Positions 1 through 64,000 of a stretch of 64,000 nucleotides of DNA are shown in pieces. Origin of the DNA: an uncultured cyanobacterium (GTDB lineage: Bacteria; Cyanobacteriota; Cyanobacteriia; Cyanobacteriales; Cyanobacteriaceae); the NCBI GenBank assembly GCA_963710605.1, contig CAVQBA010000005.1, positions 192,001-256,000 of the forward strand. Reading direction: 5' to 3'. The position numbers and the translations under genes were made by a program. Below the pieces are notes generated by a model. It worked only from the letters and a program-made list of their open reading frames with translations. It did not search any database and had not been told where the DNA came from. Within the stretch, counting starts at the first letter, position 1; every line of letters starts with the position of its first letter.

Positions 1-617
1 CTAGGCTTTAACATATCTAATTTTTCTCGATCAGATTTATTATTAGTCACCATCAGAATTGTTTTGCTTTCTTCAATACATTCTTTAATCTGTTTCCAGA
101 AGGCATTATAACCGCTTTCATCTAAATTTCGGGTAGGTTCGTCTAATATTAATAAAGTAGGATTTCCCACTAATGCTAAGGCAAAGTATAACCTTTGTTT
201 TTGTCCTCCTGATAAGTCTGTAGCCCAAGATTCTGCTTGATCTTTTAAATCTACTTTGCTTAATACTTCTTCTACACTCAAAGAATTAACATAATAACTT
301 TGCCATAAAGAAATTAATTCTTTGACTTTAATGTTGCTTGGTATTCCAGTGTTTTGAAGTACATAACCTATTTTCATTTTAGAAAGGGGATCTTGAGGAG
401 ATAAACCCATTAATTTAACAGTGCCATGATTAGGCTTAATTAAACCTAAAATTAAGTTTAATAAGGTAGTTTTTCCTGAGCCATTTTCCCCTTTTAAGAC
501 TAAAAATTCTCCTTGTTTCAGGTTTAAATTAATATTTTCTAACACTTTATTGCTGTTAGGAGAAAATATATTTTTTCTGAAGGTTTTAGATACTTGTTCT
601 ATTTCAATTACATTCAT
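1..617 (-). CDS. ABC transporter ATP-binding protein (3' end runs off the window)
   Basis: Manual translation from ATG at 617: MNVIEIEQVSKTF...GENGSGKTT (Walker A)...LSGGQKQRL (signature)...LILDEPT (Walker B). Confidence 0.9.
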   Translation of the reverse strand, partial: MNVIEIEQVSKTFRKNIFSPNSNKVLENINLNLKQGEFLVLKGENGSGKTTLLNLILGLIKPNHGTVKLMGLSPQDPLSKMKIGYVLQNTGIPSNIKVKELISLWQSYYVNSLSVEEVLSKVDLKDQAESWATDLSGGQKQRLYFALALVGNPTLLILDEPTRNLDESGYNAFWKQIKECIEESKTILMVTNNKSDREKLDMLKP

Positions 618-645
618 GTCAAATATTAAGGATCAACAATATTTT

Positions 646-1053
646 TTACGAAGCCTGTGTCACAAACCAAATTAATACCGCAATTCCCACCGCCGGAAGT
701 AAAGAGACTCCCATCGTAGTTGCGATCGCATAACCAGCAATACCACCAATAAGTGCTAGTAAATTACCTGTTGCAGAGTGAGCCGAACCGTTTTCACAAT
801 TTACACTAGCTACACAGATATTTGTATCCCCAGAAAAAATTGAAACAGTAGCAATGATAGCTACAACTAAAATTCCTCCGAGAATAATAGTTTTCAAATT
901 CGATGAAAAACCAAATTGATGATTCTTTGTCATCATATTTTCTTGTGGTAATGGAGTCGATAATTTTATCTTTTCTTTATCTTTGATGATGTTAGAAGGA
1001 TTGGTTTGTGTAGAGGTGATGTCTTGAGACTGTGTTTCTGGTTTCATAGTCAT
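646..1053 (-). CDS. Small membrane protein of unknown function, upstream of the ABC ATPase
   Basis: 135-aa ORF with 2-3 hydrophobic Gly/Ala-rich segments and a CxxxxxC; same strand as and 28 bp from the ABC gene. Confidence 0.6.
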   Translation of the reverse strand: MTMKPETQSQDITSTQTNPSNIIKDKEKIKLSTPLPQENMMTKNHQFGFSSNLKTIILGGILVVAIIATVSIFSGDTNICVASVNCENGSAHSATGNLLALIGGIAGYAIATTMGVSLLPAVGIAVLIWFVTQAS

Positions 1054-1071
1054 TTACTCTGTTAATGAAAG

Positions 1072-1369
1072 TGTAGAGTGACAATAAAGTTGGTAACTTT
1101 CAACCTATTAAAGCCTTATTACTTCGTCAATAAAAATTGAAACTAAATAAATAAAGTTGGTAACTAAAGACTAACTAAGCTTTTTCTCTACAATTTTAAT
1201 GACAATAAAGTTAGTAACTTTTCTGAAAACTATATAGATGAATGTGTTTACAATATAATTTTTTAAATTAAATTATTAAAACTTTTGTTTAAGATCGCAA
1301 TCGTGCTACGCCTGCCGCTTTAAGCGATCGACAAATCTTTTTGTAATAGGATAATAAAGTTGTATAACT
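1072..1369 (+). repeat. Tn7 left end: TGT terminus plus spaced TnsB-binding sites
   Basis: AATAAAGTTGGTAACT at 1083-1098 and 1150-1165, AATAAAGTTAGTAACT at 1204-1219, degenerate copy at 1353-1369; reverse complement of the right-end repeats; 8-bp TGT terminus followed by GACAATAAAGT as in Tn7. Confidence 0.85.
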
Positions 1370-1883
1370 TAGGTAATACCTTATTTTATAATAATCATAT
1401 ACTAGTTATTTAATTAAAAATAAAATCTACTGTCCTAAGCTATCTTCAGTCTTGAAATGTTACATCATTTTCAATAAGATTCGATCGACTTCAGTCGCCG
1501 CTGCGCGATCGTGTAGTACCGTTCTACGCACAATCGCAAATGTGATTAATTGTCAAAATCGATCGAGTAGTAATACTAAGAAATTGAGGAAATGAGAATC
1601 TCTAAAGTTATCATCCGATTAAAAAACTGAGGGAAAATCTAGATTAGTACTACTAAGGCGTATTATTTTGAGAATATGAGAACTCAAAAAGATACACTTA
1701 TTAGTTAATTCATACGATCGCTATTAGTAATTTAATAACTTTGTCATGAAGAGTAAAAGTTATTATTTTTTTTATTTTTCCCTCCAGTGATTGTACTCCG
1801 TAATATCTAAGCTCCTCTTATTTTTAACTTGACGAAATAAATTTCTACAAGTGACAAATAATTTGCCACTTATGGAAATCGAT

Positions 1884-2543
1884 TTAGCAACCCATCGGTG
1901 AATGACAATCACCATAAAAAGGATCGATCGGTTTGACTGGATTGGGACGAGAATTATTTTGAGTTGATGTATTATTTTCAATCGGAATATTTCGATCGTT
2001 ACTCGGTTGCGAATTATTAGACATACCACCACTAATCCATCCATCTAAAACTAGACCCATAAGTAATAATTGTGCAGCTACTTGTTGTTGTCTGATTTGC
2101 TGTTGTTTTTCAATATAAGCTTGTTGTTCGCTTGGAGAAAGACTTTCAAAATAAGCTCTTCTTCTGACTGCTTCTTGAATTTCTTGTTCTTTTGCCGCCG
2201 CACGAGCTTGTGCAAGTTCTTCTTGTCTTCTTTTTCTTTCTTCTAAACGTATTTGACGTTGCTGTTCGGCTATTTCTCTTTTTTCTCGTTTTTCTTCACG
2301 TACTTTTTCTTGCTCAACTATGTCTAATACATCATCAACTCCCTCCTTTACATCATTAAATACATCCCAAAAACCAGCAGTCAATATATTGTCTGACGGT
2401 TGTGAGAGTAATAAATCAGCAGTATCGATCGTATTGGGTTCAATTTTATTTAGTCCATCTTGACTAGCGGATACAGTCGTAAAACTGCCTGAAACCAAAA
2501 TCAGACTGCTTGCAAGAGTACATATACTTTTATTTCTTTTCAT
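1884..2543 (-). CDS. Secreted coiled-coil hypothetical protein
   Basis: N-terminal signal-peptide-like segment (…TVSA|SQ), long E/Q/R-rich helix, C-terminal CHSPMGC. Confidence 0.65.
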   Translation of the reverse strand: MKRNKSICTLASSLILVSGSFTTVSASQDGLNKIEPNTIDTADLLLSQPSDNILTAGFWDVFNDVKEGVDDVLDIVEQEKVREEKREKREIAEQQRQIRLEERKRRQEELAQARAAAKEQEIQEAVRRRAYFESLSPSEQQAYIEKQQQIRQQQVAAQLLLMGLVLDGWISGGMSNNSQPSNDRNIPIENNTSTQNNSRPNPVKPIDPFYGDCHSPMGC

Positions 2544-2625
2544 AATTAATCTGTGTTTGTATTAACTGAGTTGTTTCGATTAATAACTAGAATAAATTAA
2601 TTATGAGGAATAATCATGTTGCTCG

Positions 2626-2634
2626 TGCGAACAA
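2626..2634 (-). promoter_or_regulatory. Cargo motif TTGTTCGCA, ~83 bp upstream of the 219-aa gene
   Basis: Minus strand reads ATTTAGTTGTTCGCA; CATAAT about 20 nt downstream. Confidence 0.6.
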
Positions 2635-2806
2635 CTAAATATATGTAGAAGATTGATGTTAAAACTTTTACAGTTAATAGGTTTGAGATTTTGGTGATAT
2701 TTTCAAACAAGATAAGATAGACGATCGAATAGTCAAAATCGATCTTATTTTCTTTCTGTGTTGAGAAGATACAATTATTGAAAGAAAGTTCTTTTTCTCA
2801 ACGAAA

Positions 2807-3670
2807 TTAGTGAGTTAAACTAGAAAAATACTCAAACCATTGTTTTACATTAATTTTCGCTCCTGCGGCATTTTTATGACCACCACCACCATAGTGTTTA
2901 GCTACTTGCGATACATCAGCACCACCATTTTTACGACTACGAAGGTTAATCACGATCGTATCATCAATACAACTCCACATCACTACATATGGTGCTTGAG
3001 GAAATTTATCATACATAGCTTGACAAGTTTCTGAGACCATATGAGGGCTATTAATCATCGGTACTCGATCTGGTTGTTCTGGCAGATTAGCCCAATAAAC
3101 ATTTTTTAATTGATTTTTAACTTGATTTTTTCCTGCTCGAACAATAGTCTTACCTTGTTCGACTAAGTTTGAGACATATCGATCGTCATTTAATAAGTTT
3201 TGCCAAGTATCTAAATCAAAATCAACTAAATTTAATACTGCTTCGGTGAAAGGTTTTGTTTGTTCTATTTCCCATTTCCATAAATCTCGATCGTCAAACA
3301 TCTTTACTGACCAAGGTAAGGGAGATTCGGGGAAGAAGTAATTCCAAGTTAATACTGCTCCCGATTTGTTTAAGTTAAAGAAAGCTCCTGATAATCCCAT
3401 TAACGCCTCTTGGGCTGTTTTATGGTGATCGAGTATAATTACCTTTTGATGATCGTTTTGTAATTCTAAAATGATGTTTCGAGGATAACTGAAGTCTAGT
3501 AGATAGATAACACTGTTTTTCCCCATTTTTGGTACGGGAGATTGGTGATAACCTGCAATGTATTCTACTTTTGTATTGGGATGATGTTCTTGAAAAAATT
3601 TGTATGCGATGGTAGCTGAACAGAATCCATCTAGACAATTGCCATGATAGATAACATAAGTTTTAGTCAT
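2807..3670 (-). CDS. DHH/DHHA1-family phosphoesterase (Nrn-like)
   Basis: Motifs YHGNCLDG, LLDF, ILDHH, and GGGGHKNAAG (DHHA1). Confidence 0.9.
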   Translation of the reverse strand: MTKTYVIYHGNCLDGFCSATIAYKFFQEHHPNTKVEYIAGYHQSPVPKMGKNSVIYLLDFSYPRNIILELQNDHQKVIILDHHKTAQEALMGLSGAFFNLNKSGAVLTWNYFFPESPLPWSVKMFDDRDLWKWEIEQTKPFTEAVLNLVDFDLDTWQNLLNDDRYVSNLVEQGKTIVRAGKNQVKNQLKNVYWANLPEQPDRVPMINSPHMVSETCQAMYDKFPQAPYVVMWSCIDDTIVINLRSRKNGGADVSQVAKHYGGGGHKNAAGAKINVKQWFEYFSSLTH

Positions 3671-3825
3671 TAGTTAGCTAGTTTATTTTGTTAATAGACA
3701 ATAATGTTACGAATACTCGATAACTCTCGAAATATAGTAAGGATTTGAAGAGTTTTCAGAGTAATGTTTAGTTGGTTGCCGATCGATTTTGCTTAATTAG
3801 TTAAAGTAACTTTTTTCTGCTCAAA

Positions 3826-5421
3826 TTACCAAACTTGAATCGATCGAGCTGACATTGCGTTAGCGAAATTATTTCTCTGGGGGTGATTAACTCCAAAAAT
3901 AGTTACTACCTGATAAGCATCATCATCATCAGGATAATTAGATTTAATCCAAACGTAAGAAGGAATACCTAATTTACCTCCTACATCAGCGTTTCCTCTA
4001 TTAGTTTGATTATTAAATCCTTTAAAACAATCGCTACTATAAAGTAAGTTTAATCCTTCTCCTAAGACATCTTTTTTGTAACCTTCTCTATACCAATCGT
4101 CAACTTCACTAGGATATTTTAATTGAGTAGAAGGAATCAAAAATATTCTACTATTATCGTCGAAAACATCTTGATAACGATTTTGTTGATTTCCTAAACT
4201 ATGATTAGCTGGATTACCTTGAGGTTGAATAGCTCGAAAACAATCTAAAACATCTTGAATAAAAATTTGCCAGTCTGACTCTACACAAGGAAGAATAAAA
4301 TCGCTTAATTCCCAAAAGCATCCTCTTAGTCTTCTATTATTTAGATGTAAGGGGCGACGAGAACTTTTTGCAAATCCTCCTATATGAGATGCAAATTTCA
4401 ATAAAGATTCTATTAGCTCGAAATCTTTTTGGTTTTTTGCTTCTAATAAAATTTCACCTTGACAATAGTAAGGCTCTTTTCTTTTACTATCTCCTAAATC
4501 TTCTTCACTTAAAGTAATATCCAAACGAGTAGTACTTTCTTGGTTTAATTGACCAAATAATCGATTTTCTAAACGTTTACTTGTTTGTATATCATATAAG
4601 CCTAAAGCGATCGCTCTGAACCAGTAACGTAAAATACCTCTTAAAGCGATCGGGCGAAATTCCACATCGCCATTCCATTGGTTATCTTTATTCGGAGGAA
4701 ACGCACCATAAACACCTTGAGAATAAAATTGAAAATGATATTCACCAGAATAGGGTAAATTAGCTTTAGCGTTAGCTCGTCCGTAACCAGCATTTACTCT
4801 CGAGCCTATTCCAGCTTGTAACGCTTTTTTTAACCAATTTTTGACAGTTATTAAATCGGCAGATTGATTTTTACCTTTACTTGTCAACATTAAACCAATT
4901 AGAATTTCAGGTTTTTCCATTGACAGAAAAAAGTGAGGCACGGGGTCATATTTTACTCGATTGTTATTTTGCCATGTCCATTGAGGATTAACTATATCAG
5001 TACTCAAACAAGGTTCGGTGGGAAAAGCATCTAAAATTTGTACCGTACCAATACCCTCATCAATATCACCTAAAATTCTTTTTACTTCGGTTAAGCTAAT
5101 TTCTCCTTTTTTAGTATCTTTTTTAGCTTGTGCGAGGATAGCTCCTTTTAAACTGCTAGCTGGAAGATAAGGTACACCATAAACAGGATGAAATACAGGT
5201 AAAAGTAATTCTCGAAAGCCACGCATTCCCCCAACTCGAACACGCCAAGAAAATTCGATTTTGAGGCTTTCGGTAGCTAGTTTTTTTGTTCTTGCTGTTA
5301 ATTTACGATATATTTCATTACAAGTTTGTTCTGCATCTTCTACCGATTCTAAAATTGGGGATATTTGCCTTTCGGTCGTAAGTACTTTTGTATTGAGAGC
5401 TTGTAAAGGATTAATTATCAT
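3826..5421 (-). CDS. cmr6: Type III-B RAMP, Cmr6-Cmr1 fusion
   Basis: N-half GVPYLPASSLKGA...GIGSRVNAGYG (Cmr6-like); C-half EFRPIALRGILRYWFRA...GGFAKSSRR (Cmr1-like); last gene of the cmr operon. Confidence 0.85.
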   Translation of the reverse strand: MIINPLQALNTKVLTTERQISPILESVEDAEQTCNEIYRKLTARTKKLATESLKIEFSWRVRVGGMRGFRELLLPVFHPVYGVPYLPASSLKGAILAQAKKDTKKGEISLTEVKRILGDIDEGIGTVQILDAFPTEPCLSTDIVNPQWTWQNNNRVKYDPVPHFFLSMEKPEILIGLMLTSKGKNQSADLITVKNWLKKALQAGIGSRVNAGYGRANAKANLPYSGEYHFQFYSQGVYGAFPPNKDNQWNGDVEFRPIALRGILRYWFRAIALGLYDIQTSKRLENRLFGQLNQESTTRLDITLSEEDLGDSKRKEPYYCQGEILLEAKNQKDFELIESLLKFASHIGGFAKSSRRPLHLNNRRLRGCFWELSDFILPCVESDWQIFIQDVLDCFRAIQPQGNPANHSLGNQQNRYQDVFDDNSRIFLIPSTQLKYPSEVDDWYREGYKKDVLGEGLNLLYSSDCFKGFNNQTNRGNADVGGKLGIPSYVWIKSNYPDDDDAYQVVTIFGVNHPQRNNFANAMSARSIQVW

Positions 5422-5435
5422 TATCTAGTTACCTC

Positions 5436-5972
5436 CTAATCATTTTTTGGTTCGCCTAATACTGCTACTGCCCAAAAAGACCATTCTTTGGATAATTGAA
5501 TGGCAAGACGATTTAAACCTGTATATCTTCTTAAGGGTAAGTTAATTAAAGTAGATTCGTCATCAACATCAAAATTACTACCACTGAAACTTTTGAGTTT
5601 GATCAAAAACTGTTGATAAACATAACCTTTATATTTAGTATCGGAGGCAGTACCAATGAGGAATTTTTGGGCATCACCACTCAAACGATGAAGCCCCCAT
5701 GTAGAAATATAAGCAGTTAATCCTCTAATAAGGTTACAGGCTTTACTGTCATAACTATTTCCTCCTAATTCTCGATGGAGAATTGTTTTTAATTCAGTTA
5801 AACCTTTATAAGCTTCTTGGCTAAAAGAGCGAGAATCTAGTTTCATCGTAGTCAGTCGCTTTTGAGTAGGTTGTACATTAGATTGATTCATCGTAGATGA
5901 TTTACTAACGTTTGTTGTAGCTGGTACTGTTTTGTTTTGTTGCTTATATTTGTTTTTGCGTTGTTTACCCAT
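5436..5972 (-). CDS. cmr5: Type III-B small subunit (Cmr5/Cas11-like)
   Basis: Small helical protein between cmr4 and cmr6; LTAYISTWGLHRL segment. Confidence 0.65.
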   Translation of the reverse strand: MGKQRKNKYKQQNKTVPATTNVSKSSTMNQSNVQPTQKRLTTMKLDSRSFSQEAYKGLTELKTILHRELGGNSYDSKACNLIRGLTAYISTWGLHRLSGDAQKFLIGTASDTKYKGYVYQQFLIKLKSFSGSNFDVDDESTLINLPLRRYTGLNRLAIQLSKEWSFWAVAVLGEPKND

Positions 5973-6003
5973 AGTATGAAAACTCCTGTCAATTAATATT
6001 GTT

Positions 6004-11280
<5,277 letters not shown>

Positions 11281-11717
11281 TATTATTTAACCATGATATT
11301 GTTATCAGCAACTTTGGCAATCATAAAGTTAATTAAAAATAAATACAATCATTTTCCTGCGAACATCAAAATAGTTAATAATTTGTTAAAAAACTACATT
11401 AAAAATACATATGTTTTAGATCGATCGTTTGGTGTGTCGATACGAGTTTTCGTTAGCTACAAAACGGTAAAATAATCTCTGTAATCTTTGATTTATAGTT
11501 ATTTGAGGTATATTTACATAGAAAGAATAAAAGAGCCTACACACCGAAACAAATCTCTGAAAGCTATATTTTTCGTTGACCTGTGTCGATGCTATATCCA
11601 GACTGTGTTTGAGGTAGGTAATTTTTCTACTTTTGGCATATAATAAGAACAGAAATGGCTGGTGTGTCGATTAGGGGGTTTGAAAGCCTTAGTCTATATG
11701 CTTTCTAGAACGCAACT
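11281..11717. promoter_or_regulatory. Divergent cmr promoter and CRISPR leader
   Basis: AT-rich non-coding region between the cas10 start and the first repeat; TGTGTCGAT at ~11433, ~11582 and ~11663; ATGTTCGCA (minus strand) at 11358-11366. Confidence 0.7.
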
Positions 11718-13140
11718 CTCTGGTTTAACTACTGGAGAACAATTAATGGAAACTTAAACCACAAAATTGCTAGCATAAAACAAATGAACACTCTGGTTTA
11801 ACTACTGGAGAACAATTAATGGAAACATGTCGATAGAGATTTCATCTTTATCGTCGAAAATTGCTCTGGTTTAACTACTGGAGAACAATTAATGGAAACA
11901 TGCCGCCAGAAATTATATTTTGCCCGTAGAACTCAACCTCTGGTTTAACTACTGGAGAACAATTAATGGAAACATTTTCATACTCTTCAATTAATTTTTC
12001 TTGTATTTTTCTCTGGTTTAACTACTGGAGAACAATTAATGGAAACTCTCCTAGTAGGTTTTGTACCCCTTGGAAAAAAGCGTCTCTGGTTTAACTACTG
12101 GAGAACAATTAATGGAAACTTATGAAGCGTGTAGCGCTTTCATAAAATCTTCTAACTCTGGTTTAACTACTGGAGAACAATTAATGGAAACTTTTTTTGA
12201 GTAATTTCTTCTTTTTGTTCTTTTCTCTGGTTTAACTACTGGAGAACAATTAATGGAAACAAAAGATCGCCAACCTGAGGTGAAATTTCACTTCCTCTGG
12301 TTTAACTACTGGAGAACAATTAATGGAAACGGATATACGATTTCTCCGGCTTGAGCTACTTCAACACCAAACTCTGGTTTAACTACTGGAGAACAATTAA
12401 TGGAAACCTCCAGGTGATTCCTGTAACCTTGGGTGAGATCCTACTCTGGTTTAACTACTGGAGAACAATTAATGGAAACTACGATGACCCAGAACACTAG
12501 TAGTCGTTGGTGGGTACAATTCTCTGGTTTAACTACTGGAGAACAATTAATGGAAACTGGTTTGCAAATGAGCATTCAGTGAGACGCTTTACTCTGGTTT
12601 AACTACTGGAGAACAATTAATGGAAACTCCAGCTCTTCATTATCGTTAACTCGGCCAACTTGATTCTCTGGTTTAACTACTGGAGAACAATTAATGGAAA
12701 CTTCTATTAGAGGAACGAGAAGGGCGATTACTCTCCTCCTCTGGTTTAACTACTGGAGAACAATTAATGGAAACTTGCGTTCTTCTTCACAGAAGAGTTG
12801 TTCGAGTTCCCCTCTGGTTTAACTACTGGAGAACAATTAATGGAAACGTTGAATGCATTCTTTAAATCGTTTCCAAATTCTGCTAGGCTCTGGTTTAACG
12901 ATCGGAGAACAATTAATGGAAACGAGACTAAGCTGACAAAACTGTCAGCTTTCAAAAAATTACACTCTGGTTTAACGATCGGAGAACAATTAATGGAAAC
13001 GTTGAGACAAGTACGATCTCCTGTGTGACTGTTAGCTCTGGTTTAACGATCGGAGAACAAACAATTAATGGAAACGAAAAAAGAATCACTGGAGTTACAG
13101 CAATTGCTGTCTCTGGTTTAACGATCGGAGAACAATTAAT
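11718..13140 (+). CRISPR. Type III CRISPR array, 20 repeats and 19 spacers (33-42 bp)
   Basis: 36-bp repeat CTCTGGTTTAACTACTGGAGAACAATTAATGGAAAC (16 copies), then variant ...AACGATCGGAG... (4 copies: one with a 4-bp insertion, the last truncated); ATGGAAAC 3' handle; degenerate end distal to the leader. Confidence 0.98.
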
Positions 13141-13142
13141 AA

Positions 13143-13196
13143 AAGAGGATGAAATTTGCTATTTTTTACAGTGGCAGACTTCATTCTTTTTTTTTG
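13143..13196 (+). terminator. Probable intrinsic terminator after the array
   Basis: Imperfect stem GAGGATGAAATTTGC...GCAGACTTCATTCTT followed by a T-run. Confidence 0.5.
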
Positions 13197-13272
13197 TTGA
13201 CTGATATAGCAGAGAACGAGTTAGTTAAGACATAGTATAAGAACGAACGCTGTACCATCTAAGGATTTTACC

Positions 13273-13300
13273 TTTGCCCTTTGCCCTTTGCCCTTTGCCC
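13273..13300 (+). repeat. Cyanobacterial heptamer short tandem repeat (TTTGCCC)n
   Basis: Four tandem TTTGCCC units. Confidence 0.7.
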
Positions 13301-13802
13301 CTTGCTATAGCAGGGTGTATGAATATTTTGTTATGACGATCGACAATATTTCTAAGCCGACGAATAAAAGCGATCGTATAGCTAAATGAATTTATAATTG
13401 CACTTTTTGTGTTGATGAAAGTCTCCCCTTGGAAGGGGAGGGGCTGTCACCTGAATTTATTTCAGGTGCTTGTAAGCCCCGTGAGAAACACGAGGGGTTG
13501 GCGAGAGTATAAGTAATCACAAATTGATTCGACTATAATTTGTGTTGGAGACGATCGTTTTCATTGTTATAAGCAAGTCAATGAGACAAAGTAAAGTCAA
13601 ATATTACTAAATGTTTCTTATTCGCATCAAAAATAGAGACAATTGTTTTTTTTAAACTAGACTCAGAAATAGTAACTATAGCGTTTTCCATACTTGTGAA
13701 GTACAGTTAGCGATCGACAAGTCCCCCTTAATAAGGGGGACTCGTGGGGGATCGATATGTACCTCGTAATGGTGATAATTGCTATATTAATAGAATGATT
13801 AT

Positions 13803-15533
13803 ATGACTATTCTTATTTGTAACATTGGAACATCAGATTTAGCAGTGAAAGTAGATGGTTATTATTTACCGATTGGGTTCGATCGTATTCAGCCTAATAT
13901 GAATTACAGTGAATTAAGTGAAGAAGAAAAAGATTATTGGGATAATCTACAATTCTATATCACCGAAACTATCTGTCAACCATTGAAAGTAGAAGTTAAA
14001 GAAGAATCACGAGGAGAAAAAAAGTTTTATCGCTACTCTTTTCGAGATTTAACAAAGGCAATTCTTGATAATTACGATGATTGGAAAGACAGAGTTAAAC
14101 CTTGTCGTATTTTAGGAGTCATTGACAAAGCAGTTAAAGAATTTCAAGTTAAAAATATTTATTTCTTTGTTACTAACCAAAAATCGCTTCACCCTCAAGA
14201 CTCGATTTATCTGTTTAAAATTTTAGAAAAATGGTTAAAAGAAAACGATTATGATGTTAATTTATTTGCTAAATACATTCCTGAAGAAATTGTCTTAAAT
14301 AATGAATCTTTAGATCGATTATTAGATTTTTATTACAGTTTTTTTCAAGAATTAATTCATACTTATGATGGTAACGAACAATTACTAGTAAGCCTCAAAG
14401 GTGGTATTCCGAATATGCAGACTGCATTAAAAATGCAAACTATATCTGCACCAATGTCAAAACAACTTTTTCTTAATCCTCAGCTATCACTCAAAAATGT
14501 TTTATCAGGTAAAAATTCTGATTGTGAATTAACTTCTTTTTGGCAATATACCCGCAGTCAAAAATACAATACAGTTAAGCAACTTTTAAATAGATGGGAT
14601 TTTGATGGGTGTACTGAAATTCTTAACGATTGGAATAAAACTTTAACATTTTTTATCGAGCAAGAAGTACTTCAAAAAAGTTTAATTAAACAGAATCGAA
14701 GAACTACAGAATTAGTTAAAAGCGTACTTAAAGCTGGGCTTTCGGCATTTAATTTAGATATTAGTTCGAGCCGAAATATCATTAAATCTGCGTTAGAAAA
14801 TACACCGCCACAATTAGTTAATAATCTGAGTGATATTCAAAGTCAGCTTGAAGAAAGTAACTACGATAATTTACTAAATATTTATACTCAATGTTGCATT
14901 TATGACGAATTAGGACAAACAGCTAATATGCTTTCTAGTATGATGTCTTTTTACGATATTATGCTTCAAAAAATGATTAAAATAATCGGAGGAAAACAAT
15001 ATCTAACTAGTCTGTATCATATTAAACTTGAACACTTTAAAAATGATATTGGAAATGAATTATTTTCTCAATTTAAAGACTTAGAAAAGAATGTATATGG
15101 TAAATATCACAATATAAAATTCAATCGTTTTAGTAAAGTAAATTATATTAATATTTTAGTAAAACATCGCTCTCAAAATTTAAAGATAACTAATCAAATA
15201 AATTATTGGAATGAAATAGAATATCAACTACAAGATAATAATACAGCCAAAGGTATTTTAGGTTTACTAGAAAGTTTAGAATATTGGGCTGATTTTCGTA
15301 ATAAAACAGTTCATCATGCTGAGGGTATTTCTCCTGCACGACTAACAGAAGCTAATCAAAATCGTCCTGATGGCGCTTGTTCTTACGATGAGATATTATG
15401 GATTATAGAACAAATTCTGACTAGTCCTTTAATTGCCTCAAAACGGGATTACAAAAAGGATTTTGTAGCTACTGAAAAATACTATATTTATTCAGATATT
15501 AAAAAATGGGCGATCGATACTTTAATTTATTAG
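13803..15533 (+). CDS. CARF-domain plus HEPN-motif type III ancillary effector (Csx1/Csm6-like)
   Basis: N-terminal ILICNIGTSD strand, FFVTNQ...QDS, VSLKGGIPNM (CARF-like); C-terminal RNKTVH (R-x4-H HEPN motif); adjacent to the array. Confidence 0.75.
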   Translation: MTILICNIGTSDLAVKVDGYYLPIGFDRIQPNMNYSELSEEEKDYWDNLQFYITETICQPLKVEVKEESRGEKKFYRYSFRDLTKAILDNYDDWKDRVKPCRILGVIDKAVKEFQVKNIYFFVTNQKSLHPQDSIYLFKILEKWLKENDYDVNLFAKYIPEEIVLNNESLDRLLDFYYSFFQELIHTYDGNEQLLVSLKGGIPNMQTALKMQTISAPMSKQLFLNPQLSLKNVLSGKNSDCELTSFWQYTRSQKYNTVKQLLNRWDFDGCTEILNDWNKTLTFFIEQEVLQKSLIKQNRRTTELVKSVLKAGLSAFNLDISSSRNIIKSALENTPPQLVNNLSDIQSQLEESNYDNLLNIYTQCCIYDELGQTANMLSSMMSFYDIMLQKMIKIIGGKQYLTSLYHIKLEHFKNDIGNELFSQFKDLEKNVYGKYHNIKFNRFSKVNYINILVKHRSQNLKITNQINYWNEIEYQLQDNNTAKGILGLLESLEYWADFRNKTVHHAEGISPARLTEANQNRPDGACSYDEILWIIEQILTSPLIASKRDYKKDFVATEKYYIYSDIKKWAIDTLIY

Positions 15534-15791
15534 TAAATTGTAGAAATAACTACAAATAGCTATCTGCTCAAAATAAATAGCTAGAAGCTATTATTACAGT
15601 ACGATCGATTTACAGGGCTGTTTCATTCACGTTCACCGAAAATAGCTATCTGCTCAAAATAAATAGCTATCTGCTATTTATACATACAATTCAAAATAAA
15701 TAGCTAGAAGCTATTATTACAGTACGATCGATCGATTTAGTTACATGATCTTTTTACCAAAAAATCAAGGGTTTAAAGCCCCGAATCTCCC

Positions 15792-15957
15792 CAGGGCTGA
15801 TTCATTCTCGGAAGAGCAAAATAGCTAGAAGCTATTATTACTATACGATCGAGTGATTTGATTACATTGTCTTTTTATTATGAGAAAAAAACTGCGTTCT
15901 ATTTACGGCTATTTCTTAGTTGTAGAAATTACAAAATTTAAGAATGAAACAGCCCTG
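15792..15957. mobile_element. MITE with CAGGGCTG(T/A)TTCATTC termini (ISAs1-like ends); partial copies at 15540-15760
   Basis: Inverted termini cagggctgattcattc / gaatgaaacagccctg; inverted copy at 20810-20964; repeated AAATAGCTAGAAGCTATTATTAC blocks. Confidence 0.65.
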
Positions 15958-16398
15958 CCCTTATAAAGGGGCTAGGGGGGCAAAATAAAGTATTGTAAAT
16001 TTACTCACCAGATATGTGTACACGGTAGCTTTGGCTTTAGGGGATATAGAGGTATCAATATGTACCTCATCATACTAACAATTGCAATTGTCTCAACCAA
16101 AACTAAGTAGCTCAAACTAAATAAGCACACATTTTGTAATTACCCCTAAAAGGCTTTGAAACGCTATTAAGATGATGGCTAAAGCCGTCACTACAAACTA
16201 AAGCTGTTTATCGTTTAATTAAGTGGGGTTACTTAATATAGATAGCAACATAAGAATTAGTTAGGACGTTTTTTTATCTATGTACAACCCCTCTTTCATC
16301 TCCCCTTCCAAAGAGGAGACTTTAATCGATAAAAATCTTAATCTTACTTCGTACTGCTATATCAATCAACTCAAATTTTTAGTAATTAGTAAATAACC

Positions 16399-18612
16399 AT
16401 GTTATGTCATCTTTTAATTAGTCTTCCAGAAACCGATAAGTCAAATTTAATTCAAAAGTTACAACAATTAAAAAAATATAAGGTTATTTCTTGTAATAAC
16501 ATTTATCAACAACTTGACCCAAATAAAAGTATTTTAGAGTCTCGCTTAGAAATTGAAGCAGAAGTAATTAAACAAATAGAAGAAGCGATTGCTAATAATA
16601 CACCAGTAATTTATGATTCTTTTTACCTCAAAAGAGTTTGGCGAATGGATTTTTTTAATCGAGTCAAAGAAAGAATACCTAAATCGATCGAATGGTTTGG
16701 ATGGTATTTTAAATTTGACGATCGAAAGTATAACGAATTCTATCTCAAACATGAAAATATATTTAAAACAATTCCCCCCATTGAAAGACTACCTGAAATT
16801 AAAAAGAAACTATTATCCCTTAGTAAAGCAGAAGGCTTTGTCGAAATTTGCGAAATAAAAAATGAAAAAAATATTAAATTATCTAATAAAGATCGAGAAA
16901 AAATAATTAATTTTAATGTTGACAAATTTATCCTGTCTCAAAAAAGAAGTAAGAGTAAAACTTCTGTTTTTCACCGTTATTCAAAATTAATTGATTTCAA
17001 TCGATTAATGCATTTGATTAGTTTGTTAATTCATTATCCTGCTCTTGGTAATTTGCAATTTGAACATCCAAAAATGATTAAAAAAATATTTGGAGAAGAA
17101 AAAACATTTACTGATTCTATAGATGAAATTACAGCTATTATGGCTCAGTTAAAAGGTAAAATTTATGCCGAACGAAATTTAATTACCGAAGACTTAAACT
17201 TTTTAGAATCTCATCAATTTCTTTATGATAATCAAGATTTGGTAGTACAAGATAAACCGATAACAGTAGAGAAGATTGAATATGACGATTATTTTTTTAC
17301 TCATTATGCTTCAAACATAGATGCTTTTGAGCGAATATTAACAACCTTAAAATTTATTAGTTTAAATCCATTTATAGATACTGAAAAATTGACCCTTGTC
17401 AATCCCGATAGTTTTGAAAAACTAAGTGAAGCGATCCAGTCTTCTCATCTAAGTCAAAAAGATAAAGACAAAAAACAAAATTTGTTAAAAGGTACTCTTC
17501 CTCGATTTACTTACAAACTAATGGAATATAAAGAAGAGCTAAATAAAAAACATATTGAGAATGAAGAACTCGATTATAATCAAGAACTCGATCGTAATTA
17601 TTGGTTTAAGAGACTATATAATTTATTAGAGTGTCGTGATAATTTACGGAAAGATTTTCAATTAATTATTCATCCCTATCAAGTTTTTCCTCATCAAACT
17701 ATGCGTAAAGGTTATTTTTTCGGTACAGGTATTTTAACCGAACAAGAATTAAAACAAGCTTTTGATTTAGTTAGAAACCAAGCAAATGACATTGACGATC
17801 CTCTCGCAACTGAGTTTTCTAACAAGTTTCAGCAAATTCTTGAAACTACTAAATTACTAAATAAATCTTCATATTACTCCTCAAAAGCGATCGCTAATAG
17901 TTTGATTGTTGATTATACTGAAGTAGGCAAAGAAGCTTTGTGTCACGAATATAAGCAGAAAGAAATCATAAATGCGATCGAAAATCATCATTTAGTAAAA
18001 TTAGGAAAATACCACGATCGAGGTAAATATGCCGAAGAAGAAGAGATAGGAGAAGCATGGTTGTTACAATTAGTTTTTTATGATATTGCTTGGTATTTAG
18101 CTTTTGAACGCCGTGCGGATAAATGGATATTTTTAGAGAGATTAGATCGCTTGTATTGTACAGATTTCAACGTAACAAATAGTGACAATAGATCTTTTAG
18201 TGACCAGAAGAATAGTTTTAATAATCTAAATAAACTACTCAATGCCAGTGCGGGAATTTTTCTAGGTTTTTCAGTAGAAGAGCAAAAGAAATTTTTACAA
18301 AACAATAGTCAAAAAGATGTCATGGTTACAGTTGAATTATGGTTTAAGCAATCAGCTTTTGTTTTTATTAAAGAAGGTACTAAACGTTATCCTAAAGTAA
18401 ATATGAAGATTGAAGAAAACAAGACAGGAGATAAAGATTTTCCTCATCTTTTTAAAGTACAACTACCAAAATGGTCGCTCAGAGAATTTAATTTTAAAAA
18501 ATGGATTTTAGGTTTCGGAGAAGCTGTAAAGGTTGTTGAACCAGAAGAATTAAAAGAGGACATAATTAAAATTGCCACAGGAACTTTAAAAGCTAATCAA
18601 AAAAATAATTAA
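16399..18612 (+). CDS. WYL-domain transcriptional regulator with a degenerate N-terminal P-loop (AAA_33-like) domain
   Basis: LQLVFYDIAWYLAFE...LERLDRL (WYL) and C-terminal KKWILGFGEAVKVVEPEELK (WCX); N-terminal LISLPETDKS in place of the usual LIGxPGSGKS. Confidence 0.88.
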   Translation: MLCHLLISLPETDKSNLIQKLQQLKKYKVISCNNIYQQLDPNKSILESRLEIEAEVIKQIEEAIANNTPVIYDSFYLKRVWRMDFFNRVKERIPKSIEWFGWYFKFDDRKYNEFYLKHENIFKTIPPIERLPEIKKKLLSLSKAEGFVEICEIKNEKNIKLSNKDREKIINFNVDKFILSQKRSKSKTSVFHRYSKLIDFNRLMHLISLLIHYPALGNLQFEHPKMIKKIFGEEKTFTDSIDEITAIMAQLKGKIYAERNLITEDLNFLESHQFLYDNQDLVVQDKPITVEKIEYDDYFFTHYASNIDAFERILTTLKFISLNPFIDTEKLTLVNPDSFEKLSEAIQSSHLSQKDKDKKQNLLKGTLPRFTYKLMEYKEELNKKHIENEELDYNQELDRNYWFKRLYNLLECRDNLRKDFQLIIHPYQVFPHQTMRKGYFFGTGILTEQELKQAFDLVRNQANDIDDPLATEFSNKFQQILETTKLLNKSSYYSSKAIANSLIVDYTEVGKEALCHEYKQKEIINAIENHHLVKLGKYHDRGKYAEEEEIGEAWLLQLVFYDIAWYLAFERRADKWIFLERLDRLYCTDFNVTNSDNRSFSDQKNSFNNLNKLLNASAGIFLGFSVEEQKKFLQNNSQKDVMVTVELWFKQSAFVFIKEGTKRYPKVNMKIEENKTGDKDFPHLFKVQLPKWSLREFNFKKWILGFGEAVKVVEPEELKEDIIKIATGTLKANQKNN

Positions 18613-18789
18613 GATTCATTTTATCTCTATACGATCCAGACTTTTTCTCGTGCGATCGCTTTTTAGAACGGCTCAAATCAATACCAGTAAAAGCTCCTAA
18701 GTTTATTGTGTCAGCGATCCAGTTAAAATAAACTTTTTATATTTTATTTATTCATTTGTTGTTCGCATCAAATAAATACAGAACCTCTA

Positions 18790-18890
18790 TTTTATTGACG
18801 ATACTAGTTTTGTACAGATTGAGGGGGGAGATAAAGTTTAGTTTATAACATTATTAGTCGAAGAGGAGATTTTTCTCCTCTTTTTTTTTC
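18790..18890 (+). ncRNA. Candidate ~100-nt small RNA between a TTGTTCGCA promoter motif and an intrinsic terminator
   Basis: Motif at 18759-18767, TATTTT about 20 nt later, no ORF, terminator at 18862-18889. Confidence 0.35.
18862..18889 (+). terminator. Intrinsic terminator
   Basis: AGAGGAGA-TTTT-TCTCCTCT followed by a T-run. Confidence 0.75.
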
Positions 18891-19099
18891 GATCGTATGA
18901 TTATCATCAATCTTCCTATTGACAAATCTTTTATTCCCTTCACTTGACGAACATTTAAAAATAACAATTATCAAAACGATCGATCATTTTAGTTGTTCGC
19001 ATGAGAAAAATTTATTTTTTAATTATACTTGTCACAATTAATTTATGAAGTTCAAGAGCAAAATCAAACTCGTCCAAACAAATTGTTTCTACCAAATTT

Positions 19100-19573
19100 A
19101 TGAGTAAGTCATCAAGAAAACTAAAGAAAGTTTACAGTCATAAGTTGACTCTTTTTTGTCTGTTACCTCTTCTACTTGGAGGACTAATTTATATTTTATT
19201 TCGCCCCAACACTTTATTAATGTTTCATTGGTTTGAGTTGATGAGTATTGGCGATGAAGTAGAAATAGCGAGAAAAATTTTTGCTCCACTATATCCATTT
19301 ATTCCCGAACCAATTATTTTTAGTTTACCTTTTGCTTTATGGTCATTTTCTTTGGCATGGTTTTTAGAACTTGTTTGGAATCAAAATAACAACAAGAAAT
19401 TAAGCGATCGTATTTTTTGGTTAACTTTAATTATTTCTTTAGGCTTAGAATGCCTTCCCCACTTCTATCAAAGTTTGGGGTGGTTTTGTGTTGATGATGT
19501 GATGTGGATTTTTATTTCACTAGTTTTGTTCAAAATAATTAGGAGTGTAGAAAATGATTGGAAAATTCAATAG
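19100..19573 (+). CDS. Four-TM membrane protein of unknown function
   Basis: Hydrophobic segments LPLLLGGLIYILFR, SLPFALWSFSLAWF, and others; TTGTTCGCA at 18993-19001 upstream. Confidence 0.75.
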   Translation: MSKSSRKLKKVYSHKLTLFCLLPLLLGGLIYILFRPNTLLMFHWFELMSIGDEVEIARKIFAPLYPFIPEPIIFSLPFALWSFSLAWFLELVWNQNNNKKLSDRIFWLTLIISLGLECLPHFYQSLGWFCVDDVMWIFISLVLFKIIRSVENDWKIQ

Positions 19574-20229
19574 AATACGAACATTAGTAATGTTCTTCGG
19601 TTTAACTTTATTCGCAGTTTTAGCTGTTGGTTCAACTGATTCTGTTCGCTAACATTGATAATTTTACTCAAAAATCACAACAAATTTCAAATTTATTTGA
19701 TTCGATCCAACAATTATCCGATACAACTATAACATCGGTTGACGAAGGTTACCAAGATTTAGGTACTTATATTCAAGAAAAGAATATCTCTAATCAAACA
19801 ATTCAGTTAGTGGAGGCAAAGTATGAACAAATGAGTAGTAGCTTTGACGAGCTTAAATCAACTCTTAACAAGGTAGAAAATGAGGCAAATACTTTATTTC
19901 GATTACTCAGAAAAAGAGCTCGTGAGAGTACTGACACTAATTTGAGAGAAAAAATGATTTTTGGTATCAGTGATAAAGAAGCTATTATTCAGGAAAAAAT
20001 CTCAATCGTTAAGCAAGTTTTAAGTGAAATAAGTCTTTCAATACAAAATTATGACAACATTCTCGGTTACATTCAAGTAACGACTATTACCGAGCAAACT
20101 GGTAATCAAATTCTGGGTGATATTAATTTAATTCTTGAAAAATCTCAGTTACTTCGGGCTAACATTAGACAGTCGATGGAGGATGCAAAACAAATTATTC
20201 AAGTATGGATCAACTATAACAATTATTAG
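19554..20229 (+). CDS. Secreted or membrane-anchored coiled-coil protein (apparent +1 frameshift at ~19640)
   Basis: RBS AGGAG at 19541; ATG at 19554 gives MIGKFNRIRTLVMFFGLTLFAVLAVGST; removing one T from GATTC (19638-19642) joins it to the 200-aa ORF. Confidence 0.65.
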
Positions 20230-20809
20230 TACGATCGAGTACATTTGGATCCCCAGCTCATCCCCCGCGGTTTCGGGGGACTTGCAAATAATTAATCTTA
20301 ATTAAATAGACTGTATCTTTTAGTGGTGGGCAATGTCCACCTTTTTTTTTATGATCTTGTAGTAAGGGCTGAAGCCCTTATTTTTGCAATTGTTAAAAGA
20401 TGTCTATCATCATGACTAAAATTGTAATTTTGTCGATCGCTAAATTAGTTACTATTTTGGGCTAATTGGATCTTTACTAACACGGCTTCGATCGACTGAT
20501 TTTCTTTGATTTATGACTATGGTGTCAGCGATCCAGTAAATTCTTATATTTAACTAAATCTGAAAATATTTACTAATAAAAATAGCTTAAAAGTTAATTA
20601 AAACAATAAATTTAGATCGATATCATACCAATTCAAATGAAGGAAAATAACAGTTATTTTGAGTAAGTCCAAAAAGTGAAAAGTGAAACATTTTTTATCT
20701 TCCCTCATGATTGGGGGATAAAAGGGGGAAGAAATTAGTGGCGAATTATATGTAGCTGTAAATGAATTGTTTTGAACAGTTGAATCAGACTTCCTCTCCT
20801 TTGAAGAAG

Positions 20810-20964
20810 CAGGGCTGTTTCATGTCTTATTTTTGTAATTTCTACAACTAAGAAATAGCAGTAAATAGATCGCAGTTTTTTCTAATAGTAAAAAGATCAT
20901 GTAACTAAATCGATCGATCGTATAGTAATAATAGCTTCTAGCTATTTTCTTCTTCCGAGAATCA
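20810..20964. mobile_element. Second, inverted and partly truncated copy of the 15792-15957 MITE
   Basis: Starts CAGGGCTGTTTCAT; body is the reverse complement of 15800-15950. Confidence 0.65.
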
Positions 20965-20994
20965 AGTTCCCCTCCTTTGAAGGAGGGGTTAGGG

Positions 20995-22249
20995 CTTACC
21001 CCACCACATACAAATTTTAATTATATAATAAGCTATAATTTATTGACCGTCAATATTATAACTACTATATCGAGATGGAATTAAAAGATAAAACTTGGCA
21101 AAAACCTTTTCAGTCAATTTCTTCACTATTTTCACTCTCAAGGAAAAACTTGTTCTCGTAATATTGCACTTGTTAGTTTAAGTCTACTTCAATTCTCTTA
21201 CCGCTAACACTTATGCTATTGCACGTGGTTTATCTTCTCTCACAGACAAAAGTTTTAATTCTTGCGAAAAAAGAGTCAATCGTTTTTTCGATAGTCAATA
21301 TTTTCAAATTGACGATAATTTATTTCGTTCTCATAAAAATTTTATCTTTTCCGCTCTCGAAGAAATGAATTTAATTTCTTCAAAAAAACCTATTTTTATT
21401 AATGTTGATTTTACAACAAAACAAGATAATTTTTTGATATTATCTGCATCTATTCCTTTTATGAAAAGAGGTATACCGTTGTTTTTTACTATGCGTAACT
21501 ATCCTCAAAAAGCTGGTCAGTTAGATCAGAAAAAAATGGAGTTAGCTTTTATTAAGGGATTGAAGCACTTATTACCTAAGAAATATCAATATGTTATCGT
21601 TGCTGACCGAGGTTTTTGTACACAAAGATTTCTTCAATTGTGTTTGGATCATAATTTTAATTTTATTATTCGTGCTATCACTAATTTAAATCTCAATTTT
21701 AAAGGATTAAAAACGCTCTTTAAAGAAAATATCGCAAGGTAAATTAGACATAACTAATGCCTATATTCCTTCGTGGAATATGAAGCTCTCGATTAATTAC
21801 TAATCAAGAAAAAGAAAAAACATGGAAATTATTTACTAGCCTAAACATTAAAAATAAATCCATAATTTGCCAATATCAAGAACGCTTTAATATAGAGAAG
21901 ATGTTTCAAGATCAAAAATCTTCTTTATTTGACATAGAATCAACTCAAATTAAGAAATATTCGCTCGTTTAAAAAGCTTTACTACATAGTTAACTTAGTT
22001 CAAGCATTAATGATGTTAATGGGCTATTTCATGTCAGAAAAAATGCCCAAGATTAAAAAAAAATATCCAATTCAAAGCGAAATGATTTTTCCATTATCCA
22101 GCAAGTTAGGTTATTAGTCTCTAATTTCGGTACTATTTTCAAGCGTTTATTTAATTTATTTTTTAACCGACTCAACGATCGAATTAAAGATAAATATTAT
22201 CGATATTCTTCTTTTTTTACATAGCTATTTTTATATGTGGTGGGGTAAG
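20995..22249 (+). mobile_element. IS4-family insertion sequence with a fragmented transposase
   Basis: TIRs CTTACCCCACCACATA / TATGTGGTGGGGTAAG; 10-bp TSD GGGGTTAGGG at 20985-20994 and 22250-22259; DDE fragments (INVDFTT, VIVADRGF, RFNIEKMFQDQKS). Confidence 0.88.
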
Positions 22250-22522
22250 GGGGTTAGGGGTGGTAGAGATGTCCTAATCTTACTTCCTACTACTATATAT
22301 AGTCTGTATCTTATCAAACTGAGAATTACTGTAAATGAAGACTTAAAAATGATCGCTCAATATTATCTTACTAGATTTTTAAGTCTTTTTGTACTATTTA
22401 CTTGTTCGCACAAAAGCAATGTAAATTTGCCTAAGTTCAAGATAATTTGTAATTACCTCAATTAAAAGTGCTAAGTCATTTTAGCGATTGAGGTATCAAG
22501 TCAATTTATCAAATAACAATTT

Positions 22523-23735
22523 ATGTCTAATAAAGAAAGGAATAAATTCAAAGATATTTTACCTACCTTCATCGCATTTTTTGAAAAAGAACGTGGAGGA
22601 TTACGCATTAATGCTCGTACAGGTAATCTAGAAACAGGAGATGGTCAAGAACTACAAAATACTAATCATATAGGTGCTATTTTAATGTTTGAGGCAGAGA
22701 TAAATATTTCTGACAAAATTATCAACCGTATTCTTTGCTACATCAGAAAAAACTCACCCGATCGTCATTACGAATCCCGTATTTAACTATCTCAAATCTG
22801 TACAGAGTTTAGGAATTAAATCTGATTGGCTTAAAGGTAAAGCAAAGAAATGGTTGGGTTTAGAAAGCGAACTAGACCAAAAATATTTTGAATTAACTCT
22901 AGTTGCCGCTGTCGCACGGGCTATTCAACCTGGATGTAAAAAAGATGAAATATGGGTTTTACATGGAGAACAAGGTATTGGTAAATCAACATTTTGTCGA
23001 GCTTTAGTTCCCGATAACAAATTGTTCACAGACTGCATCGAATGGGAAAAGTTTAATCAAGATACGAAAAGACAATTAAATCGAAACTGGATTGTGGAAT
23101 GCCCTGAAATAAGTACTATAAACAAACCTAATAAGCTAAAACAGTTTTTGACAACTCAGGTAGATGAATTTCGACAATGGTGGACTCCTGATTTTGTGGT
23201 TTTACCACGTCGATCGATTATCATCGGTACAACTAACGATCAAGATTTACTTACCGACGTAACAGGAAACCGACGTTTTTGGATTTCATCTATTCCCCGA
23301 AACTTTACTATTCCGATAGAGGATATTGACAACTGTCGAGATGATATGTGGTGTGCCGCAATCGATCTTTTTAATCAATTATCCCAAACGAAAGAAAAAT
23401 GGAGTTTACCTGCCGACTTAGAATCCGAGCAAAAAATTCGTAATAAAATATTTTCTCCTGATAATCATTTAAAATTTACGGTACAAAAATATTTACTCGA
23501 GATGTTTAACAAACATCTTAAAGAAGATAATGATAAAGATTCTTTTTTCACGAGTGTCTATCAAATTCGTAATAGTTTATTTGATTCCTCATCTAATAAA
23601 TTAGATAAACAAATAACCAAAATATTACGGGAATTGGGTTTTAGATGTACGGGAGAAAGAATGCGTCTTTCTGGAATACCTATTCGTACTTGGAAGCCTT
23701 ACTGTTTTGATTGGATTGATGCGGAAACAAAATAA
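22523..23735 (+). CDS. VirE/VapE-family P-loop ATPase (apparent +1 frameshift at ~22773)
   Basis: QPGCKKD, LHGEQGIGKST (Walker A), WIVECPE, GTTN...DVTGNRRFW; removing one A from CGAATC fuses the 87-aa and 293-aa ORFs through YDPVFNYL. Confidence 0.85.
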
Positions 23736-23940
23736 TCTTACCTCACTTATTTTTTGAAATACGATCGAACGCCGAAATGAAATTAGTTTTGTTACGGCGT
23801 TTTTTACTGGAGAACTTGATTTAAGTATATTCATCTCTAATTTTTGCTCAATTTAGTTGTTCGCATAGAAACTTTACTAAACAACCGAATATGTCTTTAT
23901 TTTAGAGATAGTAATATTACATCACTTCCAAGAGCTATTT

Positions 23941-25272
23941 ATGATGAGCAAGAGACACAAGCGAAAAAACAATAATCACAACAACAAATCTATTTTATTT
24001 CTACTCGGTCGTATTCCCTATCATATTTTAATCTTAATTCAAAGTCTTTTAATTTGGTGTACTGGTACAACTCGTCGAGAATTACCAGAGCATTTAAGAA
24101 AGCCCTATGCAGGATTGGGAACAATGGCGATCGTTTCTACTAGTCTGGCTACTTTTGGCGGTTATACATTCATTTTAATTTCTTTAGGCTCGCCATTAGG
24201 AGGGATTGTTGGTGGATTAGCCGCAGGTAGTTTTATGTGGGGGATGGATCGTTCTGTGTTAGGATTTCCTACTCCTGTTAATAAAAATTCTAACTCTAAG
24301 TTAAATGGATCGTTTTGGGTCAAATTAACTGTTAATATCGCTTTTTCATCTATCTTAACTGTACCTTTATCTACACTAATGTTGATGGGTGCAGTTCAAG
24401 TAAAAAACATAGAACAAGTAGAAGATAAGATCGAAAAAATTGATATTAAGTTAGATAATAAAGAAATCGCTCTCGCAGAAATTGCCAAAAAATTAGACTA
24501 TTATGACAGCAATTCTCAACTAAGGGTTACTGTTATTGATGGTGAACCAAAACCCAATACACAATTTATAGACGGCCATGAAGCCACCCAACAAACCGAC
24601 GAACAAACCAGAGCTGAAAAACAGCTACTTTTAGAGGAAAAACAAGAATTAAAACAACAAATTACGGCTTACGAAGATGGAGATTTAAGTAAATCATCTT
24701 TAAAATTCCCCGAACAATTCAACCATGTCATGACTGAAGCTCGTTGGACAGATAACGTTCTTAGCTTCTTGTTTTTCACGATAACAGCTTTAATGGGTTC
24801 GGGAGCCGTTTTGATTAAAACCTTTGTCTTTACTGACGATGCCAATAGTAAAAGACTAGAAAGATTGGAAAAAGAAGCAAAGGAAGAAGAACAACTAAAA
24901 TACGTTATGAAGACTTCTGCCAATCAAATTTGCTATTCCGTTTTTAATGCTGAAGCAATGGATGAGGATTTAGGTAATAAGTTAAAAACCATGCAAAAAC
25001 AGTTTGAAACTGAAGTAGTTGAGCTTCATCAATCCTTTTACGACGGACGATTAGCGAAAATGCGGACAAATATCGCCAATCAAGCCGCTGAAGAGAAGAT
25101 TAGTTTGATTAATAATTCAATCAATAATGTTAATTCTCACAATGGTAATACGAAGTACAACGTACCATCTAATAAATCCTCTTTTAACGGCGTTAAGAGT
25201 AGCCATAATGGTCAGTCTGATGTTGCGACAGAGAATGACATCATCAACTTTCTGAATAACACTAAGAAGTAA
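23941..25272 (+). CDS. DUF4407-like membrane and coiled-coil protein
   Basis: LIWCTG...YAGLG...GSFMWGMDRSV TM pattern, extended coiled coil, further TM and coiled tail; family call is from memory. Confidence 0.6.
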   Translation: MMSKRHKRKNNNHNNKSILFLLGRIPYHILILIQSLLIWCTGTTRRELPEHLRKPYAGLGTMAIVSTSLATFGGYTFILISLGSPLGGIVGGLAAGSFMWGMDRSVLGFPTPVNKNSNSKLNGSFWVKLTVNIAFSSILTVPLSTLMLMGAVQVKNIEQVEDKIEKIDIKLDNKEIALAEIAKKLDYYDSNSQLRVTVIDGEPKPNTQFIDGHEATQQTDEQTRAEKQLLLEEKQELKQQITAYEDGDLSKSSLKFPEQFNHVMTEARWTDNVLSFLFFTITALMGSGAVLIKTFVFTDDANSKRLERLEKEAKEEEQLKYVMKTSANQICYSVFNAEAMDEDLGNKLKTMQKQFETEVVELHQSFYDGRLAKMRTNIANQAAEEKISLINNSINNVNSHNGNTKYNVPSNKSSFNGVKSSHNGQSDVATENDIINFLNNTKK

Positions 25273-25361
25273 ATGCTCCCATCAAGTGTGTTTTACATCA
25301 TCTAAGACACACTTACAGCCAAACTCTAACAACTTATTTATTAACAACAAGGTAAACTAAT

Positions 25362-25928
25362 ATGAAAAACCAAAACAACGACATTCCTTTAACGACGATA
25401 GAAAAAGATAACTCTTCTGCAACTCCAACAATTAACAACTTAGCTCAACAATTTATGGAGCTACAACAAAGTGATAATCTAACTCCCTATCAACAAGGAG
25501 GTTTTGTTCAACGTATTTTTGCGAGTAAGGAAGAAAAGTTACAACGCACACACCAGATGGAAAAAATGATTGCCTACCAAGATTACGAAATGAGAATTGG
25601 TAAAGCTATGTGTGAAGCTAAAGAAAAAGAACTTCAAATGCAAATAGCCTCGGCGTTATCTCAAAAAAGAGTTACTTTAGATTTGCAAACCAAACAATGT
25701 ATTGCTGAAAATTATCAGCGATTTAGCGTTACTATTAACGATCGTCTTGCTGAAGCAGTAAATTTATACTTAAAGGGTTTAAAAGATGCCGAGTTAATTC
25801 CTAACGAAAAAGCTAAACAAAAATTAATTGATTATGCCGAGCAAAAATTTGAGCAAGATTGTCAATTAATGGAGGATTTAGTTGCTGATTTTCTTAAAAA
25901 TGTTTATGCAGATTTAGAGAATCAATAA
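25362..25928 (+). CDS. All-helical coiled-coil hypothetical protein
   Basis: 188-aa ORF with RBS-like AAGG, downstream of the DUF4407-like gene; hairpin at 25284-25313 in the spacer. Confidence 0.75.
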   Translation: MKNQNNDIPLTTIEKDNSSATPTINNLAQQFMELQQSDNLTPYQQGGFVQRIFASKEEKLQRTHQMEKMIAYQDYEMRIGKAMCEAKEKELQMQIASALSQKRVTLDLQTKQCIAENYQRFSVTINDRLAEAVNLYLKGLKDAELIPNEKAKQKLIDYAEQKFEQDCQLMEDLVADFLKNVYADLENQ

Positions 25929-25978
25929 AATCATTTTGGCTTTATTATTACTAAAAAATAAATATTTAAAAACGATCG

Positions 25979-26005
25979 AGACTAGATAATTTCTAGTCTT
26001 TTTTT
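25979..26005 (+). terminator. Intrinsic terminator
   Basis: AGACTAGA-TAATT-TCTAGTCT followed by a T-run. Confidence 0.6.
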
Positions 26006-26339
26006 ATGTTTACTAAAAGGTTAGAAATATAACAGTTATATAAATATTTAAACTAATTAATTTTTTAAGTCTTGCTTTTGAAATTAGTATCGTTCTCCTT
26101 ATATAATATAAATTAGTAAATATATATAGCAATACTAAATCATTTGTGATATATCAAAAAATAGTAAATAAACCTCAAACTTTTAAATATTGTCAATTGT
26201 CAATTGTCAATTGTCAATTTTTCAACACGAAAAATGCTACAACTCAAATAGTATTGCTATAGATGCCGTAAAATACTTTATTAATAATGGATATAGCCGA
26301 ACAAATTCGACGATATTTACCCAGAAACTCGATCGATAC

Positions 26340-26517
26340 TGATGAGTGAAGCGATTGGGGTATTGTTATGGGCAGATTCTATGGCTATAGTGCTGAAAAT
26401 GGTTATTGGATGTGGTGTTATTTGGTTTTACTGGATTTAGATTCTCCTTCTGCTCGTTGGTGCGTTATCGATACGGCATGGGAACAAGATTTGGAGCTGT
26501 TAGATCGAGATAAATAA
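26340..26517 (+). pseudogene. 3' remnant of a small Trp-rich cyanobacterial hypothetical gene (paralog at 30099-30545)
   Basis: Translates DWGIVMGRFYGYSAENGYWMWCYLVLLDLDSPSARWCVIDTAWEQDLELLDRDK*. Confidence 0.55.
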
Positions 26518-26519
26518 AT

Positions 26520-26548
26520 AAAAAAGGGTGCATTCCTGAATGCACCCC
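26520..26548. terminator. Hairpin terminator between convergent genes
   Basis: A-run then GGGTGCATTC-CT-GAATGCACCC; a related hairpin at 30071-30098. Confidence 0.7.
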
Positions 26549-26569
26549 GAATATCCTATTAAGCCATCT

Positions 26570-27640
26570 TTATTTGGTATCTTCAACCAACTGTTTGAGT
26601 TTTTCAAACATATTTTGATATAACCAAATTGCTAAATGTGACAATCCTAGTTTCACGGCAATCGTAGTCGGTAAGATACCAGTCCAATAAGCCTTTAACC
26701 AAATACGTTCGGTATCGATTCTATCATTAATCTTTTTAACGATGTTCGGAGCAGTGTTATAGTATTCTTTAATCAGTTCTTTTCCTGTGGGTGTAATGGA
26801 TAAGTGTGTATCTCGAAATAAACGTAAAGTTTGTAATTCCCAACAATCATCAGGAAGACCTATTACAGAACAAGTTGCTGTGGTTAAAAAGCAACGAGTC
26901 TCTGCTTTACATTTACCAGTTGTCAAATCTTTGATTAGATTATTGGTAATACCATCAATTTTTTTGTTGATTGTTCCAAGAACACTATGAAGATTTTGTA
27001 TATCAAAATGTGCTTCTAATAATGGAGAGCCAGATATTTCACTAGCAACTAATTTAATTTTTTTGTCATTACTAGATAGTGCTTTGATAAGAGTTGGATT
27101 TTTATTAGTACTATCTCTGTGATAAATGTCATAAGTAAAATACTTACCACCCCCTTTTGCTGCAGATAAATCTATTTTTTCATTTTCATACAATAAATTT
27201 GAAGTTTTTAAATCATAGAGTTTCAAATTAATAAATTCAACAGAGTTCTTATTTTTAATTAATTCTGCTATTTCAAAATTGATACTCCAAGTTTCTACCT
27301 CAGTGTAAGAAATTTTTATTGAACAAGTAAAAGGTATATTGAGTACTTTGCTAGAAGTAATTTGTTTTTGCCGAAAAGTTTCTTTAGACGGACCAAAGTG
27401 AACAGAACCGTTATACCCGACTAATTCAGGTATTCCTGCTTCATCACGTTCGTTTGCTAGAGTAAATCTGTTCTTAGCAAGAATTTCTCCCGATTGCGAT
27501 CGAATAGTTAAAACATTACTACAACGAGGTTTTTTATTTTGAGCTATTGCGGGTTTTATTTGCGTCAAACCCAATCCAGTAATTAAAGCAATAGAGCGTT
27601 TTCCTGTTGATTTTAAAAAGTTTCTTCTGTCTGTTTTCAT
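26570..27640 (-). CDS. Tat-exported protein with a C-terminal CFI-box-CTERM-like domain
   Basis: DRRNFLK twin-arginine motif; C-terminal CFLTTA...PDDCWELQTLRLFRDTHL...GKELIKEYYNTAP. Confidence 0.8.
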   Translation of the reverse strand: MKTDRRNFLKSTGKRSIALITGLGLTQIKPAIAQNKKPRCSNVLTIRSQSGEILAKNRFTLANERDEAGIPELVGYNGSVHFGPSKETFRQKQITSSKVLNIPFTCSIKISYTEVETWSINFEIAELIKNKNSVEFINLKLYDLKTSNLLYENEKIDLSAAKGGGKYFTYDIYHRDSTNKNPTLIKALSSNDKKIKLVASEISGSPLLEAHFDIQNLHSVLGTINKKIDGITNNLIKDLTTGKCKAETRCFLTTATCSVIGLPDDCWELQTLRLFRDTHLSITPTGKELIKEYYNTAPNIVKKINDRIDTERIWLKAYWTGILPTTIAVKLGLSHLAIWLYQNMFEKLKQLVEDTK

Positions 27641-27744
27641 TGTTAATCTTTTTTATTATTTATGGTAAAAAAGGACAAATATCAGAACCTTATAAACTCA
27701 TAGTTTTAAAAGTCGAATTTGTCCTAGTTAAATTGGTAGTTGTT

Positions 27745-28128
27745 TTATTCGGAAATCGAACAACTTCGAAGTACATTTGTGGTGACTAGAACTTTTTTTG
27801 CATTTGTATCCCACTGCAAAGAGGGTAGAATTCCCTGACCGCCAACGGCTTCAGTCTTGCTATAAATTTCCTCTAAAGCTAATAAATCTAATGTCAGAGA
27901 GGAAACTAAGTTCGGTTCTTGAATTTGTTCTTGAGCAGACAATATAATAATGTCTTCTGCGTCGAGTGTATCTTGGTAATTTAATTTATCTAATGTCAAT
28001 TTAGTTGAACCAATGACAAATTTATTATTACTATTCGTTGCAATACAATCATTATTAGCAGATGCTTCAACTAAGCTGGTTTGGAACAAAGCAATTATTG
28101 TGAAAGCAAGGATGTTAATTATTTTCAT
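27745..28128 (-). CDS. Small secreted hypothetical protein
   Basis: Signal peptide ending EASA; two Cys; RBS GGAG; TTGTTCGCA (minus strand) at 28293-28301. Confidence 0.7.
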   Translation of the reverse strand: MKIINILAFTIIALFQTSLVEASANNDCIATNSNNKFVIGSTKLTLDKLNYQDTLDAEDIIILSAQEQIQEPNLVSSLTLDLLALEEIYSKTEAVGGQGILPSLQWDTNAKKVLVTTNVLRSCSISE

Positions 28129-28482
28129 GGCTTTTAATTCTCCGTTAATATATTTTCTCGTTAAGTAGTTAATCTAATGTGGTGAATAAAGAAATCGATC
28201 GAAAAAGGCGATTGATAATCAATATTGTTGTAAGGGTTTGTGCCTCTGATTTTTATTATGATGATCAAACTAAATAATCTTATGTTGTTTGATGCGAACA
28301 ACAAACATATAGTTAAAGAAGGAATCATAATAGACTTGTTGCGAAATAAATAAAAATATCCAACTCTTTATTCATCTTGCCTTTATTAAATTTCTTCTTC
28401 TTTATGCTGCCTCTAGATAAAAGTTCCATAAACCTGAGGCAGTTAAAATTAGCTTATCGTCAAATTTAAACACACGATTCTT

Positions 28483-28770
28483 ATAGAACCTATTTGAGAT
28501 CTATTAACAATTAGCTAATAGCTAATCTTTTAAGCATTAATCGTAGAAAACATAAATTAATTTTAGTTGTGGCGTTAGCCAAGGTTCATTCAAAGTTTTT
28601 GACCAAGATGAATACATCTCTCCATCCAAGAATTTGTTCTTTCAATGACCAATCTAGCTTTGATAGGAACAAAACCCGATTTCCCTTGAGTTTCTTTTTT
28701 CGCTTTAGATGGTTTGTTAGCCAGTTGAAATCTTATTTTCCTCATGATACTGGGATAAACTTCTTCTAAT
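28483..28770 (-). mobile_element. IS5-family transposase 3' remnant
   Basis: GKSGFVPIKARLVIERTNSWMERC; end sequence TAGATCTCAAATAGGTTCTA. Confidence 0.7.
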
Positions 28771-29856
28771 CCCTTATTCCGCATGTTAAAAATAAACTAC
28801 AAAAACATTACCTGATATATTCTCTTTATCAAGATATTTTCCGAGAATATTTAACTTTTTTTCCATTCACTAATTTCAATTTACTCATTTTTCTTTCTTT
28901 TTTCCACCGCAAAGCCTCCCTCTTTTTTTGAGGTCTATTTATTTATTTTTCTCTCCATTTTCTACTCTAAATATAATAATATTTTTGGCAATTTTCACCA
29001 AAATAATTCACTGTTTTTTTCCTTTCTTTATTTATGTTTATTTGCTCTTACTTTTCTACTTTTATTAAATGTATTCCTTGAAATAATTGAAATATCCATT
29101 TTAATGTTGGTTTCTGGGATTGTTTTGATAGTTTAAGATTAGTTGAGAAAAGCTACTCTTTTCTGACTCACTTCCCGAACCTACTCTCATAAACAATGGG
29201 ATATCTCCATCATTTGTTGTCATTATATTGAGCAAAAATTGATTGAGATTCTGGTCTTTTGTCCCGTGAGTATCCCTTGTTTATTTTAATTATATTCTCT
29301 TGACAATATTTTGATTCTTCTCCATAATTATATTCTCCTTGAACCGATATAGATGTCCCATCCAAATGACTAAATTCTGTATCTAATTTAAATACGTTGA
29401 TGGTGTTTATGCCGATTTTTGTCCATAATGATTCCACAGATATATCATAGAGTTTATCCATTACTCTCCCTATTTTATCGTCATTAATTAATTCTGCTTT
29501 AATCCCAGAACCTAATAACTTATCTACTGGTTTGTCTTGAAAATATTGTGGAAATAAATATAATGGTTTGGATAAAAATCCTAAGCCATTAAGAATGATT
29601 GCCTTGACAATTAAACCTTGCAGAAATTTTTTCTCGCAAATCTTGAGGTATCATAGAATCGACGAGAGCGTTCAATTTGTAAATCATCGATAATACCTGC
29701 AACTAATCCTAAATGGTCTAAGTTTTGAACTTGTATTTGTTGAGTCATGACAACCCTCGTATCTATATTTATTCAATTATCCTCTTTTTTTCTGTCGATT
29801 TATCTAAGTATATTTATTTAGATGTTTCTCTTTCAAATTAAACTGCGGAATGTGGG
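28771..29856 (-). mobile_element. IS1634-family element, internally deleted or degenerate
   Basis: Fragments MTQQIQVQNLDHLGLVAGIIDDL, ILNGLGF, SHLDGTSISVQGEY, GYSRDKRP; imperfect TIRs CCCTTATTCCGCAT / CCCACATTCCGCAG. Confidence 0.75.
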
Positions 29857-30040
29857 CTATAACACTGCTCCAAACATCGTTAAAAAGATAAATGATAGAA
29901 TCGATGCCGAACGTATTTGGTTAAAGGCTTATTGAACTGGTATCTTACCTACTACGATCGCAATCAAACTAGGTTTCTCACATTTAGCAGTCTGGTTATA
30001 TCAAGAAATGTTTGAAAAACTCAAACAGTTGGTCGAATAG
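29857..30040 (+). pseudogene. Truncated paralog of the 3' end of the CFI-box-CTERM gene
   Basis: YNTAPNIVKKINDRIDAERIWLKAY*TGILPTTIAIKLGFSHLAVWLYQEMFEKLKQLVE*, near-identical to the 26570-26763 protein tail; cut by the IS1634 end. Confidence 0.85.
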
Positions 30041-30098
30041 ACTAAACAAGAAGGGTTTAATAGAGCGTTCGGGGTGCATTTCGAGTGCACCCTTTTTT

Positions 30099-30545
30099 AT
30101 TTATCTTCATCTAATAACTCCAAATCAACTTCCCAAGCAGTATCAACTAAGCACCAATCGCTAAAGCGTGAATCTAGATCGAGTAATATTAAATAACACC
30201 ACATCCAACATTGATTGGCTAGGCTATAACCATAAAATCTCCCTATGACAATATTCCAATCAGTTAACTGCTCTCGATCGAATAATCGTCATCGTATAAC
30301 TTGCCCCATTGCATACATTAGTTTTTTGGTATCGAGAAAAAAGGAAGTATTATCGCTAGGAAGAGGTAAATTTTGATTAGCAGATAAAAGATTAGATATA
30401 GTTTTTACTTCCTCTTTCTTTTTCGATCGTCAGAAAATAAGTGATAGCTGTATAGTCTGCTAAATGTTGTAACCGAACTTCATCCAGATTAATTTTTAGT
30501 TTTTGGAATAATTGTCTGGCTTTCTGGCAAAGTAATCAATAATCA
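30099..30545 (-). pseudogene. Degraded Trp-rich hypothetical gene, paralog of 26340-26517
   Basis: ...DWNIVIGRFYGYSLANQCWMWCYLILLDLDSRFSDWCLVDTAWEVDLELLDEDK* with internal stops upstream. Confidence 0.6.
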
Positions 30546-30687
30546 TTTTGTTTCTATTTTAACCCAGTAATTATAAGGAGTTAAAATAGCTTGATTTTGT
30601 TGTTCGCACCATAATCGAACAAGACGATATATTACTAACGTATCTTAGTTATTATCACCGCAGTTAAAAAGGAGAAAGTTAGTACAA

Positions 30688-31083
30688 ATGAAAAAGATAT
30701 CAACTAATGGTAAAGGTTTTTTAGTTTCCTTAATTACATTATCAATGTTTTTGTTGAATGATTCTGTTGCCAGTGCCTTTCTTTTCGTCAATTGGAGTAA
30801 ATTTGAAGTAAAAGATGTTCATCCATGGGGATTTACTAATATTGTTGTTTTAGAAGACGAAGATAAACAAGAAAAATGGTATTTCATCCCAAAACATAAT
30901 GCTTTAGAAAGCTGTGACATTAATGAAGGAGATACAATTAAAGCGAGAGTATCAGAAGACAGCAAACAGTATAACGAGTATTTAGAAAGTATCAGAAATA
31001 AACCTTTGACGAAACAATTGACTAAATTTGTCGCAAATCGTTCTATTATTCGTCTTCAAGGCTGTTACAATTATGAACCTTAA
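30688..31083 (+). CDS. Small secreted hypothetical protein
   Basis: RBS AAGGAG; signal peptide ending VASA; TTGTTCGCA at 30600-30608. Confidence 0.75.
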   Translation: MKKISTNGKGFLVSLITLSMFLLNDSVASAFLFVNWSKFEVKDVHPWGFTNIVVLEDEDKQEKWYFIPKHNALESCDINEGDTIKARVSEDSKQYNEYLESIRNKPLTKQLTKFVANRSIIRLQGCYNYEP

Positions 31084-31206
31084 TAAAAATTAGATTCGTA
31101 GTTTTGAAACGGCAACTATAATTTAAGTCTCGCTATCGTACCATACAGTATGATTAACAGTGAGGCTTAAATTTTTATTTATTTGGTCTTCTATCATCTG
31201 AATATA

Positions 31207-31606
31207 TCAAGCTGTTTTTGACTGTTGTTTTAATTTGATGATTAAGTTTTGATAATGTTCTAGGGCGATACTACGAATTAAATGATGTAACCCCAAAACA
31301 CGTTGATTATTGTGATTGACCGATTCGTCAACCAAGAAGCGGTAAAATAGAGTCTGTAATGCCATTTCTTGTCTTTCTTCACTACACAATCGATTTTCTA
31401 TTCGTTTAATCAAGACTGCTAATTGCATAAACCATCCTTGATTTTGTACTGGAATTCGATAAACTCGTTGCCGCACAAATTAAATAGTAAGCATCGGGAG
31501 ATTGAGACTTTAAACGATCGAATACTGCTTTTAATCGTTGTCTATTCACTTCCAAACGAACTTTTCTCGTTAGTTTATGTAATTTCCAGTTATCATCACT
31601 ACCCAT
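31207..31606 (-). pseudogene. Frameshifted hypothetical gene downstream of tnsD
   Basis: Two overlapping same-strand ORFs (66 and 89 aa) joinable by a single-base change near 31455. Confidence 0.35.
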
Positions 31607-31805
31607 AACTTGAAGTGCATTATGTTCGGCTTCGGTAAGAGTTTTTTCTACAGTATTATATGAGTTATTTTTGATTGAATTAATCGATCGTTTTCATACT
31701 ATTAGTTTCGGAAAGAGACAACCATAGGGATATCTTTTTATTCAACGTCTTATTATATCGTTATCAAAAAACTAAACAAATATTTGTATTAATCAAGAAA
31801 AACTA

Positions 31806-33710
31806 TTAAGTTTTAACAATAATTAGTCTTTCTACCCGATCGAAGTCTTCACTTTTCAATCCTGCTAATTTCATAACTTTCCATACTTTGATATCTTGCC
31901 CTTGTTTATTTAGTCGATCGATCGCCCATCTTATCCTTCTTTCCTGAAACATTTCCACCGATTCAACAACCTTTTTCAAATAGGCTTTAGTTAAAGGTAA
32001 TTTGTCTAGCTTTTTTTCTAAAAGTGCTTTTAACCCTGTCAGAGTACCTATTTTAGTTAAAGTAATTCGATCGGGCTTTTCTTTTTGCAAAATTTCTTCA
32101 ACAACTTTTTCTATCTTAACTTTAACTTCTCGATCTCTTTGCTTCCAATCAACTCGATTATTAACCGCCGCTGAAGGTTTTTGTAGTTGTGGAGAATTAT
32201 CATTCAACCAGATACGATCGCTTCTATATAATCTGATATATAAAGCGGGAGATAATTTTCTCAGTTCAGTTTTTGTCGCATCAAGGTATTGTTTTTGTAG
32301 TTGTAGCCAGTTTTGTCTATTTTGTTCTCGATCGCGCAGCGCCGAGCTGAAGGCTCGATCGTTTTGAGCATCTTTAATTTTTTTTGAAGGTAACGATTTT
32401 GGTTTACGATCGGATTTCCATGAAGCATTTAAACTCAGTTTATCGACATAGCGATCGATCGTTCTGGTTGTCACTTTTAACTCTCTAGCAGTTGCCCTTA
32501 ATCCTAACTTTTCGTTTTCGACTAAATCTTGTAATTTTTTGTACCACTGTTCGCCATAGCTAATGATTCGATTCGGTTTATAATTATCTAAGTTAGATGA
32601 TTTTAAAATAGTTCGACTATAAACCATTCCACAACTACAAGTGAAAGTACCCAAAGGCTTCTTATTATCCAAACAATGACTTAGCTCTAGATGACGAATT
32701 ACAGGTTGTAAATAGTGATCGACAGCACCGTTAAAACAAATCCAAGGGGTATCACCAAAAGGTTTATATATTGATATTGAGGTTTGCTCGAAAAACTCCT
32801 CTACCGAACCACAAAGAAATCTCATCATTAAAATGTGACGTATGGGGTGAAAAGATTTACGATGCTTTCTCACGATATTAGATAACCAATTACTGCTATC
32901 GAGGGTGACACTCGAACTTAAATAATCCAAAATATCTTGTCCATAAAAGAAGACAAATCGATCGAACAATTTTTTCCGATTGACTCTTTTAGATGCTGTA
33001 GCGATATTTTTGAACATTAGCAAATTCATGTATTGTTCATAATACCAATTTAAAGGGCGAGGAGCTTGGGGATTATCTAACAACCATCGAACATCACCCG
33101 CTAAGTTGAATAGTATTTCTTGGGTTTGTTTAGAATACACAGTAACTGAATCGATCGAAATACAATTACTTTGATTAGCCCCCTGATAATAATGTTGATT
33201 AAATTGCTGAACAGATAAATTACTATTTTCCAAGAGAATATTATGATTAGGGCAAACCAAAACACAAGATAGTTGATGAATCCGATGCCAATAAAATTCT
33301 CCATATTTTTGCTCATCTTCTTTTAGACATTGGCGACAAAAACGAAAATATTGAGGTAGAGGTACATTACTGGCAGAAACTCCGATACGAGTGTGTATGT
33401 TGCCTCCGTAGTTTGATTTCATTGATTCCCTGATTTGTAAGGCTCTTTCAGGGGTCATAAAAGGAGCATAAAAGTTATATAGAGTATTATTTTTCATAAA
33501 ATCATCACTGGTTAACTGAAAAAAAATAGGTAATTGTTTGACCAGTGCATCTAAGCCACAAGGTAAATCGGCTGTAGCAATAATAGTCCGAGAATTGAAT
33601 AATTCTTCGATATTCGATTTCGGGCTTAAGTTACCACTACGAATTTGATACCGAGCAATACCACTATAAAGTAACTCCCCTGGATATAGTTTCGGGAAAA
33701 ATCCAAGCAT
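31806..33710 (-). CDS. tnsD: TnsD, attTn7/glmS-targeting selector
   Basis: MLGFFPKLYPGELLYS (likely start at 33710), CxxC...YWHRIHQ...CPNH zinc site, HPIRHIL, FTCSCG, RVDWKQRD C-terminal TnsD domain. Confidence 0.92.
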   Translation of the reverse strand: MLGFFPKLYPGELLYSGIARYQIRSGNLSPKSNIEELFNSRTIIATADLPCGLDALVKQLPIFFQLTSDDFMKNNTLYNFYAPFMTPERALQIRESMKSNYGGNIHTRIGVSASNVPLPQYFRFCRQCLKEDEQKYGEFYWHRIHQLSCVLVCPNHNILLENSNLSVQQFNQHYYQGANQSNCISIDSVTVYSKQTQEILFNLAGDVRWLLDNPQAPRPLNWYYEQYMNLLMFKNIATASKRVNRKKLFDRFVFFYGQDILDYLSSSVTLDSSNWLSNIVRKHRKSFHPIRHILMMRFLCGSVEEFFEQTSISIYKPFGDTPWICFNGAVDHYLQPVIRHLELSHCLDNKKPLGTFTCSCGMVYSRTILKSSNLDNYKPNRIISYGEQWYKKLQDLVENEKLGLRATARELKVTTRTIDRYVDKLSLNASWKSDRKPKSLPSKKIKDAQNDRAFSSALRDREQNRQNWLQLQKQYLDATKTELRKLSPALYIRLYRSDRIWLNDNSPQLQKPSAAVNNRVDWKQRDREVKVKIEKVVEEILQKEKPDRITLTKIGTLTGLKALLEKKLDKLPLTKAYLKKVVESVEMFQERRIRWAIDRLNKQGQDIKVWKVMKLAGLKSEDFDRVERLIIVKT

Positions 33711-33855
33711 TTGATTTGAAATAAATTGTGAAAGATGTTTGTTGCGAAAGAAAAAATTAGACAGCAAAGATGATGCAGTAGTTGAAAAACAGCTACATAA
33801 ATAGATAGGAGCGAAGTACTCAGATCAGCACAGTGTTCGCTCTATATTTATATGA

Positions 33856-34098
33856 CTAAACTGTTATTAAAGGTTGGTAATCTAGCAACTCAAACTTCCA
33901 GTAAATAGGAAATACTACCTGCTGAGTATTTGGCGGTGTTTCTACATCCAAGCAAAGTACTTCAAAGCTAATGCCATTAGAAACGTATTCTAGTTCGCTG
34001 ATGACGTGCCAAACATCTGTTTCAGAGTGCCGAATAATATCTCCTTCGGTTAATTGGTCAGCACAAATTTGGACTACTTCTACTGTCTGTGTAATCAT
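33856..34098 (-). CDS. Small acidic beta-rich hypothetical protein
   Basis: 80-aa ORF divergent from the HTH gene and upstream of tnsD. Confidence 0.55.
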   Translation of the reverse strand: MITQTVEVVQICADQLTEGDIIRHSETDVWHVISELEYVSNGISFEVLCLDVETPPNTQQVVFPIYWKFELLDYQPLITV

Positions 34099-34367
34099 AG
34101 TAATAAGACCTTTTATTTTATTGGGTTTTGAAGAGAAGGCGAATCAATGCTGTCCAGGCGCGATCGCTTTTCTCTTCTAACTTTATGATAGCGTACAACG
34201 CTTATCTATAAACATTGTATACTATTTTTATAGTTGCCAAGTAAATAATTGTAGAGGGGTAAAATATCGATCGTATTGTTAGGTACGCAATTTATCTCAG
34301 GAATTGTCTGAATAAGAAGTAAAATAAGCGACAATATACTGGTTAACTTAATATCAAACCAAAAAAA

Positions 34368-34607
34368 GTGAGTGTAGTTAGATGGAAACTTCGTGAAGTA
34401 ATGGCACGCAGACGTATTACTAACAAAGCCTTAGCTATGGAATTAAACGTTCATCCTACCAGCATTTCAAGATTGAGAACTCAAGATCTTTTACCTGAAA
34501 TTGGCGGAGAAGTTTTAGGGCGAATAATTGATGGTATTAATAAGCTAACAGTTGAAGGCTATGGAGATTGTACTTTAGAAGAGTTAACAGAATTAGTTTT
34601 AAAATAA
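34368..34607 (+). CDS. Cro/C1-type (XRE) HTH transcriptional regulator
   Basis: VRWKLREVMARRRITNKALAMELNVHPTSISRLR. Confidence 0.85.
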   Translation: MSVVRWKLREVMARRRITNKALAMELNVHPTSISRLRTQDLLPEIGGEVLGRIIDGINKLTVEGYGDCTLEELTELVLK

Positions 34608-34636
34608 TGTATGAAATATGAATGAAGAAAATATAT

Positions 34637-34892
34637 GTTTACAACGCCTAACGACATTTAATTTAGTTACAGTTATTGCCCAACAGTGCCAAGCATAAAA
34701 ATTTGTCCAGTTCACAACGCCTAACGACATTTAATTTAGTTACAGTTATTGCCCAACAGTGCCAAGCATAAAAATTTGTCCAGTTCACAACGCCTAACGA
34801 CATTTAATCTAGTTGCAGTCTTGATGTAAATCGGCTGGTATATCAACGCCTTCGAGGTTCACAACGCCTAACGACATTTAATTTAGTTGCAG
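34637..34892 (-). CRISPR. CAST mini-array, 4 repeats and 3 spacers (two spacers identical)
   Basis: 36-bp repeat (plus strand) GTTCACAACGCCTAACGACATTTAATTTAGTT(G/A)CAG at 34637, 34710, 34783 and 34857; downstream of cas5; orientation inferred from the cas genes and the AT-rich leader at 34893-35159. Confidence 0.93.
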
Positions 34893-35159
34893 GCAGTTAT
34901 TAAATTCTTAGCTATTACTTGCATGAGAAGTAAAATCGCATGAATGTTGATAATAATTTTTAAGTTACACAAAATATGATTTAATAACAACCAACTTTAG
35001 TCTCTACATCCTAAATATATTAAAAGTTTCTAGTTTTTGCAAGTACCTTTACAGTAATAATAATAGCTCAAATCTTTGTCAATATTAGTTTTTAAACATT
35101 TTGAGAACTACAATTAAGTTAACAAACAGATGTCCTTGTAAAAATTATCAGTTAGTTGT

Positions 35160-35789
35160 TTAGATCGCTTTTACAATTGTCCAAGCTGAATCTGGAGGAA
35201 TTGTTGAAGATCTCTTTTCTAGGGAATAACGTAGCCATCGAGTATTTTGTGAGCCTAGATAGTCAACCCAGTAAGGTAAAGATAAATCGCCATACTCATT
35301 TTGAACCAAATACTTTAATGTTAAATTACGATCGATCTCAGTTATCAAATCTACAGAATTTACCAAATCTCGGCTTTCTCCACAACATAAAGCACCAAAT
35401 CGACTAATTGATGCTGGATTAGCAAATGCTTCTGTAATGCGATCGCATAAACTAGGTTTAGCTCGATCTTCTCCTTTATCCACACAAACTATTAATTCAA
35501 TACCAGTTAGTATTTCCTGAAAATCTGGTCTAGTATTTTCTTTATGGTCTAGCTTTTTCTTTTTGAACCTTCTGATGGTTCTCAGAGTAATTGATTTAGC
35601 TGGTTCGGATAGTAGTGCGATCGCAATTTTTACACCACAATGTTCGTATCTGTCTGTTTCACCCACCAAAGATAGTAACATTCCATAAATAGTTGAAGGA
35701 GGTGGTACGGGATAAGTTTGCCGATATTCACGACTGCGAGAAGTAGGAAAAGAAGCAATGGGAACATCGACTCTGAGAATAATTGTCAT
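35160..35789 (-). CDS. cas5: Type I-B (Myxan/DevS-like) Cas5
   Basis: LRVDVPIASF, TYPVPPPSTIYGMLLSLVG, RFGALCCGES. Confidence 0.92.
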   Translation of the reverse strand: MTIILRVDVPIASFPTSRSREYRQTYPVPPPSTIYGMLLSLVGETDRYEHCGVKIAIALLSEPAKSITLRTIRRFKKKKLDHKENTRPDFQEILTGIELIVCVDKGEDRAKPSLCDRITEAFANPASISRFGALCCGESRDLVNSVDLITEIDRNLTLKYLVQNEYGDLSLPYWVDYLGSQNTRWLRYSLEKRSSTIPPDSAWTIVKAI

Positions 35790-36740
35790 CTATTCCCCTC
35801 TTTTATTACTTTCGATAGATAAATCTTGAGCGATCTTTTCTTTCAAAGCCTCTACTATTGCTTTTACTCCCGAACGTTTATTAACTTGTTCGTACTCGCT
35901 ACCTTGTAAATGTTCGGTGATTTCTCCTCCAATCCATAATTCGGAAGGATTGAGATCGCTACTTCTTATCTGTCTCAATAGCTTTGGTATAGAAATATCG
36001 CCTATTTCATTTTCCTCATAGCAGTATAAAAAACGTGGTGCAAAATCATTTGTCCAGCGTAAAACAATACTTTCTGGTGCAAAATCGAAGAGAAACCTAC
36101 CATGATTGCCTCCTACTCGATAGATGGAAACTATTGCATCCAATAAATCTAGAACTCTTGATTTGTCTTTGCAAGATTCTGGAGTAATGCCAAAGCCAAA
36201 TTGATATCTCGTACCGTGAAATTCTGTTCCATAGATCGAAGTACGGTCTTTTTCACCACTTTTAGAACTGAAGGTAACTTTACCGTCATAGGGAACAGTA
36301 GAGATGGCACGTGTAACGTCTAGTCTTCCCCTCCTATCTGTTACCGTACCTTTTGGCTTTTGTTTCTTTTTGCTTTTACCTTTAATTTGAGGTGTTGTTT
36401 GCTGTCGATCATCATCCTTAGTATCTTTTTTAGCACTTTCTGCTTCAAAAAAACCTAAAAGATCGTCGTCAATATAGTCAATAGCGTTAAAACTAGGCTC
36501 TTGCCAATCAGGATTTAGTTGGCTGGGTAAATCATCATTCCAAACACGATTGACGGGGATACCTGCTTTTTGCCAGTAATATCTAATTGCCCAACGTATC
36601 GCTTCAGATGACACTACAGTGTGAGTTTCTCCCTGCCAAAGTAGTTTTTGTAGGGTCGTAATATTACCTTGATTTTCCCCGCGATTATTGGCTGCCACGC
36701 CATAGAAAGTTAAAATATTACCATATAAGTGAAATGTCAT
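35790..36740 (-). CDS. cas7: Type I-B (DevR/Cst2-like) Cas7
   Basis: AANNRGENQGNITTLQK, VSSEAIRWAIR, YIDDDLLGF, VGGNHGRFLFDFAPES. Confidence 0.92.
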   Translation of the reverse strand: MTFHLYGNILTFYGVAANNRGENQGNITTLQKLLWQGETHTVVSSEAIRWAIRYYWQKAGIPVNRVWNDDLPSQLNPDWQEPSFNAIDYIDDDLLGFFEAESAKKDTKDDDRQQTTPQIKGKSKKKQKPKGTVTDRRGRLDVTRAISTVPYDGKVTFSSKSGEKDRTSIYGTEFHGTRYQFGFGITPESCKDKSRVLDLLDAIVSIYRVGGNHGRFLFDFAPESIVLRWTNDFAPRFLYCYEENEIGDISIPKLLRQIRSSDLNPSELWIGGEITEHLQGSEYEQVNKRSGVKAIVEALKEKIAQDLSIESNKRGE

Positions 36741-36742
36741 CT

Positions 36743-38389
36743 TTATTCTTCCTCCTCTAACAATTTTGCTTCTGTTGAAACTGAATCTTCATCTGCTTGT
36801 TTACGCTTTTGAGACTTATAGCTTACCAAAGATAATAAAGCTAAATCTCTGGCTAACTTCCAATTATCTGGTTTAGTAGTCAAAGGCATTAATTCTTCCC
36901 AATAGTCGGCAAGGATAGTGATATTTCCTGCTTTACTCCAAAAGTTAGCTGTCATAAAGTGACGAAAATCTTCAGAATTGAGACAACGAATCAAGCCAGA
37001 GCGTATGCGTTCGTTTTCACGCTCTATCTGAATATATTCTCCTTCTTTCCCTCTGCTATAGAGTTTGCCATATATTTTTAAAAGAGCTTCATGACAAGCT
37101 TTGACAAATAGTTTTTGTGCTTGCTCGTCCCATTTTGCATTTTTGACCATTTGATTTAATCCTTGTTTTTCGTAGCTAACAAACTTGAATAATTCTTTGT
37201 TTCTTACTGCATCAGTAAAGTTATGCCACCAAGGAAATCCTCTGGCTAGATTTTCGCTTATTAGTTCTCGGACAATACTTACAGCAATGAAATTTCCTTT
37301 TTCCCACTCTACAACTCTGTTAGGGAAATAACTATTACACAATTGATAGTTTTCTAATAATTTATCGTTTATCTCGACGACTTCAACATTTTTACGTATT
37401 TTCTGAAATCCCGTCCATTGAGTTTCGCCGAAAGTAATTATCTGAGAGCATTTAAAAGCGTTTGATTTAATGATACGTAAAGTAGCCTGTTGAGTAAGCA
37501 AACGCAAAGCAGCATCGCTATAGCCAGAAGCTAAGAATTTTTGGTAATCCCAATTATTTATTGTTTGTCTTTGTCTGGCGTATGATTCTAGATCGGTTAT
37601 TTCAGGAATTACTAAATAATATTGAGTTTTAGTACCGTGAAGATAGGATTTGGGTGCAATGAAGTAAAGACAAGCAACGGGAGCGTATAACAAGGCGATC
37701 GCTCTTTCAATAGTTTCTGTAAATTGGGTTTCTTTTTTATAAGCGTAATGTTTGATTGCTGCACCAGGGTACAGCCAACCTGTTATCCCTATTGTTTTTT
37801 GCTGTATATTGCCACCTTGCTTAACATCAAATAAAAACAAAAATCCAATTAGACTAAAATGAATAAAAATATAAAGTTTTAATTTAGTAAAAATAACCTT
37901 CGAGTTAAGTTTTTCGATCGGACATAGCTGTTCGGCATAGTTTTGATGAGCGTAAGACTTGGCTTTTTTGTAATTAATTGCAATTTGTAGATTATCTATG
38001 GTCAAAAATGCAGTAGCCTTACCAGTAGATTGGAAGAACTGATTATGTTGTAGAAAAGTATTTTTCATCCCAATATGAACAGCTAACTGACTTTCTTTAC
38101 TAAAAGATTGTAAACCTGTCAGAGAAATTAAACCGTCACTATTAACTTGGAATGATTTAGAGAATAACCATTCTAAGGCTTCATAATCGTTTCTCTGCCA
38201 ATAAAGACTGATCCTAGTTTTAGTTATAGTCCATTTAAAATTACCTGGGCGAGATTTTGGAGTAGGATAACGCTTTTCTAGAGCTTTTAAAGTCATATAT
38301 AAGCCAGCAACTCCCGCACGATGTAACATGGTCATACCAGGATCGCTCAAACTTATCTCTATTTTTGGTTTAACAGCTTTAGTAACCAT
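36743..38389 (-). CDS. cas8: Type I-B (Myxan-like) Cas8 large subunit
   Basis: DPGMTMLHRAGVAGLYMTL, TFLQHNQ, GWLYPGA, ALLYAPVAC; C-terminal Cas11-like region ending LALLSLVSY. Confidence 0.9.
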   Translation of the reverse strand: MVTKAVKPKIEISLSDPGMTMLHRAGVAGLYMTLKALEKRYPTPKSRPGNFKWTITKTRISLYWQRNDYEALEWLFSKSFQVNSDGLISLTGLQSFSKESQLAVHIGMKNTFLQHNQFFQSTGKATAFLTIDNLQIAINYKKAKSYAHQNYAEQLCPIEKLNSKVIFTKLKLYIFIHFSLIGFLFLFDVKQGGNIQQKTIGITGWLYPGAAIKHYAYKKETQFTETIERAIALLYAPVACLYFIAPKSYLHGTKTQYYLVIPEITDLESYARQRQTINNWDYQKFLASGYSDAALRLLTQQATLRIIKSNAFKCSQIITFGETQWTGFQKIRKNVEVVEINDKLLENYQLCNSYFPNRVVEWEKGNFIAVSIVRELISENLARGFPWWHNFTDAVRNKELFKFVSYEKQGLNQMVKNAKWDEQAQKLFVKACHEALLKIYGKLYSRGKEGEYIQIERENERIRSGLIRCLNSEDFRHFMTANFWSKAGNITILADYWEELMPLTTKPDNWKLARDLALLSLVSYKSQKRKQADEDSVSTEAKLLEEEE

Positions 38390-38401
38390 ATTTATACCAG
38401 T

Positions 38402-39049
38402 TTAAACAAATACCCCACAACCCATTTTTTGCTTGCCTCCTAAACCCTTTTCTTGAAGCACAATCGAATCAGTCTCGCTCAAATTATTTGCTTCAATTCC
38501 AAAACCAACTATAATTTGCTTTACTTTTAGAGTTTTGGGTTTAGTAGTACCATCTTTTTTCGAGATTAGTTTTAGACTGGCTCTAATGCCTAATGCCTCT
38601 ATTTGTCTTTTAGCGGCTTCGATAAATGTTTTTGGTTCTTCATATCCTCTAATTACTACTATATGCGATCGTAACCTCGATTTGGGTTGTAGAAAATTCA
38701 TTTCGGGAATCCCTAGCCTAATCTTTTGTTTGCCTATATTTAGAAACTTCCCACTAAAAGAATAAACGAAAGGCACTTTTTCCGATGGCAAGCGAATTAG
38801 TAGTTTTGAACGATCGGTTAAATCTAACTGGTTTCTATTGTTGACATCGAGCTTTCCTGAAATCGTTTTGATACTAACATCGTCCCAATCTTTAAGCTCC
38901 ATTAACCTATATTTTAATGCTGAGTATAATTGATATCCATGATCGATGGGTAAAGCTTGTCCTATTACGGGAAACGCTAATTGAATATAGGGATTTTGTA
39001 TAAGTTCGATGTCGTTATGTTGTTTTTCTGTGAGTAAAGAAATCGCCAT
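38402..39049 (-). CDS. cas6: Cas6 (Myxan/Cmx6 type)
   Basis: LPIDHGYQLYSAL and the Gly-rich C-terminus LQEKGLGGKQKMGCGVF. Confidence 0.92.
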   Translation of the reverse strand: MAISLLTEKQHNDIELIQNPYIQLAFPVIGQALPIDHGYQLYSALKYRLMELKDWDDVSIKTISGKLDVNNRNQLDLTDRSKLLIRLPSEKVPFVYSFSGKFLNIGKQKIRLGIPEMNFLQPKSRLRSHIVVIRGYEEPKTFIEAAKRQIEALGIRASLKLISKKDGTTKPKTLKVKQIIVGFGIEANNLSETDSIVLQEKGLGGKQKMGCGVFV

Positions 39050-39132
39050 AATTATTATCCGAAAACAGTTATTCTAACAAAACTATTATTTTAGTGTTTA
39101 TATATTACTTTATAGCTAAAAATTATATATTT

Positions 39133-40068
39133 TCAATCAAAAAGATTTCTTATTGAACCGCACAAAAACTTAATCAGCATAATATGAGTTATACGATCGA
39201 TAGTTTGAGCAATATCGCAGGAGAACAAACAATATTCTAAATAGGCTTCGAGTTTCTCCCAGATTTGTGGCTGTATTGTTAGCAAAAAGTCTTTACCATA
39301 AAATTCTATAAAAGCCTCTATCAATAGTTTTTCATGGTATTTAAACTTGGTGCGTGAATATTTAGTTACAAATCCATTTTCTATTAGTAGTAAGCTGTAT
39401 TTACTTCTCAACCAAGTCATTCCCTGAAACTCAACATAGTTTCGACTCAACCAATCGAGTTCTTGGTTTATGGATAGTACCAGTTGCATAAATTCTTGAG
39501 AATATAAATTATGGTGTGTTTTACATAGATCGACTTGACTAGCACCATAGTAATGAACTTGCTTTTTGTAGAATGAAATTTTGCTATCTAACAAGGGTAA
39601 TTTGTGCTTTAAACAGATTAACATTCCTGGAATTTGATGCTGACGATGCCAATAGACTTCACCATATAGCTGTTCATCCTCTACGCAACATTGAGGACAA
39701 AATTTCAGAACTCGATCGAATTCTTTATCTGGTATTTTCGCAGCTTGGGATATGGAGATATTGGACTTCGATCGAAGTAAATCTTTGAAGAAATATATTT
39801 CTATAGGTGTAAGAAAACTACGAAAAAAAGGGTAGAGAGTATTCTTTTTAATTAAACTTTCAACAGTCAGTTGTGAACCTTGAGGAAGTTGACCGATCAG
39901 AAAATTAAGATTATTGGGTAAAACTATTTTGTCTGACTGTAAATCAACCGTCTCAAATAATTCTTCATGGGTTTGCCGAAAACTTTTGTTACCACTACGA
40001 ATATGATATCTAGCTACTACACTATAAAGTAGTTCGTCAGGATAAGGATTAGGAAAAGAACCAAGCAT
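39133..40068 (-). CDS. tniQ: TniQ (short; Cascade-associated target selector)
   Basis: FPNPYPDELLYS, FCPQC...YWHRQHQ...CLKH; 311 aa; between tnsC and cas6. Confidence 0.9.
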   Translation of the reverse strand: MLGSFPNPYPDELLYSVVARYHIRSGNKSFRQTHEELFETVDLQSDKIVLPNNLNFLIGQLPQGSQLTVESLIKKNTLYPFFRSFLTPIEIYFFKDLLRSKSNISISQAAKIPDKEFDRVLKFCPQCCVEDEQLYGEVYWHRQHQIPGMLICLKHKLPLLDSKISFYKKQVHYYGASQVDLCKTHHNLYSQEFMQLVLSINQELDWLSRNYVEFQGMTWLRSKYSLLLIENGFVTKYSRTKFKYHEKLLIEAFIEFYGKDFLLTIQPQIWEKLEAYLEYCLFSCDIAQTIDRITHIMLIKFLCGSIRNLFD

Positions 40069-41753
40069 TAGTTAATATTAATGAACTCATCAATGGGATT
40101 TTTGACAAATCCGACTTCTTTTAAAGCATCATGTACTAAGATGCCGTCTTTTTGTGCTTTAGTCACAACTGACCTCAGATCGTTTTCTTGATATTTTAGT
40201 TCTAATTCAGTTTGTTTAGATTTTTTCTGATTACTATTTTTGACTTTAACAGAGGCAGTATCACCACCTTGCAAACTTAGAGCGTATGCTTTATTTACTA
40301 AAGCTTGAATGTTATGTTGCTTCTTCTTAGAGTCGAATACTTTTTCAGCACATTGTTTAGCAAGTAGAGCGTCAACATTCAATTCTTGAATTAATTTCAA
40401 TATTACATCATTTAAGATGGGCGACTGCTGCTCTTGTTGTTTGCGAGCCAAACGTCTAGCATCTTTTAGATCTTTTGATTCTAATTTGGAAACATATTTA
40501 TTCTGATATTCAACTGTACTTAGAGGGGCAATATCCTTATATCTTTTCATCCAATCAGTATCTCCAGATCTAATAGCATTAAGCATTGGTCTAACTAAAT
40601 ATAAACCTTCTTCTGCTACTTCGTGGATTAGATCTACTGTCATTATTTCATCTCCACCTTCTGCGATCGTTCGCCATTGAACCATTTTAAACAGCTTAAC
40701 TACCAAATCGATAATTCCTTGAGTTTCAAAGTATAAAGCTTTGTATATTTCATCAGATAGTTCTGTGTACTCTTTTGTCCACTGATATTTCCACATCCCC
40801 TCAACAAAAAACTTCCACTCTTCCCACTCATCTTCATCTTCTTGTTTCATACGATCCCAGAGAACGCCTCCTTCTCCTGTTCCCCTTCTGGCATTTCGGA
40901 AATTACCCTGAAGAATTGGATATGCTTCATTAGTACCGACTCGGATAACTGGAACGCCAATAATGTTATCCATTTTGACCAAAAAGTTGAGCAAGTCATC
41001 TTTACTTCTTCTGGCGTTGACTAAGTTTTGCATCTCATCAATTACAAGCATTCCCAGATGATGAGTATGAGCTAGTTGTGCTACTTGAGCCAACATATAA
41101 TCTTCTGAGTTACGAGTTGAGCCAAATTTTTTAAAATAATTTGTACCTATCAAGCGATCTATTTCTTTGAAAACATCAATACACAAACCTTTTAATGAAC
41201 CTGCGTGAGGGCAATCAACTTTAATCCAAACAATCTGGAATGTATTATGCTCTGGATGAGCGATAACTTGAGGATAAAGATCTAAAATATTTTTAAGATT
41301 GGTCGTCTTTCCCATCCCTGAGGGACCAATAAAAGTAAACCCAGAAGCAGAAGTTGGTACATCTACATAATTTTCGAGGATTTTACCACCTTTATTTTGA
41401 ATCGCTTGATAAATTTGATTAGCTCGACGAGCATATTGGGGTTTGATGATATTCCGAGCTAAGTAACCCTGCATTAATAAGACACTTATAGCTTGATGTA
41501 ATTGCGTAGTTTTGTTGAGGGGATTGAAATACCTAGATAATCTTTCAACACAATGGGTTCTTAAATGAGGCTTCAAAAACTTTTCTTCAGGAGCAAAGTT
41601 AGGCATTACTATTACAGATTCCAAAAATTCCTCTTCGGTCATCAAGTAAGGTAATGCTTGAATCATTGGATTGTTATTATATTCAGGCAGTTTATGGTCG
41701 CGATATATCGCAACAGTTGCTTCTACGCCATTGGGAATGTCAATTGTGTTCAT
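40068..41753 (-). CDS. tnsC: TnsC AAA+ ATPase
   Basis: YNNNPMIQALP, GPSGMGKTT, DCPHAGSLKGLC, LVIDEMQNL, RNARR. Confidence 0.95.
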   Translation of the reverse strand: MNTIDIPNGVEATVAIYRDHKLPEYNNNPMIQALPYLMTEEEFLESVIVMPNFAPEEKFLKPHLRTHCVERLSRYFNPLNKTTQLHQAISVLLMQGYLARNIIKPQYARRANQIYQAIQNKGGKILENYVDVPTSASGFTFIGPSGMGKTTNLKNILDLYPQVIAHPEHNTFQIVWIKVDCPHAGSLKGLCIDVFKEIDRLIGTNYFKKFGSTRNSEDYMLAQVAQLAHTHHLGMLVIDEMQNLVNARRSKDDLLNFLVKMDNIIGVPVIRVGTNEAYPILQGNFRNARRGTGEGGVLWDRMKQEDEDEWEEWKFFVEGMWKYQWTKEYTELSDEIYKALYFETQGIIDLVVKLFKMVQWRTIAEGGDEIMTVDLIHEVAEEGLYLVRPMLNAIRSGDTDWMKRYKDIAPLSTVEYQNKYVSKLESKDLKDARRLARKQQEQQSPILNDVILKLIQELNVDALLAKQCAEKVFDSKKKQHNIQALVNKAYALSLQGGDTASVKVKNSNQKKSKQTELELKYQENDLRSVVTKAQKDGILVHDALKEVGFVKNPIDEFININ

Positions 41754-41764
41754 AATTTAATTTA

Positions 41765-44011
41765 TTAGTCTTCAATAGATTTTCTCAATCTGTTTCTTTT
41801 TAATTTTTCTAATTTTTTGCTTTTGAAGGATTTAGCTTTCTGTTTGGGTCGATCGGGTTCAGTTTTGTTTGATGTAGTTTTCTGTTTAGATTCAGTCGTC
41901 TCTTCTATGGGAGTAATAGAACTAGGCGATTTATCTTTACTTAATTCAAAAGCCTCTTTTTCTCTACGCTTCTCCTTTTCAAAGGTACGGTTATTTCTAA
42001 TTCCTTTAACTTTCTTACTATTGCTTATAGTTTTATCTAAAACGGCATCTGTTGAAGCTGTTGCTTGCTCGACGATATTTTCAAATTCTGCCATTAGATC
42101 GACTTTGGTTTGTGTTTCTTTACCTTTGTATTTTTGCTTTTGCAGTTGCTCATAAGCCAATAAACATTCAATCTCTTCCCAAGTTTTGCCCACATATCTA
42201 TCTTCAAAATCAATAATCGAACATTTTTCGTAGTCTTTTCCATCAGAAGAACGAATATAAAGGTATTCTGGTTTTCTCGGATCGTATGATATATTTAAGT
42301 ATTTTTCATCTTTACTAAAAGATCGACTTCTAGCTCTTTCAAACCACTGCTCTGTTTTTGCTTTTTCACAGGTATAGTAAAGCTTTTTAAATTTAATACC
42401 TTTAGCTGTAATAGTTGCTCGTCCCAAAGGCATTAAGTTGAGTTTGACGATATCTTCAGGAAATGTTTTTAATCTTCCCGAACGCTTCTCTATTCCCCAT
42501 TGCCATAAATTTTTCGGTTTCGGTACAACATCATCTATAACCATATCAGTGTCCCGCTGATAATTATCAAGATAATGATTATTGTTGTGTTCTAGTATCA
42601 AATAAATAATTGCTTTGGTAAACTCGTCTAAACTTAATTTACTATCAAGACGATAATCTTTACCTCCTCTTTGAGTAAAATCTACATCTACATAACCAGG
42701 AACGAATGGTTTAACTTTACCGTGCATGGTTTTAAAATGCCTTTCCACAATACCCTTTTGATCTCCTCTATATGGTGCTGCATTTTCAATACGTATTCCC
42801 AAATTGTTAATGGAAGTTTCTACATTTTTTCCTGCTAATTCACCACGATCGCCTAAGATGACTTCTGGTACATGATGAACTTGCCATTGTTCCTCTGTAA
42901 TTTCAATACCGTATTCCGCACAGTATTTAACTTTGTCAGTAGCTGCATTAACTAGAGCCATCATCATTCCCAGCCATGAAGGTCCTTCTAAACCAACATA
43001 GACACCTGTAATCATTCGGCTAAATACATCAATAACAAGATACACAACTGGTCTGCCAATTATCCAGTTACGGTTATATTTAGAAACTAAATAAACATCA
43101 GCTATTGTGGCATCAATTTGATAGCGAGAACCAGGACCAATCGTTTCTTGTTTAGACGTTCGGGTAATAGCCCTATACTCTAAAGCGAAGGCTCTGCTTC
43201 CCCTTCTAGAGCTAATAGTTTTCTTAATATCTTTTTTATACTCCTTATCGTACCAATAGCGAAACTGTCTTATTGTCGGTCGTCTGCTTGGTGGAATTAA
43301 TACCGACTTTCTAACTCCGCGATCGTCATAGACTATTTCCTCGCTGTAATAATCTTTGAGCATCAATTCATAAGCAGTCGTCAAAAAGTTACCTTTTCGA
43401 TTATTGTAAAATTTGGAGATAGCAATTCTAAAAATTTTGAGATCTTCCTCATTTATATTTATTCCTTCACCTATTTCTGCAACTTTTTTGTACTTTCTTG
43501 GTCGCCCTCGCTTGACACTATTACTAGCTTTTCTAGTTTTACCTTTACCACCTGAATTGGAATAGTCGGGAATCAAGGAATTTTTAGTTTTTCCTCTTTG
43601 CCAATATTTCCTAAGATAATCATAGATAGTTTTTTTGGCAATTTTGTCTGTAGATTTGGCGATCGCTTCATTAATCAAAGAACCTCTTAGCGATCGATCG
43701 TATATTTCTGGTTCTTGCTCTACTATCGAGGCGATAATTTTCCAAGTTTTATCTCTTATTTCTATTTCTATCTCAGATAAATTATCTTCCGTAACTATTC
43801 TCAACCAAGGATCTGACTTTAATTTTATAGCTGTTTCCTCAGAAATTGCTTCTTCAATTTCACTCATTCTTTTTGCGTAAGGTACACCTTTATTAGTATG
43901 AATATCAAAGACAAAAGCAAGGATATAGTTTTCGTCTATCCAAACTATTCTCTCTACTTTTGTGGATTCTGGATCATTCAACCATTCAATTAAATCATTA
44001 ACATATAGCAT
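41765..44011 (-). CDS. tnsB: TnsB DDE transposase
   Basis: GPGSRYQIDAT, VIDVFSRMI, GDRGE, KGIVERHF. Confidence 0.95.
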   Translation of the reverse strand: MLYVNDLIEWLNDPESTKVERIVWIDENYILAFVFDIHTNKGVPYAKRMSEIEEAISEETAIKLKSDPWLRIVTEDNLSEIEIEIRDKTWKIIASIVEQEPEIYDRSLRGSLINEAIAKSTDKIAKKTIYDYLRKYWQRGKTKNSLIPDYSNSGGKGKTRKASNSVKRGRPRKYKKVAEIGEGININEEDLKIFRIAISKFYNNRKGNFLTTAYELMLKDYYSEEIVYDDRGVRKSVLIPPSRRPTIRQFRYWYDKEYKKDIKKTISSRRGSRAFALEYRAITRTSKQETIGPGSRYQIDATIADVYLVSKYNRNWIIGRPVVYLVIDVFSRMITGVYVGLEGPSWLGMMMALVNAATDKVKYCAEYGIEITEEQWQVHHVPEVILGDRGELAGKNVETSINNLGIRIENAAPYRGDQKGIVERHFKTMHGKVKPFVPGYVDVDFTQRGGKDYRLDSKLSLDEFTKAIIYLILEHNNNHYLDNYQRDTDMVIDDVVPKPKNLWQWGIEKRSGRLKTFPEDIVKLNLMPLGRATITAKGIKFKKLYYTCEKAKTEQWFERARSRSFSKDEKYLNISYDPRKPEYLYIRSSDGKDYEKCSIIDFEDRYVGKTWEEIECLLAYEQLQKQKYKGKETQTKVDLMAEFENIVEQATASTDAVLDKTISNSKKVKGIRNNRTFEKEKRREKEAFELSKDKSPSSITPIEETTESKQKTTSNKTEPDRPKQKAKSFKSKKLEKLKRNRLRKSIED

Positions 44012-44034
44012 TGGAAACCTTAAATATTATTTAT

Positions 44035-44865
44035 TTATATAATTGCTTTAATGATATTTACCGCAGGATGAGCAGCGATTTTTGCTTGAAACATATCAAC
44101 AACAATTTCTTTTCTCGAGACCAAATGTTTAAACAGAGACAAACAAGTTCCAATTTCTAAATTCATATCCTTATCTAATGCTGTTGTAATAGCACTAATT
44201 TTTGATTTGTTACTACTCAACCTTTCTTTGAGAATGTTGCTCAGATAATAACAGTTTTCATTGTTTTGCTCCTCTGACAATTTCCAATGATAATCAGAAT
44301 GAATCCATTGAATATTAGATGCGAAAGTTGTTGATATTTCTTGTTCGGTAACGATTGCCCAATCAATATTGTGTTTTTGCCAATAGCGTCTCTCTAATTC
44401 TAATTTTTCGATCGTTCTTTTCTTGCCAAGCTCTTTAGTAGTTTTAAATGTACGAGCAATTTGAACGGATTTGTTATCCTGTTCGACTGTCAACATAAAA
44501 TCGGTGGTCAACACGTAAGGAGTATTATTTTTCCTGTTTACTGGATATTTAATTTCCATCTCTTTAGCAATTTCCATTGCCAAATCCAGATCTAGTAATG
44601 GATACTGCTCTCTAATGTCTTGAACTTCCTTACTCCATTCAAATATATAGAAAAGCCTTGATTCCCAATCTGACATTAGATGATGTGGGCGATCGCTTTT
44701 CCATCCAGGCGCTCGCGAAGCTCTTCCTACAGAAGGAAAATCTTGAATAGTTATCCAAGGCTTGTAGTCTTTGCCTCGACCTTTACCCCGTCCTTCTTTT
44801 ACATATCGCTCAAACTTAGCTTGAGTCCAATCGTATCTGCTTCTAGCCATTAGAAAACTGCACAA
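44035..44865 (-). CDS. tnsA: TnsA endonuclease
   Basis: EGRGKGRGKDYKPW, HHLMSDWE, DIREQYPL, TTDF, EKLELERRYW. Confidence 0.95.
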   Translation of the reverse strand: MCSFLMARSRYDWTQAKFERYVKEGRGKGRGKDYKPWITIQDFPSVGRASRAPGWKSDRPHHLMSDWESRLFYIFEWSKEVQDIREQYPLLDLDLAMEIAKEMEIKYPVNRKNNTPYVLTTDFMLTVEQDNKSVQIARTFKTTKELGKKRTIEKLELERRYWQKHNIDWAIVTEQEISTTFASNIQWIHSDYHWKLSEEQNNENCYYLSNILKERLSSNKSKISAITTALDKDMNLEIGTCLSLFKHLVSRKEIVVDMFQAKIAAHPAVNIIKAII

Positions 44866-44893
44866 TATAGAATTACTATAATTATACAGCTAT

Positions 44894-44990
44894 AGTTACC
44901 AACTTTATTGTAATTTTGCTCTAAGTTACCAACTTTATTGTAAAGTTACCAACTTTATTGTAAAGTTACCAACTTTATTGTAATTTTACA
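44894..44990 (-). repeat. Tn7 right end: four TnsB sites plus TGT terminus
   Basis: AGTTACCAACTTTATTGTA at 44894, 44924, 44944 and 44964, ending ...ATTTTACA at 44990. Confidence 0.93.
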
Positions 44991-45014
44991 ACATAAATAA
45001 TACATAAGTTGTTT

Positions 45015-46889
45015 TTATTCCACCGTTACCGACTTAGCTAAATTACGAGGTTGATCGACATCTAAACCTCTAAGGGAGGCAATGTAATAAGAAAGCAATT
45101 GTAAAGGAATTACTGATAAGACAGGAGAAAATAACTCATCGACTTCAGGTATCACTAACTTATCATCAAAAATATCCTCAGAATCATTCTCTGCCACCAC
45201 CCCAATCAAACGAGCGTCTCTGGCTTTGGCTTCTTGAGCATTAGAAATTACCTTTTCATACACACTACCAGAAAGTGCGATCGCTACAACTGGTACATGA
45301 GCATCTAATAAAGCGATCGAACCATGTTTCATTTCTCCTGCGGGATACCCTTCAGCGTGGATATAACTAATCTCCTTGAGCTTTAAAGCACCTTCTAAAG
45401 CGATCGGGAAGTTGATACCTCTACCAATAAAAATAAAGTCACGGGTATCAGGAAAATCATGGGCTAAATCTTCGATTTTTTCTTCTTGTGAATGGATAAT
45501 TCGCTCAATTTGATTCGGTAACTGAGACAAACCATTAATAATTTCTGTCACCTTCTGTGCGGAAATACTTTGACGACGATAAGCTAAGTCTAAGGCTAAA
45601 ATATAAAAAGCCATTACCTGAGCGAGGAAAGTTTTGGTTGCCGCTACGCCAATTTCGATTCCCGCAAAAGTATTTACTATTTGATCAACGATCGTTGCTA
45701 AAGTACTTTCAGGACGATTAGTAATCCCTAAAATACGGGGGCTATATTTATCTCCTGCCACCATGCGTCTTTGTCTTTCCATTTCTAAAGCGGCGATGGT
45801 ATCCGCTGTTTCTCCTGATTGCGTCACACCAATAGTCAGAGTATTTGTCATCATCGGCGTAGGGGAATAACGATACTCAGAAGCATATTCCACAAAAGTA
45901 GGAATCCCAGCAATTTGCTCTAATAAATATTTACCCACCAAACTAGCGTGCCAAGATGTACCACAAGCTACTATTTGGATATGTTCTAAATCTTCATAAA
46001 TATGAGGTAACAAATTAAGATTGACAGGATTTTCATCACCATCAGGTTGCCAATCACTATTGATATAAGCCTCTAAACAAGTACGTACCACTGCTGGTTG
46101 CTCGTGTATTTCCTTGAGCATAAAATGGCGAAAGCCTTGTTTTTCGACGGTTACAGGACTCCAATCGAGAGTACGAGGGGTTTTGCGAATTCTTTTCCCA
46201 GCAAAATTATAAATTTCTACTCCTAAAGGAGTTAGTCTGGCTATTTCACCATTTTCTAAAGTTAAAATAGTAGTGGTGTGATGAACTAAAGCGGTTACAT
46301 CAGATGCACAATAAAATTCTCCTTGTCCAAAACCGATCGTTAGAGGTGCGTTTTGACGAGCGACAATTAATTCATCAGGATGGTTTGCCGATAAAACTGC
46401 GATCGCAAATGCTCCATCTAAATAACTAATTGCTTTAGTGACAGCAGACATAAAAGGGTCATCATTTTCGGGGTTGTAATGTTCGGCTATTAAATGAGGA
46501 ATAACTTCTGTATCGGTATCTGAGGCGAAAGTATAACCTTCTGCTTTTAAATCTTTTCTTAATTCTTGATAATTTTCAATAATGCCATTTTGGACAACAG
46601 CAATTTTGCTTTGGTTATCTAGATGAGGATGTGCATTATATTCTTCTGGTTTACCATGAGTCGCCCATCTAGTATGTCCTATTCCTATTTTTGAGTTACT
46701 GGTATTTGATTCTAACTTTGTGCGGAGATTATATAGTTTTCCTTTAGCTTTGATTGAATGTATTTGATTTTCAGGTGTAATAGTCGCAACTCCTGCTGAA
46801 TCATAACCACGATATTCTAATTTTTCGAGTCCATGAATTAAAACATCAATAGCTGTTTGTGTTCCGATATAACCAACAATTCCACACAT
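45015..46889 (-). CDS. glmS: Glutamine--fructose-6-phosphate aminotransferase
   Basis: MCGIVG, LEYRGYDSAG, GHTRWATHG, PRNLAKSVTVE. Confidence 0.99.
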   Translation of the reverse strand: MCGIVGYIGTQTAIDVLIHGLEKLEYRGYDSAGVATITPENQIHSIKAKGKLYNLRTKLESNTSNSKIGIGHTRWATHGKPEEYNAHPHLDNQSKIAVVQNGIIENYQELRKDLKAEGYTFASDTDTEVIPHLIAEHYNPENDDPFMSAVTKAISYLDGAFAIAVLSANHPDELIVARQNAPLTIGFGQGEFYCASDVTALVHHTTTILTLENGEIARLTPLGVEIYNFAGKRIRKTPRTLDWSPVTVEKQGFRHFMLKEIHEQPAVVRTCLEAYINSDWQPDGDENPVNLNLLPHIYEDLEHIQIVACGTSWHASLVGKYLLEQIAGIPTFVEYASEYRYSPTPMMTNTLTIGVTQSGETADTIAALEMERQRRMVAGDKYSPRILGITNRPESTLATIVDQIVNTFAGIEIGVAATKTFLAQVMAFYILALDLAYRRQSISAQKVTEIINGLSQLPNQIERIIHSQEEKIEDLAHDFPDTRDFIFIGRGINFPIALEGALKLKEISYIHAEGYPAGEMKHGSIALLDAHVPVVAIALSGSVYEKVISNAQEAKARDARLIGVVAENDSEDIFDDKLVIPEVDELFSPVLSVIPLQLLSYYIASLRGLDVDQPRNLAKSVTVE

Positions 46890-47282
46890 AGTTTTTCTAA
46901 TAATTTCCGTTTGATGATCAGTAAGACTATCTCAAATACGATCGATTAAAGTAATTTATTTATGTTCGCATAGATTATAACTTAATATTTAAGAGCTATG
47001 GTTTTTAATCTGTTTTAATCTACTTAATACCTATTTACTAACGATCGAAAATCAAACTAGGAAAAAACAATCCAATTCAAAACAAAACAAATCGGACAAA
47101 AGTTCAAAGATGTCCGACTATTACCACTTATTTACTTAAGTTTTTTCAAATTAATTAAGTAGCCATTACTTATTTTTCAATACTTAAACTTTGATGAGAT
47201 TATTTAGTTATCTAGTTTTTTGTGGAAGATAATTTTGCGGTTTTCAGATTAAAGTTATAGCTAAATTCTCGCCTTGATATTA

Positions 47283-47753
47283 CTAAATCAGAATCATTCC
47301 TTGAGTAGTAGGCTCAAAATCATCACTAAAAATAGTATTTTGATTATAAAAAGTACCAACCAAATTTGCATCATAAAGATAACATTCTTGTAAATTAGCA
47401 CCACTCAAATCTGCACCACTTAAATTTGCTTCATTAAGAATTGCACCACCCAAATTAGCATTACTTAAATTAGCATTAACTAAATTACTACCGATTAAAT
47501 TAGCCTTACTCAAATTAGCATTACTCAAATTAGCATTACTTAAATTAGTTCTGGTAAGATAACTTCTGTGAAAACTAACATCCTTAAGATTTGCCTTGTG
47601 GAAATTAGATCTAGTAAATTCACTATGTTCGAATCTTAAACCGATTAAGTTTGCTTCTGATAAGTCTAAATTAGGAAAATACTTTTTTCCTTCTAAATAT
47701 TGTTGTTGTAATTCAAATACTTTTGTCTCTATTTGTTGTAATTCAGATTTCAT
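47283..47753 (-). CDS. Pentapeptide repeat protein
   Basis: Tandem A(N/D)LS(N/G/K) repeats. Confidence 0.93.
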   Translation of the reverse strand: MKSELQQIETKVFELQQQYLEGKKYFPNLDLSEANLIGLRFEHSEFTRSNFHKANLKDVSFHRSYLTRTNLSNANLSNANLSKANLIGSNLVNANLSNANLGGAILNEANLSGADLSGANLQECYLYDANLVGTFYNQNTIFSDDFEPTTQGMILI

Positions 47754-48252
47754 TTTAGTTTAATTGATAAAACTACATATCAAAGGTAATTATTTATTCA
47801 ATAGATTAGTTATTTTGTTTTTGTCCATTTATTAGTTTTAAGTAATTAATAATTAGTCGTTTTATATTGTGAAATTAACGTTTTGAAATAAATTTCTAAT
47901 AATATGATTAATACACAACAAAATAATTATTAGATATCACCAAGTAATAAATATGACAATCAAAATAATAATTTAATTAGCCTTTTAATTTATTATATAA
48001 CTATTTTAATTATCACAAAACGAATGTAAAATAATGTTAAGAGAAAATATGATCATGTTACAAACAACAAAAAAAATAAGATCTAATCAGAAAATAAAAA
48101 TAAGGTAACAAATATTACTTATCAATTGTTTAACTATCAATTCATGCTTAGTAGTTGATCTTTGTTGAGTGAGGAGTTCAAAATAATTTAATCTAAAGTA
48201 TAATTAAATTTCGGTAATCTAATTTTGAGAGAAACCACGATCGTTTAATCTT

Positions 48253-49384
48253 ATGATCTTCAAAAACACAATCAGTATTTTATGTTTATGTTTTTTGTTA
48301 TTAAGTTGCCAAAATAATAAATCAGTAGAAATAGAGCAAAATTCTCAATTTAAAAGAGAAGTAGAACAAGGTTTAATTTTATTTAATTCGACATTAGAAC
48401 AATCTAATGCTGAGGGAAAAATACTTTGGCGTTTAAAAACCGAAAAAGCTGTTTATTCACCTGATAAAAAAACAGCCAAATTAGAAAAATTAACGGCTAA
48501 TTTATTTAATGAAGATGTTTTAATTTTACAACTAAGTGCCGATCGAGGTGAATTAAGAAACGACGGTAAAGAAATTTATTTACAAGAAAATATTGTTGTA
48601 GTCGATCCACGTAACCAAGCTGAATTCAAAGGAGAACAGGTAGTTTGGTATCCTGAAAAAAATACGATGACGATGACAGGAGAAAAACGAGTTAAAGCCA
48701 ATCATAGTAAATTAACTGTTGAAGCAGTTAAAGCAATATACAACACTGAAAATCAAGTTTTAGAATTAGAAAAAGATGTTATAGCTACAACCAAAAATCC
48801 ATCTTTACAATTAAAAACTCAAAGTTTATCTTGGCAAATTGAAAAAGATAAAGTGATTGGTAATGAAAAACTAGATCTTGTTCGTTACGAAGATAAAATA
48901 GTTACCGATTCGATTAAAAACAGACAAAATAGAAGTAGATTTAGCTAAAAATATAGCCGTTATTAATAGTAATGTAGAATACGAATCTTTTGAACCCATA
49001 TTACAAGCGGCGACAAATCAAGTTACTTGGTATTACGAAGGGCGAAGAATGGAATCAAAGACAGCTATTACGGTAAGACAACCAGAAGAAGGTACAACCT
49101 TGACAGCTAATCAAGGTAGATTTGATTTAAAAACTAAACTAGTTAATTTAGAAGGCGGAATCTATGGTAAAACAGAGGAAAACCAAGCTCAAATTTATGC
49201 CGATAATTTAACTTGGAATTTGAATAATAAACAAATTAATGCTAGTGGTAATGTTTATTATTTGCAACTCGAACCTGAATTAAATGTAACAGGTAAAACA
49301 GCTCGTGGGAATTTGAAAGATAAAAATATTATTGTAGAAAGCGATCGAGGCGATCGAGTAATTACAACAATCTATAGTAATTAA
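48253..49384 (+). CDS. lptC: LptC-like LPS export lipoprotein (apparent +1 frameshift at ~48909)
   Basis: Lipobox LLSC; beta-jellyroll-like repeats (TLEQ...G...W.L); removing one T from GATTC (48907-48911) fuses the two ORFs in frame. Confidence 0.72.
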
Positions 49385-49586
49385 TCATGATTACTTTAGC
49401 CATTAAGATATATGATTATAAACACGATTAACCATTAACGATCAACTATCAAGACTTAATCGTCTCTCATGGTGGACAAAAAATGATACTGTAATATCTG
49501 TAAGGTTCAATAAAAAAACAATCTTAAATGATCAAAGATGTGCCAATAATTGGTACATTAACCTACATATTGATAGATTAAATTAA

Positions 49587-50747
<1,161 letters not shown>

Positions 50748-50882
50748 GCCTTCGTAATGGAAAACCCTCGAATTGAGAATTGAGAATTAAAAACGATCAA
50801 TTCTCAATATTTTTTTGACGATCACGTAGTGGTATAGCCTACGGCTAATCGCTTTTGTCAATAATTATTAATTATTAATTAT

Positions 50883-51272
50883 CTAAGCACCTAATAATGA
50901 AGTATATTCATCCATAGACAAACTATCTTCTAGTTCGTCGTTGGGATCGTCTAGTTTTATTTTAATCAACCAACCATCTCCATAAGGGTCATCAGCGATC
51001 GATTCGGGTGATTCAATTAACATTTCATTACGGTCAATAATTGTACCTGAAACGGGGGCGTATATTTCTGATACTGCCTTGACTGATTCGATCGTTCCTA
51101 AGTTATCTCCTTTTTCAATCTGATCGTCAATTTCGGATAATTCTAAAAAGACAATATCTCCTAACTCATCGATCGCAAATGCACTAATCCCGATCGTAGC
51201 AATATCATCATCGATACGGATATATTCGTGAGAATCAAGATATCTTAAATCTAAAGGATATTCTAAACTCAT
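50883..51272 (-). CDS. gcvH: Glycine cleavage system H protein
   Basis: IESVKAVS lipoyl-Lys motif; DPYGDGWLIK. Confidence 0.96.
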   Translation of the reverse strand: MSLEYPLDLRYLDSHEYIRIDDDIATIGISAFAIDELGDIVFLELSEIDDQIEKGDNLGTIESVKAVSEIYAPVSGTIIDRNEMLIESPESIADDPYGDGWLIKIKLDDPNDELEDSLSMDEYTSLLGA

Positions 51273-51560
51273 TATTTCTCTACTTGATTAAATTTTTTTC
51301 GACATTTGTTTTTTCATTATGGCTTATTCAACGTCGATCCTCAAGAGGCATCTCATTAATTGAGAATACTTCGACAAGCGATCGCACAAGTTGAGAATTA
51401 AGGCTGTAAATATAGCCGAATGAATTTGTGATTACTTCTACTTTCGCCAACCCCTCTTGCATCTCCCCTTGTAAAGAGGAGAATTCGATCGACATAAAAA
51501 GTGCAGTTATAAATTCATTTAGCTATAGTTGGTAATTAATCCCTAATCCCTATCAACTAT

Positions 51561-53309
51561 CTAACGGACATTTTTCAAGCTATCAGTTTTTTTGGTAAAG
51601 AGTTCGGTAAACAAACTTAAGACAGTACGATTTTCTTTGACTTTGATATTCACGCTGATAGACATCCCTGATTGTAAGTCGGTAGGTTCGCCACGAATTA
51701 ATAATTTTTGTGAGTCTAATTCAATTTTGACAGGAAAACGATAAAAGTTATAAATTTGATCAGGTTCTAGTGCATCAGAACCAATTAAAGTAATCTTACC
51801 TTGGATGTCACCAAATTCGCTATAAGGAAAAGAATCTATTCTGACATCAGTAATTTGCCCTTCTTGAACAAAACCAATATCTTGGTTAGTAACATAAATT
51901 TCAGCGATTAAAGGATTTTCAGGACCCACATCAGGAACAATTTTTAATAACGTATCATCAACTTGTCCGTTTCTGGGTACAAATCCCGGACTTGCTTTTA
52001 AATCAAATACTGTACCTGATACAGGTGCTTTAATTTCTTGATATTTAATAGTTTGTTTTGCTGAGCTGATTTGACCTCTTAATTCAGCAATTCGCTTTTC
52101 GTTTTCAACGACTAATTTATTGATTTGACTATCAATTTCAGCAATCCTTTTTTTATTTTCTGCCATACGATCGCGCACATCATTTTCACTGACAGCAACG
52201 GTATTTTTTAATTCTTGTTTAGATTGATTGATATCAAGGAGAATACGTTGTTTTTCTTCTTTTAACTGATCTATTTGGGCAACACGACTTTGAAGTTGTT
52301 GTTTTTGGGTTTCGTATTCTATTTTGCCATTAGCTTTAAGCTCAACTAATTCTCTTTCTCTATCTTGTACTTGTTGTCTTTGTCGATCGATTTGAATTTT
52401 AGCGATCGCACCTTCTTCAGACAACGGTTTAATACTATCAAAAATTTGTTGATCGATTTTTAAACTTTCTTGGGCTTGAGCAACAGTTTTTAGGTTACGT
52501 TGTTCAATTTCTTTTAATATTCGTCGATCGTTTTGTATTTGTTGCTGAGTATCGTTTAACTGTACTTGATTTTGATTGGATTGTCTTTGTAACTGTTGTA
52601 TTTCTAACTCTGCCGCTCTAGAGCGAGAATTTAATTCATTAAAAGCAGTTTCTAAACGAGCTATTTGATCTGAGTCTAAATTACCGACTTGAGTCTCTTC
52701 AGATAAACGAATTCTAAATACTCTATTTTCGGTCACTAACGCCGCACGATTTAAAGCTAAAGCCGAAACCTCAGCCGGAATTTGTAAACGAGCTATTTCT
52801 GCTTCTACTGCAATAGGTGTCAAGCTTGCATTTAATAAAGTACGATAAAATTTGTTTTCTTGAATCAAAGAAGTAATTACTTTCTCTAATGATTCTAGTT
52901 GGGCTTCACTGGCTGAAGAATCGAAGATTACCATCGACTCACCTTCTTTAATATGTTGCCCGTCTTCAACATTAACTCTTTGGACGACACCATTGATTGG
53001 TGCTTGAATTTCTTTGACTGTCGTTTTAGGTTTAAGTTGCCCTGTGGCGGTGACGACTTGTTCAATTTTAGCTAAGGATGCCCATACTACGGCAAAAACA
53101 GTTACACCGATAATACTCCAGGCAATTGTTCTTGACCAAATGGGTGAGGGCTTTAAAATTACGCCTTTTTCAAATTGATTGAGATCAAGATCTATATTTT
53201 GTTTTTTATTTTCTTCAACAGGTGCTTCTTCCCCTGTATTTTTACCAAATAAGATATCTCGTTCAGAGTTATCTGGCGTTTTTTGATCGTTACTCCAAGA
53301 TTTTGTCAT
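51561..53309 (-). CDS. HlyD-family membrane fusion protein
   Basis: Single TM, long coiled coil, IKAPVSGTV, DIGFV, FPYSEFG, LQSGM. Confidence 0.92.
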   Translation of the reverse strand: MTKSWSNDQKTPDNSERDILFGKNTGEEAPVEENKKQNIDLDLNQFEKGVILKPSPIWSRTIAWSIIGVTVFAVVWASLAKIEQVVTATGQLKPKTTVKEIQAPINGVVQRVNVEDGQHIKEGESMVIFDSSASEAQLESLEKVITSLIQENKFYRTLLNASLTPIAVEAEIARLQIPAEVSALALNRAALVTENRVFRIRLSEETQVGNLDSDQIARLETAFNELNSRSRAAELEIQQLQRQSNQNQVQLNDTQQQIQNDRRILKEIEQRNLKTVAQAQESLKIDQQIFDSIKPLSEEGAIAKIQIDRQRQQVQDRERELVELKANGKIEYETQKQQLQSRVAQIDQLKEEKQRILLDINQSKQELKNTVAVSENDVRDRMAENKKRIAEIDSQINKLVVENEKRIAELRGQISSAKQTIKYQEIKAPVSGTVFDLKASPGFVPRNGQVDDTLLKIVPDVGPENPLIAEIYVTNQDIGFVQEGQITDVRIDSFPYSEFGDIQGKITLIGSDALEPDQIYNFYRFPVKIELDSQKLLIRGEPTDLQSGMSISVNIKVKENRTVLSLFTELFTKKTDSLKNVR

Positions 53310-54162
53310 TGTAATAAGTTAAATAATAATAATAAATAAAGAAACAAGAATAAGTTTAAAATTAATAGTTAAGATTTGATTTAATTTTTATCTTTCAATC
53401 AATATTTTCTCAAATTTCAATCTTGATAATCTTTCACATTTTTACATAAAAAAATATAAACTTAGACTATTTGTTTATAAAATTTAAACTATAGCAATTA
53501 TTAGTATGATGAAGTACATCTCGATCCCCCACGGGTCCCTAACCAACAAAAGCGAAGCATCCTTATTCCTCCCCCGAACGTGCGGGGGATAAGAGGGGGA
53601 TAGGGGACTTGCAAATAATTAATGTACCTCATAATGATGGTAAACGCTATATCAAGATCACTGTTCTCAATTGATTATGAAAAATATATTTTAATTTTAC
53701 CGAATTAATTGATTAATTTAATTACTTTTAATTCGCTAGTGAATCAATTTATTAGTCAAGTATGTTGTTAGTTATTTTTTAGAAGTTAGTTGTATATTAC
53801 CCATTTATCTAGCAATTTTTGTCTTTTATTTAGTAACAAATAATTTAAAAATTATAGCTTGAGATTTAATTAATTTAGTAACAAACAATTTAAAATTTGC
53901 TCGTAGTTGATTAGAAAGATAAAAAAAAGCAAATTTTACCTAAGTTTAAACTTATATTTCTACTCAAAAATTAAATTTAAAGTCTTATCCTTAAAGAGAA
54001 AGAAAATAAAAATAAAAATAAAATTTGTTACAAGCTTATTCTTTTAAGGTAAAAGTAATTGTTAATTAATTTGCTTTATTATCTATAATCTATCTCTTGA
54101 TTTTCAATTTTAACGATCGTCGTCAATATTTTTAAACACATTCATTTTTAGATTCAAATTAT

Positions 54163-57100
54163 TTAGTTAGGGTTAGTAGATTTTTGTTGTTGCTGATAGA
54201 GATAAAAATAACGACCTTGCAGATTCATTAAATCTTGATGAGTACCTTTTTCCACGATCGAACCCTTATCCATCACGACAATCAAATCAGAATCACTAAT
54301 TGTGCCAAGACGGTGAGTAATAAACAATACAGTACGATCGCTAAATGCTTTAATTAAATTTCGACAAACTTGAGCTTCTGTATTATAGTCTAAAGCACTA
54401 GTTGCTTCATCTAAAACCAACATTCGTGGATTTTGTAAAACAGAACGAGCGATCGCAATCCTTTGTCTTTGCCCCCCAGATAAAGAAGCACCTCTTTCAC
54501 CCACACGAGTATTATAACCATTAGACAAACTCATAATAAATTCATGAGCTACAGCAACCTGAGCCGCTGCCACCACTTCCTCTGTACTTGCTGAAGGATT
54601 AGTCAAAGCAATATTTTCAAAAATAGTACCATCAAACAATAGACTTTCTTGAGGCACAACCCCAACCTGACGACGTAGTGAATATAATTCTACCCGATTA
54701 ACATCATACCCATCAATTAAAATTCGTCCTGATTCTGGCTCATAAAGACGAGAAACTAATTTAGTAAAAGTACTTTTACCTGCACCACTTTCGCCCACAA
54801 TCCCCACAAAAGTTCCCGCCGCAATCTCGATCGAAACATTATTTAATTGTAAAGGACCGTGAGGTTTAAAACGGAAACAAACATCATCATATTTCAGCTC
54901 ACCATTAATTAAAGGCATCGGAATATTATCACGATCATCTTCCGCTTCTTGAGGGTAATCAACAATATCAGCTAAACGTTCTAAAGAAAGAGCAGTTTGT
55001 TGGAAATTTTGCCATAAATTAGCTAAACGTAAAATAGGTGAAGTTACATAACCTGAAATAATCCGAAAAGCAATTAATTGCCCTAAAGTTAAATCTCCTT
55101 GTAAAACCAAATAAGCACCTACCCACAATACCAACAACTGAGATAGTTTATTTAAAAAAGCACTAGTTGAACTTGCTAAAGTTTGGGTAATAACAGTTTT
55201 AAACCCCGTACCAACATAATCAGCATAACGCTCTTGCCATTCCCAACGAGATTTCAACTCAATATTTTGAGCTTTAACTGTTTGAATCCCCGACATAATC
55301 TCGACTAAATGAGACTGTGTATGAGCATTACGTTCAGCTTTGGCTCTAAGTTGACGACGAATTAAAGGAGAGAAAATTAAAGTTAAACCAATAAAAATCG
55401 GAATAATTCCTAAAGCAACCGCAGTTAATAAGGGGCTATAAATAAACATAACCACAATATAAATAACCGAAAATATAGCATCTAAAACTACTGTTAAAGC
55501 AGTTCCCGTTAAAAATGACCTAATATTCTCTAACTCATTAATACGGGTAGATATTTCTCCTACAGGACGTTTTTCAAAGTACCTGAGGGGTAGCCTTAAA
55601 AGGTGATCGATAATTTCTGAACCTAAACTCATGTCAATACGATTAGTTGTATCCACAAAAGAGTAAGTTCGTAAAGTCGTCAGCACTGCCTCAAAAACAG
55701 CTATCACAACTAAAAATATACCTAAAACCTGTAAAGTATCAGGACTATTTTGGACAATCACTTTATCAATGATGATTTGAATCATCAAAGGATTAGCAAG
55801 GGCGAATAATTGCACAAAAAACGAAGCGATAAATACTTCAAGTAACGTCCATTTGTATTTAATAATCGAAGGTACAAACCAACCTAAACCAAACTTTTGC
55901 TCGGGAGTTTCTTTGGTAGTTTTGAGCAGTAAAACTTGTCCTTGTTGTCCCCATCTTTCCAGAAATTTGAGTAATTGATATTCTCTTGCACCTCGCATAC
56001 GGGGGTCAGCAACTATTACACTTTTTTCACTTGTGGCATAAATTACTACTAATGAGCCTTCTAATTGAGTGATAAACGGTCCTGCTAAACGAGAAAAAGC
56101 ACCTGCGGGGACAGGAACTAATTGAGCGTTCAAACCCATCAATTCGGTGATTGCTCCGCATATATCAAGAGAAATACGTCCTGTACGTTGTACTTGTTCT
56201 GTGATAATACGAGTTAAAATTTCTCCTCGGTAAGGAACTTTATAGTATTTACACAACATCCGCATACAAGCAATACCTACACCTGCTTCGGTTTTACCAC
56301 TAAAAAAAGGATAATCTCGAATAGGTTGACTTTTTTCAACGAATAAGGTGGTTGGTTGGTTTTGTAATAATTCGTTGTCCGCTGATGGTATTTCTTGATT
56401 ATCAATTAATACTTGAGTCGGCAATGCTTTATTGTTATCGTCATTCTTATTTTTCGGTTTTTCTTGCCAAAAGTCTTGATTTTGTTCTTGATCTTGTTTT
56501 TCAAAAGTATATTCTTCAGTTCTTATATTCTGATATTTTTGTTCTTCAATTAACTTTAAAGGTAAAGAAACTAAACGGCATTCGGTTTCTAAAAACCAAT
56601 TGTTGTTAAAAGCTAATTCTTGTCCGATACTTGCGTTGCTGATTCTGCCACTACTTAGTACCCATGTTTGATCTTGTGGCGGTGTTGGTAAGCGATCGTA
56701 TTTTTTAGCTTGCAGATGACAAACTGTAGCCATCGAGCTAATTTGACTAGCTAATTTTTTAAGATTACCTTCACCTTGTGCTAAACGATTTAGTTGTGTG
56801 CCGACTAATTCAAAAACTTCAATTAAACCAACTTGACTTTGATAATATTCTTTTAATGGTTTATGTCGATCGATTAATTGTAAAAATTTATCTCTGTCTA
56901 AAGTTAAAGCCACAACATCAGTTGAAGCGATCGCTGTTTCTGAAGGTAAACCACGAATTAAACTTTCCCAACCGACTATATTACCGTAACTTAATAATTT
57001 TAAACTAACAGGAATACTATTACGAGGATCATAAGCGATCGATCGAGCTTGCCCTTCATAAATAATAGCGATATGAGGCGGTATTTTATCTTTAACCAAC

Positions 57101-57231
57101 ATAATTTGCCCCAGTTCATATTTTAGGGGTTGAAAATCTTTGGCTATTTCTTGAACCGTCACAGGTGGTAATTCTTTAAATGGTTCTAAAGTCGAGATAA
57201 ATTCCTCAACCGAGCCAACTGTATAAACCAT
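54163..57231 (-). CDS. Type I secretion ABC transporter (cNMP-binding + C39-like + TMD + ATPase; HlyB family)
   Basis: GESGAGKST, LSGGQRQR, LDEATSALD; C39-like region reads GVGIAC, apparently lacking the catalytic Cys of DCG. Confidence 0.92.
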   Translation of the reverse strand: MVYTVGSVEEFISTLEPFKELPPVTVQEIAKDFQPLKYELGQIMLVKDKIPPHIAIIYEGQARSIAYDPRNSIPVSLKLLSYGNIVGWESLIRGLPSETAIASTDVVALTLDRDKFLQLIDRHKPLKEYYQSQVGLIEVFELVGTQLNRLAQGEGNLKKLASQISSMATVCHLQAKKYDRLPTPPQDQTWVLSSGRISNASIGQELAFNNNWFLETECRLVSLPLKLIEEQKYQNIRTEEYTFEKQDQEQNQDFWQEKPKNKNDDNNKALPTQVLIDNQEIPSADNELLQNQPTTLFVEKSQPIRDYPFFSGKTEAGVGIACMRMLCKYYKVPYRGEILTRIITEQVQRTGRISLDICGAITELMGLNAQLVPVPAGAFSRLAGPFITQLEGSLVVIYATSEKSVIVADPRMRGAREYQLLKFLERWGQQGQVLLLKTTKETPEQKFGLGWFVPSIIKYKWTLLEVFIASFFVQLFALANPLMIQIIIDKVIVQNSPDTLQVLGIFLVVIAVFEAVLTTLRTYSFVDTTNRIDMSLGSEIIDHLLRLPLRYFEKRPVGEISTRINELENIRSFLTGTALTVVLDAIFSVIYIVVMFIYSPLLTAVALGIIPIFIGLTLIFSPLIRRQLRAKAERNAHTQSHLVEIMSGIQTVKAQNIELKSRWEWQERYADYVGTGFKTVITQTLASSTSAFLNKLSQLLVLWVGAYLVLQGDLTLGQLIAFRIISGYVTSPILRLANLWQNFQQTALSLERLADIVDYPQEAEDDRDNIPMPLINGELKYDDVCFRFKPHGPLQLNNVSIEIAAGTFVGIVGESGAGKSTFTKLVSRLYEPESGRILIDGYDVNRVELYSLRRQVGVVPQESLLFDGTIFENIALTNPSASTEEVVAAAQVAVAHEFIMSLSNGYNTRVGERGASLSGGQRQRIAIARSVLQNPRMLVLDEATSALDYNTEAQVCRNLIKAFSDRTVLFITHRLGTISDSDLIVVMDKGSIVEKGTHQDLMNLQGRYFYLYQQQQKSTNPN

Positions 57232-57846
57232 AATTTATTAAAAAAATATTAGCAAAAAAATTTTAAATAATTTGTGTAAAAATAATCAATACACTATTTA
57301 TACTATTTCTCTTTCAATTTACCCATTTTCTAGATTAATTATTTCTCTATCTTTAGGTAATTGACTTACGAGTAAAAATAATATACATCATCCTAGCATC
57401 AGAATCTATCAGTGAATGATTTTGTGAAGAGTTATTATAGTTTAATTTTGATGTTTACTAAAGGTGTAAACCTTCACTGGTATCAACTTAAGCTCTAAAG
57501 AACTTACTGGCTTAGGTTTACAACCCACCTCGAAATTAATTTCTAGGCTAATAGATTACGTTCAATAAATTGAACTAAAAAAATGAAGATTTGTTATTTA
57601 CTAAATTAAAAGTATTATTCTCTACCTCAAAATTAATTCTGAAATGGTGTTACTAATCTTGTGCTATTACTAGTTTAAATTCTATGGATTTAAATATATT
57701 TAACTTTCTATCCTGATGGCAAATTTTACTCTTGTAGGATGGGTTAGGCAATTATTCATGACAAACTTTAACAAGTTGATTAATAACGAGTGCCGTAACC
57801 CATCATCAAAAATAGTTTATGCAGTAGTTAATATTTATAAATACCT

Positions 57847-59175
57847 TTAATTATTTTCTTCATCTAACAATCTTTTATCCCAATCATTAAGCATATTATC
57901 TGCTTGATCTAATAAGTTTTTTTCTGTGCTATAAACTGTATTGTCAGCAGTAATAACTTTTTGGTTAGCAAATTGTTTAGCATAGTCAATTTTGGATTGC
58001 AATTCAGGGCTACTTTGTAATATACTTGCTCTTTCTTGACGTTTTTGATTTCTTAACTCCACTTTGTTGTTACGGGTTTGTAACCACAGATAGCGAATTA
58101 AAGGAATTGCTAGATAACTGATAGCATAGACAATCAATAAATTGTAGATAGAATTGACAAACTGAATATAGCTACCCATTTCTAGAGCCAATTCAGGAGT
58201 CAGTAAGCTACCTAAAACTAAAATCAAGACAAAATTAAATCCACCTAAGAAGAAAGCTAATATTTTTTGTGAGCTACTAGCGATACTAAATTGCCAACGA
58301 TTTTCTTGTAAATAAGGATCAATATTACGATTCTCACGTTGATTAGCCGTTACTTGTAATTCAGGAAAATAATAAACTATTTCACCCTTATCAGATACTT
58401 CAGGATAACCATTAAAGCGAGTCAAGACAGGTAACATATAATCTTCATCTCGATCGTTATAGATAGTAATATTATCTAAATAAGGAGCGGCTTGCTCTGC
58501 TATAATCGCACCTTGATTACTTTGAATTACTGTACCAATATCTTGCCAACGTCTTTCTTCTAAACGAGCATTAGGATTACCATCACCAAATAAAAATGAA
58601 TAAATCGATTCGAGAAAATTAAGCTGGTTTTGCTCTGATGGCTGATTGCGATTTAAACCTCTTTGATATCTTCTTCTTTGATAATCAGGGGTAAATATCC
58701 AAAAGAAATCGGGGGTAAACCAAAAACGAGGCATGAAATAAATACCCCCACCACCACCACCACGATTACCACCACCAAAGCCACCACCATTATCATCATT
58801 ACCACGACTTGCACTAGCGGCAACAACAAGGAAAACGATCGCTAATAAGACAATTAAAATTGAAGATACAAGGATGAGACCAAAAGAAATTCTAATTAAA
58901 TAGAAAACTACTTGCCATACTTTTTTTAAAGTATTTTGCCAACGTAAACGCCAATATTTGCTTTGTAAAACACCACGAAAGTTTTTCGGGAAAACGTAAG
59001 CAATATCTCCGGTTTGGGAAACTTCTAAATTACCATTGGTATCTGCGGCGAGTTGAATCAATCCCGGTTGAACTGTTTTGATGTCTAATCCTGATTTTGT
59101 GGCAATATCTCCTACTGTCACTCGATAATCTAACTCTTCGATCGATTGCATAATAGCAGAATTAGGATTACTCAT
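57847..59175 (-). CDS. Conserved cyanobacterial/plastid membrane protein
   Basis: YRVTVGDIA...FLESIYSFLFGDGNPN...RFNGYPEV...YYFPELQ; three TM segments. Confidence 0.8.
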   Translation of the reverse strand: MSNPNSAIMQSIEELDYRVTVGDIATKSGLDIKTVQPGLIQLAADTNGNLEVSQTGDIAYVFPKNFRGVLQSKYWRLRWQNTLKKVWQVVFYLIRISFGLILVSSILIVLLAIVFLVVAASASRGNDDNGGGFGGGNRGGGGGGIYFMPRFWFTPDFFWIFTPDYQRRRYQRGLNRNQPSEQNQLNFLESIYSFLFGDGNPNARLEERRWQDIGTVIQSNQGAIIAEQAAPYLDNITIYNDRDEDYMLPVLTRFNGYPEVSDKGEIVYYFPELQVTANQRENRNIDPYLQENRWQFSIASSSQKILAFFLGGFNFVLILVLGSLLTPELALEMGSYIQFVNSIYNLLIVYAISYLAIPLIRYLWLQTRNNKVELRNQKRQERASILQSSPELQSKIDYAKQFANQKVITADNTVYSTEKNLLDQADNMLNDWDKRLLDEENN

Positions 59176-59318
59176 ATACTTTTTTGATGTTGATCTATTA
59201 TTTCTGTATTAATTACAATTCTATCTCGAAATAAGGTCAAGCTATGGGTAACTAACAATACCTCAATCGTCGGATTACCTATTTACACTTAATTTCGATT
59301 GTTAATCAAATTAAATTG

Positions 59319-59516
59319 CTATTGTGTTAGTGTTGCTTGATGATAACTTTCTATATTACGCTCTGCTATCACTTCTAAACATCCTTCGACTGCTTCTTTG
59401 ATATTACCGATTAATTCATCTCATGTATCACCTTCGGTTACACAACTTGGTAAAGCAGGAACTTCTACCCAATAACCACCCTCTTCGGCTTTGTGTATTA
59501 TTACTTTTATTTTCAT
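59319..59516 (-). pseudogene. HicB-like antitoxin pseudogene
   Basis: MKIKVIIHKAEEGGYWVEVPALPSCVTEGDT*DELIGNIKEAV with an in-frame TGA; no hicA seen. Confidence 0.75.
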
Positions 59517-59580
59517 CCTTAAATTTAATCTTATTATTGAATAGATTTTCTATTCTAATCAATCTAACATTAAACTAAAT

Positions 59581-59937
59581 TTAAGCAGACAACTTCGCTT
59601 TTTTTACTTCTTCATTAGCTCTAAAACCAACTAAAACAGCTTCATCATCTTTGACAAACAAAGGTCTTTTAAGTAACATAGCGTCATCACTAAAAGCCTT
59701 TACCCATTGCTCATCACTCCAAGTTTTTTTCTCTTCACCCAAAGCCCGATAAGACAATCCTGAAGTATTACGCATTGACTTAATACCTAATGATTTTACC
59801 CAAACTGCGATCGTTTCTTGATCGAGAATATGTTCTTTGGTATTAATAAATTGATATTCGATATTATTACTTTCTAACCATTGCAGAGCTTTTTTACACG
59901 TTCCGCAATTAGGAATACCATAAACTAAAAGTGTCAT
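59581..59937 (-). CDS. ArsC/Spx/MgsR-family protein
   Basis: YGIPNCGTCKKA, LLKRP. Confidence 0.9.
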   Translation of the reverse strand: MTLLVYGIPNCGTCKKALQWLESNNIEYQFINTKEHILDQETIAVWVKSLGIKSMRNTSGLSYRALGEEKKTWSDEQWVKAFSDDAMLLKRPLFVKDDEAVLVGFRANEEVKKAKLSA

Positions 59938-60017
59938 CAGAATTAACCAATTAAGAATAAATGAGTTGAAAATAAACCCCCATTTAATTAAAAATTAGAG
60001 GTTTATCAACAAAGGGC

Positions 60018-60061
60018 TTAAGAGTTAAGAGTTAAGAGTTAAGAGTTAAGAGTTAAGAGTT
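60018..60061 (+). repeat. Heptamer tandem repeat (TTAAGAG)6
   Basis: Direct reading; a related (TTACTCA)n tract at ~60132-60157. Confidence 0.8.
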
Positions 60062-60162
60062 AGAATCTAAAAAGAAGAAGTTGCGATTATTAATTATTAA
60101 TTCTTATTCATCCTTTCTCCTCTATTACTCCTTACTCATTACTCATTACTCATTACTTAGAT

Positions 60163-60303
60163 TTAGGCACTTACATAAGCTACATTTAAAGCCCAGATAA
60201 TTAAACCGACAATACTACCTAAAATAACGACAGCAGAAATACCTACAATAATTGGTTTGTCTGCACCATCAAATTTCATGATGCCACGATTTAAATCAGA
60301 CAT
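60163..60303 (-). CDS. ndhQ: NDH-1L small subunit NdhQ (not in the ORF track)
   Basis: MSDLNRGIMKFDGADKPIIVGISAVVILGSIVGLIIWALNVAYVSA; the NRGIMKFDGAD signature plus one TM helix matches NdhQ as I recall it. Confidence 0.82.
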   Translation of the reverse strand: MSDLNRGIMKFDGADKPIIVGISAVVILGSIVGLIIWALNVAYVSA

Positions 60304-60563
60304 ATATATTTTTCAGCTTAAATTTATAATATTCCTCAATAATAGGTTACCGCAAAAAAACAGTACTCGATCGAAAATTACTAAAAATTAAACTTTAATT
60401 ACCCTTTTTTTATTTTACCTCACCCCGAACCCCTCTCAAAAGTAGGAGAGGGGAGTTATAATCAAAAAACTTATAGCTAAAAGAAAGTGAGAAATTAACT
60501 CTTTACTCCCTCATTCTCTATTCTCCATTCTCCCCGAAGACGTGCTTCGATAAGGGATTCATC

Positions 60564-62051
60564 TCAATTCCCCTTCCAGCTTCCATGAAGCCCATAAGGA
60601 ATATGTTGACGAAGATGTAAAGTCGCTACAGGTTGAGATATATCCAGCCCATCAAAAATAATTAAATCAGAGCGGTGATGCTCGCTATCATAGATTAAAT
60701 CCAATATCCAGCCATCATCTTCAGACTTAGGTTGTGCTTTAGGTACAAAAACAGGCTCACCTGCAAATCCTTTAGGTGCAAAAGAATACAACTGTTGTTC
60801 GCATTTGACTAAATCTAGTTTTAATAATGCTTGTAAAGGAGCATTTGCTATATTACCGTGAGTTGCCCCAATAAATACATAACGATAATCTTCTCCTACT
60901 TTACTCGGATTAATAGTCGGAAACTCAACACAACGCTCGTCGATTAATTCTTTCGTTACTTTTTTTGTCGCTAGATTAAGTTTAAACCGCCATAATTGCC
61001 CCGGTGCTAAACTTTCAAAATTTACTTCTAAAAAGCTAGTATCAGGTTCAATTTGAGTCAATTCGTCATAACAAATAGAATCAACTACAATTTCTTGCTC
61101 ATTAACCTCAAAAGCATTAGCATGATGGAAAATAAATCCTGCTTCTACATCAAGAATAATAGCTTCTTGACCAGATTGTTGACGAGGAATAAGAATAATT
61201 TTAGTTGGTTTATCACCTTGGAAATTAACACATTCTCCCGCACCTCTTAAACCAAAAAGGAAGGGTAAAGGATTGAAAGTAGTCGGATTTTGGAAAAAGA
61301 TACAGTAGTTAGGTGTAATGACAAAATCATGGATGAAAGAAAAACCCGGAATAATATGGTTATATTTTTCAATTATTTTTCCTGACTCATCAAATTCGTA
61401 AAGATTGATTGTGCTAGAAAGCCCTGTTTTAATTCCAAAATTAACTAACGAAGGTTGGTCATGGTTAAATTGAGAATGAGGATCAATTTTTGGATGTGCT
61501 GAAAATGACTCTCCTTCATCTAAAACGCCATCTAAGTTATCAATACCGATCGTTTCTAAAGTATCTGGATTCAAATGATGTGGTTTCGCCGCTTCCCATA
61601 ATGCTAATAATTTGTCACCCCAATGAATAACATTAGTGTTAGCAATATTTTTAATTTTAAGATCGAATAAATTAGCTAAAAATCCACCGGGTTTCTGACT
61701 CCCGAAGACACCTCGATAAAGCATTTTTCCTGCTTTTTGTTCTTCTAGATATTCTTTAGTTTTGACAAAACTATTACGAAAATGACATTTACCATCAGAA
61801 AACGTAAATGCACAGATCATACCATCACCGTCAAATGGGTGTTGTAATGGTGTACCATGAACATCTAATAATCCAGGACCATTACGATACAGTGTACCTG
61901 ATAATTCTGAAGGTATTTCTCCTTCAATATGATCAATTAAATATTCTGATTCGTTATATTGAGATTCATAACCCTTACGCCAATCTGAAAGGGAATATGA
62001 TTGCTCTTCTAATAATTGCTGTTCTTGTTGTGGCATTTGAGAAAATGTCAA
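60564..62051 (-). CDS. Carotenoid oxygenase (RPE65/CCD family)
   Basis: LYRNGPG, HPFDGDG, FSAHPK, IHDF, FHHANA, EFP, EPVFVP, GLHG. Confidence 0.93.
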   Translation of the reverse strand: MTFSQMPQQEQQLLEEQSYSLSDWRKGYESQYNESEYLIDHIEGEIPSELSGTLYRNGPGLLDVHGTPLQHPFDGDGMICAFTFSDGKCHFRNSFVKTKEYLEEQKAGKMLYRGVFGSQKPGGFLANLFDLKIKNIANTNVIHWGDKLLALWEAAKPHHLNPDTLETIGIDNLDGVLDEGESFSAHPKIDPHSQFNHDQPSLVNFGIKTGLSSTINLYEFDESGKIIEKYNHIIPGFSFIHDFVITPNYCIFFQNPTTFNPLPFLFGLRGAGECVNFQGDKPTKIILIPRQQSGQEAIILDVEAGFIFHHANAFEVNEQEIVVDSICYDELTQIEPDTSFLEVNFESLAPGQLWRFKLNLATKKVTKELIDERCVEFPTINPSKVGEDYRYVFIGATHGNIANAPLQALLKLDLVKCEQQLYSFAPKGFAGEPVFVPKAQPKSEDDGWILDLIYDSEHHRSDLIIFDGLDISQPVATLHLRQHIPYGLHGSWKGN

Positions 62052-62316
62052 TTTTTTTTAATATTTATTAATAATTATAAGTACTATTTTCCACAAACGG
62101 CAAAAACAGAAGAATAAAAATATCAAAATTCACCGAGTTAGGAATCGTCCAGTTAAGAGTCAATGCTATTGTATTAACTGTTAGTTGTTAATTGTTATCT
62201 AAGTACAGAATTAAAATTAGTTTTCTAAATTAAGTTGCAAGATGTAAGTTAAAATGTAGATTAAGTTTTGTTAAGAAAATTCAGAAATAATTATAAAAGT
62301 TAAATACTCCTATACC

Positions 62317-63126
62317 ATGAGAAATCGTTTGCCTAGTTTAATTACCGTTATTTTAAGTATTTGCCTAATCTCTGTTGCAAGTTGGTTATTTACTCCCTAT
62401 CCTTGCGCTCAGGCGGTTAATAACCCTGAATTGTTACCTGAAACTGTGACACCTGTTGTGGATTTGGCTAATTATATTCCTGATTTGCAAGAAGAAAATT
62501 TAGTTAATGATTTTAACAAATTTGAAGCTGAAACAGGTTGGAAACTGAGAGTTTTAACTCAATATGAAAAATCTCCGGGGAGAGCGGTAATTAAATTTTG
62601 GGGTTTAGATGAGCAAAGTATTTTACTTGTAGCTGATGGTAAAGGTGGAAACATTTTGGCTTTTAGTGTTGGTGATGATGTTTATGATTTGTTACCACGT
62701 ACATTCTGGATTGAATTACAAACTAGATTTGGTAATATGTATTATGTCAGAGACAATGGCGAAAATAATGCGATCGTTACCGCAATGGATACAGTTAGAA
62801 ATTGTCTGGCTGATGGTGGTTGTTTAGTCGTACCGGGCTTACCTAGAGAGCAATGGATTTTAACTTTAATCACCTCAACTGTTGGGGGTGTTATTTTTGG
62901 TATTGCTGGATTACCTCGTAAAGAAGGACAAGTTTTTGCTTGGCAATGGGTATTGATTATTTCTCCATTATGGGGTATTCTTTTCCTTGCTTTTGGTATG
63001 GGCCCTGTCCTTACTCGTACTTCTGATTGGTTGCCTATTTTCCGTAATGTAGTTGGCTTTGTCTTAGGTGCTTTGGTCGCTTATTTATCACCTTTAATCA
63101 ATCGAGAAATAAATCCAGAAACCTAG
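62317..63126 (+). CDS. TPM-domain thylakoid protein
   Basis: Signal peptide; VVDLAN...FEAETGWKLRVLTQ...FWIELQTRFGN; C-terminal TM helices. Confidence 0.8.
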   Translation: MRNRLPSLITVILSICLISVASWLFTPYPCAQAVNNPELLPETVTPVVDLANYIPDLQEENLVNDFNKFEAETGWKLRVLTQYEKSPGRAVIKFWGLDEQSILLVADGKGGNILAFSVGDDVYDLLPRTFWIELQTRFGNMYYVRDNGENNAIVTAMDTVRNCLADGGCLVVPGLPREQWILTLITSTVGGVIFGIAGLPRKEGQVFAWQWVLIISPLWGILFLAFGMGPVLTRTSDWLPIFRNVVGFVLGALVAYLSPLINREINPET

Positions 63127-63167
63127 GGTAATAATTGATAATTGATAATTGATAATTAATAATTGTT

Positions 63168-63788
63168 ATGGAATGGAATATTTTAACGGCTCAAAATTTG
63201 GCGATTATCGATCGTAAAATTAATCGTGATTCTTTTTCTTTGTCAGAATCAGAAATAATTCGTCGTTTAATTTATACAACCGCTGATTTTGAGTATCAAT
63301 CAATTGTTAGTTTTTTACACGAGCCTTTACATTCGGGTGCGGCGGCTTTATCAGCAAGAGTACCTATATTAGTAGATAGCACAATTATTCAAGGAGGTAT
63401 CACTAATACGTTACAAGATACCTTTCTTAATCCTGTTTACTGTTTAGATAATATATCTTTACCTAGTGGTTTACCGTCAAATAAATCGAAAATTTGGAAA
63501 ACTGTAGCTCGTCGTTATCCTTCTGCTATTTATATTATTGGTGACAATTCTTTACTATTATTATCTTTGTTGGATTTGATTGAAGCACAACAAATCAAGC
63601 CGAGTTTAATTATTGCCACTCCAGCAGGATTTATCGGTAAAGAAATGATTAATAGTCGTCTGAAAAATTCTCCTGTGTCTCAAATTCGACTCGATAGTAG
63701 TAAAGGTGGCACAGGTAGTGCGATCGCAATTTTTCAAGGATTAGTTGATTTAGCTTGGATTGCTAGACATCAAAATTTAGCTAAATAA
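63168..63788 (+). CDS. cobH: Precorrin-8X methylmutase-like (CobH/CbiC family)
   Basis: IIRRLIYTTADFE, IIATPAGF, KGGTGSA; divergent copy. Confidence 0.75.
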   Translation: MEWNILTAQNLAIIDRKINRDSFSLSESEIIRRLIYTTADFEYQSIVSFLHEPLHSGAAALSARVPILVDSTIIQGGITNTLQDTFLNPVYCLDNISLPSGLPSNKSKIWKTVARRYPSAIYIIGDNSLLLLSLLDLIEAQQIKPSLIIATPAGFIGKEMINSRLKNSPVSQIRLDSSKGGTGSAIAIFQGLVDLAWIARHQNLAK

Positions 63789-63814
63789 TCAATATACTTA
63801 AAAAACTTTTTGAT

Positions 63815-64000
63815 TTAATTAGGTGAAACCCACATTAAAGTTTGACCGTACTCGACTGGTTCACCATTTTCTACGGCTATTTCAACTACTTTTCCTGAAA
63901 CTTCAGCTTCAATTTCATTCATTAGTTTCATCGCTTCGATAATACAGACAACTTGTCCATTACTAACATTATCACCCAGATCAACAAAAGAAGCTTCTCC
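63815..64000 (-). CDS. accB: Biotin carboxyl carrier protein (5' end outside the window)
   Basis: Manual translation GEASFV...[15 protein letters not shown]...VEYGQTL; EAMK biotinylation motif. Confidence 0.93.

Follow-up and report, generated by a model that had tools for sequence, protein, structure and literature searches.

CASTs are usually described as having traded immunity for mobility. In the I-B1 CAST family, it is established that TnsD directs homing to glmS and that TniQ-Cascade guides insertion at other sites, and the founding paper on AvCAST, from Anabaena variabilis ATCC 29413, is reportedly that of Saito et al. 2021. Defence cargo in Tn7-like elements is also a well-established concept, so the advance offered by the locus described here lies in the example and not in the principle. 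CRISPR3, the type III-Bv system of Synechocystis sp. PCC 6803, resides on plasmid pSYSA, as opposed to the transposon location reported below. Descriptions of the I-B1 CAST family are given in PMC9881144 and PMC13251919, and type III CRISPR-Cas cargo was counted in 2 of 6,549 delineated Tn7-like transposons (Benler et al. 2021, PMC8649781). In CRISPR3, a 13/14-nt handle is produced by RNase E (PMC12464536), and the cross-use of crRNAs was shown experimentally in Vibrio cholerae HE-45 (PMC11300857); these statements follow excerpts of the sources. In the literature searched, part of it in excerpt, we found no description of a complete III-B cargo in any I-B1 CAST. In this study, we have analyzed a window (the whole stretch of 64,000 nucleotides) of a cyanobacterial contig in which a Tn7-like element spanning 1072-44990 (43,919 bp) adjoins glmS. 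We consider it likely that this is one type I-B1 CAST at glmS which carries a III-B interference system as cargo.

The right part of the element is, by its genes, a canonical type I-B1 CAST placed right-end-first beside glmS. All on the - strand, it has separate genes for tnsA (44035-44865; 276 aa, with the Pfam TnsA N and C domains), tnsB (41765-44011; 748 aa, with a Mu-transposase C domain and a match to the Tn7 TnsB structure 7pik at E 4e-125) and tnsC (40068-41753; 561 aa, with AAA_22/TniB domains), and a minimal cas set consisting of cas6 (38402-39049), cas8 (36743-38389), cas7 (35790-36740) and cas5 (35160-35789), of the type I-B/MYXAN kind, with Cas8 giving a match at E 5e-72 to its I-B counterpart in PDB 8fcj. 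Two TniQ-family proteins are present: a small TniQ beside the cas genes (39133..40068, - strand; 311 aa, PF06527 at E 3e-24) and a large TnsD (31806..33767, - strand; 653 aa, with TniQ and TnsD domains, PF15978 at E 1e-106 and Tn7 TnsD 8glu at E 6e-32). The open frames of all nine core genes are of full length, and none of the 32 ORFs of at least 80 aa inside the element matched Cas1, Cas2, Cas3 or Cas4 models. The attachment-site gene glmS (45015..46889, - strand) lies outside the element, its stop (45015-45017) being 24 nt from the ACA terminus at 44990, and the same distance is 24-26 nt in five relatives. The I-B1 identity put forward in the original prediction is thereby upheld: the separate tnsA, tnsB and tnsC, the two TniQ proteins, the minimal cas set, the distance to glmS and the ends are those of a type I-B1 CAST, with a full intact gene set and one recognisable cognate end pair at glmS. 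Judging from the family, this core would home to glmS through TnsD and would be guided by TniQ-Cascade to insertion sites elsewhere. The CAST array (34637..34892, - strand) has four repeats and three spacers, two of which are identical. These spacers have no match in the genome outside their own array and none in PLSDB plasmids or 107 loci; an RNA-guided origin of the left junction was rejected.

Searches for the ends covered the window, 90 kb of contig C5 and the complete genome, and used probes of 19, 18 and 15 nt as well as a relaxed motif of the site core. At the right end (44894..44990, + strand), which closes with the ACA terminus at 44988-44990, the TnsB site AGTTACCAACTTTATTGTA occurs four times exactly on the + strand, starting at 44894, 44924, 44944 and 44964, and the four-fold 19-mer predicted next to glmS is thus exact across 44894-44982. 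At the left end (1072..1228, + strand), behind a TGT terminus at 1072, the site recurs three times on the - strand, at 1080-1098 (one mismatch), 1147-1165 (three) and 1201-1219 (two). These seven matches compare with 0.04 expected by chance, and seven or more were seen in none of 100 shuffles. The left tip reads TGTAGAGT and then GACAATAAAGTTGGTAACT from 1072, and the right tip, reverse-complemented and ending at 44990, reads TGTAAAAT and then TACAATAAAGTTGGTAACT; an 8-bp tip followed by a TnsB site, as seen at both ends, is the layout of Tn7. With TGT...ACA termini, and TnsB sites that are spread out at the left and crowded together at the right, these are Tn7-type ends. The terminal left site is exact over 18 nt, and at the right end all four sites have the same sequence. 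Across the whole genome, seven of the eight matches to the 18-mer at up to two mismatches fall at the two ends, and clusters of the site core are present in the 3.93-Mb assembly only at these ends and in one unrelated place on contig C4. A related CAST, G043:C262, whose TnsB is 74% identical, shares the left-end architecture: nucleotide similarity to it begins exactly at 1072 and extends to 1228, and the left TnsB sites stand at +9, +76 and +130 from the terminus here versus +9, +76 and +131 in G043. From the other side, the homology of the left flank to G018 ends at window position 1069. A nearer left end would have contradicted the original prediction. Between 1.4 and 44.8 kb we found no interior site cluster, just two isolated 15-mer matches at up to three mismatches, and apart from the element's own tns operon and tnsD no tns-gene match was found inside it.

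Of the inverted sites that the original prediction had placed behind the TGT terminus, the three at 1080-1219 stood and the fourth, at 1351-1369, did not. It is weaker (14/20 to the consensus), has its own TGTAATAG before it at 1342-1349, and resembles an end as found in another Tn7-like family. The whole inner terminus-like sequence, TGTAATAG followed by GATAATAAAGTTGTATAAC (1342..1370, + strand), matches the left end of the G013 element (C278:300-16860) at 25 of 29 positions and the right end of the G002 element at 27 of 31; it could be a TnsB site in a distal position, or else an ancient relic. A nested element beginning at this terminus was rejected, the sequence being partnerless and the sole match in window and genome. 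The presence of a terminus-like sequence of another family is also what would be left by a composite island, in which at least two Tn7-like generations were stacked at glmS and the III-B module, derived from an older element or from the flank, became enclosed by the present ends after deletion or recombination without ever being picked up by the present CAST. On the other hand, a weaker counterpart of the inner motif is found at a similar offset (+251) in G043, which has no III-B, and the motif is therefore not tied to this cargo. The lack of any foreign tns match or second end cluster inside the element also argues against stacking, as does the outer left end, which has the TnsB sites of the right end at conserved spacing.

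The surroundings of the element also bear on such a composite origin. No 5-bp target-site duplication is present, the left flank reading GAAAG and the right flank ACATA. This is weak counter-evidence to a simple insertion, because the comparator elements of G043, G002 and G013 show no duplication either, and it bears on the history of the locus and not on family membership. To the left lies a fragment of ABC-transporter DNA, 2.1 kb long, which in G018 and G012 runs on into a second paralogue, not into glmS, and in G001, of the same genus, the DNA past a relic right end is syntenic with another contig of this genome; the left flank is not the ancestral neighbour of glmS and is rearranged relative to all three genomes. 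At 2.1 kb outside the left end lies a 350-bp tnsD fragment whose DNA is 90-92% identical to the intact tnsD, and after it come a toxin-antitoxin pair and then a type I restriction fragment, which are typical cargo. This fragment implies that at least one more, closely related CAST copy was once present here and that the locus was rearranged. The glmS site itself is heavily used, since recognisable Tn7-like sites were found there in four of five relatives, with a possible terminus only in the fifth (G015). The empty glmS site looked for in relatives was accordingly not seen: all five have something Tn7-like (possibly so in G015) at 24-26 nt from the stop. The IS fragments and the 435-bp inverted duplication of the cargo, described below, would fit a composite island as well. 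The history of this locus is more complicated than a single insertion. Even so, the III-B module now lies between one cognate end pair, and we regard a composite origin of the cargo as a serious but rather unlikely alternative to the reading of one I-B1 CAST with its cargo.

About 30 kb, from tnsD to the left end, is cargo, of which the III-B module makes up the largest part. The cmr genes, the 19-spacer array and the CARF-HEPN, WYL and DHH genes named in the original prediction were all found, and all between the ends. On the - strand are a gene for an NrN-like DHH/DHHA1 phosphodiesterase (2807..3670; Pfam DHH at E 1.5e-6 and DHHA1 at E 6.5e-7, both barely above cut-offs), a cmr6-cmr1 fusion encoding a 531-aa RAMP protein (3826..5421; over cut-offs for TIGR01898 Cmr6 at residues 77-215 and for TIGR01894 Cmr1 at 249-311), the small-subunit gene cmr5 (5436..5972, assigned by fold), cmr4 (6004..6885; TIGR02580 at E 2e-38), cmr3 (6867..8060; PF09700 at E 2.7e-42) and cmr2/cas10 (8296..11280; PF12469, PF22335, and TIGR02577 at E 9e-51). 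In Cmr2, the cyclase motif GGDD is intact and is found at residue 790, and no HD dipeptide was found in the first 150 residues. Sequence profiles gave no family for the product of 5436..5972. Its AlphaFold model (pLDDT 82.5), compared with the PDB by Foldseek, had Cmr5 chains or Cmr complexes in each of the top 12 rows of the listing (probability 1.00; E 0.01-0.06; TM 0.56-0.69 on the target), and on this basis the protein qualifies as a Cmr5 by predicted fold only. On the + strand follow the CRISPR array (11718..13146; 20 repeats, each 36 nt long, with 19 spacers whose lengths are 33-42 nt), which lies 437 bp from the cmr2 start on the opposite strand, a Csx1/Csm6-like CARF-HEPN effector (13803..15533; PADLOC PDLC01808 at E 3e-144 over the full length, R-x4-H motif at residue 499) and a 737-aa protein with a WYL/WCX C-terminus by profile matches (16399..18612), a putative WYL regulator. 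The last four repeats of the array are degenerate, which puts the leader at the 11.7-kb side.

With Cmr2, Cmr3, Cmr4, Cmr5, the Cmr6/1 fusion and an array, the III-B effector set is complete, and the module has neither a cas6 nor a cas1-cas2 of its own. By position, between the cognate ends and with no nearer end, it is real transposon cargo. If the system is active in this element, crRNA-guided binding of foreign transcripts would lead to cleavage of the target RNA by Cmr4, and cyclic oligoadenylate made by Cas10 would switch on the CARF-HEPN RNase, for which the DHH enzyme may serve as an off-switch. The idea of one element with two CRISPR systems is therefore borne out for the structure between the ends and partly supported as an overall interpretation: transposition of the whole 43.9-kb unit together, the activity of III-B and the way in which it was captured are matters that we infer.

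The remainder of the cargo is a mixture. Near the left end, a 219-aa ORF (1884..2543, - strand) encodes a protein that has a signal peptide, a coiled-coil stretch rich in charge and a single hydrophobic segment, and matched no family and nothing in the Atlas. In the cargo at 19100..31476, profile matches identified an IS4 fragment (21365-21742), a VapE-like gene (22854-23735), a DUF4407 gene (23941-25272), a CFI-box-CTERM gene (26570-27640) and an IS1634 fragment (29210-29461), next to which this region also has orphan ORFs. The cargo further contains an inverted duplication of 435 bp, and MITE-like repeats that occur host-wide are found in the III-B intergenic regions. The GC content is flat (0.29-0.38) and thus uninformative on origin.

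The MITE-like host repeats within the III-B module point to long residence, and this raises the question of whether the element still moves. Possibly it is a fossil, that is, an immobile element whose III-B module amounts to a defence locus fixed in the chromosome, within a glmS island, so that "cargo" would describe history only. No second copy of the element was found in the genome (the assembly is 85% complete by marker genes; among public sequencing runs, the best DNA run has 12% of sampled words and no RNA run is listed), the target-site duplication is missing, and decay of this kind has a precedent in G001, of the same genus, where nothing but a collapsed right end and some 100 bp of tnsA is left. 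A close relative of the cargo is also absent from everything that we searched. The state of the element itself speaks against immobility, with nine full-length core genes, four identical right-end sites and a terminal left site that is exact over 18 nt. In addition, TnsC proteins 84-93% identical are encoded in a different taxonomic family (f35), suggesting that this CAST lineage has recently spread horizontally. We therefore consider a fossil element somewhat doubtful, and prefer the reading of a type I-B1 CAST that is carrying cargo.

The relatives give a picture of the CAST and of the cargo separately. The left-end-proximal genes of G043 are unrelated to those of the window, and the cargo thus appears to vary between related CASTs, as cargo should. 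A genuine Cmr2 homologue of this clade was present in none of five genomes that either have the closest CASTs or belong to the same genus; elsewhere, identities of the best Cmr2 are 55-74%, and it never lies in a CAST where the context is visible. Most related CAST contigs end inside the element, among them those of the closest CAST carriers, Waterburya agarophytonicola KI4 and Xenococcaceae MAGs. Likewise, none of 26 metagenome Cmr2 loci had Tn7 or I-B cas genes in the flank covered. The original prediction suggested a search for the same ends around III-B loci elsewhere, and none were seen: no related CAST searched has this III-B, and neither a second site nor a second genome was found to have the element with this module. 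Conversely, a relative with III-B at this position and no transposon, which would have spoken against cargo, was not found either. Modules of homologous cmr, CARF-HEPN and WYL genes do occur in G013 and G062, in neither case within a transposon. In G013, a 39%-identical homologue of the 737-aa WYL protein comes after the cmr and CARF-HEPN genes, and the closest III-B and the end of the inner-motif type are on different contigs. A link of the III-B clade to glmS or Tn7 was also considered and dropped: among the 25 genomes with the best Cmr2 matches, eight have any TniQ match and a single contig, that of G062, has both Cmr2 and glmS, with III-B upstream of glmS and outside the CAST.

The way in which the III-B array is read bears on how independent the two CRISPR systems are. 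The III-B repeat folds into a 5' hairpin (nt 1-20) with a single-stranded tail of 16 nt, and the CAST repeat into a hairpin at nt 15-30; by manual comparison the two are also unlike in sequence (15/36 positions). With two Pfam models, the only Cas6 found in the genome is that of the CAST. One could thus propose that the III-B array is also a guide store for the CAST Cascade and that the CAST Cas6 processes the III-B crRNAs, all the more as I-B and V CASTs co-occur with III-B systems and heterologous arrays are usable by CASTs if the repeat structure fits, as stated in an excerpt of PMC11300857. We find this coupling very improbable. The repeats differ in both sequence and fold, and according to the same excerpt the I-B CAST of A. 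variabilis did not accept repeats of divergent structure (PMC11300857). Moreover, the host has a second III-B locus, on contig C1, which is also without cas6 and has the same repeat layout, in agreement with the RNase E route of Synechocystis. A locus without cas6, together with a repeat that has its stem-loop on the 5' side and is single-stranded in its 3' half, is the layout of III-Bv systems, and this suggests that crRNAs of the cargo array are probably matured by the RNase E of the host.

The host C1 locus could also be the source of new spacers. The III-B module has no cas1-cas2, so that new spacers, if any, would come from the III-B cas1-cas2 of the host on the other contig; Cas1 was located on C1 alone. 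The repeats of C1 share their first five and last five bases with the cargo repeats, and an alignment of the leaders of the two arrays gave no convincing conserved block. Targets of the III-B spacers were found neither in the genome, where matches were chance ones of up to 24 nt, nor in phages, plasmids or the 107 loci. Given an element that has no cas1-cas2 and spacers that match no protospacer in these searches, acquisition of the spacer memory on the element itself is conjectural. A more ambitious idea, which we hold to be improbable, is that the CAST acts as a vehicle for host-dependent, Cas6-less III-Bv immunity that is updatable via the Cas1-Cas2 of each recipient, or even, in a bolder form, that Cascade loads the III-B array. 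A III-Bv module needing only cyanobacterial RNase E would be functional on arrival in any cyanobacterium. Were this true, the transposon would pass on, from one host to the next, a phage record that is inherited and can be updated, and in the bolder form each phage or plasmid remembered by III-B would become a landing pad for the transposon.

Under the reading of one I-B1 CAST with III-B as cargo, a single element combines a disarmed CRISPR system as guide with an armed, unrelated one as payload. It offers a natural test case for the horizontal spread of complete CRISPR-Cas systems, for whether III-Bv systems that do without Cas6 move between cyanobacteria with particular ease, and for the exchange of crRNAs between a guide machinery and a co-travelling array, so far shown only for separate loci. 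At 44 kb and with intact-looking machinery, it is also a natural example of a very large I-B1 CAST cargo.

Set against the family description of AvCAST, the element has in common the separate tnsA, tnsB and tnsC, the small TniQ beside cas6-cas8-cas7-cas5, the short array, the separate TnsD and the insertion downstream of glmS, while the complete type III-B cargo is its own feature. The type III carriers of Benler et al. 2021 (PMC8649781) are likewise Tn7-like elements mobilising a cas10-bearing type III cargo; in the excerpted text they are both listed as proteobacterial, with no statement that they are CASTs, whereas the present element is cyanobacterial and RNA-guided. A Geminocystis Tn7-like element related to I-B CASTs, in an excerpt of the same paper, is also cyanobacterial and also carries more CRISPR-Cas than the minimal guide module, but its extras are cas1-cas4 and cas2, the adaptation module of the same system, and not unrelated type III effectors without adaptation as here. 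In the excerpt of PMC12464536, CRISPR3 of Synechocystis sp. PCC 6803 is, like the module of this study, a Cmr system without an associated Cas6, and the 5' stem-loop of the repeat (nt 2-18 in CRISPR3, 1-20 here) is followed in both by a single-stranded 3' half; this likeness rests on the repeat description and the gene content, and processing by RNase E would be expected here by analogy. Vibrio cholerae HE-45 has a type I-F CAST and a III-B array in one genome (Hu et al. 2024, PMC11300857, in excerpt). There, III-B lies in a prophage and not in a transposon (PMC6360697, in excerpt) and its repeat is I-F-like, whereas here III-B lies inside the CAST and its repeat is structurally unlike that of the CAST. 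Taken with these described systems, a complete type III system between the ends of a Tn7-like transposon is a rare, though not unprecedented, form of defence cargo.

The element occupies positions 1072 to 44990 (43,919 bp), beside glmS (45015-46889, minus strand), and both of its ends could be placed. A pattern search of the window with the 19-mer, the putative TnsB-site repeat, found four exact plus-strand copies at 44894-44982 and three inverted copies at 1080-1219 (1, 3 and 2 mismatches), seven matches against a chance expectation of 0.04, a number reached in none of 100 shuffles. The original prediction that this repeat recurs inverted opposite the glmS end is therefore borne out; of the four left-end sites it had proposed, three are these inverted copies and the fourth (1351-1369) is different in kind. 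The left terminus, from 1072 on the plus strand, reads TGTAGAGT then GACAATAAAGTTGGTAACT, and the right terminus, ending at 44990 and read on the other (minus) strand, TGTAAAAT then TACAATAAAGTTGGTAACT. In Tn7 an 8-bp tip is followed by TnsB sites, and both termini of the element have this layout, with spaced sites at the left (+9, +76 and +130 from the terminus) and packed sites at the right (at intervals of 20, 20 and 30 bp). A CAST in the comparison genome G043 (TnsB 74% identical), whose left end is on a separate contig, has sites at +9, +76 and +131, and this end is similar in nucleotide sequence to the window from exactly 1072 to 1228. The left flank is homologous to another genome, G018, only up to 1069, so the left boundary is fixed by two independent comparisons with an uncertainty of about 2 nt. 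At the right, 24 nt separate the terminus from the glmS stop codon.

A nearer left end, the alternative against which the original prediction had to be weighed, was searched for inside the element with an 18-mer, a 15-mer and a relaxed core motif, and was not found. At up to 2 mismatches the 18-mer has eight matches in the whole 3.93-Mb assembly, seven of them at the two ends; at up to 3 mismatches the 15-mer gives just two isolated matches between 1.4 and 44.8 kb; the core motif clusters at the two ends and in one unrelated cluster on contig C4, and nowhere else. Inside the element there are no tns-gene matches beyond the intact tns operon and tnsD of the CAST itself. We also considered a terminus-like sequence at 1342-1370 (plus strand), 270 bp inside the left end, which consists of TGTAATAG and the TnsB-type site at 1351-1369 and resembles the ends of another Tn7-like family (25 of 29 positions against G013, 27 of 31 against G002). 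As a boundary of the III-B module it was rejected: no partner for it was found in the genome, and G043, which lacks the III-B, has a weaker counterpart at +251. For the same reasons, we interpret it as belonging to the left end, as either an old or a distal part.

A textbook type I-B1 CAST makes up the right third of the element, with all its genes on the minus strand and in intact open frames: tnsA, tnsB (E 4e-125 to Tn7 TnsB), tnsC, a small tniQ, cas6, cas8, cas7, cas5 and tnsD, with an array of four repeats. Between array and tnsD lies an 80-aa minus-strand ORF (33856-34098) with no family match; the DNA here is conserved in a related CAST (L045; 72% over 33857-34818), and the ORF may encode a regulator. 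The three CAST spacers include an identical pair (34673-34709, 34746-34782), so a 73-bp repeat-spacer unit has been duplicated. A search of 301 genomes of the order found TnsC proteins with 84-93% identity to that of the element in a genus (g40) of another family (f35), whereas the one related CAST TnsC found in its own family, in G002, is 58% identical, a distribution hinting that this CAST lineage has recently spread horizontally.

The left third holds a type III-B system. The cmr2 product carries GGDD at residue 790, and its residues 1-150 contain no HD dipeptide; cmr3, cmr4 and a cmr6-cmr1 fusion were all found, and a putative Cmr5 of 178 aa, with no sequence-family match, gave a structural model (pLDDT 82.5) whose best PDB matches are Cmr5 structures. 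Opposite the cmr operon is an array (11718-13146) of 20 repeats and 19 spacers, its repeats degenerate at the far end, followed by a CARF-HEPN protein (PADLOC E 3e-144) and a 737-aa WYL protein; a DHH/DHHA1 phosphodiesterase and a predicted secreted orphan protein lie beyond cmr6/1. Gene content and ends together thus confirm that the III-B genes, array, CARF-HEPN, WYL and DHH genes all lie between the two ends, and we consider it likely that this is a I-B1 CAST carrying a complete III-B system. The other cargo comprises IS fragments, a VapE-like gene and orphan ORFs, and includes a 435-bp inverted duplication, 80% identical (26329-26762 and 29857-30281). Short dispersed repeats that look like MITEs (60-220 bp, 75-98% identical, dozens of copies on all large contigs of the host) are present in III-B and other cargo intergenic regions (13200-13800, 15550-16370 and 20780-20990) and absent from the CAST core, suggesting that the cargo has resided in the lineage for some time.

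Comparison with other genomes indicates that the III-B module is variable, as expected of cargo. The genes adjoining the G043 left end are not related to the genes in the window, and a real homologue of Cmr2 from this clade is absent from all five genomes that have the nearest CASTs or belong to the same genus. Cmr2 matches at E<=1e-50 occur in 78 of the 301 genomes of the order, the best being 55-62% identical over full length (two G013 fragments reach 67-74%). Only 8 of the 25 genomes with the best Cmr2 matches have a TniQ of any kind, and in these 25 Cmr2 shares a contig with glmS in G062 alone (one of the 23 having both genes). G062, from another family, has a I-B1 CAST at glmS (TnsB 56% identical) in the order CAST, glmS, 2-kb gap, cmr2-3-4-5-6/1, CARF-HEPN, array (G062:C1:4298-31200; L079, L080), which leaves its III-B (Cmr2 53%, CARF-HEPN 34% identical; repeat ending AATTAATGGAAAC) outside the transposon, 2 kb upstream on the promoter side of glmS. 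In G013 the same module of cmr, CARF-HEPN and WYL genes is on a different contig from the glmS element. Three of 16 other genomes with a TnsC at least 56% identical have a Cmr2 match, none inside a CAST as far as the contigs show, and no Tn7 or I-B cas genes flank the Cmr2 homologue in 26 metagenome loci, within the flank covered. The proposed check for III-B loci bounded by such ends elsewhere revealed no second carrier among the genomes and loci compared here. These comparisons argue that a free-standing module was taken into this one CAST lineage.

The III-B module lacks cas6 and cas1-cas2. Cas1 is found on contig C1 only, where a second III-B locus of the host (G000:C1:294300-306600; L038) comprises cmr2-6/1, a short Csm6-like CARF protein, cas1, cas2, an array of about 35 repeats and a WYL/WCX gene; it is 32-37% identical to the cargo III-B, and its repeat agrees with the cargo repeat in the 5 bases at either end and in the layout with a 5' hairpin. 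Near a split cas1 (C1:180.5 kb) there is a third array, whose repeat is different. The sole cas6 found with two Pfam Cas6 models, in an assembly 85% complete by marker genes, is the CAST's own. In the cargo repeat, nt 1-20 form a hairpin and the remaining 16 nt are single-stranded, a fold shared by the host C1 repeat; the CAST repeat, in which the hairpin occupies nt 15-30, belongs to another class. The Synechocystis CRISPR3 (III-Bv) repeat, described with the same layout as the cargo repeat (5' hairpin, the rest single-stranded), is reported to be matured by RNase E without Cas6 (PMC12464536). Given the missing cas6, this III-Bv-like fold and the other class of the CAST repeat, we would expect the III-B crRNAs to be matured by host RNases and not by the CAST Cas6.

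The glmS site has a history of its own. No target-site duplication flanks the element (GAAAG versus ACATA), and because the elements of G043, G002 and G013 likewise lack one we give this little weight. On the left, the element is flanked by 2.1 kb of an ABC-transporter cassette; this piece begins within a truncated gene and breaks off between two paralogues, of which just one is present here. Directly past it, 2.1 kb beyond the left end of the element, a stretch of about 350 bp (G000:C5:190580-190929; L031:16580-16929; 1.1-1.4 kb left of the window start) is a fragment of tnsD that adjoins the last 35 codons of a truncated gene; the fragment is on the same strand as the intact tnsD and 90-92% identical in DNA to it (32215-32689), and probably represents what is left of a second, closely related CAST. 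Further out are a toxin-antitoxin pair (DUF433/DUF5615), a PhoD-like gene and a restriction-enzyme (EcoR124_C) fragment. At glmS of G001, of the same genus (glmS 83% identical), one collapsed right-end site and about 100 bp of tnsA, 95% identical to the window, are all that is left, and the DNA beyond this relic is syntenic with contig C4 of the source genome. Four of five relatives (L026-L030: G001, G018, G012, G015, G013) have recognisable Tn7-like TnsB sites, with an ACA terminus lying 24-26 nt away from the glmS stop; the fifth, G015, has a possible terminus only. The ABC-transporter piece, the tnsD fragment and the G001 relic indicate that the glmS site has been used repeatedly, that one or more copies of a closely related CAST decayed beside the present element, and that the left-terminus junction was remade; speculatively, recombination between two copies could account for the new junction, as could an adjacent deletion made by the transposase. 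Two adjacent ORFs at 48253-48948 and 49049-49384 match LptC (profile positions 2-117 and 75-164) and may be a split or duplicated lptC.

Defence cargo, CRISPR-Cas included, is already known on Tn7-like elements, and the element described here is a further example. Benler et al. (2021; PMC8649781) record type III (Cas10) cargo for 2 of 6,549 Tn7-like transposons, both proteobacterial, and describe one cyanobacterial I-B relative that retains an adaptation module. Full-text literature searches and the running text of CAST papers yielded no mention of a CAST that holds a type III system between its ends. Hu et al. (2024; PMC11300857) describe type I-B and type V CASTs that co-occur with III-B systems, and heterologous arrays that CASTs can use if the repeat structure fits. 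In Vibrio, a III-B system is located in a prophage (PMC6360697), whereas here it lies inside the ends of a CAST.
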